Source: a virus
Strand: one strand, 5' to 3'
Virus record (IMG/VR): IMGVR_UViG_3300037852_000415
Location: 13,345 to 77,344 of that record
DNA: 64,000 nucleotides
Shown here: positions 1-64,000 of the stretch, one piece after another
How the letters are laid out: every line of letters begins with the position of its first letter
Position numbering within the stretch: the stretch's first letter is position 1
Made by a program: the position numbers and the translations under genes
The notes under the pieces: generated by a model
Databases searched by the model: none
Told to the model about the DNA's origin: nothing
What the model saw: the letters and a program-made list of their open reading frames with translations, nothing else

Positions 1-2
1 CG

Positions 3-1565
3 GAAACACCCGACGGCATTACCATCATCAACGCGTTGGGCGGAGGGCAATGGATACGCCTCATAGAGCCCAGTCTTTTTTGGCAAGAGCAAGTGCGTTG
101 GGATGTCGACCCCGTAACCGGTAACGACGAGAATAACGGCATCAGTCCTGCGACACCGCTGAAGACGGCCGCCGAGTACACACGTCGTACCGGCACCGGT
201 GACAACCGTGTAGTCTTCGGGCAGGTGGATGTGTTTATACATAACAGCCTTCCGGCGACAGACCAGTTGCTATTCGCTGCGCACTTCCAGAGCCAATCGA
301 GCGTGCTCAACTTCCATGGGGTACCGGCCGTAGCGCACTCGGGCACGCTATCGGGATTCGACCAGTACAACCAGGTCGCCGGAACGGCGACGCAGATTCA
401 CGACGCCGCCGCCCTCGACTTTACCCCATTCGTAGGGCAGCAGGTGCTTATCACTAGTGGCGCCGCTGCGGGTAGCCGAGGCAATATCCTCAAGGCTGTA
501 AGCGCCGGTATAGCGCGTCTAGATTGGCTGACGCAGCCTACCGCGGGCAATATCGTGAACCCTACCTTCATAGCGCCCAGCCCGGGCGATACGTATGAGA
601 TTCTCACACTCCCGGTGGCGCCTAACTTTGCGCAAGACACCACCGGGTTCAGTAGCGACAACGCCCTGAATGTTGCCCAAGCATTCGTGGAGTTGCTCGA
701 CTTCGGTGACGCCGTACCCCCCGACGGTATCGCGAGCTCCACGCTGCCTATCAGTATCTACTACTGCCGCTTTCCTGGTGTGACGGAGGCTGAAGGCAGT
801 AGCTACTTCGGCTGTCTGTTTACCGGAGGTGGATTTAGCCCGCTCATCACTTCCGCACTAACCGTGTGCGGGGTGCTCAACAGCTTCATCTTGTCAGGCA
901 GCGGTAATGGCGTCTTGTGCTATGGCGTCGTCCTGCAGAACAGCAACATAGCCATACAAGAGAACGGCTTCGTCGAGGCGCATACACTAGACTTGGGTAT
1001 CGGTATATTCGATAGCGATTCGGTCATCACTACTGGTGAGCCGGAGACCGGGTATTTCTTCATCGAGGGTATCCTCTGGGGATCGAACAATACGACCTTC
1101 ATCTTCAGCCTCACCGCAGGAAGCCAAGTCATCTTGAGCAACTCCTTCGCTACCACGCTCGCCGTAACGGGCGGGGGCGGAGGGTACCATGACGTCATCA
1201 TCAACGGGCACACGACGTTGCCCGCATTCGATCCCTCTACGGGACTGTTCACGGCGCCAGTGGCGCTGAGCTTCGCGAATATCAAGGCGACTATCGCCGC
1301 GGGCGGCTTCAACGGCAACGTGTGGGATCCGGGCAACCCTGTTACTGGGTTCTTCTGTCCTAACGGCGCGCTGACGACTTCGCTACTCACCTCCAACGGT
1401 AATGGGAGTGCCGGAGCGGTCACACAGGCGGAAGCGACTACGGAACCTACCTCTAACCCTACGGCGGCGGCTATCGAGTTCGTGGGCGCGGCGGGTGGCG
1501 CTAATCCCGGCGCGCGGATCAACAGGGGCCCTCTGGGTACCATCACTACAATGGCGCCGGCATAA
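3..1565 (+). CDS. 5'-truncated spike/receptor-binding protein, probable beta-helix
   Basis: Frame is open from the window start (ETPDGITIINALGGGQWIRL). WDVDPVTGNDENNGISPATPLKT matches the motif that precedes pectin-lyase-like beta-helices. G/S/T/N-rich. Confidence 0.6.
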   Translation, partial: ETPDGITIINALGGGQWIRLIEPSLFWQEQVRWDVDPVTGNDENNGISPATPLKTAAEYTRRTGTGDNRVVFGQVDVFIHNSLPATDQLLFAAHFQSQSSVLNFHGVPAVAHSGTLSGFDQYNQVAGTATQIHDAAALDFTPFVGQQVLITSGAAAGSRGNILKAVSAGIARLDWLTQPTAGNIVNPTFIAPSPGDTYEILTLPVAPNFAQDTTGFSSDNALNVAQAFVELLDFGDAVPPDGIASSTLPISIYYCRFPGVTEAEGSSYFGCLFTGGGFSPLITSALTVCGVLNSFILSGSGNGVLCYGVVLQNSNIAIQENGFVEAHTLDLGIGIFDSDSVITTGEPETGYFFIEGILWGSNNTTFIFSLTAGSQVILSNSFATTLAVTGGGGGYHDVIINGHTTLPAFDPSTGLFTAPVALSFANIKATIAAGGFNGNVWDPGNPVTGFFCPNGALTTSLLTSNGNGSAGAVTQAEATTEPTSNPTAAAIEFVGAAGGANPGARINRGPLGTITTMAPA

Positions 1566-1568
1566 GAG

Positions 1569-1958
1569 ATGTCTCTACGATTCTGCCAACACCCGTGGCT
1601 CACCGACGTTATAGACACGACGAACGCCGTCGCTACGGCCTCTACAGCTACGCAGTTCGCGCCCCCGAGCGGTTCCGCTGGGATGATAGAGGTACGGGGC
1701 GTAGCGCGCCTCACGAGCGGCGCCTCGAGCGGGCACAGCGCTCCGTTCTACCTCGCGCAGGGGTTCAGCGACATCGGCGGCGTCGTCACGATGGAGGGGT
1801 CCGTGACGACCCTCGTCGCTATCTCATCGGGTAACGCGGCGCTGTCGACTGTCACCGTCACTATAGGGATCACGGCGAGCAAGGTAACGGTAACAGTTAC
1901 GGGCATCGCGGCTACGAACATCGAGTGGCTCCTCGATGTGAGGTTTACAGGCAACTAG
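1569..1958 (+). CDS. small beta-rich virion/spike-associated protein
   Basis: 129 aa, alternating T/V beta pattern, 3 nt after the spike gene. Confidence 0.45.
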   Translation: MSLRFCQHPWLTDVIDTTNAVATASTATQFAPPSGSAGMIEVRGVARLTSGASSGHSAPFYLAQGFSDIGGVVTMEGSVTTLVAISSGNAALSTVTVTIGITASKVTVTVTGIAATNIEWLLDVRFTGN

Positions 1959-2020
1959 CTCTTCCGTATGCAGTGTCGACGGCGGCGCCGAGCGTGCTAC
2001 TCTGCCTGAAGAGGTAGCCC

Positions 2021-2257
2021 ATGTCTTTCGCCATCATCCCCGAATGCCAACTCGCCATCGCCGTCACGGCGGGCGGGCGCTTCCGCTACAAGCACCGCGA
2101 GCGGTTCGTGCGTACCCTGCTCGTCTTCTACGCTGCGGCCGGGTTCAATGTTACGGGCCGTACCAACGCCAACGTCGCGGAATTGCGCGTAGGCACGCGC
2201 ACCCCCGCAACACGCAACGTGTGCCTACAGCAAGGCACCATGAAGGCCCGCGGCTAA
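2021..2257 (+). CDS. hypothetical protein
   Basis: GAGG RBS before ATG; TG-c-TACTCT -10-like box at 1998-2003. Confidence 0.45.
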   Translation: MSFAIIPECQLAIAVTAGGRFRYKHRERFVRTLLVFYAAAGFNVTGRTNANVAELRVGTRTPATRNVCLQQGTMKARG

Positions 2258-2374
2258 CCCTTGCGGCGCGTTTGGGGTGTGCCCCTAGACGATCTGCTTT
2301 GGTGGTACATCTTCGCCGCCGTTTCGGGTGCGGTGACGGCTTACGCCGTGGCGACTGTGTGCTAAAGTAGCCCC

Positions 2375-2629
2375 ATGAAGCTCGCACCCAGTGTTACGGT
2401 CGGTTTGGCGCAAGCGCCCGCAGCTGGGCAGCCCACAGCGGCTAGCCCCTGGTCTACGGGGTTCGTACCGTTCCTATCCGGCGCTGTGGCGCTGGGTACG
2501 GCGGGGGCCCTCGCGGGGTACTTCATCACGAAGAAGCCTACGCGCGGCGCCGTAGCGGGGGCAGCAATCGGTATTAGCATCCCCCTCGCCGCCCACCTCT
2601 ATTCGGGGCTCAGCGGGAATCAGGGGTAG
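2375..2629 (+). CDS. small membrane protein (VGLAQ motif, two hydrophobic segments)
   Basis: Hydrophobic helices; TAAAGT box 6 nt before ATG. Confidence 0.6.
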   Translation: MKLAPSVTVGLAQAPAAGQPTAASPWSTGFVPFLSGAVALGTAGALAGYFITKKPTRGAVAGAAIGISIPLAAHLYSGLSGNQG

Positions 2630-2632
2630 TCG

Positions 2633-3163
2633 ATGACGGCATCTATCGCCTGCCCCCAGGGCTTCACGCTTCTACCCGACGCCGACGTCACCCCCGCAAT
2701 CAGTGCACGCGCCGTAGCGCTTCTCACGCAGTGGCGGGGGCAACTCGCCGCCGGCACCGCCGTCGTGGGCACCACGCAGAGCGTCGAGTGGACCGGCGAG
2801 ATTCTCTGCGACTATCGCTTCGAGTGGCATCCCCCCGACGCGCAAAACTCAAGTGAGCACACCGGCGTCACCGTCTACTATTGCAAAGGAGCGGTAGCCT
2901 CCCCTTTAGGGCCGAGCTCGGTACCAACCTCGTCGTCGCCGCCGTGTCCTTCGCCGTCGTCGGCAGCGGCCTCGCCCTCGCCGCCTGGGTCCTCCGAAAG
3001 CCCCGCCGAGCCTGGAAACGCCTCAAGCCCGCCGGCTACTACGACTACCGGAAGCGGCGCAAGCACAGGTAGCCCCAGCGCGCCTCGGAGGCCCGTCGTC
3101 GAGGCCATCGACGCCGTCGAGCACGTCGTCGAAGCCATCATCCAAGAAGTGAAGAAGCTCTAA
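2633..3163 (+). CDS. hypothetical protein with P/S-rich linker
   Basis: 176 aa, tightly packed between neighbours. Confidence 0.6.
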   Translation: MTASIACPQGFTLLPDADVTPAISARAVALLTQWRGQLAAGTAVVGTTQSVEWTGEILCDYRFEWHPPDAQNSSEHTGVTVYYCKGAVASPLGPSSVPTSSSPPCPSPSSAAASPSPPGSSESPAEPGNASSPPATTTTGSGASTGSPSAPRRPVVEAIDAVEHVVEAIIQEVKKL

Positions 3164-3249
3164 TGTGGCGCAAGCGCACAGGCGTTGGGTGAGGGCAGAA
3201 GCGCACGCCGGTCGGCGTCGTCGGCGAAGTCGGTTTAGGAGATTCCCCC

Positions 3250-3849
3250 GTGACAGCTCTCGACAACGCAATCGCATCTTTGGCGCAAGCGCAAGCTACG
3301 TGGAACACGTGGATGGGTGGAAGTCTCCCCGGCGACCTGCAGCATGGTGTAGCCGCCTACCAAGCCGCTGACGAAGCCAGCCTCGCTGCCGCCGCCTACG
3401 CCGCCAACCTAGCCCCCGGCACGCCCGCCGCCAACATGGCCCAGGGGAACGCCTTCGCGTGCAGTTCGGCGCGGCTAGCGCTCGATGCCGCGCTAAGCGC
3501 TTGGCTGAACCAATACGGGCAGGATGTCGCCTTCTGGCAGTCGGGGAACTACCGCCAGCAAGCGCAGACGATTCTCTTCGCTCTGGCGCCGGCCACGATT
3601 CAAGCGGCGCAGGCAGCGGTGCCGCCGGCAAGGTTCAATTTCAACTTGCCTAGAAGCAATTGGCAGCAGGGAAGAGTCGTGGCAACGAACCCTCGTAACA
3701 GCCGCGTCGGCGTGGGGCAGACGGCGGCTTCCACCTTCGCCCCCGGGGGCACCGCGACGCCGCTCATCATCTTCTCTCTACTCGGCATCGCTGGGCTAGC
3801 GGCGATGGCAATCATCAGCGAGAAGTTCGCAAGCAAAAAGCAGAGGTAG
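3250..3849 (+). CDS. tail-anchored membrane protein (GVGQ motif, C-terminal TM and basic tail)
   Basis: Ends RVGVGQ...LIIFSLLGIAGLAAMAIISEKFASKKQR. The true start may be ATG 3163 across an in-frame TGA (see findings). Confidence 0.65.
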   Translation: MTALDNAIASLAQAQATWNTWMGGSLPGDLQHGVAAYQAADEASLAAAAYAANLAPGTPAANMAQGNAFACSSARLALDAALSAWLNQYGQDVAFWQSGNYRQQAQTILFALAPATIQAAQAAVPPARFNFNLPRSNWQQGRVVATNPRNSRVGVGQTAASTFAPGGTATPLIIFSLLGIAGLAAMAIISEKFASKKQR

Positions 3850-3851
3850 CT

Positions 3852-4409
3852 ATGGGGTGGGAGGAAGGTTACGCGCCGCTCGAGGGCTGGAGTAACTTCC
3901 AGTCGCTGTATCAAGACGCCATCAACGCCGCGCCTGCGAAAGGCGCTGTCTTCGTCGAGATGGGCGTCGCTCTCGGCCGCTCCGCCTTCATGATGGCGGA
4001 TATGATTGCGAAGAGTAAGAAGGACATCACCTTCTTCGCTATCGACCTCTGGGATACGGTGCCAGCTCGCCAGTGGGCCGGTTTTGCCAACGACTTCTTC
4101 GGGCAGTTCCTCGAAGGCGCCGTCAAGCACGCTCGGGGGCTACTGAAACACGTACGCATCCTACGCCTCGACAGCGTCGCCGCCAGTAAGGCGTTCGCAG
4201 ACGCAAGTATAGACTTCTGCTTCATCGACGGAGAACACTGGTACGACCCCGTAAGACGCGACGTTCTCACTTGGCTGCCCAAAGTGAAGCCGGGGGGAGT
4301 TATAGCGGGGCACGACTACGATCAGCCCCAGTTGAAGCGCGCCGTCATCGACATCTTCGGAGAAGGCCGTGTGGAGCCGGTGGCTACGAGTTGGCGCGTT
4401 CGCGTGTAG
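3852..4409 (+). CDS. class I SAM methyltransferase (Methyltransf_24-like)
   Basis: VEMGVALGRS, IDLW, FIDGEHWY, KVKPGGVIAGHDY motifs. Confidence 0.85.
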   Translation: MGWEEGYAPLEGWSNFQSLYQDAINAAPAKGAVFVEMGVALGRSAFMMADMIAKSKKDITFFAIDLWDTVPARQWAGFANDFFGQFLEGAVKHARGLLKHVRILRLDSVAASKAFADASIDFCFIDGEHWYDPVRRDVLTWLPKVKPGGVIAGHDYDQPQLKRAVIDIFGEGRVEPVATSWRVRV

Positions 4410-4580
4410 CGCGGCACTCTGCGTCGGCTGCGCTGGCTGGCAAGCGACGGCGCTCAACACTGCGAAGACGTGGGCTAAAACTGGAAGCCTCTACAGAAGC
4501 CAGCATACGCATGTCGGCATCCGCCCCAGCTTCGATTCAGGGGTAGCTGTCGAAGTGCGCGTCACTACCGACAAGATGCC

Positions 4581-4880
4581 CTAGAGGCACGTCTGAATGA
4601 CGGTGGCGAGGATGGCGCCGATGAATAGGCCAGTCACTACCAGCAACCCGAAGTTGACATAGCTACGAATCTTCTCGGCGTGCGCCAACGTCGAGATGTC
4701 TACGTCGGTGTCGTCGCGCAGCTTCTTCGACGCGCCCCGTATAGGTACCATGCGTACTGTCTGCTTGTTTTCCTCGGCTACCCAGAGCTCCGCGGTGCGC
4801 TTGCCGACGCGGCCGGAGCCGCCGCAGAGGGGGCAGCCCCCGCGGCACATGGGGCAATCGACGGCGGGGCGCTTCATCAT
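4581..4880 (-). CDS. Zn-finger protein with C-terminal TM
   Basis: CPMCRGGCPLCGGSG; hydrophobic C-terminus. Confidence 0.55.
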   Translation of the reverse strand: MMKRPAVDCPMCRGGCPLCGGSGRVGKRTAELWVAEENKQTVRMVPIRGASKKLRDDTDVDISTLAHAEKIRSYVNFGLLVVTGLFIGAILATVIQTCL

Positions 4881-5101
4881 CTTACTAGTCTAGCCGATGA
4901 AGTACTCGACGCGTACCGGACACCAGGGGAGCCTGAGAAGCCAGTACCACGCGCAAAGGCGCGCTCGCCAGAATGAGGCGCAGTAGTAAACGTCACGCCC
5001 GGCCTCGCAGGCGAGCCCGCAGGCGGCGCAGCCGACGACGACACGCCACTTGCCAGGAGGCATAAGAGCGGGGGCGGCTGCGCTACGGAATGGGTGCATA
5101 T

Positions 5102-5563
5102 TCATGGGTGGTACTTGCAGGGCAGCGCCTGCGCGCAGCTGGGGCAGAGATTCGGATGCGCCGACTGTTTGAAAAACGCCATCATCCGAGCGCCCTCATC
5201 GACAGTCGGCGTCGTCAAGACTTCGTCGCGCACCGGCGGCGCGCTTGCCGGTGGAAACTCCACGAGCACGAATCGCTTGCGGCTCCACCTGAAGCCGCCG
5301 ACGAGCACACCGTCGATAGCCGTGTGCTTGTCGCCGGGGTAGATGGCGCCTTTCACAAGCTCCCCGTCTGGGTCGTTGCACTTCCACCAGCCGAATTCGC
5401 CGGTGACACCTTCGTGGAATCTATCTCGGGGGTAGTCGCCGCCGGCCACAGCGTCGAGCCTAAGGCAGCACATGCAGGGGGCGATGTACTTCACACTGTA
5501 GACTTGATTCGACAGTATCGCCCCGTCAGCGCTTCCCATGCCGTCTTTCACCTTGACGAGCAT
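5102..5563 (-). CDS. hypothetical protein
   Basis: Part of a coupled minus-strand operon, 4581-8439. Confidence 0.55.
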   Translation of the reverse strand: MLVKVKDGMGSADGAILSNQVYSVKYIAPCMCCLRLDAVAGGDYPRDRFHEGVTGEFGWWKCNDPDGELVKGAIYPGDKHTAIDGVLVGGFRWSRKRFVLVEFPPASAPPVRDEVLTTPTVDEGARMMAFFKQSAHPNLCPSCAQALPCKYHP

Positions 5564-5564
5564 G

Positions 5565-5876
5565 TCAATTGCTCCCCGAGGGCATCGGCGGCGTCGACGG
5601 CGGCTCGTCTAGCGTCTCGCGGAGCTCGGCTTCCCAGTCGTTGGCGCCGCGCGTGACGCCGAGACACAGCCCCGATACTGCTGACTTGAGTGCCGCAGAG
5701 ATATCTGGCTGGCACAAGACGCAGTCGGCGAGTACCGCCACGATGCCGGATACGACGACGTCGGAGCCTAGCCCCTCAGCGCTCTGCAAGCGCTTCACGA
5801 CCTCGAAGATGGTGTCGTAGACGTACTTGATGCGCGCGCCCTCTTCGGGGGTGCTCCAGCGAATGCCCTCGCTCAC
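5565..5876 (-). CDS. hypothetical protein
   Basis: 4-nt overlap with the upstream gene. Confidence 0.55.
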   Translation of the reverse strand: MSEGIRWSTPEEGARIKYVYDTIFEVVKRLQSAEGLGSDVVVSGIVAVLADCVLCQPDISAALKSAVSGLCLGVTRGANDWEAELRETLDEPPSTPPMPSGSN

Positions 5877-6127
5877 TTCTTCGGCCCTTGGTGCGGCGCC
5901 GTCTCGGGTGCTTCGTTGACAGGGGCCGCTAACAGGAGCTCTCCGAGGAGCGCCTGCACGCAGATGGCCGCCGCCTTGTAGGGCTCGGGGTTGTGCCGCA
6001 ACACGTTCAAGAGCGCCGTCAAGAGCGACTCAGCGAGCTCCTTGCTCGAAGCGCCTGCCTCGTGCGCGCGTCCGCACGCATCCCAGATCTCCTTGTCGAA
6101 GTCAGTCCAGTGTTCGCGAGTAGTCAT
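5873..6127 (-). CDS. hypothetical protein
   Basis: GAGGAG RBS on the minus strand. Confidence 0.55.
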   Translation of the reverse strand: MTTREHWTDFDKEIWDACGRAHEAGASSKELAESLLTALLNVLRHNPEPYKAAAICVQALLGELLLAAPVNEAPETAPHQGPKK

Positions 6128-6181
6128 CGGTGTCTCTCCTCTCGGCTGATGCGCAGACGGTAGTTACGGCGCGCGCACTCG

Positions 6182-6538
6182 TCAAGTGACGAGCCCGTCA
6201 TCGCTTGAAGTAACGAGCCCGCCGTCGCTTGTTGCAGCGAAGGCGGCAAATGCGCGTACGACTTCGGGGCAATATACGAGCCATTCCTTCCACCCCCGAG
6301 CACCGGGGGCGAGGTGGGTGTTGTAGTCCTGCCACTTACGCAGCTTGCGGAGCAGCGCCGCGTGCTCCTTGATGGTGCCGGCGAAGTATCCGACCAGCTT
6401 GAGGCGGGGTGCGCCGGGGCCCATCTGTTTTTGACGTTGCGCCACGCGCTCACGGGGGCTGCCGACGGCGCAAAACCCGATGACGGCGACGCCCCCCTCT
6501 TCGATGAGCCTCGCGAGGTATATAGCGCCCGTGCTCAT
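6182..6538 (-). CDS. degenerate T5orf172/MUG113-like GIY-YIG protein
   Basis: AIYLAR..VIGF..PRERVAQRQ..P.LKLVGYFAGT..EW pattern, parallel to its neighbour. Confidence 0.5.
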   Translation of the reverse strand: MSTGAIYLARLIEEGGVAVIGFCAVGSPRERVAQRQKQMGPGAPRLKLVGYFAGTIKEHAALLRKLRKWQDYNTHLAPGARGWKEWLVYCPEVVRAFAAFAATSDGGLVTSSDDGLVT

Positions 6539-6942
6539 CGGTGTTGCCTAGCATCGTGACCTACGGCCCCGCATTGCTGACAGGTACGAACCGCTACCTC
6601 GCGTACGGGCACGCCACTCGCTTTTTTAGCTATGCGCCGCAGAGACGCGTTCTCGATCCATGGTATCGCTTCTTTTCGGTACCACTCACCTCGGATGCGG
6701 AATCGATGTAGCGCGTTATGTAGCCTAGCTTCGTCCTTAGCCGTACCGTCGACCTCGCCCAAAAACTCCAGTACGTGCGGTGTGCCCACCTGCAGTAGCG
6801 AACGTCTAGTGCGGCTCTCCAGGGACGTCCAACCGATCTTTATGGCGCCACACCCGCACCCGCACCGCATAATGTATACGCAACCGCGTTCATCTACGCC
6901 TGTGTCTACACTCCAGTAATTAGTGCCCATTAGACCTACCAA
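6535..6942 (-). CDS. T5orf172/MUG113 GIY-YIG family nuclease
   Basis: VYIMR, IKIGWT, LQVGTP, E..LH, RIRGEWY. Confidence 0.8.
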   Translation of the reverse strand: MVGLMGTNYWSVDTGVDERGCVYIMRCGCGCGAIKIGWTSLESRTRRSLLQVGTPHVLEFLGEVDGTAKDEARLHNALHRFRIRGEWYRKEAIPWIENASLRRIAKKASGVPVREVAVRTCQQCGAVGHDARQHR

Positions 6943-6984
6943 CCCTAACCTTTGTAGTAAGTTGAAACCTCTAGCCGATATATC

Positions 6985-8439
6985 CTAGGTCGTATCTTCA
7001 CCGTCGTCATCTGTGGCCTGGAGTTTACGAGTCTGGACTTTTGTTGAGGATGGTCGGCCGGAAGTGCCTTTTTCAGGCAGTTTTATCACCTGAGCTGCTT
7101 TGCCCCCCTCGGGGGCCGGCTTGGGTGGTCGAACGTACTCGTACCCGGCGTGCTCGCTCCCGATGTACACGCGGCGCCGTTCCCAGCCTAGTTTCCGCAG
7201 AATCGCGCTCACCCTCATGTGTTCGGCGCGCGTGATGCGGCTCGTATCGATCCCCAGGGGGCCGGTGAGGATGTCCTCCATTCGTACGCTTCTGCCGGGC
7301 GGCGAGAAGTGGTGTTCCTCCCCGAAGCGCTCCACGTCGAGCCCGAGCTTGAGGTACCTCCCGATGAGAGGCTCCCAGGGGTCCAACTGGCGGCGCGCCT
7401 CCTGCTCCTTCTCGAATTCCGCGATGAGCGCCTTGTCGATAAGGTGCCACCGTTCCTTCTTCTTGTATCGTGCAACGGCTTCAGCCCAGAGCTGCTCCCT
7501 CTCCGCTTTCAGCGCTTTGATGTCGACGCGCGACACCTTGATAGGCCAGAAGCGCCGCCCCCCGGTGTCGTCCTTCAAGTACTCGTCGGCGTTCGTCGTC
7601 GCGGCAAACGCGCACCGCCGGGGGAAGTTTTCAGTAACTCTTCCGTAGCTCTTTCGGTACGTATCCTTCTGTGCGGTGATGTACGCCTTCGCTCTCGACA
7701 AGTCGCTTCGATTGAGGCTGTCCAACTCGGCGAGCTCGATGATCCACTTGCCGCGCAGAAGCTGAAAGCTGTCTTTGTTGCCGAGCTCGATGGATGTTTC
7801 GAGAAACCACTCCTCATCGGGGCAGAGCATACGCAGGAGGGTTGACTTACCAACGCCCTGAAGCCCCTCGAAGATGGGGACGGTGTCGACTTTGCACCCC
7901 GGCTCGTAGACGCGCGCCACGGCGGCGATGAGGAACTTCGCGCTGATGGCGCGGTTGACGGCGTTGTCGGTGGCGCCTGCAATGCGCACAAGCCAATCGT
8001 CAACTCTTCGCTTGTTATCCCAGCGAAGCTTCTCGAGCCACTCTTGGATGGGGTGGAAGCTGTTTTTCTTAGCGACGACAGATACCACCTCCTGCACCGT
8101 GCCGGGGGTGACACTGAGCGCGAAGGTACTGCGCGCGAGCCAGTTCGCGAGGCGCACCGCATCGTCGTCACCCCACGGGGTGCCGAGTTGCTTACCTATG
8201 CGGTCTTCCGCGCACCACTGCGGCTCTTTGCGGAACATCACGCACCCCGCAAACTCGTCGAACGCGAGCACCCCCTTCCATGCCTCCTGGTGGCAGAGGA
8301 TGATGCCTACATTGGCGCCGCAGCTTTTAGGGTACTCTCCGCTCTTCGCCTGCACCATGACGAGAAGGTTCTGCCACCTGCCCGAAGGCTCTCTCGTGGG
8401 AGCCTTGGGCGTCTTGCCCGTCTTCGCCATCTGCACCAC
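6985..8439 (-). CDS. VapE/VirE-family P-loop helicase
   Basis: AVARVYEPGCKVD, Walker A GLQGVGKS, WIIELAEL, TTN..EYLKDDTGGRRFWP. Confidence 0.9.
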   Translation of the reverse strand: MVQMAKTGKTPKAPTREPSGRWQNLLVMVQAKSGEYPKSCGANVGIILCHQEAWKGVLAFDEFAGCVMFRKEPQWCAEDRIGKQLGTPWGDDDAVRLANWLARSTFALSVTPGTVQEVVSVVAKKNSFHPIQEWLEKLRWDNKRRVDDWLVRIAGATDNAVNRAISAKFLIAAVARVYEPGCKVDTVPIFEGLQGVGKSTLLRMLCPDEEWFLETSIELGNKDSFQLLRGKWIIELAELDSLNRSDLSRAKAYITAQKDTYRKSYGRVTENFPRRCAFAATTNADEYLKDDTGGRRFWPIKVSRVDIKALKAEREQLWAEAVARYKKKERWHLIDKALIAEFEKEQEARRQLDPWEPLIGRYLKLGLDVERFGEEHHFSPPGRSVRMEDILTGPLGIDTSRITRAEHMRVSAILRKLGWERRRVYIGSEHAGYEYVRPPKPAPEGGKAAQVIKLPEKGTSGRPSSTKVQTRKLQATDDDGEDTT

Positions 8440-8456
8440 CTGCGAGTCGCGGAGTC

Positions 8457-8485
8457 TTGACGCGACCGTGAGTGAGATGTATACG
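8457..8485 (+). promoter_or_regulatory. sigma70-like promoter at a divergence point
   Basis: TTGACG-17nt-TATACG between divergent operons. Confidence 0.4.
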
Positions 8486-8538
8486 TCTTTGGTGCAGGAG
8501 CCGCAAGGCTCGACAGCAGGTGGAAAGGGGAATCGGTT

Positions 8539-8778
8539 ATGGCAGACGACATCAAGGTGGACGTCAGGACGAGTACGTCTTCAGCGAACTACAGAACGGT
8601 GCGCGTCACGAGCGACCACCGCACTATTGCGGTCACGAGCTACAACGGCGCTCTGCCGTACGTAACGCAGGAATCGCTGATGCTATCGATGGCAGACATT
8701 AGAAACTGGCCGGCTATCAGGGCCCTCGTCGACCGCGCGTTCGCCGAGTGGGAGATTGCCTTCGCGGGGAAGCCGTGA
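8539..8778 (+). CDS. hypothetical protein
   Basis: AGGGGA RBS; first gene of the + strand operon. Confidence 0.55.
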   Translation: MADDIKVDVRTSTSSANYRTVRVTSDHRTIAVTSYNGALPYVTQESLMLSMADIRNWPAIRALVDRAFAEWEIAFAGKP

Positions 8779-9081
8779 CTCGTGATCGCAAAGGTAGGCC
8801 GAGCCGCAAGGTTGTCGGCGACAACATCATCTACGTGCGCTTTGGCGAGCACGACGTAGAAGTGCGCGCTGGCTACGGCGAGAGCGTGCGTGTGCAAAAC
8901 GCGATCGCACGCTGGCTCGACCAGCCTGTTTTTATCGAGAGGAAGCAGCGCGCGTGATTCACTGGCTGCCTAAGGAGGCGCTCGATAGGGTGGTGCGCGA
9001 GCACCCACTGTTCGTAATCTGCATCCTTATCGCCGGGCTCTCGCTCGTGTCGTTTGCTGGCTGGATTCTCTGGAGCACGCC

Positions 9082-9360
9082 ATGAAAGCGCTCTTGGTGC
9101 TTTCGTTGTTGCTACTTACATGTTGTGCGCAGACGGCGCGCGGCATCGTCGTCAGAGATGAGCAAGTCACTCGCTGCGACGGCTACGGACGTGAGGCGAA
9201 CGCGTGCTGGTCTGGGCTCGTATGGGTGGGGCATGAAGTCGAGACCTGCGACTTGCGGCTGCCTCTTGCTGGCGCGCCTCGGTGGGAGAACTGCCGCGTT
9301 ACTAGAACCGATAGGTGGGGCTTCACGACGACGCAATATGAAGACGGAGAGATAAGATGA
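9082..9360 (+). CDS. putative lipoprotein
   Basis: MKALLVLSLLLLTC signal/lipobox-like N-terminus. Confidence 0.5.
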   Translation: MKALLVLSLLLLTCCAQTARGIVVRDEQVTRCDGYGREANACWSGLVWVGHEVETCDLRLPLAGAPRWENCRVTRTDRWGFTTTQYEDGEIR

Positions 9361-9749
9361 CGGATGACGACATCAGGGCGCAGGCGCAGGCGGTGCGGGC
9401 ACAACACCCTCGCGCCGCGGCTGCTATCGTGGAGCTCCTGCGTCAACGCGATGAGGCAAAAGAGATGCTGCGGCGAGAGACGGGCACGCTCGAGAAGATG
9501 GCTGAAGAGCATGTTGACGCGATGGCCGCACTAGAGATGAAAGTCGCGGGGGCGACCGCGCCAGTCGACGCCTTGCGCGCGAAGCTGGCAGATGTCACAC
9601 GCGTCGGTTCACTGCTCGCGAACGCCGCCTTCAACCTGAGTCAGAACGAAGAGCTCGCGGCGGAGATTACGGACCTACTGCGCAACCTGTCGAGAGAGTG
9701 GGATAGAGCCTTCGCGCGGGCCGCGGTCGCTATTGAGGCGAAGCCGTGA
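9357..9749 (+). CDS. coiled-coil hypothetical protein
   Basis: Heptad-like, ATGA overlap, GGAG RBS. Confidence 0.55.
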   Translation: MTDDDIRAQAQAVRAQHPRAAAAIVELLRQRDEAKEMLRRETGTLEKMAEEHVDAMAALEMKVAGATAPVDALRAKLADVTRVGSLLANAAFNLSQNEELAAEITDLLRNLSREWDRAFARAAVAIEAKP

Positions 9750-9876
9750 AGACGTGGCTCACCGAGGTATGGCGTCTACTCGAGGTTCTCGCCGGTGTCA
9801 CGTTCGCCGTCACCGCGTTTCTCTTCTTCGTGTCCGTCATCTTCGCTATCTGGGAACACCGCGAGCGAGACAAGCG

Positions 9877-11013
9877 ATGAGCGCCGACGTCGACAACCTC
9901 GACATGGTCGAAGTCAGGCCCACTATGTCGAAGACGGATGCGCTCTTAGCGTGTGCTTGGAGATGGGGCCGAAAAGCCCCCAGAGACCCCGGGGGCGAGC
10001 CTGCACGCTTCGGCACCGCCTGCCACGAGGTCTACGCCGCCATCGCGAGTAGTTCGCTCGACGGCAAAGAGCTTCGCGCCGCGTGCGTAGCGGCAGCGGA
10101 TAGGCAGAAGGTGGATTGGAAAGAGGTGTACGGCCTCGTCACCGCCAGCTGGCCCGCATTCGAGAAGTGGATGTCTAGAGGCAATCCGTGGAAGAAGGAC
10201 TTCCTCGACGCCGGCATGCTGAAGCTCGAGTACAGCGTCGCCTACGACGTCTTGAAGGGCAAGGCGAGGGAGTGCGAATCGCCCGATGAGGCAACGCACG
10301 AGTACCGCGATTGCGACTTCAACGAGCTCCCCGGCACCGCCGATATCGTCATGTGGCGCCGCAACGAATACCTCGTCGTGCTCGACTACAAGACCGGCGC
10401 CGACGTGCCGGAACCCTCGCAGTCGGGGCAGATGAAGAGCCTCGCTTTGGCGCTGAGCCTCATGTACAAGGCGCCCCTCGTCATCGTCGGCTTGATGCAC
10501 GCGCCCCGAAGCGCTGGCGGGCTCCCATCAGTATATGCCGACACCCTCACCGAGAAAGACTTGAGGGCGCACCGCGCGGCGCTCAAGGATGCGTGGCTCC
10601 GACGCGGCACCTCGATGACGCCGGGGCAGTATTGTCAGTATTGCCCCTGCCTTACGACGTGCCCCACGCAAAGCAGCATGCTCGTTGAGTTGAAACGCGG
10701 AAGTCAGGGATTGGCGCTTACCCCCGAGCGTGTCGGCGCCATCCACATGGCGCTCGCGCAGTACGACGCTCTGAAGGAGCAGCTACAAGCGCAGCTGAAA
10801 AGCTGGGTAGTGAAGAACGGCCCCGCGCCTCGCCCCGACGGCAAGCTCCTCGACATCGTCGAGCGGCAGTACGAGACGCTCTCAAAAAGCTCCGTGACTA
10901 AGGCGCTAGGCGAAGTCGAAGGCGCGAAGGAACTAGAGCGCCTACGCAAAAAAGGGTGCCTCGTCACCAGCACGCGCGAGGAGCTGCGTGCCGAAGCGGA
11001 GAAGATGCGGTAA
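9877..11013 (+). CDS. Cas4/RecB-like PD-(D/E)xK exonuclease (DUF2800-like)
   Basis: GTACH, GTAD, LDYKTG, C-terminal CQYCPCLTTCP; start moved to ATG 9877. Confidence 0.85.
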   Translation: MSADVDNLDMVEVRPTMSKTDALLACAWRWGRKAPRDPGGEPARFGTACHEVYAAIASSSLDGKELRAACVAAADRQKVDWKEVYGLVTASWPAFEKWMSRGNPWKKDFLDAGMLKLEYSVAYDVLKGKARECESPDEATHEYRDCDFNELPGTADIVMWRRNEYLVVLDYKTGADVPEPSQSGQMKSLALALSLMYKAPLVIVGLMHAPRSAGGLPSVYADTLTEKDLRAHRAALKDAWLRRGTSMTPGQYCQYCPCLTTCPTQSSMLVELKRGSQGLALTPERVGAIHMALAQYDALKEQLQAQLKSWVVKNGPAPRPDGKLLDIVERQYETLSKSSVTKALGEVEGAKELERLRKKGCLVTSTREELRAEAEKMR

Positions 11014-11022
11014 GGTACAGCT

Positions 11023-11361
11023 ATGAGGTGCCTCGCAGTCGCGCTGTTTCTCGTGGGCTGCGGCGCGTCGTACGAACTGCCAACTACCGATGCCGGCGCC
11101 GTCGCGGGGGCTGAGGCCGCCCCGTGGGCGACGGGTGACGCTGCATCGAAGCCGCCCCCGAACTACGGCGGTGGCGCTAACGAGAGAACCGCGTGCGGCT
11201 CCCAGGGATGCCCCCCACTGGCGCCGCACCAGGGTGTGCTCTCCCCGACAGACCCCGGTGACGAAGATAGCGCTGAAGGCGCGTACCCGTGCAGCCAGGA
11301 CATGTACCAGCCGAATTGCGGATGGTCTCCTCCGCAGACCGTCCCAACTGAGTCTAAGTAG
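11023..11361 (+). CDS. putative lipoprotein
   Basis: LFLVGC lipobox; P/G/C-rich mature part. Confidence 0.55.
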   Translation: MRCLAVALFLVGCGASYELPTTDAGAVAGAEAAPWATGDAASKPPPNYGGGANERTACGSQGCPPLAPHQGVLSPTDPGDEDSAEGAYPCSQDMYQPNCGWSPPQTVPTESK

Positions 11362-11408
11362 TCGTCGGCGGTTGCGGCCATAATGGCTGAGGCTTAGCTT
11401 GCATCGTA

Positions 11409-11951
11409 ATGACAGCACGTCGTGCAGTGCGGGCGGCGTTCGGGGCAATGTGGATAGTACTCATAGGCGCCATCCTGCTGCTCTCGTGCGGCGCCTGCGC
11501 TGCGCAGAGGTACTACATCACGTCGGCTAGCTACCACACGTTTGGTTACAGCATCGACGGGGCCTTCTCGGCGAGCGAGGTTGCCGACATCGACTCCGGC
11601 GTCAAGGCGTGGGTAGAAGCCTCACACGGGCATCTCGAGATGCACGAAGACCTCGCGATCTACTCCTACTTCCACTTCATGAAGCGCGCCGAGGGCACGA
11701 TGGGGCGCTCCAAAGACGACAGCCGTGTAATCGTAGGTGAGTATCACTACGACACGGGCATCGTCAACGTTGTGCCGGGGCCCAGGACGCGTGCTATCGT
11801 CATCCACGAACTTGGTCACGCGTGGCGGTTAGACCACAACGATTGGGACAGAGACAGCTTCATGCAGAGCGATATCACCAACGTCAGCGCCCCGTTCGGG
11901 CCGGTCATGGAGGTAGACATCAAAGTCGCCTGCGGGGTGCTTGGATGCTGA
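11409..11951 (+). CDS. secreted metzincin (matrixin/M10-like) metalloprotease
   Basis: HELGHAWRLDH (HExxHxxxxxH) plus Met-turn SFMQ; N-terminal signal/lipobox. Confidence 0.8.
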   Translation: MTARRAVRAAFGAMWIVLIGAILLLSCGACAAQRYYITSASYHTFGYSIDGAFSASEVADIDSGVKAWVEASHGHLEMHEDLAIYSYFHFMKRAEGTMGRSKDDSRVIVGEYHYDTGIVNVVPGPRTRAIVIHELGHAWRLDHNDWDRDSFMQSDITNVSAPFGPVMEVDIKVACGVLGC

Positions 11952-12558
11952 AGCCCCCCACTGACTTTCAGCGGCACTTCGTCGCGCGGGGGCGATGGTT
12001 TACTGCGTGCGCCTACGACGCCGGCACCTGCTGGGAGTACTACGCCAGCGAAGACGTAAAGCGCGGTACCTCGGGGGGCATCGTCGTCGGGCCCGTTACG
12101 AGTTTCGCTGCGCTTGTCGAAGCCGCCTCGGAAAGGTTGAAGCAACTCGATGGCTGACAACGCGCGCGCTCTCGACGTCTTGAAGCAGCTCGTAGCGGCT
12201 CTCGCAGACGTCGAGCGGTGCCGCTTCTGCTGCGTCGCTGCCGACGAGGATTGCCACAAGGATGCCTTCGATGCCGCCGTCAGGCGCGCGAAGGCGTTTC
12301 TGAAGAAGGAGCGCGAGGAGGCGCTGATGAAACCCTCATGATGCTCAAGTGGATTGTACTCGGCTACATGCTCCCCGGATGTCTCCTCATAGCAGGGCAC
12401 GCAAAGCAGTGGCTGCGCGAGCTAGACGCCTGCATCGAAAAGTACGGGCGCTGGCCGGTGCTGCTCGCGCTCCCGTTCGATCTGCTGATTGACGTACTGC
12501 TCTGGCCCCGGGCTGCCTGGAAGCTCTGGTGCCTACGGCGCGTCGGCGGGAAGCTTCC

Positions 12559-13002
12559 GTGAGCCCCGCCTTTATCACGCTCCTCATGATGGCGCTCGGC
12601 GTCGACAAGGTCGGCTACGCCTCCAGCTTCGCCGCGGCGATTGCGCGAGTCGCAAGCGAAGACGCGCCGCCCTCAGGCTACAACCGCGAAGAGGGCGCCG
12701 CGATGCTAGTAGTTAGCCTCTACGAAGAGGGCCGCTTCTGCATCGGCGCTTCGTGTGGCAGGGGCGACAAGGGGAAGTCAGTGTGCAGCGGGCAGGTGAG
12801 GGCTTTCAACGAGGCGCATGCGCGACAACTCGAGCTGTCGCCGCTAGCGTGCGCTCGAGGCGCCTACGCCATCATCAGAGGAGGGGCTGCTATCTGCCCC
12901 GATGCGCCCTTGGCGCCGTACTGTGGGGGCTGCAACGCGCACCCAGCAAGGGAGATGGCGGAGCGCCGATGGCGTAAGGCTGAGTGGCTTTTTGCCAACT
13001 AG
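12559..13002 (+). CDS. lysozyme/lytic-transglycosylase-like protein
   Basis: LVVSLYEEGRF...GDKGKSVCSGQV resembles the E(S)..F / GD.G.S...Q pattern of SLT-like folds. Confidence 0.5.
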   Translation: MSPAFITLLMMALGVDKVGYASSFAAAIARVASEDAPPSGYNREEGAAMLVVSLYEEGRFCIGASCGRGDKGKSVCSGQVRAFNEAHARQLELSPLACARGAYAIIRGGAAICPDAPLAPYCGGCNAHPAREMAERRWRKAEWLFAN

Positions 13003-13022
13003 TGGCGTAAGATAACCCACGC

Positions 13023-13382
13023 ATGGCCGACTTCCTCCCCGACAGTCGCAGCCGACGGCGCACCGGCGCCGTTAGAAGCTCAACCGGTACGCAAGTGCCC
13101 GTCTACTGCGCCAACTGCGGGCGCGAATGGGGCTTCGTGCCGGAGGACGCTATTACTTTCGCCTTCGCGCTCTGTAACGAGTGCGCTGAAAAGCACGGTG
13201 ACATCGCGCACACCTACAGCGAGCCGGATAGCGTTTTCTGGGAGCGGATTGCGAATGCGCAGCTCGAAGAGGCGGGGCGCGCTTTCACCCCCCTCGAGTT
13301 GGTGCTCGCCGTCGAAGATACATCGAGCCCGCTAGCAAAGCTTGCAAATGAGTGGGCCGCCTACGTGAGAAGGAGCAGCTAG
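13023..13382 (+). CDS. Zn-ribbon protein
   Basis: CANC and CNEC pairs. Confidence 0.6.
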   Translation: MADFLPDSRSRRRTGAVRSSTGTQVPVYCANCGREWGFVPEDAITFAFALCNECAEKHGDIAHTYSEPDSVFWERIANAQLEEAGRAFTPLELVLAVEDTSSPLAKLANEWAAYVRRSS

Positions 13383-13384
13383 AG

Positions 13385-13621
13385 ATGTCTACGGCAGCCA
13401 AAGCAGACACCCCCAAGTGCGACGTGCCGGGGTGCGGGCGCTACGCCTCATTCTGTACCGACGGCACTGAGAAGGACATCGCCGTACGCGGCGGTGAGCC
13501 GTTGAATCGTAAGCCGCTCGTCAACATCAACGTGTGCGCAGCGCACTCGAATTGGCCGTTCTCCGACGATGCCAAGACGTGGGTTGCCGCCAACGCAGCC
13601 ATCTACGAGAAGAGGAAGTAA
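13385..13621 (+). CDS. small Cys/His protein
   Basis: CDVPGC...C..H; AGGAG upstream, ATG 13385. Confidence 0.5.
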   Translation: MSTAAKADTPKCDVPGCGRYASFCTDGTEKDIAVRGGEPLNRKPLVNINVCAAHSNWPFSDDAKTWVAANAAIYEKRK

Positions 13622-13625
13622 GCCG

Positions 13626-14108
13626 ATGCCGCTCTTTTACACCGACGTCCCGGGCGCTACGCAGACGACCAACGCCGCCCCCAATACGCCCAACGACTGC
13701 TTCTTCATCGCCCCCGGCGCGACGCGCACGGTGTGGCTCAACGCCATCTACCCCACAGGCCGCGGCGCAACGCTCACCTCCATCAGCGGTATCAGCTACC
13801 GCCTCGAGAAGTGGACGACGACGGCATCAAGCGGCGGCACCGCGATTACGCCCTCCCCGAACGACCCGGGGTACCAGGCTGCGAAGCACGCCGCCGGCTT
13901 CAGCGCCGCCACCGTCACCAGCGGCACCGGCGGGCCGACGCTGATGCTCTCTATCGGCAGCGGCACCACCTCACCTGGTAACTGGATTGCACCCACGCCC
14001 GACCAGGGGTACTCACTGCAGGCGGCGGCGACGCAGAGCCTCGACATCTTCAACGTCGCCGGTGCGGCGTCGCTCGTCTTCGAGATGAGCGTCGGCACTT
14101 GGGAGTAA
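13626..14108 (+). CDS. beta-sandwich virion/appendage protein
   Basis: T/A/G-rich, GGTAITPSPNDP; start at ATG 13626. Confidence 0.55.
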   Translation: MPLFYTDVPGATQTTNAAPNTPNDCFFIAPGATRTVWLNAIYPTGRGATLTSISGISYRLEKWTTTASSGGTAITPSPNDPGYQAAKHAAGFSAATVTSGTGGPTLMLSIGSGTTSPGNWIAPTPDQGYSLQAAATQSLDIFNVAGAASLVFEMSVGTWE

Positions 14109-14112
14109 GCGC

Positions 14113-14400
14113 ATGAACCAGCCGACGGCTAATTACGCATTCGATTTCATCTACGATGGCGCGTCCGCCACAGTCGTAATAGATCTGCGCAAAGGGCCGG
14201 GGGTTTTCTCGCTCCCTAGCTTTACAGGCGCGCTGCCCCCAATGTTCTTCTCGCAGAACCCGATCAGCGTAGATAGAGCAGCCGTAAGCGACGTACCCAC
14301 TACAGCATCTGTCGCTGGCGAGCTGTTGACCGTCGATATCCCCGCGGGTACGTCGGCTGGGCTAAACTACGCTACGGTATTTCTCTATTACACCTTCTAG
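14113..14400 (+). CDS. hypothetical beta-rich protein
   Basis: GGAG RBS, operon context. Confidence 0.5.
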   Translation: MNQPTANYAFDFIYDGASATVVIDLRKGPGVFSLPSFTGALPPMFFSQNPISVDRAAVSDVPTTASVAGELLTVDIPAGTSAGLNYATVFLYYTF

Positions 14401-14409
14401 GCACGAACC

Positions 14410-14766
14410 ATGTCGGACGGTACTCTACTCAATCCAGTACAAGCTACAGGCGGCGACCTCGTCAGTGACGAAGACATGACGGGGCAGGTGCGTCTATCTT
14501 CGTTGGTGCCGCAACTCGGCGCCGTCAACGCCTCCTACAAGATCGAGCGTACTAAGATCGCCATCGGCGATTACGACACCGACCGCGGCGACATCTCGAG
14601 CGACGGCGGGCGCCCGCTGCCGGTGGAGACCTTCGTCGAGCGTCGACTTCAAGAAGAGCAGTACCTCCGCGCCACCGAGGCCCAATACGCCAAGTTGACG
14701 CGGCGTACTAGCGAGCGCCCGCCTACGCTGTTCTTCAGCCGCACTGGGCGCGAGGGGAGAATCTAA
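14410..14766 (+). CDS. hypothetical protein
   Basis: TAATG overlap with the next gene. Confidence 0.55.
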   Translation: MSDGTLLNPVQATGGDLVSDEDMTGQVRLSSLVPQLGAVNASYKIERTKIAIGDYDTDRGDISSDGGRPLPVETFVERRLQEEQYLRATEAQYAKLTRRTSERPPTLFFSRTGREGRI

Positions 14767-15419
14767 TGCTATTCGAAGCCATCGTCCGAAGATTCCCGGC
14801 GCTGAAGACGCTCAGCGAGGCGACAGTCGGCGGGCGTCTTACTGGTCTACTCAGCCTAGCCGTTGCTCAAGTCGAAGACGAGTTCACCGAGATGACTCGT
14901 GCCGGTAGGCGCTTCAACGGCATCTTCGGGACTGTGGGTATCCAGTCGGTACAGGCAGTACCAACCACCGCTGCGGCGTGGGCTCTGTTCAACGCAGATA
15001 AGAATCGATCATATGTCATTGACTCCGTGACAACGTTTTTTCTGTCGGGCACTGCCGGTATCGGCGGTACGTTGGTGGGTATAGTGTCGCCCATCACCTC
15101 CACGATACCGGCAGCAGCCGCAACAGCGACGGTCGGTAACTGTAGCGCCAGCGGGTTGGTCAGTAAAGCTGCCCTCGCCGTCAACTACACACTCCCCACA
15201 CCGTCTGGAATGATTCAGTGGGGCATTCTGCCGGGCTTCCAAGGGCAGACCACAGGTGTTGCGCCAGGGTTAGGGGGCGCCTACAGTGCCGACGTGCGCG
15301 GGCGTCTGATCATTCCGCCCGGAGATGTATTGGGGCTATCGCTCATCACCGTGGCCGGTACTACGCCGCTGTTCATCATGGGCGTCGCTTGGCACGAAGT
15401 AGAGCTAGATCTCGAGTAG
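14766..15419 (+). CDS. beta-sandwich virion/appendage protein
   Basis: LFN...SYVIDSV, LIIPPGDVLGL, C-terminal WHE. Confidence 0.55.
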   Translation: MLFEAIVRRFPALKTLSEATVGGRLTGLLSLAVAQVEDEFTEMTRAGRRFNGIFGTVGIQSVQAVPTTAAAWALFNADKNRSYVIDSVTTFFLSGTAGIGGTLVGIVSPITSTIPAAAATATVGNCSASGLVSKAALAVNYTLPTPSGMIQWGILPGFQGQTTGVAPGLGGAYSADVRGRLIIPPGDVLGLSLITVAGTTPLFIMGVAWHEVELDLE

Positions 15420-15430
15420 TCTGAGGCGCC

Positions 15431-17821
15431 GTGCGCCTAGCTCTCATAGCCGGCATCGCCGCGGCTCTCGAAGAGCCCGGCATAAGCCAACAGCCGATAG
15501 CGCCCGACGTAGCCGTTGTCGTAGCGTCTGTCGGCGAAGACTTCGCCGGCTCGCTGGCCGCAGATGAAGCTCCCGGCGTCGTCGCTGTCGTCGTTGACAT
15601 CGCGGCTGCTTACGCAACCGTACCGGAAGACTTCGCCGGCTCTCTACCTCGTGAAGAGCCCCCTGGCGCAACGGCGACAGTCGCCCCCGACGTACCGTCC
15701 GCGCCCACCGCGCCGGAGGACTTCGCCGGAAGCCTTCCCCTCGAAGAGCCGCCAAGCATCGCAGCACCGGCGAGCGCCGATGTCTCTTTCTTCAGCGTAC
15801 CGCAGGCGCCCGAAGACTTCGCCGGCTCCTTGCCGCTCGAGGAGAACGGGTTCATCTCGCTGCCGCCGGCTGTCGACATCTTCGGCGCCCCGCCGCCGCA
15901 GCAAGAAGACTTCGTTGCGCCTGTTGCTGCCCTCGTCGCCGAAGACGTCTTCGCCGTCGCGCCAGCATCGCTCGACGTCGCATCGCCGCAACCGCCACAA
16001 GCTGAAGACTTCCCCGGCGCTGCCACGGGGCTCGAGGAGAATGCCTTCGTCGCTTTCACACCGGCTGTCGACATCTGGCTTACACCCTCTATCGATGAAG
16101 GCTTCTGGGGCGCGTACTCTTCTGAAGAGAACGGCTTCGTCTCGCCGCCTATCGGCGTGCAGCTCGACTTCACCATTGTCACGCCGTCTGTCGACGAGGG
16201 CTTCTGGGGCGCCTATTCGAGCGAAGAGCCCGCCGCGGCTACGGCAATCGTCGTAGACGTCATCGTTGTCACGCCGAGCGGCGGCGAAGACTTCGGCGGC
16301 GCGCATCCGACAGAGGAGACGTCGCCGCTTCAAACAACTATCGCAGACATCTGGTATCCGCAAGCGCCTGTCGCTGAAGACTTCGCGGGCAGTCTGCCGC
16401 TCGAGGAGTTGGGGAGTACGGCAATAGGCGCTGCCCCCGACGCGCCCACCGCCCTCAGCGCAGCGTCTGAAGAATTCGGTGGGGCGCACCCAACAGAAGA
16501 GCAGCCCGGTGCCGCCGCGCAAGTCGACTTCGTCTTCTTCGCTTCGCTACCGGCGCAGCGAGAAGACTTCGCCGGCAGCGCGGTGTTCGGGGGCGAAGAG
16601 ACCTCTACCCCCGCCATCGCGCCCTTCATCGACATTCTTCCCGCGCTCCCGACGATGTCGGAGGAGGTCTTTGCCGGAAGCGCGCCCTTCGGGGGCGAAG
16701 AGACTTCTACGCCTGCGATTGCGCCTTTCGTCGCCGACGCTCAACTGCCCGCGGCGCCCAGCGCCGAGGAGTTCGGCGGCGCTCACCCCACTGAGGAGCA
16801 GCCCGGCGCAGTAGTGATAGTAGACATCTTGCCGCTACTGCAAGCGGCACCGCAACAGGAGGACTTCGCCGGAAGCCTTCCGTTTGAGGAGGCTACGTCG
16901 ATACCGCCGCTCTCTGTAGAGGCGCCTTGGCTCGGTATCGCCGTAGGCGTTAGTGAAGACTTTGCGGGAAGCTTGCCGCAAGAGGAATCGACTAGCCCCA
17001 CTGTCACCTACGTGCTTCTCGAGCCCCAATCGTCGCTAGCTGCGCCAGAAGACTTCGCCGGAAGCGCGCCTATCGAAGAGGTACACGGCGAACCTAACGC
17101 TCCTCTTTTCATTCAGCGCGTCGTACCCCCGTGGTTGACAATCAGCACCCCCGAGGAATCGCCGCCAACTCCGGTGACGCCCCCGACACCACCGTACGTG
17201 CCGGTGTACGTGCCGCCCGTGCCCCAAACAGGCGGAGGCGGGGGCGCTGGGGCGCTCGGCTTCGGGCCCCCGGCGGTGCCCGTAGCGCCGCAGTGTGACT
17301 ACGCTCTCTTGCACGATCCGAATGCCGCCGAAGTGAAGGCGATTGCCGCAGGCGTCGTTGAACACTTCTTTGATCCCAAAGGGGGCTTCTCGCTCGTCAT
17401 CACCGCAGACGACGGTACGCGCTACTTCTATGCGAAGCTCGGGTGCTACGTCGGGAAGTCGGGGCGGCGCGTGAAACCCGGTGAAGTCGTCGCCAAGATG
17501 AAAGGGCCGGCAGTGCCTACAGTGCAGCTGCCCCCCAAGCCGGCGGTCGGTTTGGAAGCTTTAGCGCTGCCTGAGGCGCCGAAGCCTACGGTGGTGGTGC
17601 CTATCTACGTAGCCCCCGCGCCTGCGCCTGCGCCTGTGCCCGCACCGATTCCGGCTCCTATGCCGCCTGCGCCATTGGCGAAGCCGCAGAGTATCGTGCC
17701 GGCGCTCATCATCACGGGGCTCGTGGCGACGGGCCTCGTGCTCGTAGTCGCGCTTGTACTCGACGACAAGCCTAAGCGTAAACGCGGCAAGAAGAAGCGA
17801 AGGCGCAGGCTAAGGCGTTAG
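15431..17821 (+). CDS. acidic repeat protein with inactive M23-like domain, C-terminal TM and poly-basic tail
   Basis: 17 EDFAGxxxxEE-type repeats; AIAAGVV..GG..LVI..DG.RYFYAKL..GRRVKPGEVVA; TM then KPKRKRGKKKRRRRLRR. Confidence 0.8.
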   Translation: MRLALIAGIAAALEEPGISQQPIAPDVAVVVASVGEDFAGSLAADEAPGVVAVVVDIAAAYATVPEDFAGSLPREEPPGATATVAPDVPSAPTAPEDFAGSLPLEEPPSIAAPASADVSFFSVPQAPEDFAGSLPLEENGFISLPPAVDIFGAPPPQQEDFVAPVAALVAEDVFAVAPASLDVASPQPPQAEDFPGAATGLEENAFVAFTPAVDIWLTPSIDEGFWGAYSSEENGFVSPPIGVQLDFTIVTPSVDEGFWGAYSSEEPAAATAIVVDVIVVTPSGGEDFGGAHPTEETSPLQTTIADIWYPQAPVAEDFAGSLPLEELGSTAIGAAPDAPTALSAASEEFGGAHPTEEQPGAAAQVDFVFFASLPAQREDFAGSAVFGGEETSTPAIAPFIDILPALPTMSEEVFAGSAPFGGEETSTPAIAPFVADAQLPAAPSAEEFGGAHPTEEQPGAVVIVDILPLLQAAPQQEDFAGSLPFEEATSIPPLSVEAPWLGIAVGVSEDFAGSLPQEESTSPTVTYVLLEPQSSLAAPEDFAGSAPIEEVHGEPNAPLFIQRVVPPWLTISTPEESPPTPVTPPTPPYVPVYVPPVPQTGGGGGAGALGFGPPAVPVAPQCDYALLHDPNAAEVKAIAAGVVEHFFDPKGGFSLVITADDGTRYFYAKLGCYVGKSGRRVKPGEVVAKMKGPAVPTVQLPPKPAVGLEALALPEAPKPTVVVPIYVAPAPAPAPVPAPIPAPMPPAPLAKPQSIVPALIITGLVATGLVLVVALVLDDKPKRKRGKKKRRRRLRR
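15536..17080 (+). repeat. 17 imperfect coding repeats, about 31 aa period
   Basis: Recurrent GAAGACTTCGCCGG-type cores encoding EDFAG/EEFGG/EGFWG...EE. Confidence 0.9.
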
Positions 17822-17923
17822 GTAGTGCCCCAGCGCCCACGTGCCGTACGCGACTGCGGCGACAGCGAGCGCGAAGAGCAGGAGCTCGATGCTGATATGC
17901 AGCTTCGGCGACGAGGGCTTCAC
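17810..17923 (-). CDS. 37-aa membrane peptide (below ORF-track cutoff)
   Basis: MKPSSPKLHISIELLLFALAVAAVAYGTWALGHYLTP; TAGTG overlap with the upstream gene. Confidence 0.45.
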   Translation of the reverse strand: MKPSSPKLHISIELLLFALAVAAVAYGTWALGHYLTP

Positions 17924-18474
17924 TAGATTGCGCCGTAGAGCAACGTATGGAGTGTGCCGGCAGTCGATTGAATCAGCCCGCTACCGACGCCGCCGGGCGC
18001 CGTGTTGCCCGGAATAGACGATACGTACATCGACACGACCTGGCTGAGCGAGTCGGTAATCTGCTCGGAGCCGTTGGCAATCCACACGACCCAGAACGGA
18101 GCATCTGCGGGAGGAACGGGAAATCCCATCGAGGCGGGCAGCGCGGGGCCGGCCTGACCGTTGGTGATAAGCCCCGCCAGCGCGGTGGCCTGCGCCTGCG
18201 TCTGCACCTCGGCGATGTACATATACCCGGCTTGCGTCGAGTGGTAGGTGCCGGAGGCGTCGGGAGTCACCTTGGTCCACGTGAGGCCCGGGAATGGATT
18301 GGGGGGCGGGGGCTGAGGAGTCGGAGGCGGAGGCGTAGGAGGTGTCGGCGCCGGATTGGGGCTCGGCGTCGAGCCCTTCGAGCCCCCGGCGAGCGCGACG
18401 CCGCCAATCAGCGCCGCTGCCGCCGCGAGCCCGCCGGCAACCCACCACACACGCGGATCTGTCTTCTTCGCCAT
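17923..18474 (-). CDS. N-terminally anchored membrane protein with Pro-rich stalk
   Basis: MAKK..WWVAGGLAAAAALIGGVALA, then poly-Pro; AGGAGG RBS. Confidence 0.7.
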   Translation of the reverse strand: MAKKTDPRVWWVAGGLAAAAALIGGVALAGGSKGSTPSPNPAPTPPTPPPPTPQPPPPNPFPGLTWTKVTPDASGTYHSTQAGYMYIAEVQTQAQATALAGLITNGQAGPALPASMGFPVPPADAPFWVVWIANGSEQITDSLSQVVSMYVSSIPGNTAPGGVGSGLIQSTAGTLHTLLYGAI

Positions 18475-18488
18475 CGTCTTCTAGCCTC

Positions 18489-18929
18489 CTAGGCCTTTTG
18501 CGTAATCCACCACGCAGCCGCGAGCGATGCGGCTACGATTGTCATTGCGACGAGCACGCCGCCGGCTGTCGGCTTCTGCAATCCAATTCCTGGTACCGCC
18601 GCCGGCCCGTAAGGGCGTAGGTACTGGGTGTAGGCGCCGGAGTTGAACGTGCTCCAGGGAGCCCAGTTTCGCCCCCCGCTGCTGATGGCGAGTGCCGCCA
18701 GCGCGTTGTACGCCGGGTCGAAGAGGGAAGCCCTGTTGTACGAGGGGTGCGCCTTCAAGTTCACCTGCCAGAGGCCGATGCTGCCCCCCGGCGTAATCTG
18801 TAGGTCGCCGACGGCGTTGGGGTTGCCCCCAGACTCCGCCATCGCCACCGCCGCCGCTGTCGGCACGGCGCTCACCGGGAATCCCGCCGCCGCCGCGATG
18901 CCCTGTAGCTGTGCAATACTGAACGCCAC
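18489..18929 (-). CDS. membrane-anchored lytic transglycosylase (SLT-like)
   Basis: AMAESGGNPNA, GLWQVN, LFDPAYNA, WAPWST; C-terminal TM; probable GTG start at 18929. Confidence 0.85.
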   Translation of the reverse strand: MAFSIAQLQGIAAAAGFPVSAVPTAAAVAMAESGGNPNAVGDLQITPGGSIGLWQVNLKAHPSYNRASLFDPAYNALAALAISSGGRNWAPWSTFNSGAYTQYLRPYGPAAVPGIGLQKPTAGGVLVAMTIVAASLAAAWWITQKA

Positions 18930-18977
18930 GGCTTTCGACAGATTAGCATGTAGCGTCGCGGTGGTATACTGAGCCTC

Positions 18978-19616
18978 ATGGTTGTACAGCAAGCGCGCGC
19001 AGGCGCATGGGGCTGCGACACCGACACGAAGCTGACAGCCACCAGCGCCGCGGCGCTCTGCAAGGCGGGCATCGTCTTCTGCATCAGGTACCTCAGCCTA
19101 GGTAGCGAGAATCCCGGCGACTTGAATCAAGCCGAAGTAGCTGCGGTTCTGGGCGCCGGGCTGGCACTCATGGCCGTCCAACACGTGCGGGAGCCGGGGT
19201 GGCTGCCCAGCCTCGCGCAAGGCGCGTCTGACGGCTCCCACGCGGCAGGAAACGCCGTCGCCGCCGGCATGCCCGCCGGAGCCACCGTTTGGCTAGATCT
19301 AGAGGGGGTATCGACTGCCGCGCCCGCTGACGTCGTCATCGCCTACTGCAACGCCTGGAATTCCGCAGTAGCCCAAGATGGCTACGACACCGGGCTCTAC
19401 GTAGGTGCGATGCAACCCCTCGACGAGAATCAGCTTTTTAGTCTCAATGTGCAGCGCTATTGGCGTAGCCAATCGCTGGTGCCCAACGTGGCGCGCCGGG
19501 GGTACTGCATGTACCAGGCGTACCCCTCGCAGACGCTGGCGGGCATCAGCGTCGACTTCAACATGGTGTCGGAAGACGCCCTGGGCGGGCTTCCCCGCTG
19601 GGCAATCGCTGCTTGA
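18978..19616 (+). CDS. DUF1906/GH25-like glycoside hydrolase (probable endolysin)
   Basis: GCDT, FCIRYL, VWLDLE, GLYVG, VDFN. Confidence 0.8.
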   Translation: MVVQQARAGAWGCDTDTKLTATSAAALCKAGIVFCIRYLSLGSENPGDLNQAEVAAVLGAGLALMAVQHVREPGWLPSLAQGASDGSHAAGNAVAAGMPAGATVWLDLEGVSTAAPADVVIAYCNAWNSAVAQDGYDTGLYVGAMQPLDENQLFSLNVQRYWRSQSLVPNVARRGYCMYQAYPSQTLAGISVDFNMVSEDALGGLPRWAIAA

Positions 19617-19638
19617 AGCCGCCGCTACCGCATATCTC

Positions 19639-19666
19639 TTGACGCGCCAGGCAAGCCTGCTAGCCT
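19639..19666 (+). promoter_or_regulatory. sigma70-like promoter
   Basis: TTGACG-16nt-TAGCCT with extended TG. Confidence 0.55.
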
Positions 19667-19671
19667 CCTAG

Positions 19672-19753
19672 TGATTCCTCGCTCCCCCAGCGAGGCTTCC
19701 ACCTGCACGGCTCCGGCCCCCGGCGATTCTCCTCCCCGGGGGCCGTAGTTTTT
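19672..19753 (+). ncRNA. candidate small RNA with two C-rich-loop hairpins and a U-tract terminator
   Basis: Stems 19677-83/19689-95 and 19714-23/19736-45 (10 bp perfect), then TAGTTTTT; promoter directly upstream. Confidence 0.5.
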
Positions 19754-19876
19754 CTGGCGCAGGCACTTGCGCGGCTTCATCGCCGGGCTTATGTCTATCC
19801 GGCGCGGTTGATTCCGCGTAGAGGCGCTGTCGGTTACACCCACCGCGTCTCTTTGCTAGGTGGAAGGTGGAACGAG

Positions 19877-20677
19877 ATGGCGCTACCCGCCAGTGCGCTC
19901 GAGAAGTCGCAGTATCTCCGACTCCTGCTCATGGGCCAGGCGAAAGTCGGCAAAACCAGTACATGTGTGGCCACCTCACCCGGGCCCGTTAGGGTACTGC
20001 TCGCCGAAGATGACTCCGCACTGCTCTACGCGAAAGAGTTGACCGACGATTTCTCTTTCGATCGCATCAAGGGGTGGAATTCGATGCAGCAGGCACTGAC
20101 GGAGGCGAAGCAAGACGCCGCCGCCGGGAAGTTGAAGACTGTTATCGTCGATCCGCTGTCCGATTTCGCGTATAGGCTCGAGGAGGAGTGCCTGGCGCTC
20201 ACCGATAGCGGTAGCGGCCCCGACGGGCGTAGGGCGTACCCTGAGTACAATAAGCGGCTACGGCACATGCTCGAAAGACTCTTCATGCTCCCGTGCCACG
20301 TAGTGGTTATCACGCACTACATCGAGACGGGCGGCGAAGTCTCCGATACCCAAACGCAGAAGACTGGCGAAGGTATCGTTCCGCTCCTCGCCGGCAAAGC
20401 AAGAGCGCTCGTCGCCGCGAAGTTCGCCGACGTCGTGTGGATGGAGATGAGAAAGGGCGAGCGCATCTTCGTCACCGGCCCCGAAGGTCGCTGGGGCCCC
20501 GGCTGCCGCAACATCGACGGCACCAAGATTCTTCCGGCCGACATCGGCCAGCTTCTGAAAGCTTTCAAAAATCGCGGTAAAGATCTTCGGGCACCGGAAG
20601 CAGGCTCGCCTGCTAACGGCGCTACGCAAACGCCACGTCGCGCCGAGAGCGCGCCGCAAAGACAGGTGAGACGATGA
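19877..20677 (+). CDS. AAA_24/Sak4-like ATPase (recombination)
   Basis: LLMGQAKVGKT Walker A, TVIVDPLS Walker B, VVVITH. Confidence 0.8.
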   Translation: MALPASALEKSQYLRLLLMGQAKVGKTSTCVATSPGPVRVLLAEDDSALLYAKELTDDFSFDRIKGWNSMQQALTEAKQDAAAGKLKTVIVDPLSDFAYRLEEECLALTDSGSGPDGRRAYPEYNKRLRHMLERLFMLPCHVVVITHYIETGGEVSDTQTQKTGEGIVPLLAGKARALVAAKFADVVWMEMRKGERIFVTGPEGRWGPGCRNIDGTKILPADIGQLLKAFKNRGKDLRAPEAGSPANGATQTPRRAESAPQRQVRR

Positions 20678-20703
20678 AGAAAAGACAGGTGAGACGATGA
20701 AGA
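20658..20703 (+). repeat. perfect 23-bp tandem duplication
   Basis: AAAGACAGGTGAGACGATGAAGA x2. Confidence 0.95.
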
Positions 20704-21053
20704 AGCGTACTAAGAAGTGTCCTGCGCCCTCGGCAATAGTGATGGCGGGAGTTATCCCTCGGTACCAAGAAGATGACGTGGCCTTCGTGATGCAGGAGCT
20801 GCCGAAATACGAGCCGTGCTCTATAGGCGGTTTCACTGAGGCCATAGGGGCCAACGTGCGATGGACATGCCCGTCCGGTACGATGCCCTCCAAAGAGTAC
20901 AACCGTATGTACGCAGCTTTCCTCGATGCCCAGCGTCGAGGTCTTATCATCAAGCCGGCCGGTAGAAGTAGCTGGCGAGTCTTAGGCGGAAGTAGGGGCG
21001 AAGGTACTAGATGGGCGCCTACAGCCCCGACTGAGTGGGCCCCGAAATCGTAG
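20697..21053 (+). CDS. hypothetical protein
   Basis: AGGTGAG RBS. Confidence 0.5.
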   Translation: MKKRTKKCPAPSAIVMAGVIPRYQEDDVAFVMQELPKYEPCSIGGFTEAIGANVRWTCPSGTMPSKEYNRMYAAFLDAQRRGLIIKPAGRSSWRVLGGSRGEGTRWAPTAPTEWAPKS

Positions 21054-21097
21054 CTTTTTTTCGTTTCGTGAACCAGCAACAGGAAGGAAGCCTAACA

Positions 21098-21691
21098 ATG
21101 GCCTCTACTCAGAATCACACCAACAGTAACGGCAAGGGCGCCTACGACTTCAAGCCCGTCGACTTCGACAAGACCATCGAGCCCGATGCGGCCCCCGGGC
21201 AGTACAAGGCGACTCTCGAGGACGTCAAGGTGTCCAAGACGAGCCGCGATGAGTACCCGATGCTCATCCTCGAGTGGCAGCTCACCGAATCGCTCGGTGA
21301 CAGCCCCGAACAGGAGAAGAGCGTCGGCGCGACGGTCACCGGCTTCCTCGTCTTCCCCCCGAACCAGGCGAAGGGCGCCTCGCTTCAGAAGCGCACCTAC
21401 GCGCAGCTCTGCGAGCTGATCGGTGTCGACACGGACCTCGTGCCGACGCGCCTCACGTCGAAGGCGGACTTCCTCGACTTCATCAAGGAAGTGAAGGGCG
21501 GAAGCGCCGAGATCTGGGTCTCCCACCGAGCCGACAAGTCGACCGGCGAGATGCGCATCAACGTCAACTACACCGCGCCGCGCGGTGCGATGGCGCCGAT
21601 GCCTTCTGGCTCGGAAGACGAGCCGGAGGAGGCGCACAACCGCTCGCGTTCGCGTAGCGGTGGCGCTAAGGGGCGTTCGGCGCGCCGCTAG
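21098..21691 (+). CDS. DUF669-like OB-fold/SSB protein
   Basis: PGQYKATLEDVKVSKTS..YPMLILEW; strong AGGAAGG RBS; near the Sak4-like gene. Confidence 0.65.
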   Translation: MASTQNHTNSNGKGAYDFKPVDFDKTIEPDAAPGQYKATLEDVKVSKTSRDEYPMLILEWQLTESLGDSPEQEKSVGATVTGFLVFPPNQAKGASLQKRTYAQLCELIGVDTDLVPTRLTSKADFLDFIKEVKGGSAEIWVSHRADKSTGEMRINVNYTAPRGAMAPMPSGSEDEPEEAHNRSRSRSGGAKGRSARR

Positions 21692-21704
21692 TCGGCGCCA
21701 AAGA

Positions 21705-21781
21705 CTTAGCGGCCCACGGTAGGTGCGGAAACACCATAAAGCTGTCGGACCTCCTGCCGACAGTCACCGTGGGCCGCTGAG
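21705..21781 (+). ncRNA. three-way-junction RNA fold with ACCUCCU loop
   Basis: 16-bp closing stem 21705-20/21766-81; inner hairpins 21722-35 and 21742-63. Confidence 0.5.
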
Positions 21782-21789
21782 GCTACTTC

Positions 21790-21882
21790 GGGGCGTCTTG
21801 GCGAAGTGGCGGAGACGTATCGGGGCGATGGGCCCCGTGTACGTTGCGCTTACTGTAGGTTCGATTCCTACCCGCTCCACCA
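21790..21882 (+). tRNA. atypical tRNA-like element (class-II shape, Ala-type acceptor, abnormal anticodon loop)
   Basis: T-arm GTAGG-TTCGATT-CCTAC, 3' CCGCTCC-ACCA, 5' GGGGCG, D-arm-like TGGCGAAGTGG..AGACG. Confidence 0.5.
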
Positions 21883-21883
21883 G

Positions 21884-22096
21884 ATGAAAAGCAAAGACGA
21901 GACACTGTCTATCGATAACTGCCGCTGCACGAAGGAGACTTCGTTCGCGATTCTCGTACTCAGCGACTTCTTCGACAAGGGCGAGGAGTGGATTCCGCAG
22001 AGCCAGATTCACGACGACAGCGAGGTGTACCGCGAAGGCACCGAGGGCACTCTAGTGGTGTCGGCGTGGCTTGCGCAAAAGCGAGGATGGCTATGA
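21884..22096 (+). CDS. small phage-type hypothetical protein
   Basis: ET..AILV...WIPQSQI..DSEV...G..GTLVVS.WLA. Confidence 0.65.
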   Translation: MKSKDETLSIDNCRCTKETSFAILVLSDFFDKGEEWIPQSQIHDDSEVYREGTEGTLVVSAWLAQKRGWL

Positions 22097-22292
22097 GCGA
22101 CGGGATGTCTGACGCCAACGCCGTGGGCGCCTTGGCCGGTAAGCTGAGAAATGCTGCTTACGAACTGCGTGATGCTATCAAGGCCGCGCGTGATGGGCGC
22201 CGGGGACTTTCGGTGGCGGTGCTGGCAGAAGTCAACGAAGTGCTCGACGGCTCCGGCTACCATCTCGCCGTGACGTGGGAGGAGCGCCCCCA

Positions 22293-22703
22293 ATGAAGCG
22301 TCGCGTCTACGTAGCCGGAGCCTTCGCCGAGATGCGACGCGCCAAAACGGCGATGCGCATCGTTCAAGAGCTCGGCTACCACCTCAATCTCGACTGGACG
22401 GCATCGATAGACGCCGTCGCTGGCGTCGCTGATAGAGACCTGCCCGCCGAAGCCGCCCGGCGCTACGCCGACGGTGACATCAACGGCGTCCTCGGGTGCG
22501 ACGTCTTCTGGTTTCTAGTGCCACCCGACGGCAAGGGCCGCGGCGCCTGGGTGGAGCTCGGGGCCGCCATCGCTTCGCCGCGATGCCAGATCATCGCGAG
22601 CGGCGACGCGAAGAGCTCCATCTTTCTCACGTTGGTAGATAAGCTATTCGCCACCGACGAAGAGGCGGCGGCGTGGCTAAAGGAGACGAAGCGCGATGGC
22701 TAA
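22293..22703 (+). CDS. nucleoside 2-deoxyribosyltransferase-like protein
   Basis: VYVAG, D...V..CD, GAWVELGAA. Confidence 0.7.
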   Translation: MKRRVYVAGAFAEMRRAKTAMRIVQELGYHLNLDWTASIDAVAGVADRDLPAEAARRYADGDINGVLGCDVFWFLVPPDGKGRGAWVELGAAIASPRCQIIASGDAKSSIFLTLVDKLFATDEEAAAWLKETKRDG

Positions 22704-22978
22704 AGTACGTAAACACGTGCGCAAGCCGATAAGACGGCATCATCGCTGCGAGCCGCGAGAGAGCGAGCTGACAATCTGCATACCATGCAAGATGGGCACA
22801 CATCAAGCGCTGGCGACTATGACCGCCGTCGATGGCGGGCTGTACTTTCGCGTCGTGGACGTGCAGGGTTCATGCGGAGCTACGGAGTACATCAGCATCA
22901 ACGGCCTCGAGCTGCATACCGCGCTTCATGCGCTCGGCTTCGTGCGCCTCAACGACAGAGACGGGTGGGGCTGAGACT

Positions 22979-23332
22979 ATGCGCGTTCTCGTCTGCGGCG
23001 GGCGCGACTACGAAGACTGCTTCGCCGTCTTCAAGACGCTTGACGACTTCCACAAGAAGGAGGCGCGCATTATTTGGCTCATCAACGGCGGCGCAAGTGG
23101 CGCCGACGAGTTCGCTCGTCAGTGGGCCGAAAGCAATTCCGTGCCTGTCACCGTCTTCAAGCCCGACTGGAAGCTATACGGCAGATCCGCGGGGCCGAAG
23201 AAGAATGGCGAGATGCTCTACAAAGGGCGCCCCGATATCGTCCTCGCCTTCCCCGGGGGCGCCGGCACGCGCAACATGATGCGCCAGGCCGAACTATTCG
23301 GCGTCGCGACGCGTCGCTGTGGTAGACTCTAG
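22979..23332 (+). CDS. DUF2493 (SLOG/YspA-like) protein
   Basis: MRVLVCGGRDY, GASGAD, YGRSAGP..N..ML, AFPGGAGT. Confidence 0.85.
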   Translation: MRVLVCGGRDYEDCFAVFKTLDDFHKKEARIIWLINGGASGADEFARQWAESNSVPVTVFKPDWKLYGRSAGPKKNGEMLYKGRPDIVLAFPGGAGTRNMMRQAELFGVATRRCGRL

Positions 23333-23588
23333 CTTCCGATGTTTGGTGACGTGATGGGGGAAGTGCTCGAGGAGTTTGCCGAGGCGCAGCAGAGAGTACC
23401 CCTGCGCTTCCTCACCGCCGGTATGCGGCGACGCGGCGAGCCCGAGGCAGAGTTGGCTAAGCTAAAGGCATGGGCGCGTGATAACCCCGAGAGGGCGCGC
23501 GCATCTGTACGTGCGTGGCAGCACGCCAATCGCGCACGGTGCACGGAGATGAAGCGGTTGTGGCGCGCTAGGCAGAAGGCGCTCGGCG

Positions 23589-26138
23589 ATGCCGCAGCCG
23601 AGTAGCTACGAGCCGCGCGACTTCGGCGCCAAGTGCGACTCTTGCCCCCTCAAAGGCAGTACCGTCGTGCCGCCCACGCCAAGCTTCGGCAAGACACGGC
23701 TTGCTATCGTAGGCGAGGCGCCGGGGAAGCTCGAAGTGAGGGAGAAGCGCGGCTTCGTCGGGCCTTCGGGGAAGCTTCTCGACCAAGTGCTTGCCGACGC
23801 CGACTTCGATAGGCGCGACGCTTGGATTACTAACGCGTGTCTGTGCCGCCTCGATGACGAGCGCGACCTCCCCCGAGCGGCGGCGTGCTGCTCGATGCGC
23901 CTCGCAAACGAACTGGCGGCGCTTCCCGCCGAGGCGCCTATTCTCGCCCTCGGCGCAAGCGCTGCGAAGGCCGTCATCGGCAAGGGCGGCATCCTCAAGG
24001 CGCGCGGCTTCATCTGGAAAATAGACGCTATCAAAGCGGCTGCGTTGAAAGGCGCCCAGCGCGTCGTCAACAAGCGCCGGGCGACGCGCAAGACAGTCGT
24101 CAACGACGAGCGCCTCGCGAAAGCTGAATCGAGCCTCTGGCTTCTGCAAGCGCGCGACAAGCTCGAGGGGCGCATCGTCATTCCGTCGATTCACCCCGCC
24201 TTCCTCCTGCGCGGCGCCGATGCGTGGATGCCGCTCTTGCGTATCGACGTCAACAGAGCTGTACGTTATAGCCACCATCCCCTGAAGCTCGAGAGCGACG
24301 TGCGCTTCATCGAGACGGACAACCTCGTCGTAGTGAAGCGGCAGCTAGCCAAGCTGCCCAAGCACGTATCGATTGACGTTGAGAGCGATGGGCCCGATCC
24401 ACTCCACTGTAAGCTCGATTGTGTGGGCATCATCGGATTCGACCCCGAGAAGGGCGTACTCGTCGGGCCGGCTTTGATTATGAGCCCGTGGCGCAAGAAG
24501 TTCAGCAAACTGCTCAACGAGGCACTTCGCGAGCGCGTGTCCGTCGGACACAACCTGATCTCCTTCGACGAGACGGTGCTGCGGCGATACGGCGTCCGCA
24601 TGCCGCAGAGAGAGGATACGCTCCTCGCGCACCATGCCTTCGCCTCTCACGTGCGCCAGGGGCTAGATCACGTAGCCAGCGTCTACACCGACGCCGAGCC
24701 TTGGAAGCAGATTCACAAGGCGCGCGGCAACGATGAAAAGGGCCAGGGGTTCGCCGTCAAAGAGCTAGCGAGGTACAACGCCAGCGACGTAGGTTTGACG
24801 GCGCTTGCGTGGATGCGCATGGCGCCGGACCTCGAGCCGGAGCACGAAGTATACGAGGCTGACAAGAAGCTCGCCGAGCTATGCTGCAAGATGCAGCGCG
24901 CCGGAGTGCGCGTCGACATAGAGCGCCGTGACTATCTCGCGCGGAAGCTTCGCTCGAGAGCTGCGGGCTTGAAGGGGGAGATGAGGAAGCTTCTGCGCAA
25001 ACCGAGCTTCAACCCCAATAAGCCCGGCGATATCAGGCAGGCCCTCTTCACGACGCTGCGAGCCCCTATCATGTCTCTGACGCCCACAGGGCTCCCGTCG
25101 ACAGCCAGCGGTACTCTCGAGGCGCTCCAAAAGTCCGAGTCGCGAGCGGGCACGCTGAGTGACTTGATTATCCGCTATCGCGCATGCGGCAAAACGGTAA
25201 GCACCTTCCTCGATGGTATCGACATCGCCCCCGACGGCCGGGTGCATTCATCGTGGCGCGCCTTCGGTACCCGCACCGGTAGGCTATCTTCCCAACACCC
25301 AAACATGCAAAACGCGACGAGAAGAGTGCTTCGAGACGAGCTGAAAAAGGCTACGAAGGAGCGTATCAAGGAATTGGGCGATGAAGCGTACGAGCTAGAG
25401 ACACGGGTTCGTGAGATCTATGTCGCATCGCCCGAGTGCGCGTTAGTGTACTTCGATCTTTCGCAGAGCGAGATGAGAGGGGCTGCGTATCTGAGCGGGG
25501 ACCCAAACTTCATCAAGAGCTGTGAGTCGGGCGACGTACACACGGCCAACGCGCGCATTCTGTTCCCGTGGGCGTCAGAGGAGCTGAAGGACCCGAAGGG
25601 CGCTGGTAAAAAGTACCGAGATGTAACGAAGTCGTGTGGGTTCGGGGTACTGTACCTAGCCGAGACGCAAACGATCTTCAGCTACCTCCAGGGGCAGGGC
25701 TTCGATGTTAGCTTGGCGGACGTCGAAGCTATGTTCAACGAGATTCACCAGACGTACTCGCGCTATTACGAGTACTGCGAAGAGAACTACGAAGCGTGTC
25801 GCAAGACGGGTATGCTGCGCACGGCACTGGCCGGTCGGGCTATGCACCTGTCTTTCTATCCGAAGCCGCAGGAGTGTGCGAACGCTATGGTACAGAGCTT
25901 CATCGCAGACTTGATGAACGAGCGTCTGGTGTATCTGAACGAGCTGCTCCCCAAAGGTGCGCGTATCTTGATGCAGGTGCACGACTCGGCCATCATCGAG
26001 GCGCCCGTCGGATTAGTAGATGATGTAAAAGCTATTGTTCAGAGCGTTTGGGCGCAAAAGATCCACGTGCCGACGTCAGGGTTAGACTTCGTGCTCCCTA
26101 TCGACTTGAAGATGGGGGAAAGGCTAAGCGACTTCTAG
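23589..26138 (+). CDS. polA: family A DNA polymerase with N-terminal family-4 uracil-DNA glycosylase and 3'-5' exonuclease domains
   Basis: UDG: CDSCPL, VGEAPG, FVGPSG, HPA. Exo: DVES, GHN..FD, YNASD. Pol: DLSQSEMR, KSCGFGVLY, QVHDS. Confidence 0.92.
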   Translation: MPQPSSYEPRDFGAKCDSCPLKGSTVVPPTPSFGKTRLAIVGEAPGKLEVREKRGFVGPSGKLLDQVLADADFDRRDAWITNACLCRLDDERDLPRAAACCSMRLANELAALPAEAPILALGASAAKAVIGKGGILKARGFIWKIDAIKAAALKGAQRVVNKRRATRKTVVNDERLAKAESSLWLLQARDKLEGRIVIPSIHPAFLLRGADAWMPLLRIDVNRAVRYSHHPLKLESDVRFIETDNLVVVKRQLAKLPKHVSIDVESDGPDPLHCKLDCVGIIGFDPEKGVLVGPALIMSPWRKKFSKLLNEALRERVSVGHNLISFDETVLRRYGVRMPQREDTLLAHHAFASHVRQGLDHVASVYTDAEPWKQIHKARGNDEKGQGFAVKELARYNASDVGLTALAWMRMAPDLEPEHEVYEADKKLAELCCKMQRAGVRVDIERRDYLARKLRSRAAGLKGEMRKLLRKPSFNPNKPGDIRQALFTTLRAPIMSLTPTGLPSTASGTLEALQKSESRAGTLSDLIIRYRACGKTVSTFLDGIDIAPDGRVHSSWRAFGTRTGRLSSQHPNMQNATRRVLRDELKKATKERIKELGDEAYELETRVREIYVASPECALVYFDLSQSEMRGAAYLSGDPNFIKSCESGDVHTANARILFPWASEELKDPKGAGKKYRDVTKSCGFGVLYLAETQTIFSYLQGQGFDVSLADVEAMFNEIHQTYSRYYEYCEENYEACRKTGMLRTALAGRAMHLSFYPKPQECANAMVQSFIADLMNERLVYLNELLPKGARILMQVHDSAIIEAPVGLVDDVKAIVQSVWAQKIHVPTSGLDFVLPIDLKMGERLSDF

Positions 26139-26818
26139 TGTGGGCTCACGAGTACATAGGTCTGCGGTTCAACAGGCTCCTGGTCGTGGGTGTCAGGCGT
26201 CGTAACGGCACCAACGTACTCGAGTGCAAGTGCGACTGCGGCAACACCTCTATACAAGAACTGGGAAACATACGCAGGGTTATGTCATGCGGCTGCTTTC
26301 GAGATGAGGGCTGGCGGCACGGTGACTGTAAGCGGAGCGAGAAGGCCCCAGAGTACGCTATCTGGGTATCTATGATTCAGCGCTGCACCAACAAGAGATG
26401 CGCTGCGTACAAGTTATACGGCGCTCGTGGAATCACAGTAGCCAGACGTTGGTACGACTACCGCAACTTCATAGCCGACGTGGGCGAGCGCCCGTCTGAA
26501 GACTTGTCTCTAGAGAGAATCGACAACGATAAAGGGTACGAGCCAGGCAACGTGCGTTGGGCCACCACGCACGATCAGAACCGCAACCGCCGCGGGAATT
26601 GGAAGATCACTTACCGGGACGAGATAAGGTGCATCGTCGACTGGGCCAACGACCCAGAGTGCGTAGTCTCTGTCACGACGCTGCGTAAGCGCCTTCTCGC
26701 AGGCTGGAAGATGAAGGACGCGATGCAGACACCTCCGAAAAAGGTGGGGCGCTGGCTTTGGGCAGCGGATAGGGGCTTGCCTTCCGCCAAGCGCAGCCCA
26801 ACGATAGAGGCTCAATGA
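26138..26818 (+). CDS. HNH homing-endonuclease-like protein
   Basis: CKCDCG, SCGC, W.SM.QRC, YGARGI, SLERIDNDKGYEPGNVRWAT. Confidence 0.85.
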   Translation: MWAHEYIGLRFNRLLVVGVRRRNGTNVLECKCDCGNTSIQELGNIRRVMSCGCFRDEGWRHGDCKRSEKAPEYAIWVSMIQRCTNKRCAAYKLYGARGITVARRWYDYRNFIADVGERPSEDLSLERIDNDKGYEPGNVRWATTHDQNRNRRGNWKITYRDEIRCIVDWANDPECVVSVTTLRKRLLAGWKMKDAMQTPPKKVGRWLWAADRGLPSAKRSPTIEAQ

Positions 26819-27076
26819 GCTACGATCTGCTCATCAGCGCCATCTGGAATATGGCAGGCTTCGGTGCTCTGCCCCCACTGTACGGGCCAGGTTCCTCCAT
26901 CCCCGCTATCCGCTGCGATGACGACGACGACGACGGAGTCGTCTCGACAGCGCCGCCGCCGAAGAAGAAGCCGCGAGACCCGAAGGATTGGCTCTACAAG
27001 CACCAGCTCGTCTTCTGTCCGAAGTGCAGGTGCATCTACTCGTTGACGTGCACGGAACACGGGGTCAAGTGGAACG

Positions 27077-27742
27077 ATGGCGACTAAGAGCGTAAGCGGC
27101 TTCGTATCGCTGGCGCAACGCATCGTGCGCCTCGTCAGCTTCGAGCATCTGCAGTGGCGCCACCACGGCCTCGGCATGATGCAAGCGGAGCTCGACGATA
27201 GTGTGCGCATACACGTGTGGCACCCTGACTTGCGCACGATTCCGGCGACGAACCTGAGGTGCGTGCACGACCACCGCTTCAACCTCGAGAGCGCCGTCAT
27301 CGTTGGCTGCATCATCGACACGCCCTACATCGTTCTCATTGGCGAACAGCCGTTCCTGTCGACGCGCAACGCGACGCCCGAGTTCTTCAAGACGGAAGCG
27401 TTTGCCATCAGGCACGCGAAGGTGCAGGGGCACTTCGCCGCACCGCTGAGCGGTGACGTCACGCAAGACAGAGATGTCTTCGACAGCGTCTCGCTCGGCG
27501 AGGCGTGGGCAAAAGAAGCACCATCTATCAGGCGCAAGGCGGGCACCAGCTACAGCATCGCGCGCCGCGACTGGCACATGACGCGCGTCGAGGCGCTTGC
27601 GGTGACCGTCGTCTATCGCTACGACTTCGACGACAGACCGGCGCGCATCCTGGGCAACGGCAAGAGTGGCATCGTCAAGAATTCCGACAAGGCGCTCGTG
27701 AAGCGGATACTGTCTGAAGCATCAGACTTGGTGCGGAGGTAG
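27077..27742 (+). CDS. hypothetical protein, possibly cupin-like
   Basis: RIHVWHP, HDHRF..ES.V..G. Confidence 0.55.
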   Translation: MATKSVSGFVSLAQRIVRLVSFEHLQWRHHGLGMMQAELDDSVRIHVWHPDLRTIPATNLRCVHDHRFNLESAVIVGCIIDTPYIVLIGEQPFLSTRNATPEFFKTEAFAIRHAKVQGHFAAPLSGDVTQDRDVFDSVSLGEAWAKEAPSIRRKAGTSYSIARRDWHMTRVEALAVTVVYRYDFDDRPARILGNGKSGIVKNSDKALVKRILSEASDLVRR

Positions 27743-27936
27743 GCCGTGTGGGTTATCAAGCGATATAACAGAGCAGGTAGTGTGCCTTCGTGTGAGTACT
27801 ACACTCCTGTCAACAACTGGAGCTCGCTGCAGGCGTACGCTTTGGTGTACGGTAAGCGAGATCAAGCCCTCGGTGTAGCGCTGTGGCTGCGCGCACTCGG
27901 TGAGCCGGCTCGCGTCTACAGGCTGCAGGCGAAGAC

Positions 27937-28323
27937 GTGAAGCGCGCCGTTCTCCTCTTTACGCCATCCAACGCGCGGCTCAACGTCGAAGTAGCGTCTA
28001 CGCCCAGCGAGATTGCGCAAGGCCTATCGTTCCGCAGAGACTTGGCGGCTGATGCCGGTATGCTCTTCATCATGCCCGGCGAGAAGGCATGGAGAATGTG
28101 GATGAAAGATTGCCTATTCTCGCTTGACCTTGTTTTCGCCAATGCGCAGGGTATCGTTGTCGGTACCATCGAGCAGGTGCCGAGGCCGCCGCCGCTTGTA
28201 ACGTGGGGTGTCGACGAGCCGAGTCAGTGGGTGATTGAGGCGCGTGCGGGGTGGGTGAGGAGCGTAGGTGTGAAGGTGGGAAGCCGTGTCTTTACAGAAT
28301 CGGGGGGCTTCGGCAATGGCTAG
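27937..28323 (+). CDS. DUF192 protein
   Basis: VEVA.T....QGL.FR..L....GMLF, MWMK....LD.VF, VIE..AG. Confidence 0.85.
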   Translation: MKRAVLLFTPSNARLNVEVASTPSEIAQGLSFRRDLAADAGMLFIMPGEKAWRMWMKDCLFSLDLVFANAQGIVVGTIEQVPRPPPLVTWGVDEPSQWVIEARAGWVRSVGVKVGSRVFTESGGFGNG

Positions 28324-28571
28324 TGGTTTTGGGATTACGTCTGGGGCAATGCGTTGGTACTGCCGGCATGCAGCGGTGGGTGTGGCGATGAGTGCGCATA
28401 TCGGTGACGTCGCCGGCTTCGCTGTGTGGGTGTCGCGCGGCGGCGTGGAGGTGCACGGTGACATCACTACCAATCGCCGCGACCTCACGCCCGTAGAGGC
28501 GCGCAACCTCGCGGCGCTTCTCGTGCGCGCTGGTGACGAGGTGGAACGTATGAGGGAAAGGAATCGAGTCA

Positions 28572-28979
28572 ATGAGTAACGGTTACAGCATGCTGCCCGG
28601 CGGCTTCCAGCCCCCCGGTAGGCTCGACAAGCTCCGCAAAGAAGTCGAAGACGCCGAACGCGCCAGCGCCCCCAAGCGCGCGCTCTTGGCTGGGCGCCTC
28701 ATCAAGCCGCCCCGCAAGTGCTTCTGGGGACTGAAGCTAGTCAAGCACTCGGACAGCGGCGTCGGCATCGTCACGAGTACGTGGCTCACGTACTCCGCCG
28801 GGGGGCTCCAGCGGTTCTACACCGTCGAGGCGGCGCAGAATCAAGCCGATACGATTCACGCATCGCTAGGTGGCGGCACCGGCAAGCGCATGTGGATGCC
28901 TGTCAGGATCGGCTTCTTCGCGGCGTGGTACGACACGCTCGCAAGCGCTTTGAGACGTCTCGCCTGGTGGAGGAAGTAA
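28572..28979 (+). CDS. hypothetical protein
   Basis: Operon context. Confidence 0.5.
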   Translation: MSNGYSMLPGGFQPPGRLDKLRKEVEDAERASAPKRALLAGRLIKPPRKCFWGLKLVKHSDSGVGIVTSTWLTYSAGGLQRFYTVEAAQNQADTIHASLGGGTGKRMWMPVRIGFFAAWYDTLASALRRLAWWRK

Positions 28980-29185
28980 GTCATGTGCATCAGCCTGTGC
29001 AAAGACGTCGAGGCTAGCATCGACGGTATCATCGCGAAGCTGCCTACTAGAGATGCGCGCCTGGCGTGCCTCGAGCGCCTTTATCGTGACTTGGAGCACG
29101 CGAAGGCGTCGCTTCCGCACATGCTCGCGGAGCACGTCTTCATCATGGAGAACGCCGAAGCGTTGAAGAAGAAAGACATGAGTCG

Positions 29186-29896
29186 ATGACGACGACGCGC
29201 GTGCAGGTGCTAGATTCGGGGTACGTCGAGATTGTTGAATCGTGGGGTTCCGATGAGCGCATCATCGAAGCGGCTCGCCAATCGGTAGGTGGCGGCTTCG
29301 TTAGCTGGGATGCGTACGAGGGCCGCCCCAAAGGTGACGCTGGGCTGCTCCGCTATCTCTACGAGCACAAACACTCTACACCCTTCGAGATGGCTGGCGC
29401 CGTCTTCGAGGTGAAGGCCCCCATCTTCGTCTTTAGGGAATGGCACAGACACCGCACTCAGAGCTACTCCGAGGCGAGTGCGCGTTACGCGCCGCTACCC
29501 GATGAGAACTACGTTCCCTCCATCGGGCGCTTGATGCTGTCGTCGAATACGAACGGCCAGGCCGGCAGCGCTAAAGGCGCCGATGAGTTGACGCGCGATA
29601 GCGCCGAGGCGTTTCAGAACGCGCTCAAAGCTACCTACGCTGCCGCCGAGGGTGTCTACCAGCTCGCCCTGAAGCGTGGGGTGTCGAAGGAGCTTGCGCG
29701 TCTCGTACTTCCCGTCGGGCGCTATTCGCGGATGCGCGCCAGCGCGAATCTGCGCAACTGGCTCGGGTTTTTGACTCTGAGACTTGACTCCAACGCGCAA
29801 TTCGAGATTCGCCAATATGCCCATGCGGTAGACGCGATGCTCTGTCGGTGCTTTCCGCGTACGATGCAGCTGTTTGCCAAGGGGGCGAAAGCATGA
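29186..29896 (+). CDS. thyX: flavin-dependent thymidylate synthase
   Basis: HSTPFE, RHRTQSYSEASARY, LRL..NAQFEIR. Confidence 0.95.
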   Translation: MTTTRVQVLDSGYVEIVESWGSDERIIEAARQSVGGGFVSWDAYEGRPKGDAGLLRYLYEHKHSTPFEMAGAVFEVKAPIFVFREWHRHRTQSYSEASARYAPLPDENYVPSIGRLMLSSNTNGQAGSAKGADELTRDSAEAFQNALKATYAAAEGVYQLALKRGVSKELARLVLPVGRYSRMRASANLRNWLGFLTLRLDSNAQFEIRQYAHAVDAMLCRCFPRTMQLFAKGAKA

Positions 29897-30270
29897 GTGA
29901 CGTCAAACGCGTACCCGTCGACTTCCGCTACGACGCCATCAACCCCGACTTTTTGAAGAGGCTGGCGCGCATCGGCCACTACGCCGCCGAGAAGTACGGC
30001 TCTTGGGAGCAATACACCCCTGCGCGGCTCACGGGCGAGAAGTCGTGCATCAATCATGTCTACGAGCACCTTCGGCAGTACCAGCTCGGCGAACCGCACG
30101 ACAAGTTCGGTGACGTGCGTATGCACCTGGTAGCCGCAGCCTACAATCTGATGATGGAGCACTTCTACTGCTCCAAATTCGGGCACGTGAAGCATCCGCT
30201 CCACGTAGAGGAGAAGGTCGATGGCGAAAAAGCAAGCAAAGAGCGCGGCGGAGAAACTGCAGCTAAGTGA
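29893..30270 (+). CDS. DUF5664 dATP/dGTP diphosphohydrolase-like protein
   Basis: RYD.I....L..LA....Y.AEKYG, HL.AAA.NLM. Confidence 0.7.
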   Translation: MSDVKRVPVDFRYDAINPDFLKRLARIGHYAAEKYGSWEQYTPARLTGEKSCINHVYEHLRQYQLGEPHDKFGDVRMHLVAAAYNLMMEHFYCSKFGHVKHPLHVEEKVDGEKASKERGGETAAK

Positions 30271-30677
30271 CGACGCCGTCGCCATCTGCGGCACCGGCGC
30301 CGCCAGTTTTATGCAGATGGTCGCTTTGATGACGCCGAAGCAACGGCAACTCGTCGTGAGCGGCCTGCGTGCGCTGGCGGATGACGTCGAGTTTTTGGGC
30401 GAAGACACACGATGACGCCGCCTCGTAAGCCGTGGTACTGGCTACTGTCTAAGCGATGGCGAGATTACGCCGCGATGGAACGCACCGCCTTGCCTGACGG
30501 CACGCGTGTGCGCCTGGTGTGTAACTGCCAGGGCTTCTCCACTCACGAAGGCGTGTGGGTTACGAGCTGGACGCCGCGAAGGATGGGCGACATCGACGGG
30601 CCCAACGACTACCGTCTGACGCGCGAGGGCGACGGGGATACCACCTACGCCACTCGCGGCGCGTTGGAGGTAGTGCG

Positions 30678-31409
30678 GTGAACGCGCCGCGCTACGGCGA
30701 GGAAGTCAACTACGAGCTCGCCGCGATGCTCTCTCGTGAGCCCCCCACGAATGCGGTGCTCGACGTCGGTTGCGGCGCCGGCCAGAATGGTGCCATCGCC
30801 GCCGCCAACGGCGCTTTCGTCATCGGGCTCGAGAATTGGCATCCGTCGGCAGTCATCGCGCGCAAGCGTCTCGCGAAGGTGCTCGAAGTCGACATCGAAG
30901 ATGATGTTAGCTTCGCTAATGTGTACCTTCTCGGCTACGACACCATCATCTTCGGCGACGTCTTGGAACATGTGAGAGAGCCTCTCGAGGTGCTGCGGCG
31001 ATTCTTGCCGTGGATGAAGCCCGGCGGCCGGGTGTTGGTATCGCTCCCCAACGTCGCCGCGTGGCCCGTACGCTTCGCATTGCTGTTCGGCAGCTTCGAG
31101 TACGCCTCGAAGGGGATACTGGATTCAACCCACCTGCGCTTCTTCACGCGCGCTTCGGCAATTCGGTTGGTGCGCACAGCGGGCTTGCGCGTAGTGCGGG
31201 TGCGCAGCAATCCGCTAGTGCTGCGCCCGGTGCTCGAGGCGCTGCGGCGGATTCTCGACGGCGCCGACTCTAGTTGGCACCGGCGGCTCGATAAGTGGCT
31301 CTACAAGAACTACCTGCGCTTCGTGCGGCCTGTAGAGGGAGCGCTCGTGGAGCTCACTTGGCCCGAGCTGCTGTCGTTTCAGACCGTCATCGAAGCGGAA
31401 TTGCCCTAG
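30678..31409 (+). CDS. class I SAM methyltransferase (glycan-associated type)
   Basis: VLDVGCGAG, DVLEHV.EP, GILDSTHLRFFT. Confidence 0.85.
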   Translation: MNAPRYGEEVNYELAAMLSREPPTNAVLDVGCGAGQNGAIAAANGAFVIGLENWHPSAVIARKRLAKVLEVDIEDDVSFANVYLLGYDTIIFGDVLEHVREPLEVLRRFLPWMKPGGRVLVSLPNVAAWPVRFALLFGSFEYASKGILDSTHLRFFTRASAIRLVRTAGLRVVRVRSNPLVLRPVLEALRRILDGADSSWHRRLDKWLYKNYLRFVRPVEGALVELTWPELLSFQTVIEAELP

Positions 31410-31442
31410 CACGGCTGTAGGCTGAGGTGCTAGACTCTCGGC

Positions 31443-32447
31443 ATGGCTCGAGTACCTGTGGTCTACGAGGTTCCGGCTCAAGAGTGCCCGGCGGGCGGCG
31501 GCTGCCCGCATAGCCACCCCTCGAGTGTGCCGACGCTCCCGTGCCCTACGTGCGGCGCCGAGGACTACGTACCTAAGGGTCCCGACGGTAAGCCCGTGGG
31601 CAATAAGACGCCTTCCTACTACGACGCCAAGCGCGAGGCGCAGAAGCACAACGGCTACGTCGAGTACGTCGACGAGAAGCGCGGCGCCGAGGCGCTACGG
31701 CGCAAGACGGTTCGCCTCAAGTGGCATCGTGATAAGAGTGACGGGCTCTATGCGGTAGGCGCCCTCGGGCGCTACAGCATCCACCGCCCCGAGCGCGTCA
31801 AGAGGAGTGCCGGCGTCTATCGGTGGGTGATTACGCTCGGTGGCTCGATGTTGCCGAAGAGCTTCGACGAGATCGCCAAGGCGAAGGCGTATGCCCAGCG
31901 CTACGACATGAAGGCGCCTTCGGTGCCGCAAGCGCCTGACTTGCCGGCGCCCTACGCGATGCCGCGCCCCCCCGACTTGCCCGGCTGCGCCCCTTTCACG
32001 ACCACCACGCGCGACGAGGCGAAGTTCTCGGCGTGCATGGCGCTCGCGCAGCAGATCGGGCCTATTACGACGCCGACGGCTGTCTACAAGCTCCTGAAAG
32101 ACTACTGCGTTCGACAGGACCAGGAGGTGTTCCTAGTCGTCAGCCTCGACCTGCACGGCCACTTACGCGGTATAGACGAGGTCGCCAAAGGACAGCGAGA
32201 CCGCGTAAGCGTAGGCGTAGCGGATGTTATCCGTGCCGCACTCGATCGGGGCGCGAAGGGATTCATCGTTTGCCATACACACCCAAGCGGGAAAGCGCGT
32301 CCATCGCAAGCGGACAGAGACTTGACGAGGGCAATCATCAAAGCGCGTGCGCCATTCGGCAGTGATTGTGTGTTCGTAGACCACATAGTTCTAGGGCTGA
32401 ACGAGTTCGCCTCAATCAAGCGTCGCAAGCTCTTTAGGGCACGCTAA
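31443..32447 (+). CDS. JAB/MPN (RadC-like) domain protein with long N-terminal extension
   Basis: QEVF....LD, HTHPSG...PS.AD..LT, DHIV. Confidence 0.85.
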   Translation: MARVPVVYEVPAQECPAGGGCPHSHPSSVPTLPCPTCGAEDYVPKGPDGKPVGNKTPSYYDAKREAQKHNGYVEYVDEKRGAEALRRKTVRLKWHRDKSDGLYAVGALGRYSIHRPERVKRSAGVYRWVITLGGSMLPKSFDEIAKAKAYAQRYDMKAPSVPQAPDLPAPYAMPRPPDLPGCAPFTTTTRDEAKFSACMALAQQIGPITTPTAVYKLLKDYCVRQDQEVFLVVSLDLHGHLRGIDEVAKGQRDRVSVGVADVIRAALDRGAKGFIVCHTHPSGKARPSQADRDLTRAIIKARAPFGSDCVFVDHIVLGLNEFASIKRRKLFRAR

Positions 32448-32496
32448 AGTGCGAAGGGGGTTGCGCTAAAGGGCGTAGGTGACTACGCTCTCCCCC

Positions 32497-33120
32497 ATGA
32501 CCCAGCCCGCAGGCGAAGCGGCTGTCGCCCAGGTGGTGCCGACAGCCGAAATGCAGACCACTGCCCCCGTTACCGGCGTCGCCGCGACGCCCACGCCGTC
32601 GCACGTCGACATCAAGACATTGACCACGCAGGTGCGTGAGATGGCCGGTGTCGAGAACATGAACGACCTTCGCAAGTTGCTCCAGTTCAACTGGCTCACC
32701 CTAGAAGGTGAGAAGGTGTGGGCGTGGGGTAAGCCCGCTCCCCTCAACAAGCTCTACACCGTCATCGCGATGTTCATGATGGAGCGCGAGGTGCGCGTCT
32801 ACGCCGCGCCCACCGAAAAAGGGCCGTATCTGTGTTGGCGGCTCAACAAGGACGCCCCCTCCTACGGCGTCGAGGGCATGACGCTCGAAGTCTTCAAGCA
32901 GGAGCTCGCAGACGAGCTGACGAGCCTGGCCGAGGACATGGAGATTCGCGACATCGGCCGCGCCGAGGGGCTCGCCGACGCCGCCGATTACATCAAGACG
33001 CTAGTGGCTGCCGGAGGGTTGGATAAGGCGGGCAATCAGATGTCGCTTCAGCAGATTGCCGACGCCATCGAGAACGACGCTATCGACGGCGAAGGCGCCG
33101 ACGAAGAGGAAGGCGAGTAA
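32497..33120 (+). CDS. hypothetical acidic protein
   Basis: TTGCGC-17-TACGCT promoter 7 nt before ATG 32497. Confidence 0.65.
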   Translation: MTQPAGEAAVAQVVPTAEMQTTAPVTGVAATPTPSHVDIKTLTTQVREMAGVENMNDLRKLLQFNWLTLEGEKVWAWGKPAPLNKLYTVIAMFMMEREVRVYAAPTEKGPYLCWRLNKDAPSYGVEGMTLEVFKQELADELTSLAEDMEIRDIGRAEGLADAADYIKTLVAAGGLDKAGNQMSLQQIADAIENDAIDGEGADEEEGE

Positions 33121-33123
33121 GCG

Positions 33124-33918
33124 ATGTCTTCCCTCGTCGACCTGAAGTACAACATCTACCCCAAGGGCCCGCTGACGGCCGCGCAAATCGTCACTGCGTT
33201 GTCGTCCTTCGCGGTGACACCCTACCCCATCGACCTCTTCAACAAGGTGGGGCTGGTGCTCAATACCATCGCGACGTCGGGCACCAATCCGGTAGTGTTG
33301 GATTTACAGTTTTTCCTGCGCCCCAACCCCAACGGAGCCATGACAGCCGCTATCACCCAGGGCGGCAGCATCGACGCGCTCACAGGCCTAACGATTGGTA
33401 CCAAGGGCCACCCATGGGCCGAGCCGCCCATCATCAGTTTCAACCCCGGCTTGACGCCCCCGGCACGCGCGGCACAAGCTAGGGCTACCCTCGATGTTCT
33501 CGCTGCCAACATCGTCTTGCCGGGTACCGGCTACACCGCCCCGGTAGTCACCGCCGTCGGGGGCCTCGGGCCTGGCGGGGTGGCGGCTACATTCTCCGCT
33601 ACCGAAGCCGCGGGCGCCATCAACAACGTTACCGTGCTGACTAACGGCAGCGGCTACATCAGCCAACCGTTTCTGGTCGTCACCGACCCGACCGGCAAGG
33701 GCGCGCTCGTCACGCCATTTATGGAATTGAATGCTGTGTCTGTTGTCGACGGCGGCGGCGGCGGCTACGTCGCGGCACCGACAGTCGTACTGACGGCCGG
33801 ATTCCAGTACCGCTTCCCCAACAATCCCGCCGCCCCCTTCGTCAACATGCTGACGAACCTGCTCAAAGCGACTCTTGGGGCGCCGGTCACCGCGCAGATT
33901 CCTTCGTACACGCCGTAA
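33124..33918 (+). CDS. virion structural protein with GxGYxxxPxV repeats
   Basis: GTGYTAPVV, GSGYISQPFL, GGGYVAAPTV. Confidence 0.6.
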   Translation: MSSLVDLKYNIYPKGPLTAAQIVTALSSFAVTPYPIDLFNKVGLVLNTIATSGTNPVVLDLQFFLRPNPNGAMTAAITQGGSIDALTGLTIGTKGHPWAEPPIISFNPGLTPPARAAQARATLDVLAANIVLPGTGYTAPVVTAVGGLGPGGVAATFSATEAAGAINNVTVLTNGSGYISQPFLVVTDPTGKGALVTPFMELNAVSVVDGGGGGYVAAPTVVLTAGFQYRFPNNPAAPFVNMLTNLLKATLGAPVTAQIPSYTP

Positions 33919-33929
33919 CAAGGAGCATC

Positions 33930-35459
33930 ATGGCTACAGCAGAAAACGACGGCCTGGAGGCCTTCGAGGAGTCGAGTATCGAGGAAGAGACTGAAGAGGA
34001 AGAGGCTGGTGAAGAAGAGCCCGAAGAGGTGCCCGCCCCGCCCGCGCCTGTGCACCTCGCCAAGACTAAGACGCCCGGCGCGGCTGCCGATAAGAAGCGA
34101 AAGCCCCGCAACGACAAGGGCGGCACCCACGCTGCGCCCGGTGAGGGGTGGACCAATCGCGAGGCAGACCTCATGTGGCCCGAGATGCTTCAACGCATCG
34201 GGCGGCTCAATCCCCCGCGTACGCCGTACGACCTCAGCATCCAAGTGATTCGGTTGTCGCCATCAGCGGTGACGTTGCCGAACCAGATCGACGGCGCCTA
34301 CGTCGTCGGCGACAAGCGCCGTTCACCGGGTGACGCGCTCAGGGAAGCCGTCATCGACTACTACCACCTGCCCGCCAACTGCGGCCCCGAAGAGTACGAG
34401 CTACGTTTCGTATGGAAGCAGACCGGGCGCGTCTACGGCAGGGGGAAGCTCACTCTCCCCTCCTGCGAAGAGATCATCGGCTACAGGCAGGCTGCCGAGC
34501 GCATGCGGCGCCGCCCCAGACAGGCTCACGGAGGCATGGCGAATCCGGCGCTCGACGATGCGCCGTACGATGAATTCGAGCCGCCCCAGGCGCCGCGCAG
34601 GACCCCCGTAGGCTACGGCGCTGCGCCGCCGCAAGCGCCGGTGTTTGCGCCTGCGCCGTCGGCGTCGGCTGCGGACGCCTCTGGCGAGGTTGGCTACCTG
34701 CGACAGCAAGTAGGCTACTTGAGCGGGCAGCTGCAGCAGCTGATGGGTCTCATGGGCAAGCCTGGCTTCGGCGCCGCGCCGCCGTCGACGGCGCCAACCG
34801 GTGTCGCTGCAGCGCCGATGCCTGCGCCGCAAGCGCCGCCTGCCTCCTTAGAGGAGGCGATTGAGCGCGCCGCCGAGCGCATCCTAGCGCGCGCCGGCAT
34901 CAAGCCGGGTATGCCGGGTGTCGGCACCGCCGGTACGCCCCCGCCTACCCCCGCAAGTGCCACTAACGAGCTTCACGCCGGCATCAACGCCTTCCGCACC
35001 TTCGTCGGTTTGGGCAAAGAGCTCCGACATCTCGCGAAGGAATTGAACAACGACTTCGGCGAAGGCGCCGGGGGCGCCGACGAAGAGCCGCAGCAGCTCA
35101 TAGCGGAGCCCGTCGTCACTCCACCTAGCCCCGAGGATAAGCTCCCTTTCGAGGTGGTGCCCATTCCCGAGACAGACTTCCTCGGACACCCCGCAAAGTA
35201 CGCCATCGATAAGGAGACGGGCGGCTTCTCGAGGGAGGGCTTCTTCATGGCGAACCCCGGTCTCGCTGAAAAAGCCATCGAAGTTGGCGGCAAGCTTGTC
35301 GAGGCGCTTAGCCGTATCGGTAAGGGCGGGGCCCCCCAGCAAGCTGCGGCGGAAGTCGTGCGCGAGATTCCTAGGGGTGCAGTAGACGCAGGCGTCGCCG
35401 GCAACGGTGGCGGCAGTAACGATGGCGGTGAAGTGCCGGACGGTAACGGAGGACTCTAG
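33930..35459 (+). CDS. large hypothetical protein (acidic N-terminus, P/A-rich, GYGAAP/GFGAAP)
   Basis: AAGGAG RBS, 509 aa. Confidence 0.7.
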   Translation: MATAENDGLEAFEESSIEEETEEEEAGEEEPEEVPAPPAPVHLAKTKTPGAAADKKRKPRNDKGGTHAAPGEGWTNREADLMWPEMLQRIGRLNPPRTPYDLSIQVIRLSPSAVTLPNQIDGAYVVGDKRRSPGDALREAVIDYYHLPANCGPEEYELRFVWKQTGRVYGRGKLTLPSCEEIIGYRQAAERMRRRPRQAHGGMANPALDDAPYDEFEPPQAPRRTPVGYGAAPPQAPVFAPAPSASAADASGEVGYLRQQVGYLSGQLQQLMGLMGKPGFGAAPPSTAPTGVAAAPMPAPQAPPASLEEAIERAAERILARAGIKPGMPGVGTAGTPPPTPASATNELHAGINAFRTFVGLGKELRHLAKELNNDFGEGAGGADEEPQQLIAEPVVTPPSPEDKLPFEVVPIPETDFLGHPAKYAIDKETGGFSREGFFMANPGLAEKAIEVGGKLVEALSRIGKGGAPQQAAAEVVREIPRGAVDAGVAGNGGGSNDGGEVPDGNGGL

Positions 35460-35461
35460 TC

Positions 35462-35779
35462 ATGGCTAAGAAGCAAAAGTCGACGGCGTCGGAAGCTTTC
35501 AAGAACACCCCGAAGACGCGCGTCATGCGCCCCGGTAGAAAGCCGACGAAGTACTGGCTCGACATCGACGCCGCGCTTACCATCGACGACAATACGAGTT
35601 TCGCGTTCAAGTTCCACGGGCTCGCGCCGAAGTTCGGAGGCCTCAGGCCGGAGGAGCTGCCTACGCTCCTGCGCGACCTAGCCGCGCAGCTAGAGAGCCA
35701 AGTGTCCACGTTCGATCTTGGCGCTATGGCCGGCGAAGCGGCCGCAGCCAAGGCGACATCGAAGAAACAGCCGAACTAG
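35462..35779 (+). CDS. hypothetical protein
   Basis: GAGG upstream; follows the preceding gene closely. Confidence 0.55.
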   Translation: MAKKQKSTASEAFKNTPKTRVMRPGRKPTKYWLDIDAALTIDDNTSFAFKFHGLAPKFGGLRPEELPTLLRDLAAQLESQVSTFDLGAMAGEAAAAKATSKKQPN

Positions 35780-36912
35780 GGCGCGGCGCTGACGACGACC
35801 GTCATCATGAACACCAGGTTCACGACGTTATTGCCGGAGTTGTCCAAGCCGTAGCGCGAGAAGACCAACGTGCCCCTGCCGGGCGACGTAGCTTGGAACG
35901 TGATGACGCCTTGGTCGGCTGCTTGTGAGGCCGCCGACTCCTGCCCCGCCATCGTGGTGATGGGCATCTGGCCGCCGTCGAGGGCGGCCGCGCCCCACGT
36001 GTTGCCGCTTGCGTCGACCCACCCGGTGTACCAGGAGTTGCAGTACACCCCCGGCGTGCTCGTGCTGCCCGAGGCGAAGACACCGCCGCGTGAATCCTGC
36101 GAGTTTTGCGGCGCCTGGGGCACGCACATGGGCGTCGCCGTCGGGTCGTTGAAGATGAACGACACCACGTCCCCGACGTTCAGCGCGATGGGGTTACCGA
36201 TCTGCTTGCCGTAGGTCGATACCGACTGGTTGACCCCGTTCGGCCAGCTGACTGCGTAGCTCTTGGGCACGTAGGGGGGCGCCTGCTGAGCGCCGCCGCC
36301 GTGCGGGTTGAAGACGACGACGCCCCCGCCCCCGTTGCTGCCGGGCTTGATCGTGGCGCCGCCGGTGTTCTTCGCGCCCCCGCCTTGGTTGACGACGAAA
36401 CCGCCGCCGGTAAAGACGCCTGTGTTGGCGCCTTTCTGCGTAGCACCTGCTTGGTTGGACCCGCTACCGCCGCCCTGGTTGACGCCGCCGATAGCAGCGC
36501 TGACAGTTACCGTAGCGCTCAGCGACGGCACCCCCGAGACGGGCTGCCCCGTCGAGCTCGAGTAGAGCGTCGCGGCAATCATCGACGCGCCGACCTGCAG
36601 CCCCGTGAGGGTGAAGCTGTGGAGTGCCGGGCTTCCGACGCCGCCGCCCGTCGTGCCGACGTCGACGATGCTTACGACGGCGTTATTCTTCGCTTGCATC
36701 ACCCACGCACTGCCGAGCATCTCGGGAAGCGTCACGCGCACCGGCACCCCGATGACGAGTGGAATCGACGCGGGTAGAGACGCGCCGTTGTTGGCGGCGC
36801 CGCCCCCGCTTGTCGACGCTGCCGGCTTGTTACCGAGCAGTAGAAAACCGCCGACGCCAAGAATCGCCGCGGCGGCGCCGATGCCAACCCAAACCTTCGT
36901 CGACTCTTTCAT
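35776..36912 (-). CDS. N-terminally anchored membrane protein with two Ig-like domains and a Gly-rich linker
   Basis: MKESTK-TM; beta-rich domains. Confidence 0.7.
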   Translation of the reverse strand: MKESTKVWVGIGAAAAILGVGGFLLLGNKPAASTSGGGAANNGASLPASIPLVIGVPVRVTLPEMLGSAWVMQAKNNAVVSIVDVGTTGGGVGSPALHSFTLTGLQVGASMIAATLYSSSTGQPVSGVPSLSATVTVSAAIGGVNQGGGSGSNQAGATQKGANTGVFTGGGFVVNQGGGAKNTGGATIKPGSNGGGGVVVFNPHGGGAQQAPPYVPKSYAVSWPNGVNQSVSTYGKQIGNPIALNVGDVVSFIFNDPTATPMCVPQAPQNSQDSRGGVFASGSTSTPGVYCNSWYTGWVDASGNTWGAAALDGGQMPITTMAGQESAASQAADQGVITFQATSPGRGTLVFSRYGLDNSGNNVVNLVFMMTVVVSAAP

Positions 36913-37208
36913 CGTCTTTTCCTAGTTGCCAGCGTTGCCGCCGCCACCGGCGCTGCTGGCGCCGCTATTCGGGCCGCCGCCTTGGGAGCCTCCTGGGGCG
37001 ACACCGCTGGAGCCGCCCCCACTCGAGCCTCCGCCACCACCAGAGGGCGGTTGAGGCGGTGCCGGGGCAGTTGCGTTTGCTGCGCGGCGTTGGCGCTGTT
37101 CGCCCAGAGAGCCACGCCCACAATCGCGGCTACGGCCCCGACGCCGAGCAGGATCTTCGTGGACTTCTTCATCTTGCCGCCACGGCGGCTTCTGCTGCGG
37201 TGTCTCAT
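36909..37208 (-). CDS. small membrane protein with basic ends
   Basis: KILLGVGAVAAIVGVALWA; TAAGCT box 7 nt before ATG. Confidence 0.6.
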   Translation of the reverse strand: MRHRSRSRRGGKMKKSTKILLGVGAVAAIVGVALWANSANAAQQTQLPRHRLNRPLVVAEARVGAAPAVSPQEAPKAAARIAAPAAPVAAATLATRKRR

Positions 37209-37250
37209 AGGGGGTAGCTTACTCCAACGTCATACTGTAGGCTACAGCTT

Positions 37251-38375
37251 ATGCGCAGCGCGCGTGACGCAGAGCTGATGCTGATGCCCCACTTGCGGCG
37301 CGGCGTCGGGCAGCTTTCAGACTCGGCGCAGATTCAAAGCGTACTCGGAGGCATCCCAGGCGTCAGCCAAGGCCAAGTCAATCAAGCCATTACGACGTAC
37401 AACGGGCTAACTTCGGCGGCGACCGGGAGCATCCTCGGCATCCTCAATGGCGGCCCCATCAACGCCGCTACGCTTGGGCCGGTTGTGGCGTCTGGGATGG
37501 CTTTGTTAGGCGCTACGGCGCCCGAGATTGCTGCAGTGGCGATCGGCTTGTCGGTGCTCGGCGCTTTCGCCTCCTTGTTCGCCCCGGCGCCTCAGAACTG
37601 TAGTTGGCGTGTCGCCAACAAGTGTTTCAACGCCAACCGCCCTTCGGGCCCCGGCGACCCAGCGTGGATGACGTGGGGTCAATTCGCCCAGAACCCGCTC
37701 GACGTCGCGGCGGCGTTCCCTTGGTACTACGTGCAGGCGTGCGACCTCGGCGCCATCAACTCGACGCCTACGCCATCACCGCAGCTGCAGTTTCTGAAGA
37801 CGTACTACGCTGCGTGGCAAGCGAACGCCGAGTATCTCATCAACGGGTATCAGGCGATTGACGATTGCGCCCTCCTGACGATTGTGGCTAACGCGTGGAA
37901 CAACGGGCACGACGGGAGCTCTACGTATACATTCCAACCGACGCCCGCTTTCGGTCTTCAATCTGAGTGGGATTCGAGCTTCCCTGGCGGCATTCCCCGT
38001 GCGGTGCAGTGCCCCGGAGACCAAAACCTGCCCCCATTCGTTCCCGGCGCGCCGCCGACAGCTAGGAGCTACGTCGGCCTCTTGATGGATGGTGACATCA
38101 CCGCTACGCGATGCAGCGCCCAGGGGCTTCCCATCAACACGGGCGGGGCGTTCTTGACGAGCCACTTCATCCTGCCCCCCAAGGGCCCATCGGTGCCATC
38201 GACGACGTCAACAGGCGCGAAGGTTGCACTCGGAGGCGCCGCAGTCGTTGGCGCCGGGCTGTTGGGGATTGGCTTGTTGGCGCTTATCAAGGGGTGGGGC
38301 TTCGGTAAGGCAGTCGACTACGTGTGGGGTAAGACGGGCAAACCCGCCATCGCCTACGTCAAGAAACACGTCTAA
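37251..38375 (+). CDS. membrane virion protein (RRGVGQ leader, C-terminal TM)
   Basis: Hydrophobic segments, Cys-containing domain. Confidence 0.7.
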   Translation: MRSARDAELMLMPHLRRGVGQLSDSAQIQSVLGGIPGVSQGQVNQAITTYNGLTSAATGSILGILNGGPINAATLGPVVASGMALLGATAPEIAAVAIGLSVLGAFASLFAPAPQNCSWRVANKCFNANRPSGPGDPAWMTWGQFAQNPLDVAAAFPWYYVQACDLGAINSTPTPSPQLQFLKTYYAAWQANAEYLINGYQAIDDCALLTIVANAWNNGHDGSSTYTFQPTPAFGLQSEWDSSFPGGIPRAVQCPGDQNLPPFVPGAPPTARSYVGLLMDGDITATRCSAQGLPINTGGAFLTSHFILPPKGPSVPSTTSTGAKVALGGAAVVGAGLLGIGLLALIKGWGFGKAVDYVWGKTGKPAIAYVKKHV

Positions 38376-38381
38376 GGAGTT

Positions 38382-38717
38382 GTGATGAGATCTTCAGTCG
38401 CAGCCGGAATTGTCCAAGGCGTGATCGGCGCGGCGGTTGTGACCGCTAGTGGGGCGGCCGTAGGCGCAGCGACAGCGGCGCCGTGCGGCTCTCATCCCGG
38501 TGAGTTGCTAGGCGATCTGTTCTGCGGCGCCGCCGGGGGCGCGCGGCTAGGGGCCGGCTACGGGCTATTGGCCAGCGGTGCTGTCGGTATTGGAGTCGCG
38601 CTGCTCTCCTCTAGATACCGCGCCGCTGGGCTAACCATGGCGGGCATTACGGTGGCTTTGGCTATACCCGGCGTAATATCGCAGGCCCTCAAACCGCCGC
38701 CCCCAACGACGACGTAG
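38382..38717 (+). CDS. small multi-TM membrane protein
   Basis: AAGGAG RBS, G/A-rich hydrophobic helices. Confidence 0.6.
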   Translation: MMRSSVAAGIVQGVIGAAVVTASGAAVGAATAAPCGSHPGELLGDLFCGAAGGARLGAGYGLLASGAVGIGVALLSSRYRAAGLTMAGITVALAIPGVISQALKPPPPTTT

Positions 38718-38749
38718 AATGCGCGACGTGCTCGTTCGGTGGATGAGCC

Positions 38750-39034
38750 ATGCAGTCTGAACTCGTCGGTCTCCTTTCTGGCGTCCTTGGCGACTCTCTG
38801 GCAAGGCGGTTGTTCTCGCTGATCGCCGAGCGTGGAAAGATGCGGCTACGCGACCTTGCCGAGGAGACCTCAGACGAACCCGAACCTGACATTGCGGCTG
38901 CGAGGCGAAGGTTGGATCAGCTCACACGGGCGGGCTTGATCGAAGAGGCTCCGGCGTCGATTCCTGACTGGAGCGTCTACTACATCACCTCGCGCGGCCT
39001 GACTACCTTCCGGCAACTTGGGCTCACCGCATAA
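38750..39034 (+). CDS. winged-helix DNA-binding protein
   Basis: LRDLAE...RRLDQL.RAGLIE...YYITSRG. Confidence 0.7.
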   Translation: MQSELVGLLSGVLGDSLARRLFSLIAERGKMRLRDLAEETSDEPEPDIAAARRRLDQLTRAGLIEEAPASIPDWSVYYITSRGLTTFRQLGLTA

Positions 39035-39036
39035 CC

Positions 39037-39606
39037 GTGCTCGCCGCCGCCCTCTTTGCTGTCGGCGGAAGCCTGATCCTTGGTGCCATTGAGGTGTTCG
39101 CTCGGCTAGGCTTGGCGCAGACGCCTCCGACAACTGTCGGTGTGCACATTGATTGGGTACAGCTTCCGAGCGGTCAAGACGTCCAAGTTACTAAGGGCTA
39201 TGCCTACGCGGGCATCGTCAGTATCAAGAAGACTCGTACTAAAACAGACATAGCGGCCTTCCTGTTGAAGCGCGGACTGTCGATATCCGATTATGCCGAG
39301 CAAGGGCAGCGCCCCGATATCCCCGTCGACCCAGACCCGGACTACAAGACGGTCACGTTGATGACGGCGGTAGCCGTAGCCAGCGACGGAACGATCCCCT
39401 GGCAGATGCCCGCGCTGCTCTCAGGGAGAGACCACGCCATCATTGTATGGGCCGGCACGCCGAGCGGCTCTGGACTGCCGCCGGAACCGCCGGCTCCGCC
39501 TACTCCGGTGTGGCCGTATGTGGTAGGCGCCGTAGTCGTAGTGGGCTGCGGGTTGACTGTGTGGGAGGTGTATCGCCGAGAGACGTCGAAAAGACGAGGC
39601 GCCTAG
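39037..39606 (+). CDS. membrane protein (LGLAQ motif, C-terminal TM and basic tail)
   Basis: N- and C-terminal hydrophobic helices. Confidence 0.65.
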   Translation: MLAAALFAVGGSLILGAIEVFARLGLAQTPPTTVGVHIDWVQLPSGQDVQVTKGYAYAGIVSIKKTRTKTDIAAFLLKRGLSISDYAEQGQRPDIPVDPDPDYKTVTLMTAVAVASDGTIPWQMPALLSGRDHAIIVWAGTPSGSGLPPEPPAPPTPVWPYVVGAVVVVGCGLTVWEVYRRETSKRRGA

Positions 39607-39632
39607 CGCGAAGCTGCTTAGTCTGCGGAGCT

Positions 39633-39959
39633 ATGTACTACCTCCTCTGCGAAAAGCACCGCATCAACAACTACTTCAAGTCGCGCCCACCGAGCGGTTC
39701 CGGCGCTGTCGCTACCTTCTGGTTCTTTGACTGCACCAACCTGAAGAGCGTCGAGCACGCCTTCAACGATGCGCTCGCGTCAGGGAAGAAGTTCAGCGTC
39801 TTTCGCCCCTTCCCCATCGCGGGGAGCTGGTTCGGCTGCGACATCGTGGGGTACACCCACAGGCCCAATGTCGGCATACACTCTGATGAGGCGGAAGCTG
39901 AGCGCCGGGGCGATATGCTCCACGAGTGGATCGAGACGCGAGCGCTGCGCATGGTGTAG
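39633..39959 (+). CDS. hypothetical protein
   Basis: TAGTCT box 8 nt before ATG 39633. Confidence 0.5.
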   Translation: MYYLLCEKHRINNYFKSRPPSGSGAVATFWFFDCTNLKSVEHAFNDALASGKKFSVFRPFPIAGSWFGCDIVGYTHRPNVGIHSDEAEAERRGDMLHEWIETRALRMV

Positions 39960-39961
39960 AT

Positions 39962-40072
39962 ATGCTTGATGTTTTCGACACTATCCCGCCCGATGCGCAC
40001 GCTCTACTGGTGCTTGTCGCCGTCGGCATGTTGCTGTTCGGTGCTGGCCTCTTGGCGATGCGTAAGCGCTAA
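39962..40072 (+). CDS. 36-aa membrane peptide (below cutoff)
   Basis: MLDVFDTIPPDAHALLVLVAVGMLLFGAGLLAMRKR. Confidence 0.5.
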   Translation: MLDVFDTIPPDAHALLVLVAVGMLLFGAGLLAMRKR

Positions 40073-40132
40073 CGCAGTTGCGCACACGAGTACGCAGCGG
40101 TAACCTATCGTAGTCAAAAGGAGACTACCAAG

Positions 40133-40648
40133 ATGGGCTGCTGCTCCAACTGTGACAAAGGCCTGCCGTGCGCCGACGGTAATGGCGACCTGAACCCCGC
40201 TGTAGCTGCCGGTATCGCGGGCAGCGGTATGGGCGCTACCGCCATCGAGATGCAGGCCCTGCTAAAGTCTCGAGCGATGTCGCCGGCCCAGCGCGCGATG
40301 CAGGGCCACGTGCTGATTCAGCAGATGATGAGCGGTCGGCCGATCCGAGGTTTCGGCCAAGCCGGGGCCGTGCCCGCGAAGACGTGCTGCGGTGGCGGCA
40401 CCATTATCGACGCGAACGGCAACTGCGTCCCCGCCTGTGTGAGCTCGGTGGGTGGCGCCGCCGGCAGCGTCGCCGCTAGCATACCGTCGGTAAACGGCCT
40501 CTGCCCCCAAGGCTTCCAGCTCGCGCCCCAGGGCATCGCCGACTACTGGTGCCAGGCGTCGACTACGGCGAAGGTCGCTGTCGTTGCCGGCGGCGTCGGC
40601 GTCGTCGGCCTGGGCGCCTGGCTCTTGATGCGCAAGAAGAGGAAGTAG
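40133..40648 (+). CDS. Cys-rich tail-anchored virion protein (GMGA, GFGQ)
   Basis: AAGGAG RBS; TM then RKKRK. Confidence 0.7.
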   Translation: MGCCSNCDKGLPCADGNGDLNPAVAAGIAGSGMGATAIEMQALLKSRAMSPAQRAMQGHVLIQQMMSGRPIRGFGQAGAVPAKTCCGGGTIIDANGNCVPACVSSVGGAAGSVAASIPSVNGLCPQGFQLAPQGIADYWCQASTTAKVAVVAGGVGVVGLGAWLLMRKKRK

Positions 40649-41086
40649 ATGCCCCCCACCAACCAAGGGCGCGCGCTCGTCGCGCGCATGTACCGTGGGC
40701 TCGGTCAAGCCTCGAACGCGGCGCTGCCCCCGGGTACCGTAGCGAACCCCACCTACGACCCTAACGCCGCCGCCGGTACGCACAACGCGTTTACGTGGGT
40801 GTCACAAGTCAGTGGGCTCAACGACGGCGACTGTTCGCAGAGCGCAGTCATCGACCCCATCACCGGCCAGTGCGCGAATCTCTGCCCCGACAACTCTCGG
40901 CCAGCGAACGGCTGCCCGCCCGCGACAGGCATTCCGCTCTGGTGGGGCCTCCTCCCCATGTGGCAGAAGGTTGCCGTCGGCGCGGGCGGCGCGGCGGTGG
41001 TGCTCGGCGGCGGATACATGCTGCTTCACAAGAGTAAGCCCGCCGCGCGACACGCGAAACGCCGCGCTAAGCATCGCAGAAGGTAG
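40649..41086 (+). CDS. Cys-rich tail-anchored virion protein (RGLGQ)
   Basis: TM then a basic tail. Confidence 0.7.
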   Translation: MPPTNQGRALVARMYRGLGQASNAALPPGTVANPTYDPNAAAGTHNAFTWVSQVSGLNDGDCSQSAVIDPITGQCANLCPDNSRPANGCPPATGIPLWWGLLPMWQKVAVGAGGAAVVLGGGYMLLHKSKPAARHAKRRAKHRRR

Positions 41087-41089
41087 CAA

Positions 41090-41602
41090 GTGGATAGGCG
41101 CCTCGCTTGGGCACTTGGCGCAGTCGCGGTCGCAGGTGCGGCCGTCGGAGCGCTAATCTTAGCGAGCGGCAGCAAGCCATCTGCGCCGAGCGGCGGCGTC
41201 ACGCCGGCACCGGGCGGCGGCAATGGGGGCTCCGGTGTGAAACCCTCCTCCGACCCGTGGGGCGACCTGAAGACGCAGATTCAGATTCTCGACTTGAGCG
41301 CGAATAACCTCCGCGCCGACACGTTCGTCAATCACCCTACCGTGTGGGCGGTGTGGGTGGATGCGGGTACCGTCATGGACGACGCTAACAACCTGATGAC
41401 GAATCCCGCCGGGCAGCCGCTAAAGCCCCCGGCATCCGCGGCGGGCCTCGCGACGCTCAACACCGACGTCACGAAGCTCTTTCAAGATTCCGCCGCGGCA
41501 TCAACGGCTACATTGGTGCCTGCGTCGACGAAGGTGCTCGTCGCGGCTGTTGCGGCGGCGACGCTGGGCGTGTCGCGAGCCGCGTCTACCGCTGGTGTCT
41601 AA
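41090..41602 (+). CDS. N-terminally anchored membrane protein
   Basis: MDRRLAWALGAVAVAGAAVGALILA. Confidence 0.65.
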   Translation: MDRRLAWALGAVAVAGAAVGALILASGSKPSAPSGGVTPAPGGGNGGSGVKPSSDPWGDLKTQIQILDLSANNLRADTFVNHPTVWAVWVDAGTVMDDANNLMTNPAGQPLKPPASAAGLATLNTDVTKLFQDSAAASTATLVPASTKVLVAAVAAATLGVSRAASTAGV

Positions 41603-41610
41603 ACCGCGTC

Positions 41611-41645
41611 TTGCGTCTGGCTGAGGGCGTCTCTATGTTGAGACG
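41611..41645 (+). promoter_or_regulatory. promoter with a palindrome bracketing the -10 box
   Basis: TTGCGT-17-TATGTT; CGTCTC-TATGTT-GAGACG. Confidence 0.45.
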
Positions 41646-41933
41646 GTACCTAGAGTCGGCGACCGCTGAGTTGCGTCGCGCCGTCATGGGAGACGCGGCT
41701 TGAAGTCAGGATGAAGGGAGGTTAGGGTGTCAAAGCGAAAGGTGATGCGGGCGAAGCGGGTGACATGGGGAGGGGTAGACCCCGCTTCGACAGAGTACAG
41801 GCGACGGGTTTTGTTGGCGGCGTTTGAGGCGTTGTCGACCGCATTCGAGGGAGTGTCAGTGGAGCGGATCGAGCTTGTAGTCTCAAGACGGAAACCTGAA
41901 GTGAGGTGAATCCAAGGCGGGAGGTTGAGACGA

Positions 41934-42272
41934 ATGGGTTATACGATCTGGCCGGATGGCGTGGGCGGAGACGTGCTCCAGGAGATTCATCGGGAGCGGT
42001 TTCGACAAGAGGACTTGCAGCCCAAGGGAAAGTTTCCTTGGACGTGCGCGGCGCCGAGCGTGTCGGACGAAGCGAAGCTCGCGGTGCTGGCGGAGGAGTT
42101 TGGCGAGGTGGCTCGCGAGGTCACGGAGCAACTCATTGACCGTGGGCGACGGGTACGGGACGAGGACGAGATCGAGGCGCGGGCGCTCGCGGCATCTCGT
42201 CGGAAGATTCGGGAGGAGTTGATCCGGGTGGCCGCGGTGGCGGCGGCGTGGGCTGAATCGCTTACGAAGTGA
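41934..42272 (+). CDS. MazG-like NTP pyrophosphatase
   Basis: ER.RQ, LAEEFGEVARE, REELIRVAAVA.AW. Confidence 0.8.
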   Translation: MGYTIWPDGVGGDVLQEIHRERFRQEDLQPKGKFPWTCAAPSVSDEAKLAVLAEEFGEVAREVTEQLIDRGRRVRDEDEIEARALAASRRKIREELIRVAAVAAAWAESLTK

Positions 42273-42342
42273 ATTGGGCGAGACGGGCAGAGTACGTCGC
42301 CAAGTGTGAGGGCTGAGGTTCACTGAGTCCAAGGCGAGGAGG

Positions 42343-42705
42343 TTGAGAGGCGTGGGTGCGAAGACTTTCGAGATGCTGAAGGACGAGGCGCATTACGCGT
42401 GGCTCGTATGGTGTCCAGCGTGCAACGAGCCCCATCTCTTCGACGGCCGTTGGACGTTCAATGGCAATCATGAGCAGCCAAGTTTCCAAGCTTCGATGCT
42501 CGTACACGGGTTCCCGGACGAAAAGCCCTCACCGGAGCATCCGCGATGCCACTCGTTCCTTACGGATGGCGTGTGGAACTACTGCGCCGATTCGACGCAC
42601 GAGCATGCGGGCAAGTCGCTTCCGGCTCCAGATTGGGCCGATACACGATGGTCTCGCATGCGACCGGATGGCGTGGTGCCGGCACCGGACGGAGACGCGA
42701 CCTAG
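42343..42705 (+). CDS. DUF6527-like protein
   Basis: WCPAC..PH, WTFNG....PSF..S, CHSF..DG....C.DSTH. Confidence 0.7.
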   Translation: MRGVGAKTFEMLKDEAHYAWLVWCPACNEPHLFDGRWTFNGNHEQPSFQASMLVHGFPDEKPSPEHPRCHSFLTDGVWNYCADSTHEHAGKSLPAPDWADTRWSRMRPDGVVPAPDGDAT

Positions 42706-42729
42706 GGTTTCCAACAACAGAGGAGTGTT

Positions 42730-43140
42730 ATGGATAACGGAGACGTGAGTGGCGCGTTCGTGCGCAAGGCGTGGCTTCAACAGGTCAACATCGTCGGCTT
42801 CCAGCTGACCACCGAAGGCGTCTTCGCGCCTCTGGTAGCCGTCGAGCCCTCCGAAGACGAGAACGCGAAAGCCGCCGCCGCTATCCCGACGGGCCCGTAC
42901 TGGTTTTGGCACAGCGGCATGGGCGCTGTCTGCCTCCCCGGCCCTCAGGGCTTCATCGGCTTCAAGGCGCGAGACTTGAAGGAAGCGGGTTGGCGAATTG
43001 ATGAAGTCGAGCTCGCGCGGCTTTTGCCCCGAGTGCCGGGAAGCGGGCTGGCTTCCGGCGCTGGCGGAGACGTGAAAGCCGAAGCAGAAGCCGCGCGCCG
43101 CCGCGCGCTCATCGATAGGGGCCTCAAGGGCCGGCGATAA
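42730..43140 (+). CDS. hypothetical protein
   Basis: GAGGAG RBS. Confidence 0.55.
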   Translation: MDNGDVSGAFVRKAWLQQVNIVGFQLTTEGVFAPLVAVEPSEDENAKAAAAIPTGPYWFWHSGMGAVCLPGPQGFIGFKARDLKEAGWRIDEVELARLLPRVPGSGLASGAGGDVKAEAEAARRRALIDRGLKGRR

Positions 43141-43194
43141 GCGACGGCAGTGCGGCGGTAGCCTCAACCGTCGCCTGAGTGCTATGCTTGCCGC

Positions 43195-43650
43195 ATGGGA
43201 CGGCCCCCGAAAACACCTGAGGAGCATGCCGCACGTAACGCGTACAGACGAGCACACTACGCTGCGCACAAAGATGAGATAAACGCTCGGCGGCGCGCCC
43301 CTGAGGCACTTGAGCGATCGCGGGCCGCCGGCCGCGCGCGGTACGCTGCACACAGAGACGACCCCGGCTTCAAAGAAGAGAATAGGGCTAGGGCGCGTGC
43401 GTACGTGGGGGCGCACAAAGACGATCCCGAATTCATCCTAATCTGTTCTCGCTTGATGGCTGTGGGTGGTGGACGTGGAGGGCGCGGCAACAATACCGCT
43501 CACGTAGACCACGATCATGTTACCGGTGAAGTGCGCGGGCTCTTGTGCCACGCATGCAATATAGGCATCGGAGGGTTGAGAGACAGCATCGCGCTACTGA
43601 AGAACGCCGTCGCGTACCTAGAGAGCGGGCCATCATGCGTACTGGCGTAG
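43195..43650 (+). CDS. endonuclease VII domain protein, possibly degenerate
   Basis: HVDHDHVTGEVRGLLCHACNIGIG; first CxxC pair incomplete. Confidence 0.75.
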   Translation: MGRPPKTPEEHAARNAYRRAHYAAHKDEINARRRAPEALERSRAAGRARYAAHRDDPGFKEENRARARAYVGAHKDDPEFILICSRLMAVGGGRGGRGNNTAHVDHDHVTGEVRGLLCHACNIGIGGLRDSIALLKNAVAYLESGPSCVLA

Positions 43651-45281
43651 GAAGCGATTCGTTCAATCCTGGCGTCAACAGGATGCGCGCAGCCGGCGTG
43701 AAGGTCGACGTGCAACCTTACAGCGACGGCCCCGCGGGTGTCGGCCAGAGCCTCGACGTCATCGCCCAGAAGATTCGCGAAGGCGCTGCTGACAGTGACC
43801 TGCAGGGATGGAGTGCCGAGAAGCTTCGCGCCGCCGGGTTCGACGGGCGCGCCAAGACGCCGACGGTACAGCAGCTCTGCGAAGTTCTTCTGGCCGCCTA
43901 TCGGCAGGAAGTAATCTATGCCAGTGATCCGGCGCGCACCGAGCAGATCCAATCGCCCGCCGCGACATTGTGCTTACGCCCGGGGCTGTGCCTTCGACGT
44001 GGTGACTGCGACGACGGAGTCGTCGCTCTCGGCGCGGCCATTCTGTCGTACGCTGTGCCCGTGCGGGTTATAAAACAGCCATACGCTCAGCAAGAGCACG
44101 TATTGCTGGGCGTCATCGACGACAGCGGCACAGTCTTGTACGTCGATACCGCTAACAACCTGTATAAGGTAGGGCCTGGCGGTTCACCGGGGTGTCCGCC
44201 TAAGGTGCCTGGCGAAACCTATGTCGACCCCATGAATAGCGCCCCTGCCGGCCCCGCCGGCACCTCTGGCGCCCAGCTTATCACCCTCGGAGCCTCGCCC
44301 AAGATGCAATCTCAATCGCAGTCGTCTCAAGCCGTCTATAGGCACAACAGATGGTGGCGCCTCAGCGCCGGCTGCGGCGGCAACCTCGAAGTTCACGAAG
44401 GCGGCAACTGGTACAGAGTCGGCACCGGCCAGGCCCCCGCGGCGCCGAGCGACTTCGCAGCTCTGAAGGCGGCGCAGGATGCGCAGTGGAGCCAGGTGTC
44501 GGCGCAGATTCAAGCCTGCAGCTCTGGATTGACGGCATCTTCGCAGTCGGCGTTCGCCTCCGACTATGCCACGTGGCAAGCCTTTGCGGCGTCGACTACG
44601 GCGACGGCGGACGACTACACGCGCCTTCGCGCCTTCAACAGCATCCTTCAGGTGTGGCAGCTGAAGGCGCAGGTCTACTGCAACGCCGCATCGAACCCCG
44701 GCGGCGCCGTCGGCGTCGGCGCGATTCACGTGCCGGGCATCAACTGCAACATCGACGACTTGAAGGGGCAGAAGTTGCGCCTCCTCGGGCCCTGGACGCA
44801 GCTCGGAAACGACGTCGACAACTGCCCGCTCTGCAAAGACGACCGAAGCCTCTGCGCCGCGACGAGCGCGTATCCCAACGGGGCCCCGAACGGGATGACG
44901 CTGACGCAGAAAACCGACTTCCTCCAAGACTTCCTCACGTTTCAGAACTGGTACAACGCCGACTTCCCCATCTGCGACGCCGATGCCGAGATAAACCAGG
45001 GGCGCGATCTAGAGCAGCGCTACGACAGGTGGCGGAAGATTGTCACCCAATTCTGCACCGGCGCGAATCTGCCGGGGGTGCAGTCGCCTGACTTGCCCCC
45101 GCTCCGCAATGACGACCCCCGAAGCCCCAACTACGTACCCCCGGCCGGCCCCGGCGACATCGCAGCAAGCATCGCGAAGAGTGTCGCCGTCGTCGGCGTC
45201 GCAGCCGCCGCGATCTACGGTATGTACATCATCGCCCCGGCGGCGCGGAACCTCTTCGATAGAGTCACCAAGAAGAAGTAG
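43635..45281 (+). CDS. transglutaminase-like (Cys-His-Asp) enzyme fused to two repeated helical domains and a C-terminal TM
   Basis: GDCDD (Cys 44007), EHV (His 44097), YVD (Asp 44145); start ATG 43635. Confidence 0.8.
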   Translation: MRTGVGSDSFNPGVNRMRAAGVKVDVQPYSDGPAGVGQSLDVIAQKIREGAADSDLQGWSAEKLRAAGFDGRAKTPTVQQLCEVLLAAYRQEVIYASDPARTEQIQSPAATLCLRPGLCLRRGDCDDGVVALGAAILSYAVPVRVIKQPYAQQEHVLLGVIDDSGTVLYVDTANNLYKVGPGGSPGCPPKVPGETYVDPMNSAPAGPAGTSGAQLITLGASPKMQSQSQSSQAVYRHNRWWRLSAGCGGNLEVHEGGNWYRVGTGQAPAAPSDFAALKAAQDAQWSQVSAQIQACSSGLTASSQSAFASDYATWQAFAASTTATADDYTRLRAFNSILQVWQLKAQVYCNAASNPGGAVGVGAIHVPGINCNIDDLKGQKLRLLGPWTQLGNDVDNCPLCKDDRSLCAATSAYPNGAPNGMTLTQKTDFLQDFLTFQNWYNADFPICDADAEINQGRDLEQRYDRWRKIVTQFCTGANLPGVQSPDLPPLRNDDPRSPNYVPPAGPGDIAASIAKSVAVVGVAAAAIYGMYIIAPAARNLFDRVTKKK

Positions 45282-45288
45282 GTGCCTC

Positions 45289-45753
45289 TTGAAGCGCCTC
45301 ATTGCAAAGGGCACCGAGGTGCTCTTCGAGATGCACGACGGGCGCGACATCGAGCCGCGAAGTAGGTACGCTTTGCTGCACGACCCCGACGGCGTCGTCT
45401 GGGCCAAGTGCTCACTTTTGGTGATGCCTTTCGACAGAGGGGGCGCGCCGCTTTCGGATGACGACGCTGACAGCCGCGACTACTTCGGCGCCGCCTACGT
45501 GCGAAAAGTCGGCAGCGTCGACACGCCGCCTAGCGACTTGACGGAGTGGCAAGAGGTAGGGGCCGTGCGGCGCATCTATTACTACCGCGATGGTGTGAAG
45601 TACCCGGGTGACTTCAAGCACACTTTCGGCAAGCGCAGTATCGCCTCACTCTTCAGAAGCGGCGAGGCGGTACTCCACAAGCGCGGCAGCCTCTATCGCC
45701 TCGAGCTCCCCGACTGGTGCTCCGTCGACGACCGCGGTATCGTCGCTCCTTAG
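45289..45753 (+). CDS. hypothetical protein
   Basis: Probable TTG start after the preceding stop; I.Y.R.G...F.H.F motif. Confidence 0.55.
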   Translation: MKRLIAKGTEVLFEMHDGRDIEPRSRYALLHDPDGVVWAKCSLLVMPFDRGGAPLSDDDADSRDYFGAAYVRKVGSVDTPPSDLTEWQEVGAVRRIYYYRDGVKYPGDFKHTFGKRSIASLFRSGEAVLHKRGSLYRLELPDWCSVDDRGIVAP

Positions 45754-45808
45754 AGAAGTGCGCGTGGCACTTCGCGCGTAACGCGCTACGCTCTCTCTGC
45801 GTAAGCCG

Positions 45809-47476
45809 ATGTCTGACTACATCGACATCATGCAGCAGGAGACCGGAGACGACATGGCAGCCAGCCGACGCCGAAGCCGCCGCGCCAAAAGCGGCAAAAA
45901 GTCGAAGAATCGCGCGGCATTCGAGCGCGCCAGGCGCATCGCGAAGAAGCGCCCCGCTCCGAAGCGGCGCAGCGCACGCAGAGGCGCAAAAGAAGCTTCA
46001 CGCGCGAAAAGTCGTACCCGCCGCTTGACAAAAGCGCGTAGGGCAGTGCACACTTCCCGAAGTGCAGGGGAGTCTCGGGGAAAACGAAGGAACCGACGTC
46101 GCAAACAGCGAGTTTCCAGGGAGACCCCGTCAATGGCCCGTAAACGAAAGCGCAGCTGCAAGTACGGTAAGCTCAAGGTGAAGCGCGGGCGGCGCCGGTG
46201 TAAGAAGCCGGCGGCGGTGCACGCTCGCCGGAAGAGCGCGAAGCGCGTGGCGGCTGGCCGGAAGGCCGCCCGCACCCGCAAGCGCCGCGCCGGTCGGGGG
46301 AGCCCCTCCCACGGTATGCACTCTGCGTGGGAAGCTCCGAAGCGCAAGCGTAGCAAGAAGCGCGGCAAGAAGCGCAGCCGCGCTAGCTACAAGCGCAAGC
46401 GTCCGGGCCATCGCAAGCACAGCGTGAGGGGCTACTACCGCAAGAAGAGCCGCGGTAGCCGCAAGCGCGTCTACGTCAGGGGCCATCGGAGCCATGAGGC
46501 CCCGAAGCGTCGTCGACGCCGCCGGCATCACGCCGCCGCAAAGCGCCACTCGCGTCGCCACTACCACCGTCGCTCTCGGGCGATGGAGAACCCCATCTCC
46601 GTGATGGACGGCGTGGTCGGCGGCGTTTGCGGCCTCATCGGCTACGGCGCGGCTGAAGTCGTGGACCGCCTCCTCGCCACCCACGCCCTCACCGACACGA
46701 ACACCAAGGACGCGAACGGGGTGGAACTCTACACCGACCCCGCCGACTCGAGCGGTCACTGGAATGCCACCTACGTGCTCGGGCCCATGAGCCTCGGCAG
46801 GTGGGCGGCAGGCCTCGGCATCGCAATCGTCCCGCTCTTGGCTGGCGGGATGATCAAGAAGCCTGCGCTGCGCTCCTGCGTGCAGTTCTTCGGCTTCGGC
46901 GCGTTGATTCGCACCGGCGGAAAGGGCCTCACGGATCTGCTCGCCTACGTCTCGCGCAAAACCGCGGTCGGCCAGCGCCTCTTCATCCCCGAAGACAGCG
47001 CCCAGTCCGCGCTCAGCGCCGGCAAGTACGACACGACGCTCCCGGGCATCGCGCCCGGACCTACCGGCCTCGCGGGGCTTCCCCCCGCCGGCTGCGGGTG
47101 CGTCAACTGCAAGACGGGCGTCGGCGCTTGCTGCGGCAAGACGACCATCGCTCAGCTTCAGCAGGGCACCATCCAGCGCGCCACGGGGCAGCCCCAGACG
47201 GGCTCTGTCGCCAACCCCACCGTCAACACCGGCGAGACGGTAGGCACTCCGGCTCAGCAGCCTCCGGGCGGCGCGAACCAGGGCGGCACCCCTGTCGGCG
47301 TCGCCAATCCGCCCTCGCCGTCGCCAGTCGGCGTCGTCTTCGGTGGCGGTGGCATCGTGCCCTCTACTTCACCTGGACCCCTCCGCGGGGCCCCGCTTGG
47401 CTCGGGTGCAGGCCGCTCCCCGGCAATGCCCGTCCTTTACAACCCCAACATTCGGCGCATGGCCGAAGGAAACTAG
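45809..47476 (+). CDS. protamine-like basic core/membrane protein
   Basis: About 250 aa R/K/H-rich N-terminal part, then hydrophobic segments and a P/G-rich tail; directly precedes the capsid candidate. Confidence 0.75.
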   Translation: MSDYIDIMQQETGDDMAASRRRSRRAKSGKKSKNRAAFERARRIAKKRPAPKRRSARRGAKEASRAKSRTRRLTKARRAVHTSRSAGESRGKRRNRRRKQRVSRETPSMARKRKRSCKYGKLKVKRGRRRCKKPAAVHARRKSAKRVAAGRKAARTRKRRAGRGSPSHGMHSAWEAPKRKRSKKRGKKRSRASYKRKRPGHRKHSVRGYYRKKSRGSRKRVYVRGHRSHEAPKRRRRRRHHAAAKRHSRRHYHRRSRAMENPISVMDGVVGGVCGLIGYGAAEVVDRLLATHALTDTNTKDANGVELYTDPADSSGHWNATYVLGPMSLGRWAAGLGIAIVPLLAGGMIKKPALRSCVQFFGFGALIRTGGKGLTDLLAYVSRKTAVGQRLFIPEDSAQSALSAGKYDTTLPGIAPGPTGLAGLPPAGCGCVNCKTGVGACCGKTTIAQLQQGTIQRATGQPQTGSVANPTVNTGETVGTPAQQPPGGANQGGTPVGVANPPSPSPVGVVFGGGGIVPSTSPGPLRGAPLGSGAGRSPAMPVLYNPNIRRMAEGN

Positions 47477-47529
47477 CTCAAGGGGTGGTGCCCGCAGGGA
47501 CACCCTGAGAATCTAGGAAGGCAAACATC

Positions 47530-48813
47530 ATGGCTGGTCGTCTCGCAAAACCCACTCAGAAGAACCCGCGGCTGACGCTCGGCGTCGGCCAGGGCACGCC
47601 CAACTCGGACATCGTCAACCTCTTCAAGAGCGCGACGAGCTGCCCCATCTACGCTTTGCCGACGGTGGCGAAGCGCCAGTGGGAGTTCGAGGGCCCGGTG
47701 TCGCAGGCCAACGTTCAGCGAAGCCTCGGCAACCAGATCGACATCCTCGGCGGCAGCAACGCCACGGCGCCCGACAACGTCTACCAGACCGACGGGCTCA
47801 TCAACGGTGAATTCCAGACGTACGTCCTCGCGTGCGCCGTCGGAATGCACCTCGAGCCGGAACCCATGTGCTGGACGGCGCAGGGCAACGCGATTCTCGT
47901 GCCGGGCTCGTCCATCCCGATGCCGAACAGCCCCGACGACTACACCGTGCTCGACCAGAGCAACTTGGTGTACGGCGGTGCGACGCAGTCTGTGCCTCAG
48001 GTGCAGACGAGCATGCGGCGTGCGGTGCTCGAGTGGGGCTGGTGGGCGAACTACGCCTTCTGGCACCTCGTCCGCGGGTACAACCTCCGTTGGACCTACG
48101 GCTCCCTCATCAACATCATGGACGAGCAGCTGCGCGACACCGCGTACACGCCGCCCAACGCTCAGGAAGGCTCTGCCTCTTCGAGCCAGGTTGCTATCTG
48201 CGACTTCGTGCAGCGCACGAACCAGCGGTACATCTCGACGCTCGCCGCGACGCGCATGTTCCTCTGGCAGAACCTCGTTCGCGTCGGCACCCTCGGCGCG
48301 ACGACCACGTCGACCGAGACGCAGGGCAAGTTCCGGCCCTTCGACGACGTCCTCGTGGACGCCACCTACGGAGGCATGGATCTGCGAAGCATGCTGCGTA
48401 ACAACAGCGAGTTCCGCACCCTCGAGCAGCCGTACATCCTGAAGCCGGGCGTTCCGCCGGGCCTCATCCTCGAAGCGAACGGCGACAACGCCGAGCAGGC
48501 GCTCTTCCAGGCGCAGTTCGACGCGTCGGGCGGCTTCACGGGCGCGACCCCGCCTTACTCGTTGACCCCCTTCGGCACGCTCATCGCGAACGGCGCCGGC
48601 CAGGTGTTCGACGAGCTCTCGGCGGACAACGTCGATGTTCTCCAGCAGGTCAACACCGAGCACTACGTGTTCAAGGGCGGAACGGCGCTCATGAGCATGG
48701 AGATCAAGGGCTACGAGATCACCGAGCCCCTCGCGGACCAGATCAAGAGCGACCCCACGCTCCAGGCTCAGATCTGCTCCGAGTGCGGCTGCGCGGTCGG
48801 CTGGGCCTCGTAA
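47530..48813 (+). CDS. candidate major capsid protein (single-jelly-roll-like, with insertions)
   Basis: Strong AGGAAGG RBS, near-exclusive C/G third positions, flanking hairpins; NGEFQTYVLACAVGMHL / FRTLEQPYILKPG..GLIL / MEIKGYE strand pattern. Confidence 0.55.
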   Translation: MAGRLAKPTQKNPRLTLGVGQGTPNSDIVNLFKSATSCPIYALPTVAKRQWEFEGPVSQANVQRSLGNQIDILGGSNATAPDNVYQTDGLINGEFQTYVLACAVGMHLEPEPMCWTAQGNAILVPGSSIPMPNSPDDYTVLDQSNLVYGGATQSVPQVQTSMRRAVLEWGWWANYAFWHLVRGYNLRWTYGSLINIMDEQLRDTAYTPPNAQEGSASSSQVAICDFVQRTNQRYISTLAATRMFLWQNLVRVGTLGATTTSTETQGKFRPFDDVLVDATYGGMDLRSMLRNNSEFRTLEQPYILKPGVPPGLILEANGDNAEQALFQAQFDASGGFTGATPPYSLTPFGTLIANGAGQVFDELSADNVDVLQQVNTEHYVFKGGTALMSMEIKGYEITEPLADQIKSDPTLQAQICSECGCAVGWAS

Positions 48814-48894
48814 TCGGCGGAAGCTGATTCACGGCAGGGCAGCGCAAGCTGCCTCGCCGTCGACAGCCTCGCTGTGAGAGCGGTGCTGTCGACG
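48812..48894 (+). terminator. three consecutive hairpins after the capsid candidate
   Basis: AATCGGC-GGAA-GCTGATT; GGCAGC-GCAA-GCTGCC; CGTCGACAGC/GCTGTCGACG; no U-tract. Confidence 0.4.
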
Positions 48895-48910
48895 ACGAAA
48901 GGCGTGAGAG

Positions 48911-49549
48911 ATGGCTGACGAGACGAAAGAGCTGAAGGAAGGCGTCGGAAGCTGCGGTAACCCCAGCCAGTGCTGCGGGCCCGCCGTCGAGGACGTCCGC
49001 CAGATGCTTGCGCTCGGCTCACCGAGACTCGCGCTAGCGAAAGCGCTCGGCGTGCCCCTCGCACCCTGGGCGTTCACCATCACTGCCACGTTCACCAGCG
49101 TCAGCCAGAACCTCGTCGCCGACCAGGGCCAAAACGTGAAGCTGGTGCAGGACATCATCGTCGATGACATCCGCTACCAGATCGACACGCAAGTGACGCC
49201 GAGCGGCGACTTCGACAACTTCAATTACGCCTGCTTCGCACAACAGAGCAATATCGAAGCGAACCTCCGCGTCAGCGGCGCGCCCCGATACGACGTGTAC
49301 TCGCAGTTCACGCCGCTCGCGATGATTCGCCGGCCCACGCAAGGGTGGGTTCTCCAGCAGACGAACGGCGTCTTGATGTCCTTCCAGAGCAACGTTCCCC
49401 TTCAGAATGTGCCCATCAAGATCTCCTTCGTCTTCGAGTGCCGGACCACGCACTGGGCGAAGCTCATCGACATGAAGCAGCGCGAAGCGGTGCAGATGCT
49501 CTGCAAGCTCGGGTACGACGTCGGGTCTTACACAGAGCTCTACTGCTAA
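48911..49549 (+). CDS. candidate second capsid protein (single-jelly-roll-like)
   Basis: FTITATF..KLVQDIIVDDIRY..ANLRVSG..PL..WVL..GVLMSF..IKISFVFEC alternating strands. Confidence 0.5.
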   Translation: MADETKELKEGVGSCGNPSQCCGPAVEDVRQMLALGSPRLALAKALGVPLAPWAFTITATFTSVSQNLVADQGQNVKLVQDIIVDDIRYQIDTQVTPSGDFDNFNYACFAQQSNIEANLRVSGAPRYDVYSQFTPLAMIRRPTQGWVLQQTNGVLMSFQSNVPLQNVPIKISFVFECRTTHWAKLIDMKQREAVQMLCKLGYDVGSYTELYC

Positions 49550-49563
49550 GGGAGGTGCCCTAG

Positions 49564-50457
49564 ATGGCGCCTCGCCAAAAAGAGTACCAGAGCTGGGGCA
49601 TCGACCAGAGCGCTGCGTTCGTCGAGACGGACCCGTTTGGCGGGCTCTCGAGCCTCGGCGTCAAGGTACCGACACTCTCGACAGCCGCGCTGCCCTCGGC
49701 GAATCCGCCGACGCTCGGGTACAACAGTCGCTACCTCTTTCACCTCGCGAGCTTCCACGTGCCCGAGAGTGGCGGGTGTGCGCGCATCACCGGCTACCGG
49801 CTGAACGTCCAGATCTGGGCGTTGCAGTCTGGCGAGGGCGGCAACCGGTACGTCAAGCAAACCGTCTACGACCCCGCCTTCAGCTTCCAAGACGGCAACT
49901 GGAGCTGGCACCTGCGCTTCATCCCCGATGTCGGGATGAACGGCATCAGAGTGAGCCCCCCTCTGCCCGTCAATCAGAATGACGGCACGACGGCAAACCT
50001 CGATGGCACTGCGTACCGATGGGCTGACACGCCCGCGATTCTCTATGAGAACATGCTCGTCGCCGCCGGAGATCCCTTCTACGTCGATCTGTTGGATTAC
50101 ACACCCCCGAATAGCGGCAGGCCTTGGGGAGAGCCCCTCGCCGGCATGGGCACATTCTACGGCGTGAGCACGCCTTGGAATACGCACGGCGCATGGAGCG
50201 CGCTCGATATCGAGTGCGATGCGCCAGGCACCTACGCCCTCTTCTGCAGCGTTAGGCAAACGAATAGCTCTACGCGAACCCCGCTGACGCCGCCTGGCAC
50301 CTTCTTCGGTAACGGTCTCTCCGCCGAAGAGCAGTTCCTCTTGAACTTCCCCGGCGCCTGGATCGGCTCTGTTGGGGGGAGCCTCGTAGTCACCTCCGAC
50401 GACGGCGACTGCGGCGACCAGTTCGGCAATCGTGAGAAGGAAGGGCCCTGCTCCTAA
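49564..50457 (+). CDS. candidate penton/minor capsid protein
   Basis: SFHVPESG..RITGY pattern; GGGAGG RBS; position in the module. Confidence 0.4.
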   Translation: MAPRQKEYQSWGIDQSAAFVETDPFGGLSSLGVKVPTLSTAALPSANPPTLGYNSRYLFHLASFHVPESGGCARITGYRLNVQIWALQSGEGGNRYVKQTVYDPAFSFQDGNWSWHLRFIPDVGMNGIRVSPPLPVNQNDGTTANLDGTAYRWADTPAILYENMLVAAGDPFYVDLLDYTPPNSGRPWGEPLAGMGTFYGVSTPWNTHGAWSALDIECDAPGTYALFCSVRQTNSSTRTPLTPPGTFFGNGLSAEEQFLLNFPGAWIGSVGGSLVVTSDDGDCGDQFGNREKEGPCS

Positions 50458-50963
50458 TGGCTACTTCGGCATCGATGATTCGACACTCTGAGGGCGTTGC
50501 CGGCGGGCAAGCGGCCCCACCTGGCAGTGGCGGCGGGCAATCCGCGCGCCCCGCGCCCGGGAGCGACGGGGACATCGCGACGCGCCCCGGTGACGCAGGC
50601 GGCGGTGGGCATTCGACCCACGGCGCTACGCAGCAAGGCGCGCCTCTAGTCGCTAAGCGCCTCCACGGCGTCGGGCAGACAGCACCTGCAAGTGCCGACG
50701 CGCTTTTGCAGCAAGCGCAAAACCAGCTAGCGGCCGCGGCCGCCGCCCTCGTAGCCGGTGACGCCACTACGGCGGCTACCGACGTCGGCAACGCCGTCAC
50801 ACTCGTGGGCCAAGCAAGAGCCGCGATGGCGGCCGCCCCGCCGCCTTCAGGTGTAACTGTCTCCGGCGGTGCCGCCATCGGCATCGCGGCCGGTAGCGCT
50901 CTCTTGGGGGGTGTGGCAGGATGGATGCTGAAGGGTTCAGGGGTACTGAAAGGTAAGCGATAG
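50457..50963 (+). CDS. tail-anchored virion protein (HGVGQ)
   Basis: C-terminal TM then KGKR. Confidence 0.65.
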   Translation: MATSASMIRHSEGVAGGQAAPPGSGGGQSARPAPGSDGDIATRPGDAGGGGHSTHGATQQGAPLVAKRLHGVGQTAPASADALLQQAQNQLAAAAAALVAGDATTAATDVGNAVTLVGQARAAMAAAPPPSGVTVSGGAAIGIAAGSALLGGVAGWMLKGSGVLKGKR

Positions 50964-50965
50964 TC

Positions 50966-51802
50966 ATGGCATCGGCTAATTGGCAGGAAACTCGCAGCGT
51001 GCCGGTGAAGACCGAGCACGGCAACCCCCTTGTCATCGGCATGGGCGCCTCGCCAGTGCAAGCGCACGGGCGTGAGTGGTACCGCGCACCGTCGGGCGCC
51101 GTCTTCAGCCGCCCCGTCGCCGGCCTCGGCAGCGCGGTAGCGCTCAACCAGACCCGGATGCGTAACGCCGTGAATCTGCGGATGCAGCGCGCCTACACGA
51201 CGAGCCCGCGCGGCGTGTCCCTCAGGCACCCACACGTCGGCATGGGGCAGGCTGCGATCTTCAGCGACAGCTGCGGCAACACCCTCTACAGCGACGGCTC
51301 GGCGACGTGCGCCGACGGTAGCTCCTACCCCTGCACGCCCTGCAACGGCATGACGGTGGTTCAAGCCGCGGCGGCTGCCGGCATCACCCCTAGCGGCGGT
51401 GGCGGTGGTGGCGGTGGTATCAGCCTTCAGGCGGCTGCTGCGGCTGCCCTCGCGGCCCTCAACGCCGACCCCAACTACTGCGCCGATGTCGCCGTCGCTG
51501 GAAGCGCCGTGAATACCGCCGTCCACAACTTCAAGTCGGCGTGGAACGCGGCTAACCCTACGACCCCCGTGCCCATCAACACCGGCAACTACGAGCCTTC
51601 GGTAGCGGCGGCGCTGAACAGCCTCGTAGCCGGCGCCCCCGCTGGCTGCGGCGGTGGCGTGAGCCCCGGGCCTGCCCCCGCCCCCGGCCCTTCGCCGAGC
51701 CCGGCGCCGGATACCATGTGGATCGTCGGCGGCGCGGTGGCCGCTGCGGCCATCGTGGGCGGCGCGCTCTACTACAAGAAGAAGCACGGTAGGCGCCGGT
51801 AG
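50966..51802 (+). CDS. tail-anchored virion protein with PG-binding-like domain (GMGA, GLGS, GMGQ)
   Basis: VHNFKSAWN...TGNYEPSVAAALN resembles PG_binding_1; TM then KKKHGRRR. Confidence 0.65.
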   Translation: MASANWQETRSVPVKTEHGNPLVIGMGASPVQAHGREWYRAPSGAVFSRPVAGLGSAVALNQTRMRNAVNLRMQRAYTTSPRGVSLRHPHVGMGQAAIFSDSCGNTLYSDGSATCADGSSYPCTPCNGMTVVQAAAAAGITPSGGGGGGGGISLQAAAAAALAALNADPNYCADVAVAGSAVNTAVHNFKSAWNAANPTTPVPINTGNYEPSVAAALNSLVAGAPAGCGGGVSPGPAPAPGPSPSPAPDTMWIVGGAVAAAAIVGGALYYKKKHGRRR

Positions 51803-51816
51803 GCACCAGAAGCGCC

Positions 51817-52167
51817 ATGCTGACGATCGATATGCACGACATCGTCGCCATCGTGGCGTTTTTCATATCGCTCATGACGACCATCGTCGTCGCTCTTACG
51901 AAAGCGAAAGACAAAGCTACCGCGGATGCGCACGCCGCCGAAGTCGCCAAGATCGCGAAGCTGGAATCGCGAGCCGACGATTACGAGCGCCGAATTCAAG
52001 GCAACGAGCTTGCCAGGACGCGCCTGGAAGCTGAGCAGGACGGGTTGACTACGGCTGTGGAAAAGCTAGAGAGAGCGGTAGAGGAACGGATGACGCGCGT
52101 TGAAGAGCGCCTCACCGACATTCTCCTAGAGCTCCAACGCGGTAATTCCAAGAAAGGCCAGGGGTAA
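51817..52167 (+). CDS. TM plus coiled-coil protein (lysis-cassette-like)
   Basis: N-terminal TM, heptads. Confidence 0.55.
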   Translation: MLTIDMHDIVAIVAFFISLMTTIVVALTKAKDKATADAHAAEVAKIAKLESRADDYERRIQGNELARTRLEAEQDGLTTAVEKLERAVEERMTRVEERLTDILLELQRGNSKKGQG

Positions 52168-52172
52168 TCGTC

Positions 52173-52457
52173 ATGGCTGGGTATCAATTCGACGCGCTAC
52201 ACCTCGTTCTGTGGGCGGCCTCGTTCTTCCCCGCAGTCGCCGCGGCGATCCAAGCCGCGCTCGCAGGCTCCGGCGGGCAGCCCCTCAGCGTGCTAGCCGT
52301 CATCATGATCGTCGTGCCCATCTTCGTCACCTCGTTAGCCGTGCTGCAAAGCGCGAAGTCGCAAGCGAGCGTCACTGCGATGAAGAAGGCGCTCGTATCG
52401 ACGCCTCCGCCGGCCCCCGCACTCGCCAAGATGGGCTTCCAGAAGAAAAAGCAGTAA
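52173..52457 (+). CDS. holin-like 2-TM protein
   Basis: Two TMs and a basic C-terminus. Confidence 0.45.
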   Translation: MAGYQFDALHLVLWAASFFPAVAAAIQAALAGSGGQPLSVLAVIMIVVPIFVTSLAVLQSAKSQASVTAMKKALVSTPPPAPALAKMGFQKKKQ

Positions 52458-52498
52458 GCCCTCTTGCGTCATAGGAGCGGGGCCTTATGCTCGTTCCC

Positions 52499-52741
52499 AT
52501 GAACGACAACGACTCAGGCAGCACCTCCACCAGCAGTACTTCGACTCCTACGCCTCCGACGAAGAAGCGGCGCGGCTTCGCTGCGATGTCGCCAGAAGCT
52601 GTGCGCGAGATCAGCCGCAAGGGCGGAGTCGCGGCACACGCCTCGGGCACGGCGCATGAATTCTCAAGCGAAGAGGCGCGCGCCGCCGGACGCAAAGGCG
52701 GCCTCGCCGCGCACGCTAAGCGCCGCGCCAACGGGCAGTAG
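52499..52741 (+). CDS. KGG-repeat general stress protein
   Basis: RGFAAMS....EISRKGG, HEFSSEEARAAGRKGG. Confidence 0.85.
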   Translation: MNDNDSGSTSTSSTSTPTPPTKKRRGFAAMSPEAVREISRKGGVAAHASGTAHEFSSEEARAAGRKGGLAAHAKRRANGQ

Positions 52742-52743
52742 CG

Positions 52744-53121
52744 ATGAGCAACATCAGGCTCGAGGGCCTCAGGCCCATTCGCGACCGCGTCATCGTGCGC
52801 CCCGAGGAGGCGCCCAAGGTGACGAAGGGCGGCATCATCATCCCCGAACATATCCGAGGCGTGAAGCCGAAGGATGAAAAGGGGCGCCACGCCGTGTGGG
52901 GCACTGTCATCGCTGTCGGCCCCGGGGCGACGGACATGAAGGGCCGCTACTACCCCATCGAAGTCGTTCCGGGAGATCGTATCGCCTTCTCCGAGGGCGC
53001 GCCCAAGGAAGTCTTCAAAGACGACTCCGGCGCCGACATCTACTCCATCTCCGGCTTCGCAATCTTCCTCGTCGACGAGGACACGCCCGTTAGGCGTGAC
53101 ATGAGAGGTACGCACATATGA
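52744..53121 (+). CDS. groES: co-chaperonin GroES homolog
   Basis: LRPIRDRVIV, TKGGIIIP, GTVIAVGPG, PGDRI. Confidence 0.85.
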   Translation: MSNIRLEGLRPIRDRVIVRPEEAPKVTKGGIIIPEHIRGVKPKDEKGRHAVWGTVIAVGPGATDMKGRYYPIEVVPGDRIAFSEGAPKEVFKDDSGADIYSISGFAIFLVDEDTPVRRDMRGTHI

Positions 53122-53417
53122 AACTCGAGCATCAGAACGACAAGCTTCTCATCGGTGCTATCGCGCTCCTCGCGACGCTCGTCAGCGTCGACGTCGCCTG
53201 CACCCCGAAGACGGCTGTCGACGTCGCTTCGCTTACGAGCTGCATCGAGGGGCAGCTCGAGGCCGGTAACACCAACGTCCTCAACATCGCCGCCGCGTGC
53301 GGAAGCCAGGACATCGCCCTCGTCACCGACGTTATCGGCGCGCTCGAGAAGGCGCAGAAAGCCAAGCCCTTCGCCATCTCGAAGCCGCAGTCCGAAGGCG
53401 GTCTCGATAGCCACTAA
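53118..53417 (+). CDS. putative lipoprotein
   Basis: Hydrophobic stretch ending in VAC. Confidence 0.5.
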   Translation: MKLEHQNDKLLIGAIALLATLVSVDVACTPKTAVDVASLTSCIEGQLEAGNTNVLNIAAACGSQDIALVTDVIGALEKAQKAKPFAISKPQSEGGLDSH

Positions 53418-53455
53418 GCGCGCGCACGCGCGCCGCGGGTGTTACACTACACCCA

Positions 53456-53635
53456 ATGGCTAGTCGCACTCTCGCGGAGGTGCGCGCGGAACTGCGCGAG
53501 TGGCTATACGACATGAAGTGCCTCCATGAAGCCCCGGGGCTGGGGTTCGACCAGGCTTACATGGCAGCACGCCGACGCGCCGATGCACTGGCACGTGAGT
53601 ACACTAGGCTTGTAGAGGCGGAGGAGAAGAAGTGA
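53456..53635 (+). CDS. 59-aa hypothetical protein (below cutoff)
   Basis: MASRTLAEVRAELREWLY...; TG-t-TACACT 7 nt upstream; GTGA overlap with the next gene. Confidence 0.55.
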   Translation: MASRTLAEVRAELREWLYDMKCLHEAPGLGFDQAYMAARRRADALAREYTRLVEAEEKK

Positions 53636-53893
53636 GCGACAACGTCAAGCCGCAAGTGTGGGCCCGCTGCCCCTTCTGTGACGGGGAGTACGGCCTGGAC
53701 GAAGACGTCAAGCTGCAGATGCCTGACGGCAGCGTGAGGCGCTTCGCCGCCGCTATCCACAGCGTACCCGAGTGCGTGGAGTTTCACGCAGCTACCGATG
53801 GACTAGACTTCGCTGTCAAGGCGCGCAAGGCACGTGAAGCAGCGAGTAAGACGCGCGCGGCAACATCGAACTGAGAAACGTGAGGAGAGAACG

Positions 53894-54667
53894 ATGGCAA
53901 CCACTTGTTTCGTGCTGCTCGACAAAACCACTACGCCCCCGAGCTACGGCGCCGTGACCCCCGATGTCCTGCAGCTCATCGCCACCGCGCTCGAGGCGCA
54001 GGCCACCGACGACTTCTGCCCCGAATACGGAGGCTCCGTCGTCGTGCGCGTCGGGGCAAGCCCGACTGACATCGCCTCCGGTGAAGTCGCCGTCAACATC
54101 GTCGACGACCTGAGCGCCATCGCACCGGGGGCCGCCGCCTACCACGACGACGAATCCGGGATGCCGGTAGTAAACGTCGCTGCCGACGAATTCGACAGTT
54201 TCGTCGGCCCCTCGTCGATGCCGATGAGCACGGGCATCAGCCACGAGATGCTCGAGACGCTCGGCGACGCGGGCGCCAATCGTTGGGCAGATCGCCCCGA
54301 CGGTAGTGAAGAAGCACTCGAGGAATGCGATCGACTGCAGGGCACCGACTACCAGAAGACTCTGACTACAGAGAATGCCGACGGCAGCACGTCAGTAGTC
54401 ACCGTGCAGGTGGCGAACTTCCTCCTGCCCTCAGCGTGGATTCCCGGCGCCGCCGGCCCGTGGGACTTCGGCGTCGTTCTACAGAACCAGTACGACGTCA
54501 CCCCCGGCGGCTACGTCATCACGCGCAAGCAGGGCGCGGGTAGCTACATGGCGACGCAGCCCCCACGTGTCGGCTTCAGCGGGGAGCACGTCGGCATGTC
54601 GGGGAAAACCCTCGAGAGGAAGCGCCACCCCTCCAGCCGCACCTCGAGACGAGGCGCCACGCTCTAG
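53894..54667 (+). CDS. zinc-metallopeptidase-like protein (HExxE)
   Basis: AYHD, SHEMLETLGD, EECD, VANFLLPSAW; GAGGAG RBS. Confidence 0.65.
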   Translation: MATTCFVLLDKTTTPPSYGAVTPDVLQLIATALEAQATDDFCPEYGGSVVVRVGASPTDIASGEVAVNIVDDLSAIAPGAAAYHDDESGMPVVNVAADEFDSFVGPSSMPMSTGISHEMLETLGDAGANRWADRPDGSEEALEECDRLQGTDYQKTLTTENADGSTSVVTVQVANFLLPSAWIPGAAGPWDFGVVLQNQYDVTPGGYVITRKQGAGSYMATQPPRVGFSGEHVGMSGKTLERKRHPSSRTSRRGATL

Positions 54668-54860
54668 CACTGCGGTGCTGCTGTGAAGCCGAGGTGGAAC
54701 ATGAGGAGCGACTACGAAGACGACGCTAAGACGGGCATGCCCGGCGGCTGCATCTTCCTCATCCTCTTCTGGTTCTTCATGATCGGCCTAGGATACGTAG
54801 CCGGTGCCCACTTCGGCTTCCCCCATTGGCCCCGCTGGCTCTCGTGGTAGACTGTTCGGC

Positions 54861-55133
54861 ATGCACCCCTTCGTGAAGAATCTGCTACGTGAGGCGCGCG
54901 CCGTCGGCGTCAAGGCTATCGCGCGCGCATTCGACTCTGTCTACGAGGACGTAGACGCAGGCGCGAAAGAAGTCTCGACTCGAGTCAACAAAGCGCGCGC
55001 GGGGCTGAAGGACGTAGAAGCCAACGTGCGCCGCAAAGTACCGGAGGTACGTGTCGCGCCGCAGACGCGCGAAGTCGAAGGTGAAATCATAGACGCGACG
55101 TTCGAGGGCGAAGACGATTCGGAGGATGACTGA
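54861..55133 (+). CDS. hypothetical protein
   Basis: TG-g-TAGACT 7 nt before ATG. Confidence 0.55.
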   Translation: MHPFVKNLLREARAVGVKAIARAFDSVYEDVDAGAKEVSTRVNKARAGLKDVEANVRRKVPEVRVAPQTREVEGEIIDATFEGEDDSEDD

Positions 55134-55428
55134 CATGGCTGACGACAAGGGAGAGTTGGTAAGCCCGCGCGAACTGGCGGGGATGATTCGCCGCGCCAAG
55201 GACTGTTACCTCTGGGTGGCGTACGGCGTCGGTGAGGGCCTCTACGTCCGCGTCGCGCACACGACAGCGCACGTCATCGTCGAGGAGGCCTACGAATCCG
55301 AATGCCAGGAGATCTTCGCGTACATGGAGGGCGGGGACCTGCACATTGGCGACGAACTGGTGACAGAAGCCCCAGAAGGCGAAGGCGAAGGCGCACCTGT
55401 CGAAGACGAGACGGAGGTGCCGGAATGA
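55126..55428 (+). CDS. hypothetical acidic protein
   Basis: Operon context. Confidence 0.5.
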   Translation: MTDMADDKGELVSPRELAGMIRRAKDCYLWVAYGVGEGLYVRVAHTTAHVIVEEAYESECQEIFAYMEGGDLHIGDELVTEAPEGEGEGAPVEDETEVPE

Positions 55429-56113
55429 CATCTGCGCCACACTACGAGGATCCGACGGTCGCGTACAACACCGGGTACAACGACGGCGGGCGTGAGGAGC
55501 GCGTCGCTATACTCAAAGCTCTAGAAGCTTTTGAGATTGAGGTGTTGATGAGTGAGCGTCATCTTACGCCCCCGATGATCTGCGGCATGTTGAAGCGGCT
55601 TTGCCGCGAGATGGAGCGTGGTGTGCACAGACACGAGGAGCCGGGCGAAGACGAGACAGAGACGCCATGAAGACCCTCGCCATAGCTTTCGACGTATTGC
55701 TTGTACTAGCGATCTTCATCTGCGCCGTCGATGCCGCGCACAGCGGACACCCCGTCATGGCAGCCATCGGGTGGGTGGTGCTGTGCGGCAACTGCGCTGT
55801 CCTTTGCCGCGACGTGCTCTCAAAAGAGCCTTGACGGCAGCGCTCGCGCGCCTCAGGATGTTGGCGTCATGAACGCCTACCCCGAGAACGCAATCGCGCT
55901 CCTCGACATGGACTATGCCCCGGCGTGGCTATCTGACGAGGACGATGGCGCATCTCCGCCGCCATCGGGACCGCCGTCGTCGCGGCGATGGGTAACGCGC
56001 GCGTGCGACAGCGAGGCGGGGAGAGCCTTCGTGACGACGTGGGAAGACGAGGAGAGCAGTGTCTAACGTATCCCCCTTGGCGCCTAGGCGCCTAGAGGGA
56101 ACAGGCAGCCGTG

Positions 56114-56143
56114 GCCCCGGGGCGTAGTACCGGGGCGCTTTTT
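56114..56143 (+). terminator. probable intrinsic terminator
   Basis: GCCCCGG/CCGGGGC stem followed by gcTTTTT. Confidence 0.45.
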
Positions 56144-56168
56144 CAGAGAAAGGTGCAGGTACAGGGGA

Positions 56169-56516
56169 ATGACGCGACTCGAATACCTCGAGTGGTGGGA
56201 TGAGGAGTGGCCTCAATGCGGATGCTGCTCGCGAGACGTGTGGCAGCTACTACTACACGTGCTCGAGTGTCTCGAGCGTCCCGCGGAAGCGGAATGCGCC
56301 GGCTGGAAGCAGCTATGGGCCAACGTATTGCCCCAGGGAGCCGTGGGGGAGCAGTATCTCGCCGTCTTAGATAAGCACGATCTCATCGAGCACGGCTCCG
56401 GCATCCGCTGCCCCTGGCTGACGCAGAAAGGTGAGCTGCTACTCGCGGCGATGCGAGAGTACGGAGACCCGGAGGGGCAAGATAGAGTCGCGGCATTCGA
56501 GGAGGCGTTCAAGTGA
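56169..56516 (+). CDS. hypothetical protein
   Basis: CGC, LIEHGSGI...WLT.KG. Confidence 0.6.
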   Translation: MTRLEYLEWWDEEWPQCGCCSRDVWQLLLHVLECLERPAEAECAGWKQLWANVLPQGAVGEQYLAVLDKHDLIEHGSGIRCPWLTQKGELLLAAMREYGDPEGQDRVAAFEEAFK

Positions 56517-57493
56517 GCGGCGTCTTCATCGTCTGCCCGACGCTTCGGCGTCCGCATCCCAGGTGCGAAGAGAGCCTCACGCTTCTCCGCGATACGCTCA
56601 ACGCCGAGGGCGTGTCTACACCACCCGTCAAGTACAGCTCCGTCTGCCCCCTCTATTTAGCTAGAAGCATGCTTGCCGACAGGTTCCTCGAGTCAACAGC
56701 AAGCGTAATGCTTTCCGTCGACGACGACACCTCATTCAGACTCGAGGATGCGAAGGCCATTGTCGGCCCCGTGCTTGACGGCATCGCTGACTTTACTGGC
56801 GCCTCCTACGGCCCGCGTAGGCTTAGCATGAAGGCGCTTCGCGAATCCGCGAAAGACGACTCGAAGAGCGATATCGAGGTGCTAGAAGACGCCGCGCCCC
56901 TCTTCTGCGGGCAGATGACAGACGCAAGCTTGACTGGCAACGGCGTCAAGGGCTTCTACTACGCCGACCACTTCCTCATGGAGGTGGATTGGGTAGGCGG
57001 GGGCATGTTCTGTATATCGCGACGCTGCGTCGAAGCGCTGCTCACCGCCTACCAAGGGATGCTGCTCTTCGACAACGCCATCAACGCCGACGGCATCTGG
57101 CAGAGTGACGACATCGTCATCGGTAACAGGTGGAAAGCCATCGGCGGCGTGAGCTACTTCGACGCACACAGCAGGCTGATTCACTGGGGCGAGTTCGGCT
57201 ACAGAGCCGCCTTCGACCGCCGGGCCAAAGAGGAAGGGTTTGCCTTTATCGAGACGCCGCCGCGCGCTTTCGACGTCGACATGCGCCTGCATCCGCAAGC
57301 TATTCGCAACGCGCGGCACCCCGGTATCTTGCTGCGCGCGATGCGCGAGAAGGCGGGGTTGACGCGTGAGCAGCTTGCGGAAGCGCTGAAGGTGCCGCCG
57401 AGCTACGTGCATAACGTGGAGGGGGGAGGGATTGCACTGGTGGGCGCGCTGGCGATGGCGTGGAAGGCGCGGTGCGGTGTCGACGTGGCATGA
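56513..57493 (+). CDS. GT-A glycosyltransferase-like protein fused to an XRE HTH
   Basis: AR..LA..FL, VDDD, GGGMFCISR, SDD, L.H.G; C-terminal LRAMREKAGLTREQLAEAL.V..SYV..VE. Confidence 0.75.
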   Translation: MSGVFIVCPTLRRPHPRCEESLTLLRDTLNAEGVSTPPVKYSSVCPLYLARSMLADRFLESTASVMLSVDDDTSFRLEDAKAIVGPVLDGIADFTGASYGPRRLSMKALRESAKDDSKSDIEVLEDAAPLFCGQMTDASLTGNGVKGFYYADHFLMEVDWVGGGMFCISRRCVEALLTAYQGMLLFDNAINADGIWQSDDIVIGNRWKAIGGVSYFDAHSRLIHWGEFGYRAAFDRRAKEEGFAFIETPPRAFDVDMRLHPQAIRNARHPGILLRAMREKAGLTREQLAEALKVPPSYVHNVEGGGIALVGALAMAWKARCGVDVA

Positions 57494-58109
57494 ACTAGCC
57501 GCTGAGCGCGATTTAGAAAGCGCTCTGATCGATACTCCACACTGGGGCAGTATAGTCGCGGAGGTTCGCCGCAACCTACTGGCGGGCCACTACAAGGATC
57601 AGCGCATAGTCGATGCTATCTTCCAACGCGACAAGCGCGCCGGAAGATTGACGTTCGAGGAGGCGCACTGTTTCGCATGCGTATGGTGCGCTATCGCGGC
57701 CGGTGACATAGCCGTAGGGACTGTCACTGTGGGCGGAACACCGTACGCCGATGCTCAAGTCGACGATAACCTGGCCGCGCTGCGCAGACTGCCGCAGCTA
57801 TTCGACGTGACCATCAACCGATCCGCTAACGGCGATGGGCTACTGACATGGTCCTCGCCGATGTTCATGTACAGACGCACCCCAAACACAGACATCAAGG
57901 AGAAAGTGCGCGTACCCGCCGGCTCGTTAGCGTTGGAGATCGGTACGACGATGGCCAGCCGTACGTGGATGCACTTCACTACAGGCTTCGGTGTTGCTCG
58001 CTGGCCTTACGGAAGTCCATGCGTAGTCATTCTGCGACGGCTAGATTGGGACGGCGCTTCTGTATTGCCGCCTGGCGACGATGGATTGGAATCGTTTACC
58101 ACAGAGTAA
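57477..58109 (+). CDS. hypothetical protein
   Basis: Probable GTG start at 57477; converges on the recombinase. Confidence 0.5.
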   Translation: MSTWHELAAERDLESALIDTPHWGSIVAEVRRNLLAGHYKDQRIVDAIFQRDKRAGRLTFEEAHCFACVWCAIAAGDIAVGTVTVGGTPYADAQVDDNLAALRRLPQLFDVTINRSANGDGLLTWSSPMFMYRRTPNTDIKEKVRVPAGSLALEIGTTMASRTWMHFTTGFGVARWPYGSPCVVILRRLDWDGASVLPPGDDGLESFTTE

Positions 58110-59124
58110 CCGCGCGCCGTGCGCGCGCGTCAGCGTCCACCTGCCTCCGGTCGTACCGCGCGGTAGTGCGGGGGCTCTCGTGCCCCATCAGACGTTGCAC
58201 CGTCGCCAGATCTAGCCCCGCCTCGAGCAGGAACGTGCAGTACGTGCGCCGACAGTCGTGTGGCGTGAAGCTTTTGACCCCCGCACCGGCTGCCGCGGCC
58301 GCGCAGAGACGCCCTAGCCACTGCGAATTGAGCGCCTCGAGCCCCTTCCGGCCCTCGAGCCGTACGAAAAGCCAGGGGCGCTTCACCTTCAGCGCCGCGC
58401 GAGCCTCGAGCCAAGCCCCCAAACAGGCGCTTTCCGACGCCCCCACGGGCACCTCGCGCTCCTTTCGGCCCTTCCCGACCACGCGGACGACCCCCTCGGC
58501 GTCCCACGCCTCCACGGGGGCGCAGCAAACCTCTTCCGCACGCAGCCCCGCACCGATCATTAGGGCGAAACACCCCCGCACAAGGGCCCCGTACGCCCCT
58601 GCTAGCCCCTGCGACCACGCCCGAAGCTTGCTCAACTCCTCCGAAGTGAGGCTCCTACCGGCTGCGAGTGAGCTCCCGCGGGGCGTTTCTACGCTGCGGA
58701 GCAGCTCATACCGCTCCCGATTGATGCAGCCGAGCTTCCAAGCGTGCTTGAAAACGCTCCTCAGAGCTGAAAGGGTGACCGCGACGGTGGCCCGGCGGTA
58801 CCGTTTCACCAGCTCACCCCCGATAAAGGCGACGTCGGGGTACTCCAAAGAGCCCCACGGGTAGCTGCGCCACCCCTCAGGCTCTTTATCTACGTCCACG
58901 CCGAGGCACTTGAGGGCTCTTTTGAGCCCCTCTCTAAGCGTCTCCTGGCTCCTAGAGGAATAAAGAGCGTCAAAGGCGGCCTCCGCGGCTAGCGCGCGCG
59001 GCGCGGCGCGCACCACGCGACCCCCTACAGCCTTCGCCGGCACCATGGGGCGCGCGGGCTCCTCTGTAGGTACAGCCGGAAGTAGTACTAAAGCATCGAT
59101 ATCGTTGACTTTTTCGTCGATCAT
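58096..59124 (-). CDS. int: tyrosine recombinase/integrase
   Basis: GLRAEE (R), GKGRKER (K), HDCRR (HxxR), LMGH, RYD (Y); GGAGAAGG RBS. Confidence 0.93.
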   Translation of the reverse strand: MIDEKVNDIDALVLLPAVPTEEPARPMVPAKAVGGRVVRAAPRALAAEAAFDALYSSRSQETLREGLKRALKCLGVDVDKEPEGWRSYPWGSLEYPDVAFIGGELVKRYRRATVAVTLSALRSVFKHAWKLGCINRERYELLRSVETPRGSSLAAGRSLTSEELSKLRAWSQGLAGAYGALVRGCFALMIGAGLRAEEVCCAPVEAWDAEGVVRVVGKGRKEREVPVGASESACLGAWLEARAALKVKRPWLFVRLEGRKGLEALNSQWLGRLCAAAAAGAGVKSFTPHDCRRTYCTFLLEAGLDLATVQRLMGHESPRTTARYDRRQVDADARARRAVTLW

Positions 59125-59137
59125 GGCCTTCTCCAGA

Positions 59138-60055
59138 GGGCCTAGTTGCTATTAGGCCCACGTGAGAGAGCCTACCGCGCAAGGCTTTTCACGGCCAGTT
59201 TCCAGCGCCTTTGGTGCGATAAAGTACGCTACGAAGCCCGCCAGGCGGGCTCTTTGGCCTAGCCCCCGTGCGGGTTTCTGGCGCACCAAGGAGACGTCTA
59301 GCCTCGCCAGCGGGCCCGCTCGGGGGGAGGCACGGATGGGGAGGGGTGCCTCGTGAGGCTTTCCTGGTGTCTCCTAGGCGCTACGGCTGAGGTAGGATGT
59401 TCTCCCACCTTGTCGTCGAAAAACCCGGACGAAGCGAAACCGCGTACGCGGCTACGCGGGGAGGTGCGTAGGCTTCGCGCCAAAGCCGGCTCGGCCGACG
59501 GGATTCCGCTAGCTTAGCCGTGGCACGGGGGGTGCAACTACCCCTTTTGACGGCGCGCAGTAGGGCGCCAGGCAGGGTAACCAGCCCTGAACGGGGAGCG
59601 CGACTCCCCGCCCGCTCAGTACGGGGTCCGACCGAAGGGAAAGCCTTCGGTGCCCGGCAGTACAGGGTATGCCTGGCGCTCGCGTCCCACGCGAAGGGAC
59701 GGCGCGACGGCCATAGCAGCCTAAGCCCGCGTCCCACGCGCGAACCGCGTGGGAAAGGGTGCCCCCGATCGTAAGTCTCTCGCAGAGTCGTCCACGCCGC
59801 GTGACGTGGCCTCGCGAGACAAGGTCCAGAGGGGGAGCGCACTTCTAGAAAGCGCGAAAGAGCTCGGCGGAACCGAGCCACCCAAGGCATGTTGCAAAGC
59901 CCGAGATACCGAAAGCGCGCGCAAGCGCGTAGGGGTTAGGCACGAGAGACGCGTAACGCACGTCACGTGCCCCGGTTGACTGACAATCGACCGCGCGCTT
60001 TCGGATGTATCGGTCGCGATTCGTCAACGTCAAACTCGGACGAGGCGCGACCGAT
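59138..60055 (+). ncRNA. candidate large structured non-coding RNA (~920 nt)
   Basis: More than 15 nested stems, long-range helices of 10-13 bp, G-U pairs mostly on the + strand, no credible ORF. Confidence 0.6.
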
Positions 60056-60359
60056 GCAATTCTATAGCGACAGAAAACGGGAGCATGAGAAGTACGCCTT
60101 GCCGAATTGCGAGGTGTTCTACGTCAGCAAGGGCGAATGGTGGTACGACGACGCTGGCGAACGTTGTGATCCGTACGCGTGCCTAGCGTGCGCTACCGAG
60201 GAGTGTACCGAGCACCCTGGCGGGCCATGTGAGGCAGGCTGGTACTACTGGTTTTGCTTCCCCGGATGTCTGCCGGATAGCGAACCGTCGGGCCCCTACG
60301 ATAGTGCAGAAGCCGCTATCGCGGAGTGCCGTGAACTGTGGGAAGACGAGGAGTCGTGA
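60054..60359 (+). CDS. early-type hypothetical protein
   Basis: GWYYWFCFPGCLPDSEPSGPY; ATG 60054. Confidence 0.65.
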   Translation: MQFYSDRKREHEKYALPNCEVFYVSKGEWWYDDAGERCDPYACLACATEECTEHPGGPCEAGWYYWFCFPGCLPDSEPSGPYDSAEAAIAECRELWEDEES

Positions 60360-60733
60360 GCTCGAATCCGCGAACGTTTCAACCTACTACCGTCGCCAAC
60401 GCCTACGATGAGGCGCTCGCATACCTCGGCGGCAAGTCGAGCCGCAAGATCGCGCATAACACCTACCTCGCGAAGATCTTCGACGGCTGTATCGCGGTCA
60501 CCTACCACGGTAACGCAGTCATTCAGTACCGCACTGATGGGATCTACGTATCCTCATGCGGTTGGCGCACGTTCACCACGAAAGAGCGCCTGAACTGGTT
60601 TCTCCCGCGCGGCACGTGGGACGGTGAACGCTGGCACGACAACGTCGGGGTGTACCAAGAAGCCCGTGAGTGGTATCTCGCAGGGCCGGAGCCGCACCGC
60701 GTGCGGCGGTTTGAGGACGGAATGGTGGTCTAA
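60356..60733 (+). CDS. phage-type hypothetical protein
   Basis: RKIAHNT, VTYHG, GWRTFTTKERLN. Confidence 0.65.
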   Translation: MSSNPRTFQPTTVANAYDEALAYLGGKSSRKIAHNTYLAKIFDGCIAVTYHGNAVIQYRTDGIYVSSCGWRTFTTKERLNWFLPRGTWDGERWHDNVGVYQEAREWYLAGPEPHRVRRFEDGMVV

Positions 60734-60737
60734 GGCG

Positions 60738-61046
60738 ATGCGAAAGCACTACGAAGCGGATAGAGAGACGTTTTCGGCACCCGCTTACGCCATCAATGGG
60801 TGGCGCGGCGTTGCGTGGCACGTGCTCGGATGGGAGACGGTGCCCGATGAGGACACGGAGTGGTCCGGCTGCGAGGTGCGTACGGGGAAAGTCGTTTGCT
60901 GCATGGTAGGCGATGATCGGTACTTCGCCTACAGCCCTGACGAGCTAACTCCTATCAAACGGAGCGAATACTGCGGGGGGTGCGGGCAGATCGGGTGTGG
61001 GTGCGACGCGTACAGTGAAGAGGAGGAAGAGGAGAAGGAATCATGA
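60738..61046 (+). CDS. hypothetical protein
   Basis: MVGDD, YCGGCGQIGC. Confidence 0.6.
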   Translation: MRKHYEADRETFSAPAYAINGWRGVAWHVLGWETVPDEDTEWSGCEVRTGKVVCCMVGDDRYFAYSPDELTPIKRSEYCGGCGQIGCGCDAYSEEEEEEKES

Positions 61047-61663
61047 AAGGGTGGATCGATATCGGCTCCGACGTCAACTGGAGTGACTACGGGGGCAGGT
61101 GGGCGCGGCGCGCTCCCGATGGGAGCTACTACGTGATCGACTTCACGAACATGTACGACGCGTGCGGTGAGGAAGAGTGCAAGCGCGACGGACAGGCGCA
61201 ATACGTGTGCGAGGTGAAGCGCGTCGACTTGGTAGGCGGTATCGACGGCACGACTCTCGCCCGCGCGCTCGAATACGTAGGTTGGCGCATAGTGCTCGGT
61301 GAGGGCATCGTCTCCGACCAAGGCGACTTGGTCGCACCTAAGCAGACTCCTCAGTGCGAGCTCGCATGTGTCGAGGCGTGCGTCTCCTACGGGTGCGCCG
61401 CGCCGCTCGAATCCTTCAGCGGCAACAAGCGGGCGTCGTGGATTCGCGCCGAGGCGCGCCGCTACGCCGAAACGTGCATGCGCGACGACGCGCTACTCGA
61501 GGAGCGCCTACAGCGCCCCGTCAACGCCATCGGGAGCACCGCGGCGGAGTACGGCCGGGGGGATCTCGATTCCGCTTTGAATCGCGGACCGTTCGATACG
61601 TCCAAGAACATCATGCGCAAGCTGCATGGCTTGCCCCCAGTAGAGGAGAACGGCGATGGGTGA
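61043..61663 (+). CDS. hypothetical protein
   Basis: G.DVNWSDYGG.W; AAGGA RBS. Confidence 0.65.
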   Translation: MKGWIDIGSDVNWSDYGGRWARRAPDGSYYVIDFTNMYDACGEEECKRDGQAQYVCEVKRVDLVGGIDGTTLARALEYVGWRIVLGEGIVSDQGDLVAPKQTPQCELACVEACVSYGCAAPLESFSGNKRASWIRAEARRYAETCMRDDALLEERLQRPVNAIGSTAAEYGRGDLDSALNRGPFDTSKNIMRKLHGLPPVEENGDG

Positions 61664-61850
61664 GACGTACAAGATCGTCCGGCACTTCTTCAAGCAAGAA
61701 AACGAGGTCATCAAAACCGGACTCACGCTAGAAGAGGCGCAAGAACACTGCAACAACCCTGAAACGTCCTCGCGCACGTGTACGAAACGCGCGGGGCTCC
61801 GCCGCACTGAAGAACGGGGGCCGTGGTTTGACGGCTACGCGGAAGAATGA
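61656..61850 (+). CDS. hypothetical protein
   Basis: TGLTLEEAQEHC..PETSS, WFDGY. Confidence 0.65.
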   Translation: MGETYKIVRHFFKQENEVIKTGLTLEEAQEHCNNPETSSRTCTKRAGLRRTEERGPWFDGYAEE

Positions 61851-62362
61851 GCGCCGCCGCTCGTTTCGCCGACGCGCGTCTCGCCCTCGCCTACCTTCTC
61901 GGGGGCCATGCGCGCGTCACGCTCGTCAGTAAAAAGACGCAGGCGCGGTACACCTACCGCGTCAACATCAGCAAAGACAAGCGTCGCTTCTACGTCGCGG
62001 TGCTGACGGGGGCCGACAACGGGAGTGCTTACGAATTCATCGGCACTATCTTCCCCGACGTCGACGTACCGGGGGAAGGAGCGCGCTTCGCCTACGCGCA
62101 AAAGAGCCTACTCGCACCTAACGCTGCGTCGGTAGTGGCGTTCGCCTGGACGTTTCCGAAACTGGCGCGGGGCGTAATGCCCGAAACGTTGGAGGTGTGG
62201 CACGAAGGTGTTTGCGGAAGATGCGGGAGAGCTCTTACCGTTCCCTCGAGTATCGAAAGCGGCTTGGGGCCTGAGTGCCAAAAGAAAACCATACGTGGCC
62301 ACTATGAATTCGGGCAACTAGCCGAGTTTGAAGCCGACTTGAAAGGAGACCTACGCAAGTGA
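61847..62362 (+). CDS. DUF6011 Zn-finger protein
   Basis: HEGVCGRCGRALTVPSSIESGLGPEC. Confidence 0.8.
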   Translation: MSAAARFADARLALAYLLGGHARVTLVSKKTQARYTYRVNISKDKRRFYVAVLTGADNGSAYEFIGTIFPDVDVPGEGARFAYAQKSLLAPNAASVVAFAWTFPKLARGVMPETLEVWHEGVCGRCGRALTVPSSIESGLGPECQKKTIRGHYEFGQLAEFEADLKGDLRK

Positions 62363-63159
62363 ACGCCGACCTCATCGCCAAGATCAAGAAGCTTCGCGCC
62401 CTCGCCACGAGCACAAACGTCAACGAAGCGGCGAACGCCGCCGCTGCAGCCGAGCGGCTCATCGCAGAGCACCAGCTTAGTGAGGCAGATCTCGCTACCG
62501 AAACCGTCGCGCCTGGCGAGGCGTGTGAAGCCTTCACCGACCCGCTTTTCTCGCACGACGGCGAACGCCGCACTTACTGGAAAGAGTGGCTCGCGGCGGG
62601 CCTAGCGCGGCTCTATGGCGTAGTCCTCGACTGCACGTGGGTAAAAGTGCAAGCGAAACTCCCCTACTACCCGTACACCGGTACCGCTTCGCGCGTCGGC
62701 TTCACCGCTATCGGCACGAAGAGCGACGTGGAGCTACTCCGCTACCAGTACGCCTACCTCTCAAGCGAGATTGAGCGTCTCGCACAAGCGTTTCTCGACG
62801 GCAATAGCTTCGCGCGAGGCGAGGCCAAGACTGCGGGCAATAGCTTCCGCGTCGGCGCCGTCGAGGGCGTCATTGCAGCTATGCGCGAGGCGCGGGGCGC
62901 TACTGTCGTGGAGCACTCCGCCAAACACGGCAGCGGTGCGGCGCTCGTGCTCGTGTCGAGGCGCGACGCCGCCGTGGAGCTTCACAAGAAGCTACACCCC
63001 GACAAGTACAAGAAAGACGGCGGTGTGAAAGGCTGCACTACTGTGCGCTCCAACTGCAACGGGGCAGCGCGCGAGGCTGGCCGGCGCGCGGGCGCTGCGC
63101 TGCATAGCGCGGGCGCACTGGCGGGCGGCGCTAGCCGTCAACTAGGAGGCGGCAAGTGA
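62359..63159 (+). CDS. DUF2786 domain protein
   Basis: KIKKLRALA.S.N.NEA..A...AERL...H.L. Confidence 0.8.
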   Translation: MNADLIAKIKKLRALATSTNVNEAANAAAAAERLIAEHQLSEADLATETVAPGEACEAFTDPLFSHDGERRTYWKEWLAAGLARLYGVVLDCTWVKVQAKLPYYPYTGTASRVGFTAIGTKSDVELLRYQYAYLSSEIERLAQAFLDGNSFARGEAKTAGNSFRVGAVEGVIAAMREARGATVVEHSAKHGSGAALVLVSRRDAAVELHKKLHPDKYKKDGGVKGCTTVRSNCNGAAREAGRRAGAALHSAGALAGGASRQLGGGK

Positions 63160-63404
63160 AAGTCACCGGCCAGCTGCGCATTCCCGAGTGGTTCATCATG
63201 GCCGGCGTCCTGCACTGGACCTACAGGGGCGTTCGCTACGCGAGCCCCATCGTCGCCACGTGCCCGAAGTGCGGCAAGCGCGCCGTGATTGAACTGCCGG
63301 CGGCAATTCTTTCAAGCCAACCAGACGCGACGACACACGTGTGCCATCCGCTCCTACTGGGGTGTAACCACGGCTTCAAACTGGAAAAGGAAGATTCGCA
63401 ATGA
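63156..63404 (+). CDS. small Zn-binding protein
   Basis: CPKC, CHP...GCNHGF. Confidence 0.55.
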   Translation: MKVTGQLRIPEWFIMAGVLHWTYRGVRYASPIVATCPKCGKRAVIELPAAILSSQPDATTHVCHPLLLGCNHGFKLEKEDSQ

Positions 63405-64000
63405 ATACCTCGCTCATCGACAGTATCTCAGGTCTGCTCTTCGTCAAAGGCGTCGGCGACGCCAGCGAGCACACCGCGTGCATCATGAGCGCGGCGCGCA
63501 TCCTTGCCGGGGAGGCTAGCGTTGACGATACGCGAAACGACAGCTGCGCACGCGTTTGCCCCGTCGTGCGGCGCTTCGCCGTTGGCGCCAACGACTGGCG
63601 CGGCTGGAAGAACGACAAGGAGCGCACCGAAGCGCTTCTGCCTCTCGTGCCGCTCCTGCTCGACACCCATACCGACGATAAGAGTATCATCGTCAAACGC
63701 GCCTTCATCCTGGCGGATGTCGCGATCCACGTCTTTGCGCCAGCGGCGCTGGACGCGCGCGGCTTCAAGGAGCACGCCGCGAAGCTGCGGGGGCTGCCCG
63801 CGATTGTCGACGCTAAAACGGCGCGCGAAGCGCACACCGCCAACGCCGCCTACGCCGCCGACGCCGCCGACGCCGCCTACGCCGCCGACGCCGCCGACGC
63901 CGCCAACGCCGCCGTCTACGCCGCCGACGCCGCCAACGCCGCCGTCTACGCCGCCGACGCCGCCAACGCCGCCGTCTACGCCGCCTACGCCGCCGACGCC
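63401..64000 (+). CDS. 3'-truncated Ala-rich repeat protein (absent from the ORF track because it has no stop)
   Basis: MNTSLIDSISG...ACIMSAA...CPVVRRF..ND...AAYAADAA repeats; ATGA overlap. Confidence 0.7.
   Translation, partial: MNTSLIDSISGLLFVKGVGDASEHTACIMSAARILAGEASVDDTRNDSCARVCPVVRRFAVGANDWRGWKNDKERTEALLPLVPLLLDTHTDDKSIIVKRAFILADVAIHVFAPAALDARGFKEHAAKLRGLPAIVDAKTAREAHTANAAYAADAADAAYAADAADAANAAVYAADAANAAVYAADAANAAVYAAYAADA
63838..64000 (+). repeat. GCC-rich coding tandem repeat (9-nt units, 30-nt super-unit)
   Basis: GCC-(A/G/T)AC-GCC units; GCCGACGCCGCCAACGCCGCCGTCTACGCC recurs. Confidence 0.9.

Follow-up and report, generated by a model that had tools for sequence, protein, structure and literature searches.

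A G-Phi-G motif shared by virion-module proteins and a transglutaminase-fold candidate maturation protease in an undescribed family of prokaryotic viruses

Background

Cleavage at Gly or other small residues is common among papain-like and related cysteine proteases that have narrow pockets; adenain, ASFV pS273R, vaccinia I7L, the C39 peptidases and PLpro are examples. Adenain sites read (M/I/L)-X-G-G↓X and (M/I/L)-X-G-X↓G (arrow, cut), those of pS273R G-G↓X and those of I7L A-G↓X. In C39 systems the peptidase domain is joined to an ABC exporter and recognises a longer leader helix. LapG, a protease of the transglutaminase fold, cuts at a di-alanine motif; it is reportedly a soluble periplasmic regulator with one substrate, the adhesin LapA. 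Prohead proteases, which cut at L/I-x-E (T4 gp21) or S/A/G-x-E (phiKZ gp175), are herpesvirus-assemblin-like serine proteases of viruses with HK97-fold capsids.

We analysed a 64,000-nt stretch of the virus record IMGVR_UViG_3300037852_000415 (the window), in which a transglutaminase-fold enzyme and a short Gly motif in putative virion proteins point to a comparable arrangement. As with adenain, pS273R and I7L, one viral cysteine protease is proposed to act on many virion precursors, recognising a short Gly-containing sequence that lies a few residues after a hydrophobic one. The context here is [V/I/L]-G-Phi-G-[A/S/Q], and the leaders proposed for removal are basic, as in adenoviral core precursors. 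Unlike those three enzymes, the one described here is membrane-anchored and belongs to a virus with a prokaryotic host, and its cleavage of virion proteins is something we infer.

The enzyme shares with LapG-type BTLCP proteases its fold class (127 residues align with Legionella LapG at VIA Z 8.2), a Cys-His-Asp triad and, as proposed, sequence-specific endoproteolysis at small residues. It differs in that a virus encodes it, a tail anchor holds it in the membrane, its putative substrates are many and their motif is G-Phi-G; the sequence similarity is at superfamily level only. Like the C39 domains that process double-glycine bacteriocin leaders, it would be a papain-like Cys protease removing N-terminal leaders that end in Gly plus a small residue. 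The putative substrates here are virion proteins rather than exported peptides, and the C39 Pfam profile gave no match. The proposed trimming of many proteins at a short shared motif during maturation also resembles that of tailed phages. Unlike in those phages, the enzyme has a Cys-His-Asp transglutaminase fold and the capsid candidate looks jelly-roll-like, and there were no matches to HK97, portal, terminase or prohead-protease families.

Results

Genome setting

The virus belongs to an undescribed family of prokaryotic viruses of about 75 kb. The window covers most of a 77-kb genome of 63% GC, in which Gly makes up 9.3% of residues; complete relatives measure 73-79 kb, and some have terminal repeats. 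About 85 proteins were scanned against Pfam and PHROGs for an HK97 capsid, portal, terminase or prohead protease (S78/U35/S80), with no match, which does not equate to absence of the genes. The virus encodes a Cpn10 (GroES-like) homolog that is kept in relatives. Cell-wall hydrolase functions (SLT_3 and a GH25-like protein, 18978-19616) are encoded away from the enzyme at 43635-45281, so this enzyme need not be a lysin.

Motif sites and their carriers

The proteins considered below are as follows (window positions).

3250-3849, plus strand: membrane protein outside the main module, 199 aa; GVGQ at residue 154 (nt 3709-3720), 12 residues before a C-terminal TM helix
33930-35459, plus strand: conserved module protein, 509 aa, with acidic N-terminus and Pro-rich linkers; GYGAAPP (nt 34611-34622) and GFGAAPP (nt 34764-34775)
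37278-38375, plus strand: membrane protein, 365 aa; N-terminal ...RRGVGQ (nt 37302-37313), C-terminal TM helix
40133-40648, plus strand: Cys-rich tail-anchored membrane protein, 171 aa; GMGA at residue 32 (nt 40226-40237), GFGQ at residue 73 (nt 40349-40360)
40649-41086, plus strand: tail-anchored membrane protein with polybasic C-terminus, 145 aa; leader ...ARMYR, then GLGQ at residue 17 (nt 40697-40708)
43635-45281, plus strand: transglutaminase-fold cysteine-protease-like enzyme, 548 aa; catalytic domain about 30-217, C-terminal TM from about 508, then a basic tail
47530-48813, plus strand: major capsid protein candidate, 427 aa; 17-residue basic leader, then G18-V-G20-Q (nt 47581-47592) at the junction with the folded body
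48911-49549, plus strand: conserved capsid-module protein, 212 aa; short leader, then G-V-G-S (nt 48941-48952) directly before the conserved domain
50457-50963, plus strand: tail-anchored membrane protein, 168 aa; GVGQ at residue 71 (nt 50667-50678)
50999-51802, plus strand: tail-anchored membrane protein, 267 aa; GMGA at residue 14 (nt 51038-51049), GLGS at 42 (nt 51122-51133), GMGQ at 81 (nt 51239-51250)

The original prediction described G-[VLMF]-G-Q in eight otherwise unrelated proteins. All eight sites were found (nt 3709, 37302, 40349, 40697, 43737, 47581, 50667 and 51239) in plausible genes, none of which is a replication or metabolic gene, and pairwise BLASTP among the carriers detected no paralogs (all E-values >0.06). 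The variants that it listed are likewise present: GLAQ at 2402 and 39109, GTGQ at 44421, and GVGS, GVGA, GMGA, GLGS, GYGA and GFGA sites. Codons of the motif sites differ synonymously, and the motif is therefore not a DNA repeat. Among its carriers are the capsid candidate, the conserved 212-aa protein of the capsid module and several tail-anchored membrane proteins. All but one of the eight G-Phi-G-Q proteins have a C-terminal TM anchor, the enzyme too, and enzyme and putative substrates would thus share one membrane.

Two parts of the description were revised. G-Phi-G is conserved, but it is followed by a small residue, with Ala as common as Gln; the conserved unit is G-Phi-G-[A/Q/S], often then P-P and often preceded by [R/K]-x-[V/I/L]. 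Non-TM sites (n=228) gave the extended consensus G-[L/V/F]-G-[A/Q/S]-P-P and were in 2-fold excess within the first tenth of proteins. The statement that the motif ends a basic leader is clearly true of about half of the eight sites, whereas the rest lie mid-protein. Its typical place is the junction of a variable basic N-terminal leader, or of a linker, with a conserved domain.

Enrichment in the virion module

By per-protein shuffling of this genome, 1.47 G-[VLMF]-G-Q sites were expected against the 8 observed. With 4-mer patterns and one degenerate position allowed, 98 of 100 shuffled proteomes equalled or beat the extremeness of eight sites, and the excess fails correction for post-hoc motif choice when this genome is taken alone.

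The broader unit G-Phi-G-[AQS] was compared with a null of 12- or 24-residue block shuffles, which keep local composition. It occurred 23 times in the virion module (5.5 expected) and 7 times in the rest of the genome (7.7 expected; module versus rest, Fisher OR 7.7, p=1.7e-7). For this genome the module limits (33-56 kb) were set with the sites already known; the ±10 kb windows used in relatives were fixed in advance. Enrichment recurred in seven of nine related loci, being weak or lacking in L007 and L006, and in three of four complete related genomes. Observed and expected counts in the module were 19 and 3.3 in G004 (3 and 5.9 elsewhere), 14 and 5.5 in G005 (5 and 9.4 elsewhere), and 13 and 3.5 in G003 (5 and 5.4 elsewhere). 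The unrelated high-GC phages phiC31 and L5 showed no such enrichment, and three control patterns (G-[polar]-G, Phi-G-G-[AQS], G-G-Phi-[AQS]) were flat. The proposed concentration of the motif in structural relative to non-structural proteins, over a Gly-rich background, was thus borne out: it is virion-module-specific under local-composition shuffles, and this repeats in relatives.

Conservation at leader-domain junctions

Motif conservation in homologs was observed in the capsid, 212-aa and 37278 families, where the Gly motif is kept at the junction, and the conserved columns hold at 36-50% protein identity. The capsid candidate has the genome's highest codon bias (GC3 0.91) and 188 or more homologs. 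Among 63 sequences of this family G18 is invariant, G20 is at least 90% conserved and V/I/L stands at -1 in 59. Leaders in the family are 12-56 aa long, contain 23% K+R compared with 7% in the putative mature part, and are less conserved by column (0.32 versus 0.62). The model of the candidate has a pLDDT of 42-59 up to residue 20 and of 85 or more beyond. It matched no HK97 fold, and its top VIA rows were HCIV-1 (Z 4.1), HHIV-2 (3.7), SPV1 (3.6) and P23-77 VP17/VP16 (3.0), all below the tool's meaningful level; as modelled, the protein looks jelly-roll-like.

In orthologs of the 212-aa protein, leaders vary in length and sequence, and one to three G-Phi-G elements (typically ...GLGAPP...G-Phi-G-C...) lie just upstream of the domain. 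In the 37278 family, sampled as 30 representatives at <=50% identity, Gly occupies the junction column in 25, with L/V/M/I before it in 23 and D/Q after it in 25, and N-terminal extensions of 0-260 aa lie ahead of it. Some homologs in these families begin exactly at the junction. G-Phi-G-A-P-P is found in the same linker regions of 33930-35459 orthologs from nine loci, and the first site (GMGA) of the 267-aa protein is conserved in L002 and L003. Collagen-like repeats produce tetrapeptides of this kind in the fibre proteins of G002.

The transglutaminase-fold enzyme

Assignment of 43635-45281 to the transglutaminase-like superfamily, as first proposed, agrees with PF01841 matches in orthologs, an invariant triad and the core fold detected by VIA. 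The window enzyme itself had no Pfam match even at E<=1, and matches the ortholog P0007 at E=9e-41. PF01841, the only Pfam family matched by orthologs, was found in six of eight (E 1.7e-6 to 5.5e-3), with P0007 (26.7 bits) and the L008 ortholog (28.7 bits) above the 23-bit cutoff. Cys125 (nt 44007-44009), His155 (nt 44097-44099) and Asp171 (nt 44145-44147) are invariant in 11 sequences of 27-60% identity. In the model (pLDDT 56.6 overall, 60-85 in the catalytic domain), residues 125-137 form a helix and 155-161 and 167-170 form strands, which puts Cys125 at the N-terminus of the helix and His155 and Asp171 on or beside the strands that follow. VIA with model residues 30-217 returned TG2 (Z 10.1, 165 residues aligned), TG3 (10.0), PNGase (9.8), 3kd4 (9.1), LapG (8.2) and 3isr (8.1), and also FXIIIa and PeiP at Z 8-10. 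The transglutaminase fold also hosts non-protease activities, among them transglutaminases, PNGase, acyltransferases and pseudomurein isopeptidases.

A clan CE protease (C5, C63, C57) was considered and rejected: in clan CE, which has a Ulp1-like fold, the catalytic His comes before the Cys, but here Cys125 stands ahead of His155 and Asp171, the order of the transglutaminase/papain clan. The Pfam C5, C57 and C63 peptidase families did not match the enzyme.

The L007 ortholog contains an intein inserted exactly before the catalytic Cys, which together with the invariant triad indicates that catalysis by this enzyme is under strong selection. The enzyme has G-x-G sites of its own at residues 4, 35, 263 and 360. 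The N-terminal motif is present in close relatives, orthologs do not retain the site at 35 as G-x-G, and those at 263 and 360 are retained in close relatives only. Co-occurrence of enzyme and capsid candidate was seen in 10 of 10 related loci. The putative link between enzyme and motif consists of this co-conservation, both being present in every relative.

The virion module has at its upstream edge the core gene of another predicted protease, which each of the four complete relatives also has.

31458-32447, plus strand: RadC-like JAB/MPN metalloprotease; PF04002 at E=1.3e-25, intact JAMM motif (H-x-H-x7-S-x2-D)

Discussion

Proteolytic maturation is the most likely mechanism, where we infer the cleavage itself, the scissile bond and the role of the enzyme as the cutter. 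The enzyme, with its Cys125-His155-Asp171 triad, would recognise G-Phi-G-[A/Q/S] and cut at the second Gly or just after it, which would remove leaders from capsid and membrane-protein precursors; it may also cleave itself. Judged from sequence, trimming of virion precursors at the motif sites by the membrane-anchored cysteine protease of 43635-45281 is a credible proposal, if somewhat short of a probable one.

The motif could instead be a structural or assembly signal that stays uncleaved, such as a flexible Gly hinge, a docking element or a label that an assembly factor recognises (for example the GroES-like protein), with the enzyme serving a different role. A hinge or docking element would let basic N-terminal arms reach the membrane or DNA. 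Conservation at the leader-domain junction suits a hinge as well as it does a cleavage site, the consistently basic leaders suggest a function of their own, and the Cpn10 homolog is retained across relatives. However, leaders of 0-260 aa that vary in sequence and are absent in some homologs would be unusual for a functional arm. The same 4-6 residue motif in unrelated proteins and in mid-protein linkers better fits a shared trans-acting reader, and a conserved protease-fold enzyme lies in the same module; we regard an uncleaved signal as rather unlikely. Cutting by the RadC-like metalloprotease or by a host enzyme, with the transglutaminase-fold protein as a processed component or in another role, appears more doubtful still. 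JAB/MPN+ enzymes cut after the C-terminal Gly-Gly of ubiquitin-like proteins, the RadC-like gene is an intact-JAMM, module-adjacent core gene, and the transglutaminase-fold enzyme resembles a substrate in the N-terminal motif that it carries in close relatives. Yet RadC-like proteins are widespread in phages that have no such motif system, this one has no membrane anchor whereas most carriers do, and the selection on transglutaminase-fold catalysis seen from the intein and triad speaks against it.

Two further readings have very little probability. A true transglutaminase, with the motif Gln as acyl donor for Gln-Lys isopeptide cross-links between virion proteins, was the other option in the original prediction; it would agree with the fold and triad and, for this genome and the two relatives closest to it, with the Gln that follows G-Phi-G. 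Orthologous sites do not keep this Gln, however: the +1 residue is A in 21, S in 7 and Q in 6 of 63 capsid-family sequences, and D in 22 and Q in 3 of 30 in the 37278 family. By these alignments the motif Gln is specific to some lineages and gives way to Ala, Ser or Asp in others, which speaks against cross-linking through Gln. Overall, Ala is as frequent as Gln, distant loci show no more G[VLMF]GQ than chance would give, and we consider cross-linking very improbable. The other reading, that the motif arises by chance or from the composition of Gly/Ala/Pro-rich proteins encoded at 63% GC, would be in keeping with the Gly content, with the collagen-like repeats of G002 and with the failed post-hoc correction of the eight-site count in this genome alone. 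It is effectively refuted by an enrichment that survives local-composition shuffles while permuted patterns stay flat, that is module-specific, repeated in independent genomes and absent from phiC31 and L5, and by columns conserved at 36-50% protein identity.

With proteolytic maturation as the preferred mechanism, we tentatively suggest, as a possibility for the lineage as a whole, that it is widespread, with a jelly-roll-like capsid and many tail-anchored virion membrane proteins, and that it matures in the manner of adenoviruses, poxviruses and ASFV through a membrane-anchored transglutaminase-fold protease of convergent invention. If this is true, sequence-tagged virion maturation would have been invented independently in viruses of prokaryotes, with a different enzyme fold.

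Genome organization and the capsid candidate

The window runs to the end of one viral record of 77,344 bp and covers its final 64 kb, with 63% GC and about 127 genes, mostly on the plus strand. IMG/VR holds relatives with complete genomes, 73-79 kb in size, and direct terminal repeats occur in three. Recognisable genes include those for a PD-(D/E)XK nuclease, ThyX, a VapE primase/helicase and a tyrosine integrase; SF1 and SNF2 helicases and tail-fibre or spike-like proteins are encoded upstream of the window. Further genes and their coordinates are as follows.

15431-17821: acidic-repeat protein of 796 aa, whose match to M23 peptidase is weak and below cutoff (E=7.7e-5)
17923-18474 and 18489-18929, minus strand: two small transmembrane (TM) proteins
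18978-19616: GH25-like, Rv2525c-type hydrolase (E=3.6e-23)
23589-26138: UDG-exonuclease-PolA fusion, a single 849-aa protein
31458-32447: RadC-JAB protein, a lineage core gene with an intact JAMM motif
47530-48813, plus strand: capsid candidate
52744-53121: GroES/Cpn10 homolog (PF00166, E=3.8e-15)

The genes at 15431-19616 probably constitute a lysis or entry cassette, and an SLT_3 lysozyme-like (SLT-type transglycosylase) protein was also found among the scanned ORFs (E=4.9e-26). The polymerase fusion combines uracil-DNA-glycosylase-like, 3'-5' exonuclease and family A DNA polymerase domains; in the related record G001, three ORFs in succession (L017-L019) make up the homolog. The Cpn10 homolog lies just downstream of the capsid module and is kept in most related genomes, and the 84-aa gene beside it (52487-52741) is the family's best-conserved small gene, at 45-70% identity.

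Among about 85 proteins scanned across the whole genome, none could be recognised as a terminase, portal, HK97 capsid, tail tube or FtsK-type packaging ATPase, and Walker A motifs were confined to replication proteins. Within the virion (capsid-proximal) module at 33-56 kb, Pfam and PHROGs yielded no match to a terminase, portal, HK97 capsid, tail tube or prohead protease, and nothing informative for the main proteins. The capsid region was likewise without a match by Megablast against 50,697 phage records.

We named the product of 47530-48813 the capsid candidate. Its gene is the most codon-biased of the genome (GC3 0.91) and has at least 188 homologs, every one labelled hypothetical; cluster look-ups returned no names. 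Across 185,579 named prokaryote genomes, the gene occurred only in two tiny MAG contigs (Polyangiaceae and Chloroflexota). The predicted structure is good (pLDDT 84.7) and may be jelly-roll-like at low Z, as the best matches in a VIA-wide comparison, although weak (Z 3.0-4.1), were single-jelly-roll capsid proteins of internal-membrane viruses. Foldseek against the PDB gave nothing below E=0.01, and the 'capsid-like' leads from the ESM Atlas all stayed below threshold, with scores of 0.78 or less.

A glycine motif shared by unrelated proteins

The original prediction had singled out G-[VLMF]-G-Q in eight proteins described as otherwise unrelated. Each listed site was found where it had been placed, and the eight carriers have no detectable mutual similarity outside the motif context. 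Codons at the sites differ at synonymous positions. A basic residue falls within four residues upstream of the site in seven of the eight (binomial p ~0.009), and seven of the eight carriers end in one TM helix, in most cases with a polybasic tail behind it. Inspection of the sequences spoke against sorting signals of the lipobox, twin-arginine, prepilin or GlyGly-CTERM type, the N-terminal sites having no hydrophobic signal segment before or after them; the motif adjoins the protein's own TM helix only in the product of 3250-3849.

At least eight module proteins have a common layout: the N-terminal part is soluble or Cys-rich, and one C-terminal TM helix and a polybasic tail (for example ...RKKRK and ...KRRAKHRRR) come after it. 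Such a layout points to a group of tail-anchored membrane proteins of the virion, encoded at:

3250-3849: tail-anchored-layout protein
40133-41602: tail-anchored-layout proteins
43635-45281, plus strand: the 548-aa transglutaminase-fold enzyme
50457-51802: tail-anchored-layout proteins

By per-protein shuffling, G-[VLMF]-G-Q was observed 8 times against 1.47 expected, for a pattern picked post hoc after the sequence had been read. Among shuffled proteomes, 98 of 100 held an equally or more extreme pattern (4-mers with one degenerate position); therefore, the single-genome statistic is no proof that the motif is real.

Conservation and enrichment in related genomes

We assessed the motif across related viruses. 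Apart from this genome, only the two nearest relatives have the trailing glutamine, and the exact Gln motif occurred at chance level in distant relatives, so the glutamine had to be dropped as a fixed part of the motif and G-Phi-G-[A/Q/S] was adopted, where Phi is a hydrophobic residue.

Junction glycines were kept in homologs of three protein families. In 63 diverse sequences of the capsid family (38-79% identity), G18 is invariant and G20 at least 90% conserved, with a local consensus of [R/K]-x-[V/I/L]-G-Phi-G-[A/S/Q]. The leader ahead of these glycines is 12-56 aa long, rich in K+R (23% vs 7%) and poorly conserved (majority fraction 0.32 vs 0.62). The 212-aa protein encoded at 48911-49549 (plus strand) and its orthologs carry one to three G-Phi-G elements directly ahead of the conserved domain, behind leaders that differ considerably in length and sequence. 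For the family of the 365-aa membrane protein at 37278-38375 (plus strand), 30 representatives at no more than 50% identity were aligned. The junction column is Gly in 25 of 30; the residue before it is L/V/M/I in 23 and the one after it D or Q in 25, and the first Gly is lineage-specific (10 of 30). N-terminal extensions in this family measure 0-260 aa, and a few proteins begin exactly at the junction.

Enrichment was measured against a null that keeps local composition, by shuffling blocks of 12 or 24 residues. In this genome G-Phi-G-[AQS] exceeded that background in the virion module (23 vs 5.5 expected) but not elsewhere (7 vs 7.7), and it was significant in seven of nine related loci. For complete relatives the test interval was set in advance as the capsid gene plus or minus 10 kb. 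Site counts inside vs outside were 19 vs 3 in G004, 14 vs 5 in G005 and 13 vs 5 in G003, with odds ratios of 6.6-17. The exception to module specificity was G002, where most sites beyond the interval belong to collagen-like GATGATGVGATG repeats of four GATGATG... repeat proteins of 510-728 aa (L032:5-5609 and L035:634-2166), which are probably fibres. This exception is only apparent, because collagen-like repeats give spurious G-V-G-A tetrapeptides. When 228 non-TM sites from nine loci were pooled, sites were two-fold over-represented in the first tenth of protein length, and the extended consensus was G-[L/V/F]-G-[A/Q/S]-P-P-[D].

Permuted control patterns were flat under the block shuffles, and the motif was flat in both structural and non-structural genes of phiC31 and L5, two unrelated high-GC tailed phages. 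Family conservation, enrichment over a strict null and flat negative controls together lead us to conclude that G-Phi-G-[A/Q/S] is a real, selected, module-specific short linear motif; we give a chance origin a negligible probability.

Two related loci, L007 and L006, had little G-Phi-G-[AQS] enrichment, and Phi-G-G-[AQS] was mildly over-represented in them (10 vs 5, P ~0.01-0.04). Two adjacent proteins in L007 have a common N-terminal ...F-[Q/E]-I-G-G-P-A-G-P... segment. On such weak statistics, this could be a shifted variant of the motif.

The transglutaminase-fold enzyme

The enzyme at 43635-45281 has no Pfam match of its own, and PDB sequence searches with it and its family profile returned nothing. 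Of eight orthologs, six hit PF01841, and in two the score exceeds the curated cutoff. C125 (within G-D-C-D-D), H155 and D171 are invariant in 11 sequences; in the model, which is poor overall, C125 lies at a helix N-terminus and H155 and D171 on or beside the following strands. Residues 30-217 align at Z 8-10 with TG2, TG3, FXIIIa, PNGase, Rad4, TglA, LapG, 3isr and PeiP, and the C-terminus is a TM helix with a basic tail.

The enzyme's gene adjoins the capsid gene in 10 of 10 related loci, and each relative found carries both enzyme and motif. The L007 ortholog (L007:4897-7200) contains an intein of about 380 aa (Hint and LAGLIDADG) exactly between ...R-G-D and C-D-D..., so that the catalytic Cys takes the +1 position of the extein. 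Such an insertion is typical of an essential catalytic site; we know of no inteins reported in this enzyme class.

The enzyme also bears motif sites. In orthologs the one at residue 35 does not read G-x-G (GIRRS, GIQKS), and it probably belongs to the fold; those at 263 and 360 are retained in close relatives only. The enzyme of close relatives has an N-terminal leader with G-Phi-G, and the catalytic domain ends with a conserved [V/I]-[T/G]-[L/I]-G-[A/K/S] element. The capsid leader was also modelled in complex with the catalytic domain; the score, 0.28 where the mark is 0.32, was counted neither way.

Possible functions of the motif

As the same 4-6-residue motif recurs in unrelated proteins, at leader-domain junctions and in linkers, a trans-acting reader is needed. 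A maturation protease and its substrates would be the most economical reading, and the candidate reader would be the conserved Cys-His-Asp enzyme in mid-module, whose anchor would place it in one membrane with most carriers. The leaders look dispensable, since their length varies and they are sometimes absent. Among cysteine proteases with this general type of structure, Gly or small residues are frequently selected at P1/P2, and lysin functions lie outside the enzyme, in the M23-like, GH25-like and SLT domain proteins. We consider cleavage at the motif somewhat probable; its attribution to this enzyme is more tentative, at a little under an even chance.

The motif might instead act, uncut, as a hinge or docking element at these junctions, which we regard as rather unlikely. 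Cleavage by RadC-JAB or a host protease is a distinctly poor prospect, even though RadC-JAB is conserved, adjoins the module and retains its JAMM motif. (The approximately 200-aa N-terminal part of RadC-JAB is uncharacterised and has Cys/His clusters, CPAGGGCPHSH...CPTC; its orthologs are longer, at 469-646 aa.) Use of the glutamine to cross-link the virion, offered in the original prediction as the alternative to cleavage, is contradicted by the lack of conservation of that residue at the motif and appears very improbable.

Sequence-specific trimming of numerous virion proteins at a single short motif is carried out by serine proteases in tailed phages and herpesviruses and by clan CE cysteine proteases in adenoviruses, NCLDVs and poxviruses. 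The proposed cleavage system would be functionally like maturation by adenain, pS273R and I7L, and the hydrophobic residue ahead of the first Gly recalls the adenain consensus. However, the enzyme differs from these proteases in catalytic order and fold and is therefore not in clan CE; among enzymes it is nearest to the transglutaminase-like cysteine proteases of bacteria, such as LapG. To our knowledge, no motif-directed virion maturation system has been described for any transglutaminase-fold enzyme. Literature searches found no motif-directed maturation protease system for non-HK97 prokaryotic viruses, and no transglutaminase-fold maturation protease or G-x-G tag in prokaryotic viruses. Motif-directed maturation is thus already known in kind; the viral lineage here is undescribed, and the mechanism is a proposal.

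With a capsid family of at least 188 members, all hypothetical, the lineage itself merits description. If the proposal is true, the motif would predict mature N-termini and so annotate otherwise unassignable virion proteins on hundreds of metagenomic viral contigs, and the system would represent a new protease specificity and a further example of convergent evolution in virion maturation.

Follow-up and report, generated by a model that had tools for sequence, protein, structure and literature searches.

SPV1 (Portogloboviridae) builds its particle from single jelly-roll capsomers around an internal membrane and a nucleoprotein core, and has no packaging ATPase (PMC8459092, PMC8812541). Its lipid layer is accompanied by sub-capsomer membrane proteins and its nucleoprotein core is condensed by a basic protein; the family has a circular genome of ~20 kb and a hyperthermophilic archaeal host (PMC8459092). 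In current scenarios, the single jelly-roll dsDNA viruses have the archaeal portogloboviruses at their root (PMC8812541). The Halopanivirales/Helvetiavirae (SH1, HHIV-2, HCIV-1, P23-77) are now classified in the realm Singelaviria (PMC12714852). In bacteria, the phage SSIP-1 contains a membrane, lacks a tail and has two types of capsid protein; its genome resembles almost nothing in the databases (PMC6356626). The PRD1-type double jelly-roll phages (Tectiviridae and relatives) have an internal membrane, vertex spikes and jelly rolls, features which the genes described below suggest for the present virus as well. Sampling of tailless phages with a membrane is thought to be very poor; to our knowledge, those of bacteria have genomes of ~44 kb at most, the size of SSIP-1, the largest cultured phage of such build, and only a few of them do without a packaging ATPase.

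The window analysed here is a stretch of 64,000 nucleotides, bases 13345-77344 of the 77,344-bp contig IMGVR_UViG_3300037852_000415. Its block at 45809-51802 most likely builds the particle of a virus without ordinary phage head, portal, tail-tube and packaging-motor genes. The combination of a jelly-roll shell, membrane-anchored proteins and a protamine-like DNA binder is a design so far described only in much smaller viruses. Since the ATPase hallmark of the Halopanivirales fails, the motor-less Portogloboviridae become the nearer analogue, a likeness read from the genes and carrying no claim of membership. Like SPV1 (capsid PDB 6OJ0), which has no packaging ATPase (PMC8812541), the present genome has none that can be detected; its terminal overlap is consistent with a circle, as in the circular dsDNA of SPV1; and the SPV1 membrane and basic condenser may have their counterpart in many membrane proteins and a polybasic DNA-binder candidate. 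The differences are substantial, however. With 77 kb versus ~20 kb the genome is almost four times as large, and it comes from soil and carries bacterial-type genes (GroES, M23, Rv2525c-like lysin, phage-type PolA/VapE) instead of pointing to a hyperthermophilic archaeal host; it shows no sequence similarity to SPV1; the candidate DNA binder is a 555-aa membrane-anchored protein, not a small soluble nucleocapsid protein; and there are an extra 427-aa shell candidate of unmatched fold, an integrase, fibres and a large replication module. The genome is also ~1.8 times larger than that of SSIP-1.

The complete genome and its missing hallmark genes

Once the two ends are joined through their overlap of 62 bp, an ORF of 278 aa is restored whose end lies at the start of the next gene, and IMG/VR gives the record as class DTR, with a CheckV completeness of 100%; for these reasons the genome, of 77,282 bp, is called complete. 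The 13 kb outside the window encode two helicases and three fibre/spike proteins. Neither a packaging ATPase nor any other packaging or head gene turned up when this segment was compared with Pfam and PHROGs; this covers the terminase and portal that the earlier note had proposed to look for there.

That note recognised no tailed-phage hallmark gene in the window, and this holds for the complete genome too: among all its ORFs of ~200 aa or more, neither Pfam nor PHROGs revealed a terminase, portal, HK97 capsid, tail tube or tape measure. Six-frame HMM searches were extended to five genomes, namely this record and four near-complete relatives (92-100% complete). The large terminase (PF03237, PF03354) was found in none of them, while control genomes matched; the same result, 0/5, was obtained for the HK97-fold capsid and portal (PF05065, PF04860) and for a packaging ATPase of FtsK-HerA or A32 type (PF01580, PF01935, PF04665). 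Thus, the packaging ATPase once supposed to lie beyond the window is not detectable in the complete genome or in its four relatives. In an all-frame Walker A scan, the only credible NTPases were Dda, VapE and Sak4-like proteins. The absence of a motor is a result of HMM and motif searches, and a very divergent packaging ATPase may conceivably exist. The Sak4-like AAA_24 protein, too, might conceivably serve as a hidden packaging ATPase, but its place in the replication module and its matches to Sak4 families do not favour this.

The tailed-phage-like replication set and integrase described earlier were recognised by family scans: UDG-PolA, ThyX, Sak4-like AAA_24, VapE and a tyrosine integrase. 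S74-type fibres together with PolA/VapE/Sak4 replication genes are typical of tailed phages, an observation that counts against a tailless reading. Genes of the window lying apart from the studied block include:

1..1565 (+), fibre/spike protein, the third of three, C-terminal 520 of 595 aa (ORF start at contig base 13122)
15431..17821 (+), 796-aa M23-like protein (weak match to Pfam Peptidase_M23, E 7.7e-5, which falls short of the curated cut-off)
18978..19616 (+), Rv2525c-like glycoside-hydrolase-type lysin (Pfam PF08924, E 3.6e-23)
52744..53121 (+), GroES (Cpn10) co-chaperonin homologue (Pfam Cpn10, E 3.8e-15), kept in six relatives
58096..59124 (-), tyrosine integrase (Pfam Phage_integrase, E 1.5e-23)

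The two fibre/spike proteins upstream of the third have the N-terminal motif MGA(L/V)RSSGAIRNT in common, and the first carries a Peptidase_S74 domain (E 7e-13) and matches tail-fibre PHROGs (E 1.6e-31). The S74 fibres, the lysin and GroES are read as virus-type accessory genes.

The candidate particle module

The six ORFs of the block, all on the + strand and encoding 555, 427, 212, 297, 168 and 278 aa, are listed here with the gene that precedes them:

43545..45281 (+), 578-aa membrane-anchored transglutaminase-like (Cys-His-Asp) protein, conserved in all relatives
45809..47476 (+), 555-aa protein with polybasic N-terminal arm, conserved membrane domain and Gly/Pro/Cys-rich tail
47530..48813 (+), 427-aa candidate major shell protein (GC3, homologues, AF2 model)
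48911..49549 (+), 212-aa single jelly-roll protein, candidate second shell or vertex protein (fold matches)
49564..50457 (+), 297-aa conserved partner protein (position, homologues)
50457..50963 and 50966..51802 (+), proteins of 168 aa and 278 aa, both with a TM segment and basic tail at the C-terminus (homologues in L004, L005)

In-frame GC3 of the block genes is 0.80-0.91, and the order 578-555-427-212-297 is kept in ~40 independent soil metagenome and IMG/VR loci, at 28-78% identity and on contigs of 60-82 kb. These two facts together indicate that the genes are real. The 427-212-297 segment is the most conserved and most codon-biased part of the module.

The 427-aa gene has the highest GC3 of the genome (0.91). 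Its family comprises 188 homologues and 191 clusters at 50% identity; the homologues listed lack any Pfam domain and are named only "hypothetical protein". The AF2 model is confident (pLDDT 85, pTM 0.84), and its fold matches are nearly all jelly-roll capsid proteins. This is how far the earlier description of the protein as a jelly roll stands, since all of these matches are weak. A Foldseek search against BFVD returned no match at E <= 0.001. In the ESM Atlas, capsid proteins of picobirnaviruses and partitiviruses form the closest feature clusters; their scores of 0.75-0.78, below any useful threshold, make them a lead only. The modelled fold appears to have no close solved relative among those searched.

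The 212-aa protein is modelled as a single jelly roll, as had been proposed. Its capsid matches include SPV1, HHIV-2, SH1, HCIV-1 and P23-77, the best being SPV1-like; the capsomers of the Portogloboviridae consist of single jelly rolls of VP4/VP10 type. Carbohydrate-binding and fibre proteins tie with capsid proteins in its match lists, and the fullest match, over 141 residues including flanking helices, is a capsid protein. Neither the 427-aa nor the 212-aa model, the two proteins that were folded, has an HK97 match.

The 297-aa gene always lies directly downstream of the 212-aa gene (here after a gap of 15 nt) and belongs to a family of 26 homologues with 32-63% identity. No family, PDB or phage match was found for it in Pfam, PHROGs, PDB profiles and phage records; its ESM Atlas model is poor (pLDDT 0.32), with uninformative neighbours. 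A predicted complex with the 212-aa protein scored 0.21 against a mark of 0.32, which is evidence neither way. The 427-, 212- and 297-aa families have no profile-level kinship to one another, so that a duplicated MCP pair, such as the two paralogous, vertical single jelly-roll proteins of the Halopanivirales, cannot be demonstrated. By tblastn against 50,697 phage records, which may not include SSIP-1, nothing meaningful was found: the 427- and 297-aa proteins had no match, and the 212-aa protein a single one at chance level. Nor did the 427-, 297- and 578-aa families yield anything meaningful when their profiles were searched against the PDB.

The basic core protein of the earlier note is the 555-aa protein, whose first 276 residues are 40% K+R. 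This polybasic arm is kept in 28 relatives (29-44% K+R over 170-310 aa), and the conserved part of the protein is a membrane domain at residues 258-442. We propose that it is a protamine-like DNA condenser. In the 578-aa family, C155, H185 and D201 are invariant in 20 homologues; 10/20 family members match Pfam Transglut_core (best E 1.7e-6); the protein ends in a TM segment and a KKK tail. Matches of this family to HLA chains in the PDB profile search are spurious, arising through the TM segment and basic tail.

The abundance of membrane proteins pointed out before was confirmed, the block being unusually rich in tail-anchored ones. A TM scan identified at least 10 proteins with a C-terminal membrane anchor and a polybasic tail, among them the 278-aa protein (TM 250-268, tail YYKKKHGRRR) and the 796-aa M23-like protein (TM 759-777, tail ending KKRRRRLRR). 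The remaining genes of the module are the following:

33124..33918 (+), 264-aa repeat-domain virion protein (PHROGs virion structural, baseplate wedge and tail fibre, E 3e-8 to 5e-5; homologues in L008, L013)
33930..35459 (+), 509-aa acidic Ala/Pro-rich low-complexity protein, conserved in 10/10 IMG/VR relatives
35776..36912 (-), 378-aa protein with N-terminal TM (9-27) and Gly-rich ectodomain (GC3 0.86; homologues in L004, L005)
37251..38375 (+), 374-aa membrane protein with C-terminal TM (328-346) and basic tail ending KKHV, conserved in six relatives
39037..41602 (+), four small membrane proteins (189, 171, 145 and 170 aa; TM scan)
43195..43650 (+), Endonuclease VII-type HNH nuclease (Pfam Endonuclease_7, E 3.4e-16; PHROGs endonuclease VII, E 1e-17)
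51817..52457 (+), 116-aa protein (N-terminal TM and coiled coil) and 94-aa protein (two TM; TM scan)

Two of the four small membrane proteins are Cys-rich, with a C-terminal TM and the polybasic tails RKKRK and HKSKPAARHAKRRAKHRRR. The 116/94-aa region has a weak match to a PHROGs family of unknown function (E 8.6e-5). The 509-aa protein matches no Pfam or PHROGs family and looks scaffold-like.

Proposed assembly and competing readings

As no packaging NTPase is detectable, we propose that the DNA enters the particle by condensation and is not pumped. The ~276-residue arm of the membrane-anchored 555-aa protein would neutralise the DNA at the inner face of a host-derived membrane vesicle, together with the polybasic C-terminal tails of the tail-anchored proteins. 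Jelly-roll-type subunits would then form a protein shell upon the membrane, with the 427-aa protein as the major shell protein, the 212-aa protein as a second shell subunit or five-fold vertex subunit and the 297-aa protein as their conserved partner. The 509-aa protein may act as a scaffold and the GroES homologue may aid the folding of the shell protein. The three fibre/spike proteins, with their common N-terminal anchor motif, would sit at the vertices and serve host recognition, while the transglutaminase-like enzyme, the M23-like protein and the lysin would function in maturation, entry or exit. Shell, membrane and lack of a tail are all deduced from the genes. With a probability of roughly 0.6, taken jointly with this assembly, positions ~33-53 kb of the window form the particle-building module, with the studied block as its core, of a complete soil virus that is temperate-capable, has a circular or circularly permuted dsDNA genome of 77.3 kb and is not a tailed phage.

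Among the alternatives, the one that survives best, albeit as an improbable one, is an enveloped or pleomorphic membrane virus, or a vesicle-forming mobile element, devoid of an icosahedral shell and using its jelly rolls as spikes, lectins or matrix. The undetected motor, the very abundant membrane proteins and the integrase would suit it, as would the fact that the jelly-roll fold is common in the carbohydrate-binding and fibre proteins that tie with capsids for the 212-aa protein. However, the 427-212-297 proteins are conserved and codon-biased as stoichiometric shell proteins should be, separate fibre/spike proteins are already encoded, and the fullest 212-aa match is to a capsid protein. 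A double jelly-roll virus of Bamfordvirae type, having lost its packaging ATPase or keeping one that is unrecognisable, is unlikely. PRD1 P3 does occur among the weak matches of the 427-aa model, but Z is only 2.5-3.1 against PRD1 P3 and STIV despite the confidence of the model, whereas true double jelly-roll proteins usually match one another far better; and no A32, FtsK or HerA ATPase was found in the five genomes.

The earlier note had placed the virus with the Halopanivirales as an unusually large relative. True membership of the Helvetiavirae in enlarged form now seems quite improbable, for all the likeness of the 212-aa model to their capsid proteins: the FtsK-HerA ATPase hallmark was not found; the shell candidates are not detectable paralogues and resemble no PDB or phage record in sequence or profile; the habitat is not an extreme one; and the genome is more than twice the size of the largest members, which have roughly 30 kb. 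Least probable of all is a tailed phage with terminase, portal, HK97 capsid and tail genes diverged beyond HMM detection, to which the S74-chaperone tail-fibre-like proteins, the baseplate and virion PHROG matches of the 264-aa protein and the Caudoviricetes-like replication module would point, but the hallmark genes are equally absent from the four relatives, Walker A is absent outside the replication genes, and no candidate ORF is left, since each one >250 aa has an assignment, a membrane anchor, low complexity or a model with a non-HK97 beta fold.

Returning to the jelly-roll particle assembled on a membrane, we put forward, only tentatively and as a proposition that may well fail, that it belongs to an undescribed, high-rank and soil-common lineage of bacterial viruses, in which a genome of ~77 kb is packaged on the membrane by a protamine-like anchored protein, with no motor, in a shell of an SPV1-like single jelly roll and the 427-aa protein. 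If so, this lineage would be a bacterial counterpart of the portogloboviruses, which are proposed to represent the ancestral state of single jelly-roll dsDNA viruses, and would have by far the largest genome known for such build; with its 70-80 kb, a widespread soil group of this kind would widen the size range of the architecture several-fold, and how a 77-kb genome gets enclosed without a motor would become a concrete question. Full-text literature searches found neither a description of the group nor a cultured relative. This group escapes virus surveys that rely on marker genes (terminase, HK97 or double jelly-roll capsids).

Host, expression and habitat

No tRNA was found within the window, and a promoter/terminator scan of 42.5-55 kb gave no signals above shuffled expectation. 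A myxobacterial host had been suggested, in part from Cys-rich lipoproteins, of which a single clear lipoprotein signal was found. In a GTDB scan, only three small MAG contigs carried the 427-aa family: a single Polyangiaceae MAG contributed two of them and a Chloroflexota MAG the third. The Polyangiaceae MAG is the very genome that prompted a search of its phylum, and it remained the only one of 401 genomes to carry the family; since the other 400 lack it, this host was rejected as unsupported.

Contig pieces with 0-1 mismatches, mostly inside the 427-aa gene, occur in three soil metatranscriptome libraries. Transcription of the block is thus possible, a weak indication given that RNA libraries can hold DNA; in such contigs gaps in cover are uninformative and genes cannot be ranked. 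Near-identical DNA is present in several soil metagenomes.

Genome completeness and gene content

Both ends of the contig (L001, 77,344 bp) carry the same exact 62-bp overlap, which lies inside a GCC-rich coding repeat. When one copy is removed and the ends are joined, an intact ORF of 278 aa is restored, whose stop at contig base 299 lies at the beginning of the next gene. Since, in addition, the record is of the direct-terminal-repeat class in IMG/VR and CheckV estimates its completeness at 100%, the genome is complete, with a length of 77,282 bp, and is circular or circularly permuted. The junction-spanning ORF (window 63401-64000 plus contig bases 1-299) encodes a long repeat of the YAADAA(D/N)AAV type in GCC-rich DNA, the copy number of which is uncertain because the assembly broke within it.

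The ORFs named in an earlier note, made from the sequence only, were all found where it placed them, in the frame of high third-codon-position GC (GC3, 0.80-0.91), and their order is kept in many independent loci. Pfam and PHROGs scans, which covered essentially all ORFs of at least about 200 aa, including those in the 13 kb outside the window, recognized a replication and recombination set (Dda-like helicase, SNF2 helicase, VapE, PD-(D/E)XK exonuclease, Sak4-like AAA_24, UDG-PolA, ThyX, methyltransferases, RadC and endonuclease VII). They also recognized an HTH regulator, a tyrosine integrase, GroES, an Rv2525c-like lysin, a weak M23 domain and a fibre with a Peptidase_S74 chaperone domain. 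Families of terminases, portals, HK97 capsids, tail tubes or tape measures had no match among these ORFs.

Six-frame HMM searches were made on this genome and four relatives (92-100% complete), with control genomes that gave matches. Terminase_6N, TerL_ATPase, Phage_capsid and Phage_portal were each found in none of the five genomes, and the same was true of FtsK_SpoIIIE, Pox_A32 and DUF87/HerA (0/5 each). When all six frames were scanned for Walker A motifs, the Dda, VapE and Sak4-like proteins were the only ones to match, apart from an unlikely ORF of 157 aa. Hence, no part of the genome has a detectable gene for the packaging ATPase that had been expected beyond the window.

The conserved five-gene block and the candidate shell proteins

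The genes for the 578-, 555-, 427-, 212- and 297-aa proteins (window 43545-50457, + strand) follow one another in the same order, at 28-78% identity, in about forty metagenome loci, in ten loci of IMG/VR and in a 17-kb contig that is only distantly related. That contig (L057; G005:C825, 17,017 bp) comes from a Polyangiaceae MAG and is the second, far more distant member of the group in that MAG, with 28-33% identity and an unchanged gene order, so the age and diversity of the module exceed what its close relatives alone would indicate. A collection of 5.8 billion proteins contains 188 homologues of the 427-aa protein, and none of the 120 listed has a Pfam domain or a name other than 'hypothetical protein'. 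Among 1.84 billion representatives, the 427-aa family accounts for 191 clusters at 50% identity, and the long contigs that carry the gene are typically 60-82 kb. The GC3 of the 427-aa gene (0.91) is the maximum of the genome and that of the 212-aa gene is likewise high (0.86), which is consistent with abundant structural proteins.

In the model of the 212-aa protein (37 sequences, pLDDT 82), eight strands form a clean jelly roll with helices on its flanks. The sole Foldseek match of this model below E 0.001 is the coat protein of Sulfolobus polyhedral virus 1 (SPV1; 6oj0_A, E 6.6e-4, probability 1.0); behind it come further single jelly-roll capsid proteins, among them those of SH1 and HHIV-2. 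The scores of other capsid proteins were 7.3-7.4 for HHIV-2, 7.2 for SH1, 6.3-6.5 for HCIV-1 and 6.1 for P23-77 VP17. The AlphaFold2 model of the 427-aa protein (53 sequences) is confident (pLDDT 85, pTM 0.84) and rich in beta strands, of which it has about 19. No solved structure is closely related to it, Foldseek giving no match at E 0.001 or better; nearly all the matches obtained are jelly-roll capsid proteins and none is HK97, but they are too weak to define the fold. Profile-profile comparison detected no kinship among the 427-, 212- and 297-aa families. The only feature shared within the three is a conserved Y-x-P-P-N motif of the first and the last, the sole hhalign match between the two:

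427-aa protein (window 47530-48813, + strand), residues 203-211: TAYTPPNA
297-aa protein (window 49564-50457, + strand), residues 176-184: LDYTPPNS

The membrane proteins and the proposed virion

At least ten proteins (63, 199, 796, 374, 189, 171, 145, 578, 168 and 278 aa) have at their C-terminus a single transmembrane helix with a short polybasic tail behind it, and several others have N-terminal anchors. The 555-aa protein joins a 276-residue arm (40% K+R) to a conserved membrane domain. In all 28 full-length relatives examined, the arm holds 29-44% K+R over 170-310 residues, and is poorly conserved in sequence despite this constant composition.

The simplest reading of these data is a putative tailless virion in which a shell of jelly-roll-type proteins would enclose a protein-rich membrane, and polybasic membrane-anchored proteins would condense the DNA, with no motor to pump it. 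The nearest described design is that of the Portogloboviridae, whose member SPV1 has no packaging ATPase (PMC8812541). There is no sequence similarity between the two, and the present genome is nearly four times larger, comes from soil and carries bacterial-type genes; membership of that family is not shown. The earlier proposal of a large Halopanivirales-type virus points in a similar direction, but the ATPase hallmark and the paralogous capsid genes of that group speak against it, neither being detected here. Helvetiavirae are now placed in a realm of their own, Singelaviria (PMC12714852).

Several other genes deserve mention. In the 578-aa protein, a Cys-His-Asp set is invariant, and Pfam Transglut_core is matched by half of the family (best E 1.7e-6). 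In two related loci, the transglutaminase-like members (L009:4897-7197 and L017:1451-3802, relatives of window 43545-45281) match Hint and LAGLIDADG_3 domains; they are probably long forms of 767-784 aa, and hence would carry an intein. Inteins usually reside in essential, conserved genes. Within the virion block, an HNH nuclease of the endonuclease VII type, whose N-terminus is a basic repeat (window 43195-43650), overlaps the start of the transglutaminase-like gene when the latter is called from its first start codon; the nuclease may resolve branched DNA or act in homing. A GroES (Cpn10) homologue (window 52744-53121), located 3 kb downstream from the candidate shell genes and kept in six relatives, is reminiscent of the phage co-chaperonins required for capsid protein folding. 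The 796-aa protein (window 15431-17821) gives a weak M23 peptidase match, and KKRRRRLRR are the last residues of the polybasic tail behind its C-terminal transmembrane segment.

Distribution, fibres and flanking genes

A tblastn search of 50,697 phage records found no cultured phage sharing the 427-, 212- and 297-aa proteins, and our literature search found no description of this virus group. Near-identical DNA is present in several soil metagenomes, two of which may be the source of the present record, and two further studies contain 43-49% of the sampled words. Three soil metatranscriptome libraries hold contigs with pieces at 0-1 mismatches, mostly within the 427-aa gene; this is compatible with transcription, but RNA libraries can contain DNA. 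Among GTDB genomes, the 427-aa family occurs only in the Polyangiaceae MAG, on two different small viral contigs, and in one Chloroflexota MAG, on a 4.4-kb contig. The family is absent from all 400 other genomes that were searched in the phylum of the Polyangiaceae MAG.

Three consecutive fibre or spike proteins adjoin and cross the start of the window:

L001:9819-11039, first protein, with a Peptidase_S74 intramolecular chaperone domain
L001:11439-13118, second protein, with a weak beta-helix signal
Contig 13122-14909 (window 1-1565), third protein

The N-terminal motif MGA(L/V)RSSGAIRNT occurs in both the first and the second, an indication that they dock at a common site. A 180-aa protein (window 11409-11951) has the only clear lipoprotein signal peptide of the genome (lipobox LLSC, residues 24-27), and this putative lipoprotein may be of the superinfection-exclusion type. 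Adjoining the integrase, about 920 nt (window 59138-60055) are devoid of any credible ORF by GC3-based gene calling and could contain attP.

What the first reader, a model, noticed from the sequence alone, without database searches (positions are those of the whole stretch)
59138..60055. Candidate ~920-nt structured RNA between a tyrosine recombinase and the early genes
Seen: this is the only long gene-free stretch in an otherwise packed genome, and it is almost continuously self-complementary in nested domains. Helices: 59138-45/59152-59; 59161-73/59182-93; 59289-95/59369-75 enclosing 59300-07/59353-60 and 59327-33/59346-52; 59380-90/59514-24 (11 bp, 2 G-U); 59563-74/59670-81 (12 bp) enclosing 59592-98/59604-10 and 59631-38/59644-51; 59732-40/59746-54; 59909-21/59992-60004 (13 bp perfect). 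Most imperfect pairs are G-U on the + strand (one A-C exception near 59394), and loops include GCAA, GAAAG and CGAAC, which favours a + strand RNA over a DNA cruciform. A 13-nt direct repeat CGCGTCCCACGCG occurs at 59681 and 59728. Known: phages carry large ncRNAs such as GOLLD and ROOL. I do not recognise this as any such family. Inference: a new large ncRNA class, a long regulatory leader, or (speculatively) an RNA partner of the adjacent recombinase.
Basis: partly seen in the sequence, partly recalled or inferred. Interest (0 to 1): 0.85.

Follow-up and report, generated by a model that had tools for sequence, protein, structure and literature searches.

The report
New large structured RNA, soil virus
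The 0.9-kb gene-free gap between the integrase and the early genes of this 77-kb soil virus most likely encodes a folded RNA of about 830 bases that matches no known RNA family; one related virus keeps its shape through compensating mutations, and its function is unknown.

Summary
Window 59167-60097 is the longest stretch of the 77-kb genome without codon periodicity. Folding beats shuffles (z -8.1 on +, -5.4 on -), and no Rfam family or tRNA matches.

Only one homolog could be fetched: the syntenic virus G001, with 71-79% nucleotide identity, invariant blocks up to 29 nt and two insertions (32 and 94 nt). Substitutions show no 3-base periodicity (p 0.7-0.97), unlike coding controls (p 2.5e-10 to 6e-4).

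The consensus fold is far better than column-shuffled alignments on the + strand (z -11.6) than on the - strand (z -4.9). In the 177-nt core, 55 of 55 pairs are kept: 6 through double changes and 5 through one-sided changes, all G-U on +. The next domain has 19 double changes in 48 pairs.

I read this as a five-domain + strand RNA, about 59230-60059, running into the early genes. Its covarying 3' hairpin covers the first AUG. It is probably a giant leader or an ornate ncRNA.

It does not track the integrase, which is only 44% identical in G001. It is absent from more distant relatives and from 80 other integrase loci.

Limits: two sequences, no transcript data, function inferred.

The parts
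59230..60059 (+). Candidate structured RNA, whole extent (about 830 nt; about 950 nt in the related virus G001)
   Evidence: Homology with G001 (L008:3487-4416, minus strand) runs from about 59233/59267 to 60059. Consensus fold z = -11.6 on +, -4.9 on -. No codon periodicity in composition or in substitutions. The ends are inferred from conservation, not from transcript data.
59230..59377 (+). Domain 1 (5' domain), the least conserved; invariant GUGCGGGUUUCUGGCGC at 59268-59284; possible helix 59233-41/59270-78
Evidence: Domain consensus fold z = -2.8 on +, +0.7 on -. In helix 59233-41/59270-78, two A-U pairs become G-U in G001.
59378..59546 (+). Domain 2: closed by an invariant helix 59380-90/59514-24 with two G-U pairs; holds invariant blocks of 29 nt (59442-59470) and 24 nt (59513-59536); hairpin 59527-32/59541-46; G001 has a 32-nt insertion after 59433 and a 94-nt insertion after 59547
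   Evidence: Domain z = -2.7 on +, -3.7 on -, so this domain alone does not decide the strand.
59551..59709 (+). Domain 3 (core): helices 59551-58/59702-09, 59565-74/59670-79, 59592-98/59604-10, 59614-22/59660-68, 59624-27/59652-55, 59631-38/59644-51, 59683-88/59696-701
   Evidence: 55 of 55 pairs are kept in both viruses, against 39-44% when partners are slid. There are 6 double changes (4 of them in 59565-74/59670-79) and 5 one-sided changes, all to G-U on +. Domain z = -5.1 on +; doubles 6 against a null of 1.1.
59716..59895 (+). Domain 4 (variable in sequence, conserved in shape): closing helix 59716-20/59891-95, hairpin 59732-39/59747-54, helices 59757-60/59880-83 and 59762-66/59831-35, hairpin 59862-67/59873-78 with invariant loop CGGAA
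   Evidence: 48 consensus pairs, 19 with changes on both sides. z = -9.9 on + against -4.8 on -; doubles 19 against a null of 8.8 +/- 2.1.
59909..60004 (+). Domain 5: long-range helix 59909-13/60000-04 plus 59917-22/59993-98 closing a multi-hairpin junction; it competes with an invariant local GCAA-loop hairpin at 59916-59929
   Evidence: In G001 the helix is kept with a compensatory A-U to G-C change, and the inner hairpins are replaced by longer ones. Domain z = -7.7 on +, -3.7 on -.
60006..60058 (+). 3' terminal hairpin: 13-bp stem 60006-18/60046-58 and inner stem 60020-24/60040-44. It buries the ATG at 60054 and part of the GGACGAGG Shine-Dalgarno-like run at 60038-45. No U-tract follows.
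   Evidence: Kept in G001 with 3 double changes in the outer stem and 1 in the inner stem, although G001 lacks the downstream 101-codon gene.
59125..59229 (.). Virus-specific spacer next to the integrase start, with two hairpins (59138-59159, 59161-59193). Probably holds the divergent promoters and possibly the recombination site.
   Evidence: Not alignable with G001 except for short motifs (TTTT-C/G-NCGG, GATAAAG). No sigma-70-like promoter was found. The role is inferred.
58096..59124 (-). Tyrosine recombinase/integrase gene, divergent from the RNA
   Evidence: PF00589, E = 1.4e-23. Homologs listed. G001's copy is 44% identical.
60054..60359 (+). First early gene (101 codons, Cys-rich, no family). 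Absent from G001, where a mini-ORF stands instead.
59681..59740 (+). 13-nt direct repeat CGCGTCCCACGCG (59681-93 and 59728-40). Each copy is the 5' arm of a different hairpin.
   Evidence: Not conserved as a repeat in G001, so it is incidental.

Best explanation
The gap encodes a large (about 830 nt) multi-domain RNA read on the + strand, starting about 100 nt from the integrase start and running without a terminator into the rightward early genes. It most likely forms the structured 5' part of the early transcript. Shown: the sequence is non-coding. Its helices are preserved between two viruses by compensatory and G-U-compatible changes. The + strand fits much better than the - strand. The last hairpin, which covaries, encloses the first start codon and part of its ribosome-binding site. 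Inferred: the RNA acts in cis as a gate on early-gene expression. The choice between the long-range helix 59909-22/59993-60004 and the invariant local GCAA hairpin at 59916-29 may set whether the start-codon hairpin or the downstream message is accessible. The highly conserved core (domains 2-3) may bind a host or viral factor. Promoter, ends, ligand and effect are unknown.
For: Non-coding: the region is the longest stretch in the genome free of codon periodicity. Substitutions against G001 show no 3-base periodicity (p 0.73-0.97), whereas three coding controls give p 2.5e-10, 1.6e-6 and 6e-4. Indels of 32 and 94 nt are tolerated. Structure: the consensus fold is -279 kcal/mol against -192 +/- 7.5 for column shuffles (z -11.6). 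Pairs predicted confidently from one sequence alone are kept in the other at 48% of changed pairs against a null of 28% (0 of 5000 shuffles reach this), with 14 double changes against 5.4. Domain 3 keeps 55 of 55 pairs against about 40% when partners are slid. Domain 4 has 19 double changes in 48 pairs. Domain 5 and the terminal hairpin have 8 double changes. Strand: consensus z is -11.6 on + against -4.9 on -, and four of five domains favour +. All 5 one-sided changes in the core give G-U on +. In a GU-free, strand-symmetric consensus, internal single mismatches are G-U on + at 7 sites and A-C at 1 site. Leader reading: there is no terminator-like site on + between the RNA and the first gene. 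The covarying 3' hairpin covers ATG 60054. The RNA sits at the head of the long rightward gene block.
Against: Only two independent sequences exist, so the covariation statistics are weak by R-scape standards, and RNAalifold consensus structures are fitted to the data. There is no RNA-seq evidence, no recognisable promoter and no defined ends. Domain 2 folds slightly better on the - strand. Tests with single-sequence structures do not separate the strands. In G001 the start codon inside the hairpin opens only a 16-codon ORF, so gating of one particular gene cannot be the conserved role. An 800-nt leader is without clear precedent in phages. One metagenome contig (run X3) lacks 59642-59888 and 60032-60376 yet is otherwise about 97% identical, which suggests the intact RNA may be dispensable or that this genome is defective. 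More distant relatives (G002, G003) lack the element.
Confidence: 0.45

Rival explanations
1. A stand-alone 'ornate' large non-coding RNA that acts in trans, in the manner of GOLLD or ROOL of phages. It would be made early in infection and fold into a compact, possibly multimeric particle that binds or encloses some host or viral component. Its position in front of the early genes would then be incidental.
For: Size, multi-domain architecture, long invariant blocks next to covarying helices, and sites that tolerate large insertions (32 and 94 nt in G001). GOLLD likewise has a conserved and a less conserved half plus a disordered linker (PMC12286853). The RNA is conserved although the gene behind it is not. 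Several invariant loops carry self-complementary CGCG (59599-603, 59689-95), which could form kissing contacts; this last point is speculation.
Against: No terminator or processing signal separates it from the early genes. Its 3' hairpin overlaps a start codon. There are no tRNA genes nearby, unlike most GOLLD and ROOL loci. There is no similarity to any Rfam model.
Confidence: 0.3
2. The functional RNA is the - strand: a long leader of the integrase mRNA, or an antisense RNA starting near 60060 and ending at the GC-rich hairpin 59234-59253.
For: The - strand also folds better than shuffles (z -5.4; consensus z -4.9). Domain 2 is slightly better on -. GGUAGGA/UCCCACC at 59393-59411 has a conserved A-C that would be G-U on -. 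Both viruses carry a GC-rich hairpin at the left edge, where a - strand RNA would end.
Against: Consensus folding and G-U statistics favour +. The only terminator-like site on - (59459-59440) loses its T-run in G001. The integrase was exchanged while the RNA was kept, which does not fit an integrase-specific leader.
Confidence: 0.1
3. A DNA element rather than an RNA: the attachment or resolution site of the integrase with its accessory sites, operators of the lysogeny switch, or a packaging site. The palindromes would then be protein-binding or cruciform sites.
For: It lies beside a tyrosine recombinase, in the divergent control region where such sites usually sit. Watson-Crick double changes are equally compatible with DNA hairpins.
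Against: The strand asymmetry of wobble pairs and of consensus energy is not expected for duplex DNA sites. The conserved part is shared by viruses whose integrases are 44% identical, while the integrase-proximal 100-140 nt differ. No conserved direct repeats or iterons were found. No tRNA-like fragment was found. The extent of 800 nt is far beyond known att or operator regions.
Confidence: 0.07
4. A replication primer or origin transcript: a long structured RNA that forms a persistent hybrid at an origin and primes the virus's family A DNA polymerase, in the manner of ColE1 RNA II.
For: The virus encodes a family A polymerase and a VapE-type primase-helicase. This is the one long conserved non-coding region of the genome. 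There are conserved G-runs, for example 59527-32.
Against: The cumulative GC skew has no extreme here. There is no AT-rich unwinding element or iterons. Nothing links the element to replication genes, which lie far away.
Confidence: 0.05
5. A guide or partner RNA of the adjacent tyrosine recombinase, by analogy with the bridge RNAs of IS110 recombinases.
For: Adjacency only, in both viruses.
Against: The RNA and the integrase do not evolve together: 71-79% nt identity against 44% aa identity, with no DNA alignment for the integrase. Relatives with an integrase in the same position lack the RNA, as do 80 loci of related integrases. The papers found in a literature search describe no RNA-guided tyrosine recombinase. 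The RNA points away from the integrase gene and is not part of its transcript.
Confidence: 0.03

Closest known systems
GOLLD and ROOL RNAs (large ornate RNAs of phages and prophages; cryo-EM nanocages, PMC12286853)
   Same: Virus-encoded and 0.6-0.8 kb or longer. Many-helix architecture supported by compensatory changes. A conserved part and a variable part, tolerated large insertions, no known protein partner and unknown function.
   Different: No match to their covariance models, even at E<=10. No tRNA island nearby. It abuts and overlaps the start of an early gene instead of standing alone. It is known from only two viral genomes. Multimerisation is untested.
Leader-encoded immunity RNAs of phages P4 (CI RNA) and P1/P7 (C4 RNA)
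   Same: A structured RNA in the untranslated leader of the early or replication operon of a temperate element, next to the integration and immunity region. This gives a plausible way for a leader RNA to control the genes behind it.
   Different: Those RNAs are about 70-80 nt (from my own knowledge), they pair with short repeated target boxes in the same transcript, and the C4 family is in Rfam. Here the RNA is ten times larger, no repeated target box was found and there is no Rfam match.
Cis-acting antitermination and leader RNAs (HK022 put, lambda nut, EAR, rRNA leaders)
   Same: Sits at the very start of the early transcription unit, is co-oriented with it, and no terminator lies between the RNA and the genes.
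   Different: Those elements are one or two hairpins of 30-120 nt (from my own knowledge). Nothing here resembles boxA/boxB, and no terminators that would need overriding were identified.
IS110-family bridge RNA / IS1111 seekRNA
   Same: A structured non-coding RNA encoded next to a recombinase gene.
   Different: Those recombinases are DEDD/RuvC-like enzymes, not tyrosine recombinases (PF00589 here). Those RNAs are about 150-200 nt with guide loops, and they evolve together with their recombinase, which this RNA does not do.
Group II intron RNA
   Same: Comparable size and multi-domain fold. The conserved part begins with GUGCG (59268), the canonical intron 5' end.
   Different: No hit to any group II model (domains 1-4 or 5-6). 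There is no domain V-like hairpin, no flanking exons in one frame and no reverse transcriptase.

Membership tests
Known Rfam families (GOLLD, ROOL, OLE, HEARO, raiA, C4, group I/II introns, RNase P, tmRNA, 6S and the others; 4227 models) | Score at or above the family's gathering threshold against its covariance model | tested here: not met
   No match at gathering score in the 64-kb window. At E<=10, only chance-level miRNA or CRISPR-repeat fragments of 14-19 bits appear, in the window region and in G001's copy.
GOLLD / ROOL | Typical context: phage or prophage, often beside tRNA islands (PMC12286853) | tested here: not met
   It is in a virus, but ARAGORN finds no tRNA or tmRNA in 64 kb.
Large 'ornate' structured ncRNA (descriptive class, not a homology family) | More than 500 nt, non-coding, with many helices conserved through compensatory changes | tested here: met
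   The limit is that only two sequences are available.
Large 'ornate' structured ncRNA | Expressed as a discrete RNA | not testable with these tools
   No run listed as RNA holds the sequence, which says nothing either way.
Cis-regulatory 5' leader | Co-oriented with and contiguous to the regulated gene, no terminator in between, and a structure that overlaps the ribosome-binding site or start codon | tested here: met
   Hairpin 60006-18/60046-58 covers ATG 60054 and covaries. No + strand terminator-like site is present.
Cis-regulatory 5' leader | The regulated gene is conserved together with the leader | tested here: not met
   G001 keeps the RNA and the hairpin but lacks the 101-codon gene. 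The next shared gene starts at window 60356.
attP / recombination site of the adjacent tyrosine integrase | Site specific to the integrase; core identical to a host site (often a tRNA 3' end); arm-type repeats | tested here: not met
   The conserved region is shared by viruses with 44%-identical integrases. There is no tRNA-like fragment and no conserved repeats. The host attB could not be searched because the host is unknown.
IS110-type bridge RNA | Encoded beside, and co-evolving with, a DEDD-type recombinase | tested here: not met
   The recombinase is PF00589. The RNA is retained while the integrase is exchanged, and it is absent from 80 related integrase loci.
Group II intron | 5' GUGYG, catalytic domain V, flanking exons | tested here: not met
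   GUGCG is present at 59268, but there is no model hit and no + strand coding sequence upstream.

The most novel reading that the evidence does not exclude
This is the founding member of a new class of giant ornate viral RNA, comparable in rank to GOLLD or ROOL. It is carried by an undescribed lineage of soil viruses whose structural genes match no phage family. It would have its own tertiary or quaternary architecture, or a catalytic or factor-sequestering activity that launches the early programme.
Probability: 0.25. Interest if true: 0.85.

Novelty: new variant of a known kind. Interest (0 to 1): 0.66.

Why it matters
RNAs longer than 500 nt with conserved, intricate folds are rare in bacteria and their viruses. 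The few known classes (GOLLD, ROOL, OLE) turned out to form unexpected RNA-only assemblies, and their functions are still open. A further class unrelated to those would add a new case for structural and functional study. Its fixed position at the head of the early genes suggests a testable role in starting infection or in the lysis-lysogeny decision. The host virus is itself unusual: no recognisable capsid, portal, terminase or tail genes were found. That makes the RNA a possible entry point into the biology of an unknown virus group. The caveat is rarity: only two genomes, plus strain variants in a few soil metagenomes, carry it.

Tried and rejected
- Homolog searches that gave nothing:
  - blastn against the GenBank phage collection found nothing.
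  - The single-protein integrase scan of IMG/VR found nothing.
  - Five exact or degenerate RNA-motif scans of IMG/VR returned only G001 plus chance hits (L012, L115, L116, L117), each checked by eye and with nhmmer.
  - An IMG/VR scan with the early protein 62359-63156 found nothing.
  - One motif scan of 185,579 species genomes gave 18 hits at the number expected by chance; none extends beyond the motif.
Its back-translated patterns were generic, so it returned only 24-41%-identical integrases. None of these has the RNA by nhmmer or by covariance model.
These are P0002 (76% identity), P0003 (67%, on a 69.6-kb contig) and P0004 (50%).
- No RNA holder is listed among the sequencing runs.
- Laid contigs of four soil runs gave no new independent sequence. 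They showed a G001-type contig, a variant about 2% different, and a variant with two deletions.
- The idea of a protein gene was rejected. The 169-codon - strand ORF (59381-59890) has no family, no GC3 bias and no periodic substitutions. Its translated similarity to G001 is what 76% nt identity gives in any frame.
- No trans targets were found: 12-mers complementary to the rest of the genome occur at chance level, and none is shared by both viruses.
- The TTTCTGGCGC repeat as an operator was rejected, because it is not enriched.
- The host could not be named. The only named integrase relative is from a Pyrinomonadaceae MAG, at about 34% identity.
- The integrase-adjacent gap of G003 is neither homologous nor unusually structured (z -0.8).
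Full report
**Setting.** The window is bases 13345-77344 of a 77,344-bp IMG/VR virus record. It has a 62-bp terminal overlap, so the genome was assembled as a circle. It comes from soil metagenomes. The finding lies between a tyrosine recombinase gene on the - strand (58096-59124; PF00589, E 1.4e-23) and a long block of + strand genes of unknown function that match phage families phrog_554, phrog_20259 and phrog_421.

- A scan for codon-position GC periodicity marks window 59167-60097 (930 nt) as the longest aperiodic stretch of the genome. The next longest are 420-540 nt.
One (59161-73/59182-93) is imperfect.
- The 13-nt direct repeat is exact.
- The 931-nt region folds to -460 kcal/mol on either strand, z -8.1 (+) and -5.4 (-) against dinucleotide shuffles.
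- 300-nt windows inside it reach z -5.3 to -5.6 on +. The background of 116 windows elsewhere in the genome has mean -0.44, sd 1.4 and minimum -4.3.
- Rfam gives no match at gathering score and nothing meaningful at E<=10. There is no tRNA or tmRNA.

**Relatives.**
- A capsid-candidate search in IMG/VR found three related records.
- G001 (75.6 kb) is syntenic with this genome over its whole length, at 65-82% nt identity in alignable genes. It has the same order: HTH gene, 225-codon gene, integrase, gap, early genes.
- Its gap aligns with window 59267-59934 at 71-79% identity, and again at 59990-60059.
- The integrase genes cannot be aligned as DNA and are 44% identical as protein. So the integrase module was exchanged or diverged, while the gap was kept.
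- The alignment alternates invariant blocks of up to 29 nt with variable stretches. G001 has insertions of 32 and 94 nt.
- The more distant G002 and G003 (capsid 42% identical) also have an integrase followed by an ORF-poor gap. That gap is not homologous and not unusually structured (z -0.8). A covariance model of the core finds nothing anywhere in their records.
- No further homolog could be obtained (see Tried and rejected).

**Coding or not.**
- Substitutions between the two viruses are spread evenly over the three phases (p 0.73-0.97 for all sub-regions).
- Three coding controls from the same genome pair show the expected excess at third positions (p 2.5e-10, 1.6e-6 and 6e-4).
- The largest ORF (169 codons, - strand) has no family, no GC3 bias, and indels of 32 and 94 nt in G001.
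- The region is therefore conserved non-coding sequence.

**Conserved structure.**
- On the 932-column alignment, the RNAalifold consensus on the + strand is -279.1 kcal/mol. Column-shuffled alignments that keep gap and identity patterns give -192.4 +/- 7.5 (z -11.6). On the - strand the values are -216.1 against -175.0 +/- 8.4 (z -4.9).
- As a less circular test, I took pairs predicted with probability >=0.8 from the window sequence alone and looked at them in G001. Of 62 pairs with a change, 30 stay paired (48%), against 28 +/- 5% when G001's letters are permuted within classes. None of 5000 permutations reaches this. Double changes number 14 against 5.4 (P 0.0006).
- Domain by domain, after realigning each block:

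| Domain | Coordinates | z on + | z on - | Double changes (observed vs null) |
|---|---|---|---|---|
| 1 | 59230-59377 | -2.8 | +0.7 | not above null |
| 2 | 59378-59546 | -2.7 | -3.7 | not above null |
| 3 | 59551-59709 | -5.1 | -3.7 | 6 vs 1.1 |
| 4 | 59716-59895 | -9.9 | -4.8 | 19 vs 8.8 +/- 2.1 |
| 5 plus terminal hairpin | 59909-60058 | -7.7 | -3.7 | 8 vs 4.3 |

- In the 177-nt core, every one of 55 pairs is standard in both viruses, against 39-44% when partners are slid by 1-3 columns. Six pairs changed on both sides. Five changed on one side, each time to G-U or U-G. Apart from the flanks, only a hairpin loop position and a 3-nt junction vary outside helices.
- Domain 4 is the opposite case. 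Its sequence is poorly conserved, but its shape is kept through 19 double changes in 48 pairs.
Its inner hairpins differ in length. The terminal hairpin keeps 13 + 5 pairs with four double changes.

**Which strand?** The evidence favours + at roughly 4:1, but it is not unanimous.
- For +: the consensus energies and z-scores above; four of five domains; all five one-sided changes of the core.
- Also for +: a strand-symmetric test. In a consensus computed without G-U pairs, single mismatches flanked by Watson-Crick pairs are G-U on + at 7 sites and A-C (G-U on -) at 1 site. Helix-end extensions are 23 against 14 cells.
- Against: tests based on single-sequence minimum-energy structures do not separate the strands. 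Domain 2 is marginally better on -. One small hairpin (59393-59411) has a conserved A-C.

**What it probably is.** A + strand RNA of about 830 nt (about 950 nt in G001) with five domains.
- Its 5' edge is set by where conservation begins: a possible helix 59233-41/59270-78 and the invariant GUGCGGGUUUCUGGCGC.
- Its 3' edge is set by the hairpin 60006-60058, after which the two viruses differ.
- No sigma-70-like promoter was found. A weak shared GATAAAG lies about 8 nt before 59233.
- No terminator-like site on + separates the RNA from the genes. The only such site on - loses its T-run in G001.
- The hairpin encloses ATG 60054 and part of the GGACGAGG run before it. In G001 the same ATG opens only a 16-codon frame, and the first shared gene begins at window 60356. 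So the hairpin belongs to the RNA rather than to one gene.
- The 5' strand of the long-range helix (59909-22) overlaps an invariant local hairpin with a GCAA loop (59916-29). The two cannot form together, and both are conserved. That is the kind of alternative pairing used by regulatory leaders.
- GUUGCA at 59891-96 can pair either with 59716-20 or with the loop at 59533-38. The change in G001 is compensated at both partners.

**Ranking of the readings.**
1. Giant cis-acting leader of the early operon (0.45).
2. Stand-alone ornate RNA acting in trans (0.30).
3. - strand RNA (0.10).
4. DNA element such as an att site or operators (0.07).
5. Primer or origin RNA (0.05).
6. Recombinase partner (0.03).

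The recombinase-partner idea fails on linkage, for four reasons:
- The RNA is kept while the integrase is exchanged.
- The integrase-proximal 100-140 nt are the unconserved part.
- Relatives with an integrase in the same position lack the RNA.
- 80 loci of related integrases lack it.

**Comparison with known systems.**
- By sequence and structure model, it belongs to no Rfam family.
- It works most like one of two things. One is the large ornate phage RNAs GOLLD and ROOL: size, conserved and variable halves, insertion-tolerant sites, unknown function (PMC12286853). The other is the leader-encoded regulatory RNAs of temperate elements such as P4 CI, at ten times the size.
- It lacks the tRNA-island context of GOLLD and ROOL.
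- A literature search found no paper describing an RNA partner for tyrosine recombinases.

**Caveats.**
- There are two sequences only, so consensus structures are partly fitted to the data.
- There is no expression evidence. The host, promoter and ends are unknown.
- One Logan contig in run X3 is about 97% identical in what it retains but lacks 59642-59888 and 60032-60376. If it is not an assembly artefact, the intact RNA is not indispensable.
- The element appears confined to a narrow clade.

**Verdict.** This is a real, conserved, non-coding and very probably RNA-level element of a new family. Its function is unresolved, and the link to the recombinase is not supported.

Noticed in passing
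window 30555-51802 (structural region) and the whole genome: None of the large late proteins tested (33930-35456, 37251-38372, 43545-45278, 45809-47473, 47530-48810, 49564-50454, 36-1562) matches any Pfam or PHROG family. No terminase, portal, HK97 capsid or tail family appeared. Recognisable genes are a VapE-type primase-helicase (6985-8436, - strand), a PD-(D/E)XK nuclease (9733-11010) and a family A DNA polymerase fused to a UDG-like domain (23589-26135). The virus may belong to an undescribed lineage, as earlier first-stage notes suggested.
   Followed up: partly
window 58096-59124 versus G001 (L008:4500-5531): The integrase is the one gene in this neighbourhood that cannot be aligned as DNA between the two otherwise syntenic viruses (44% aa identity, against 65-82% nt identity in the flanks). 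This suggests module exchange, and probably different integration sites.
   Followed up: partly
window 59642-59888 and 60032-60376 (run X3, contig record 5): A soil-metagenome contig about 97% identical to the window joins 59641 to 59889 and 60031 to 60377. It therefore lacks half of the RNA core, all of domain 4, the 3' arm of the terminal hairpin and the first early gene. It could be a natural deletion variant, a defective genome or an assembly artefact.
   Followed up: no
window 60054-60359; G001 L008:3430-3500 (minus strand): The Cys-rich 101-codon first early gene is absent from G001. There, the same ATG opens a 16-codon frame, and an AGGAGG-led 10-codon mini-ORF precedes the shared gene that starts at window 60356.
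   Followed up: no
window 15457-15756: This is the most strongly folding 300-nt window in the first 35 kb of the genome (z -4.3). It lies in the repeat-rich 796-codon gene (15431-17821), so it probably reflects the tandem repeats rather than an RNA element.
   Followed up: no
window 59533-38, 59716-20 and 59891-96: GUUGCA (59891-96) can pair with UGCAAC in a hairpin loop 360 nt upstream, or with GCAGC at the base of domain 4. G001 changes all three sites in a mutually compensating way (UGCAUC, GCAUC, GAUGCA). This could be a pseudoknot or a conformational switch.
   Followed up: partly
window 59690-95 and 59474-79: The invariant loop CGCGAA is complementary to the invariant TTCGCG in domain 2, a candidate tertiary contact. 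It cannot be tested because neither side varies.
   Followed up: no
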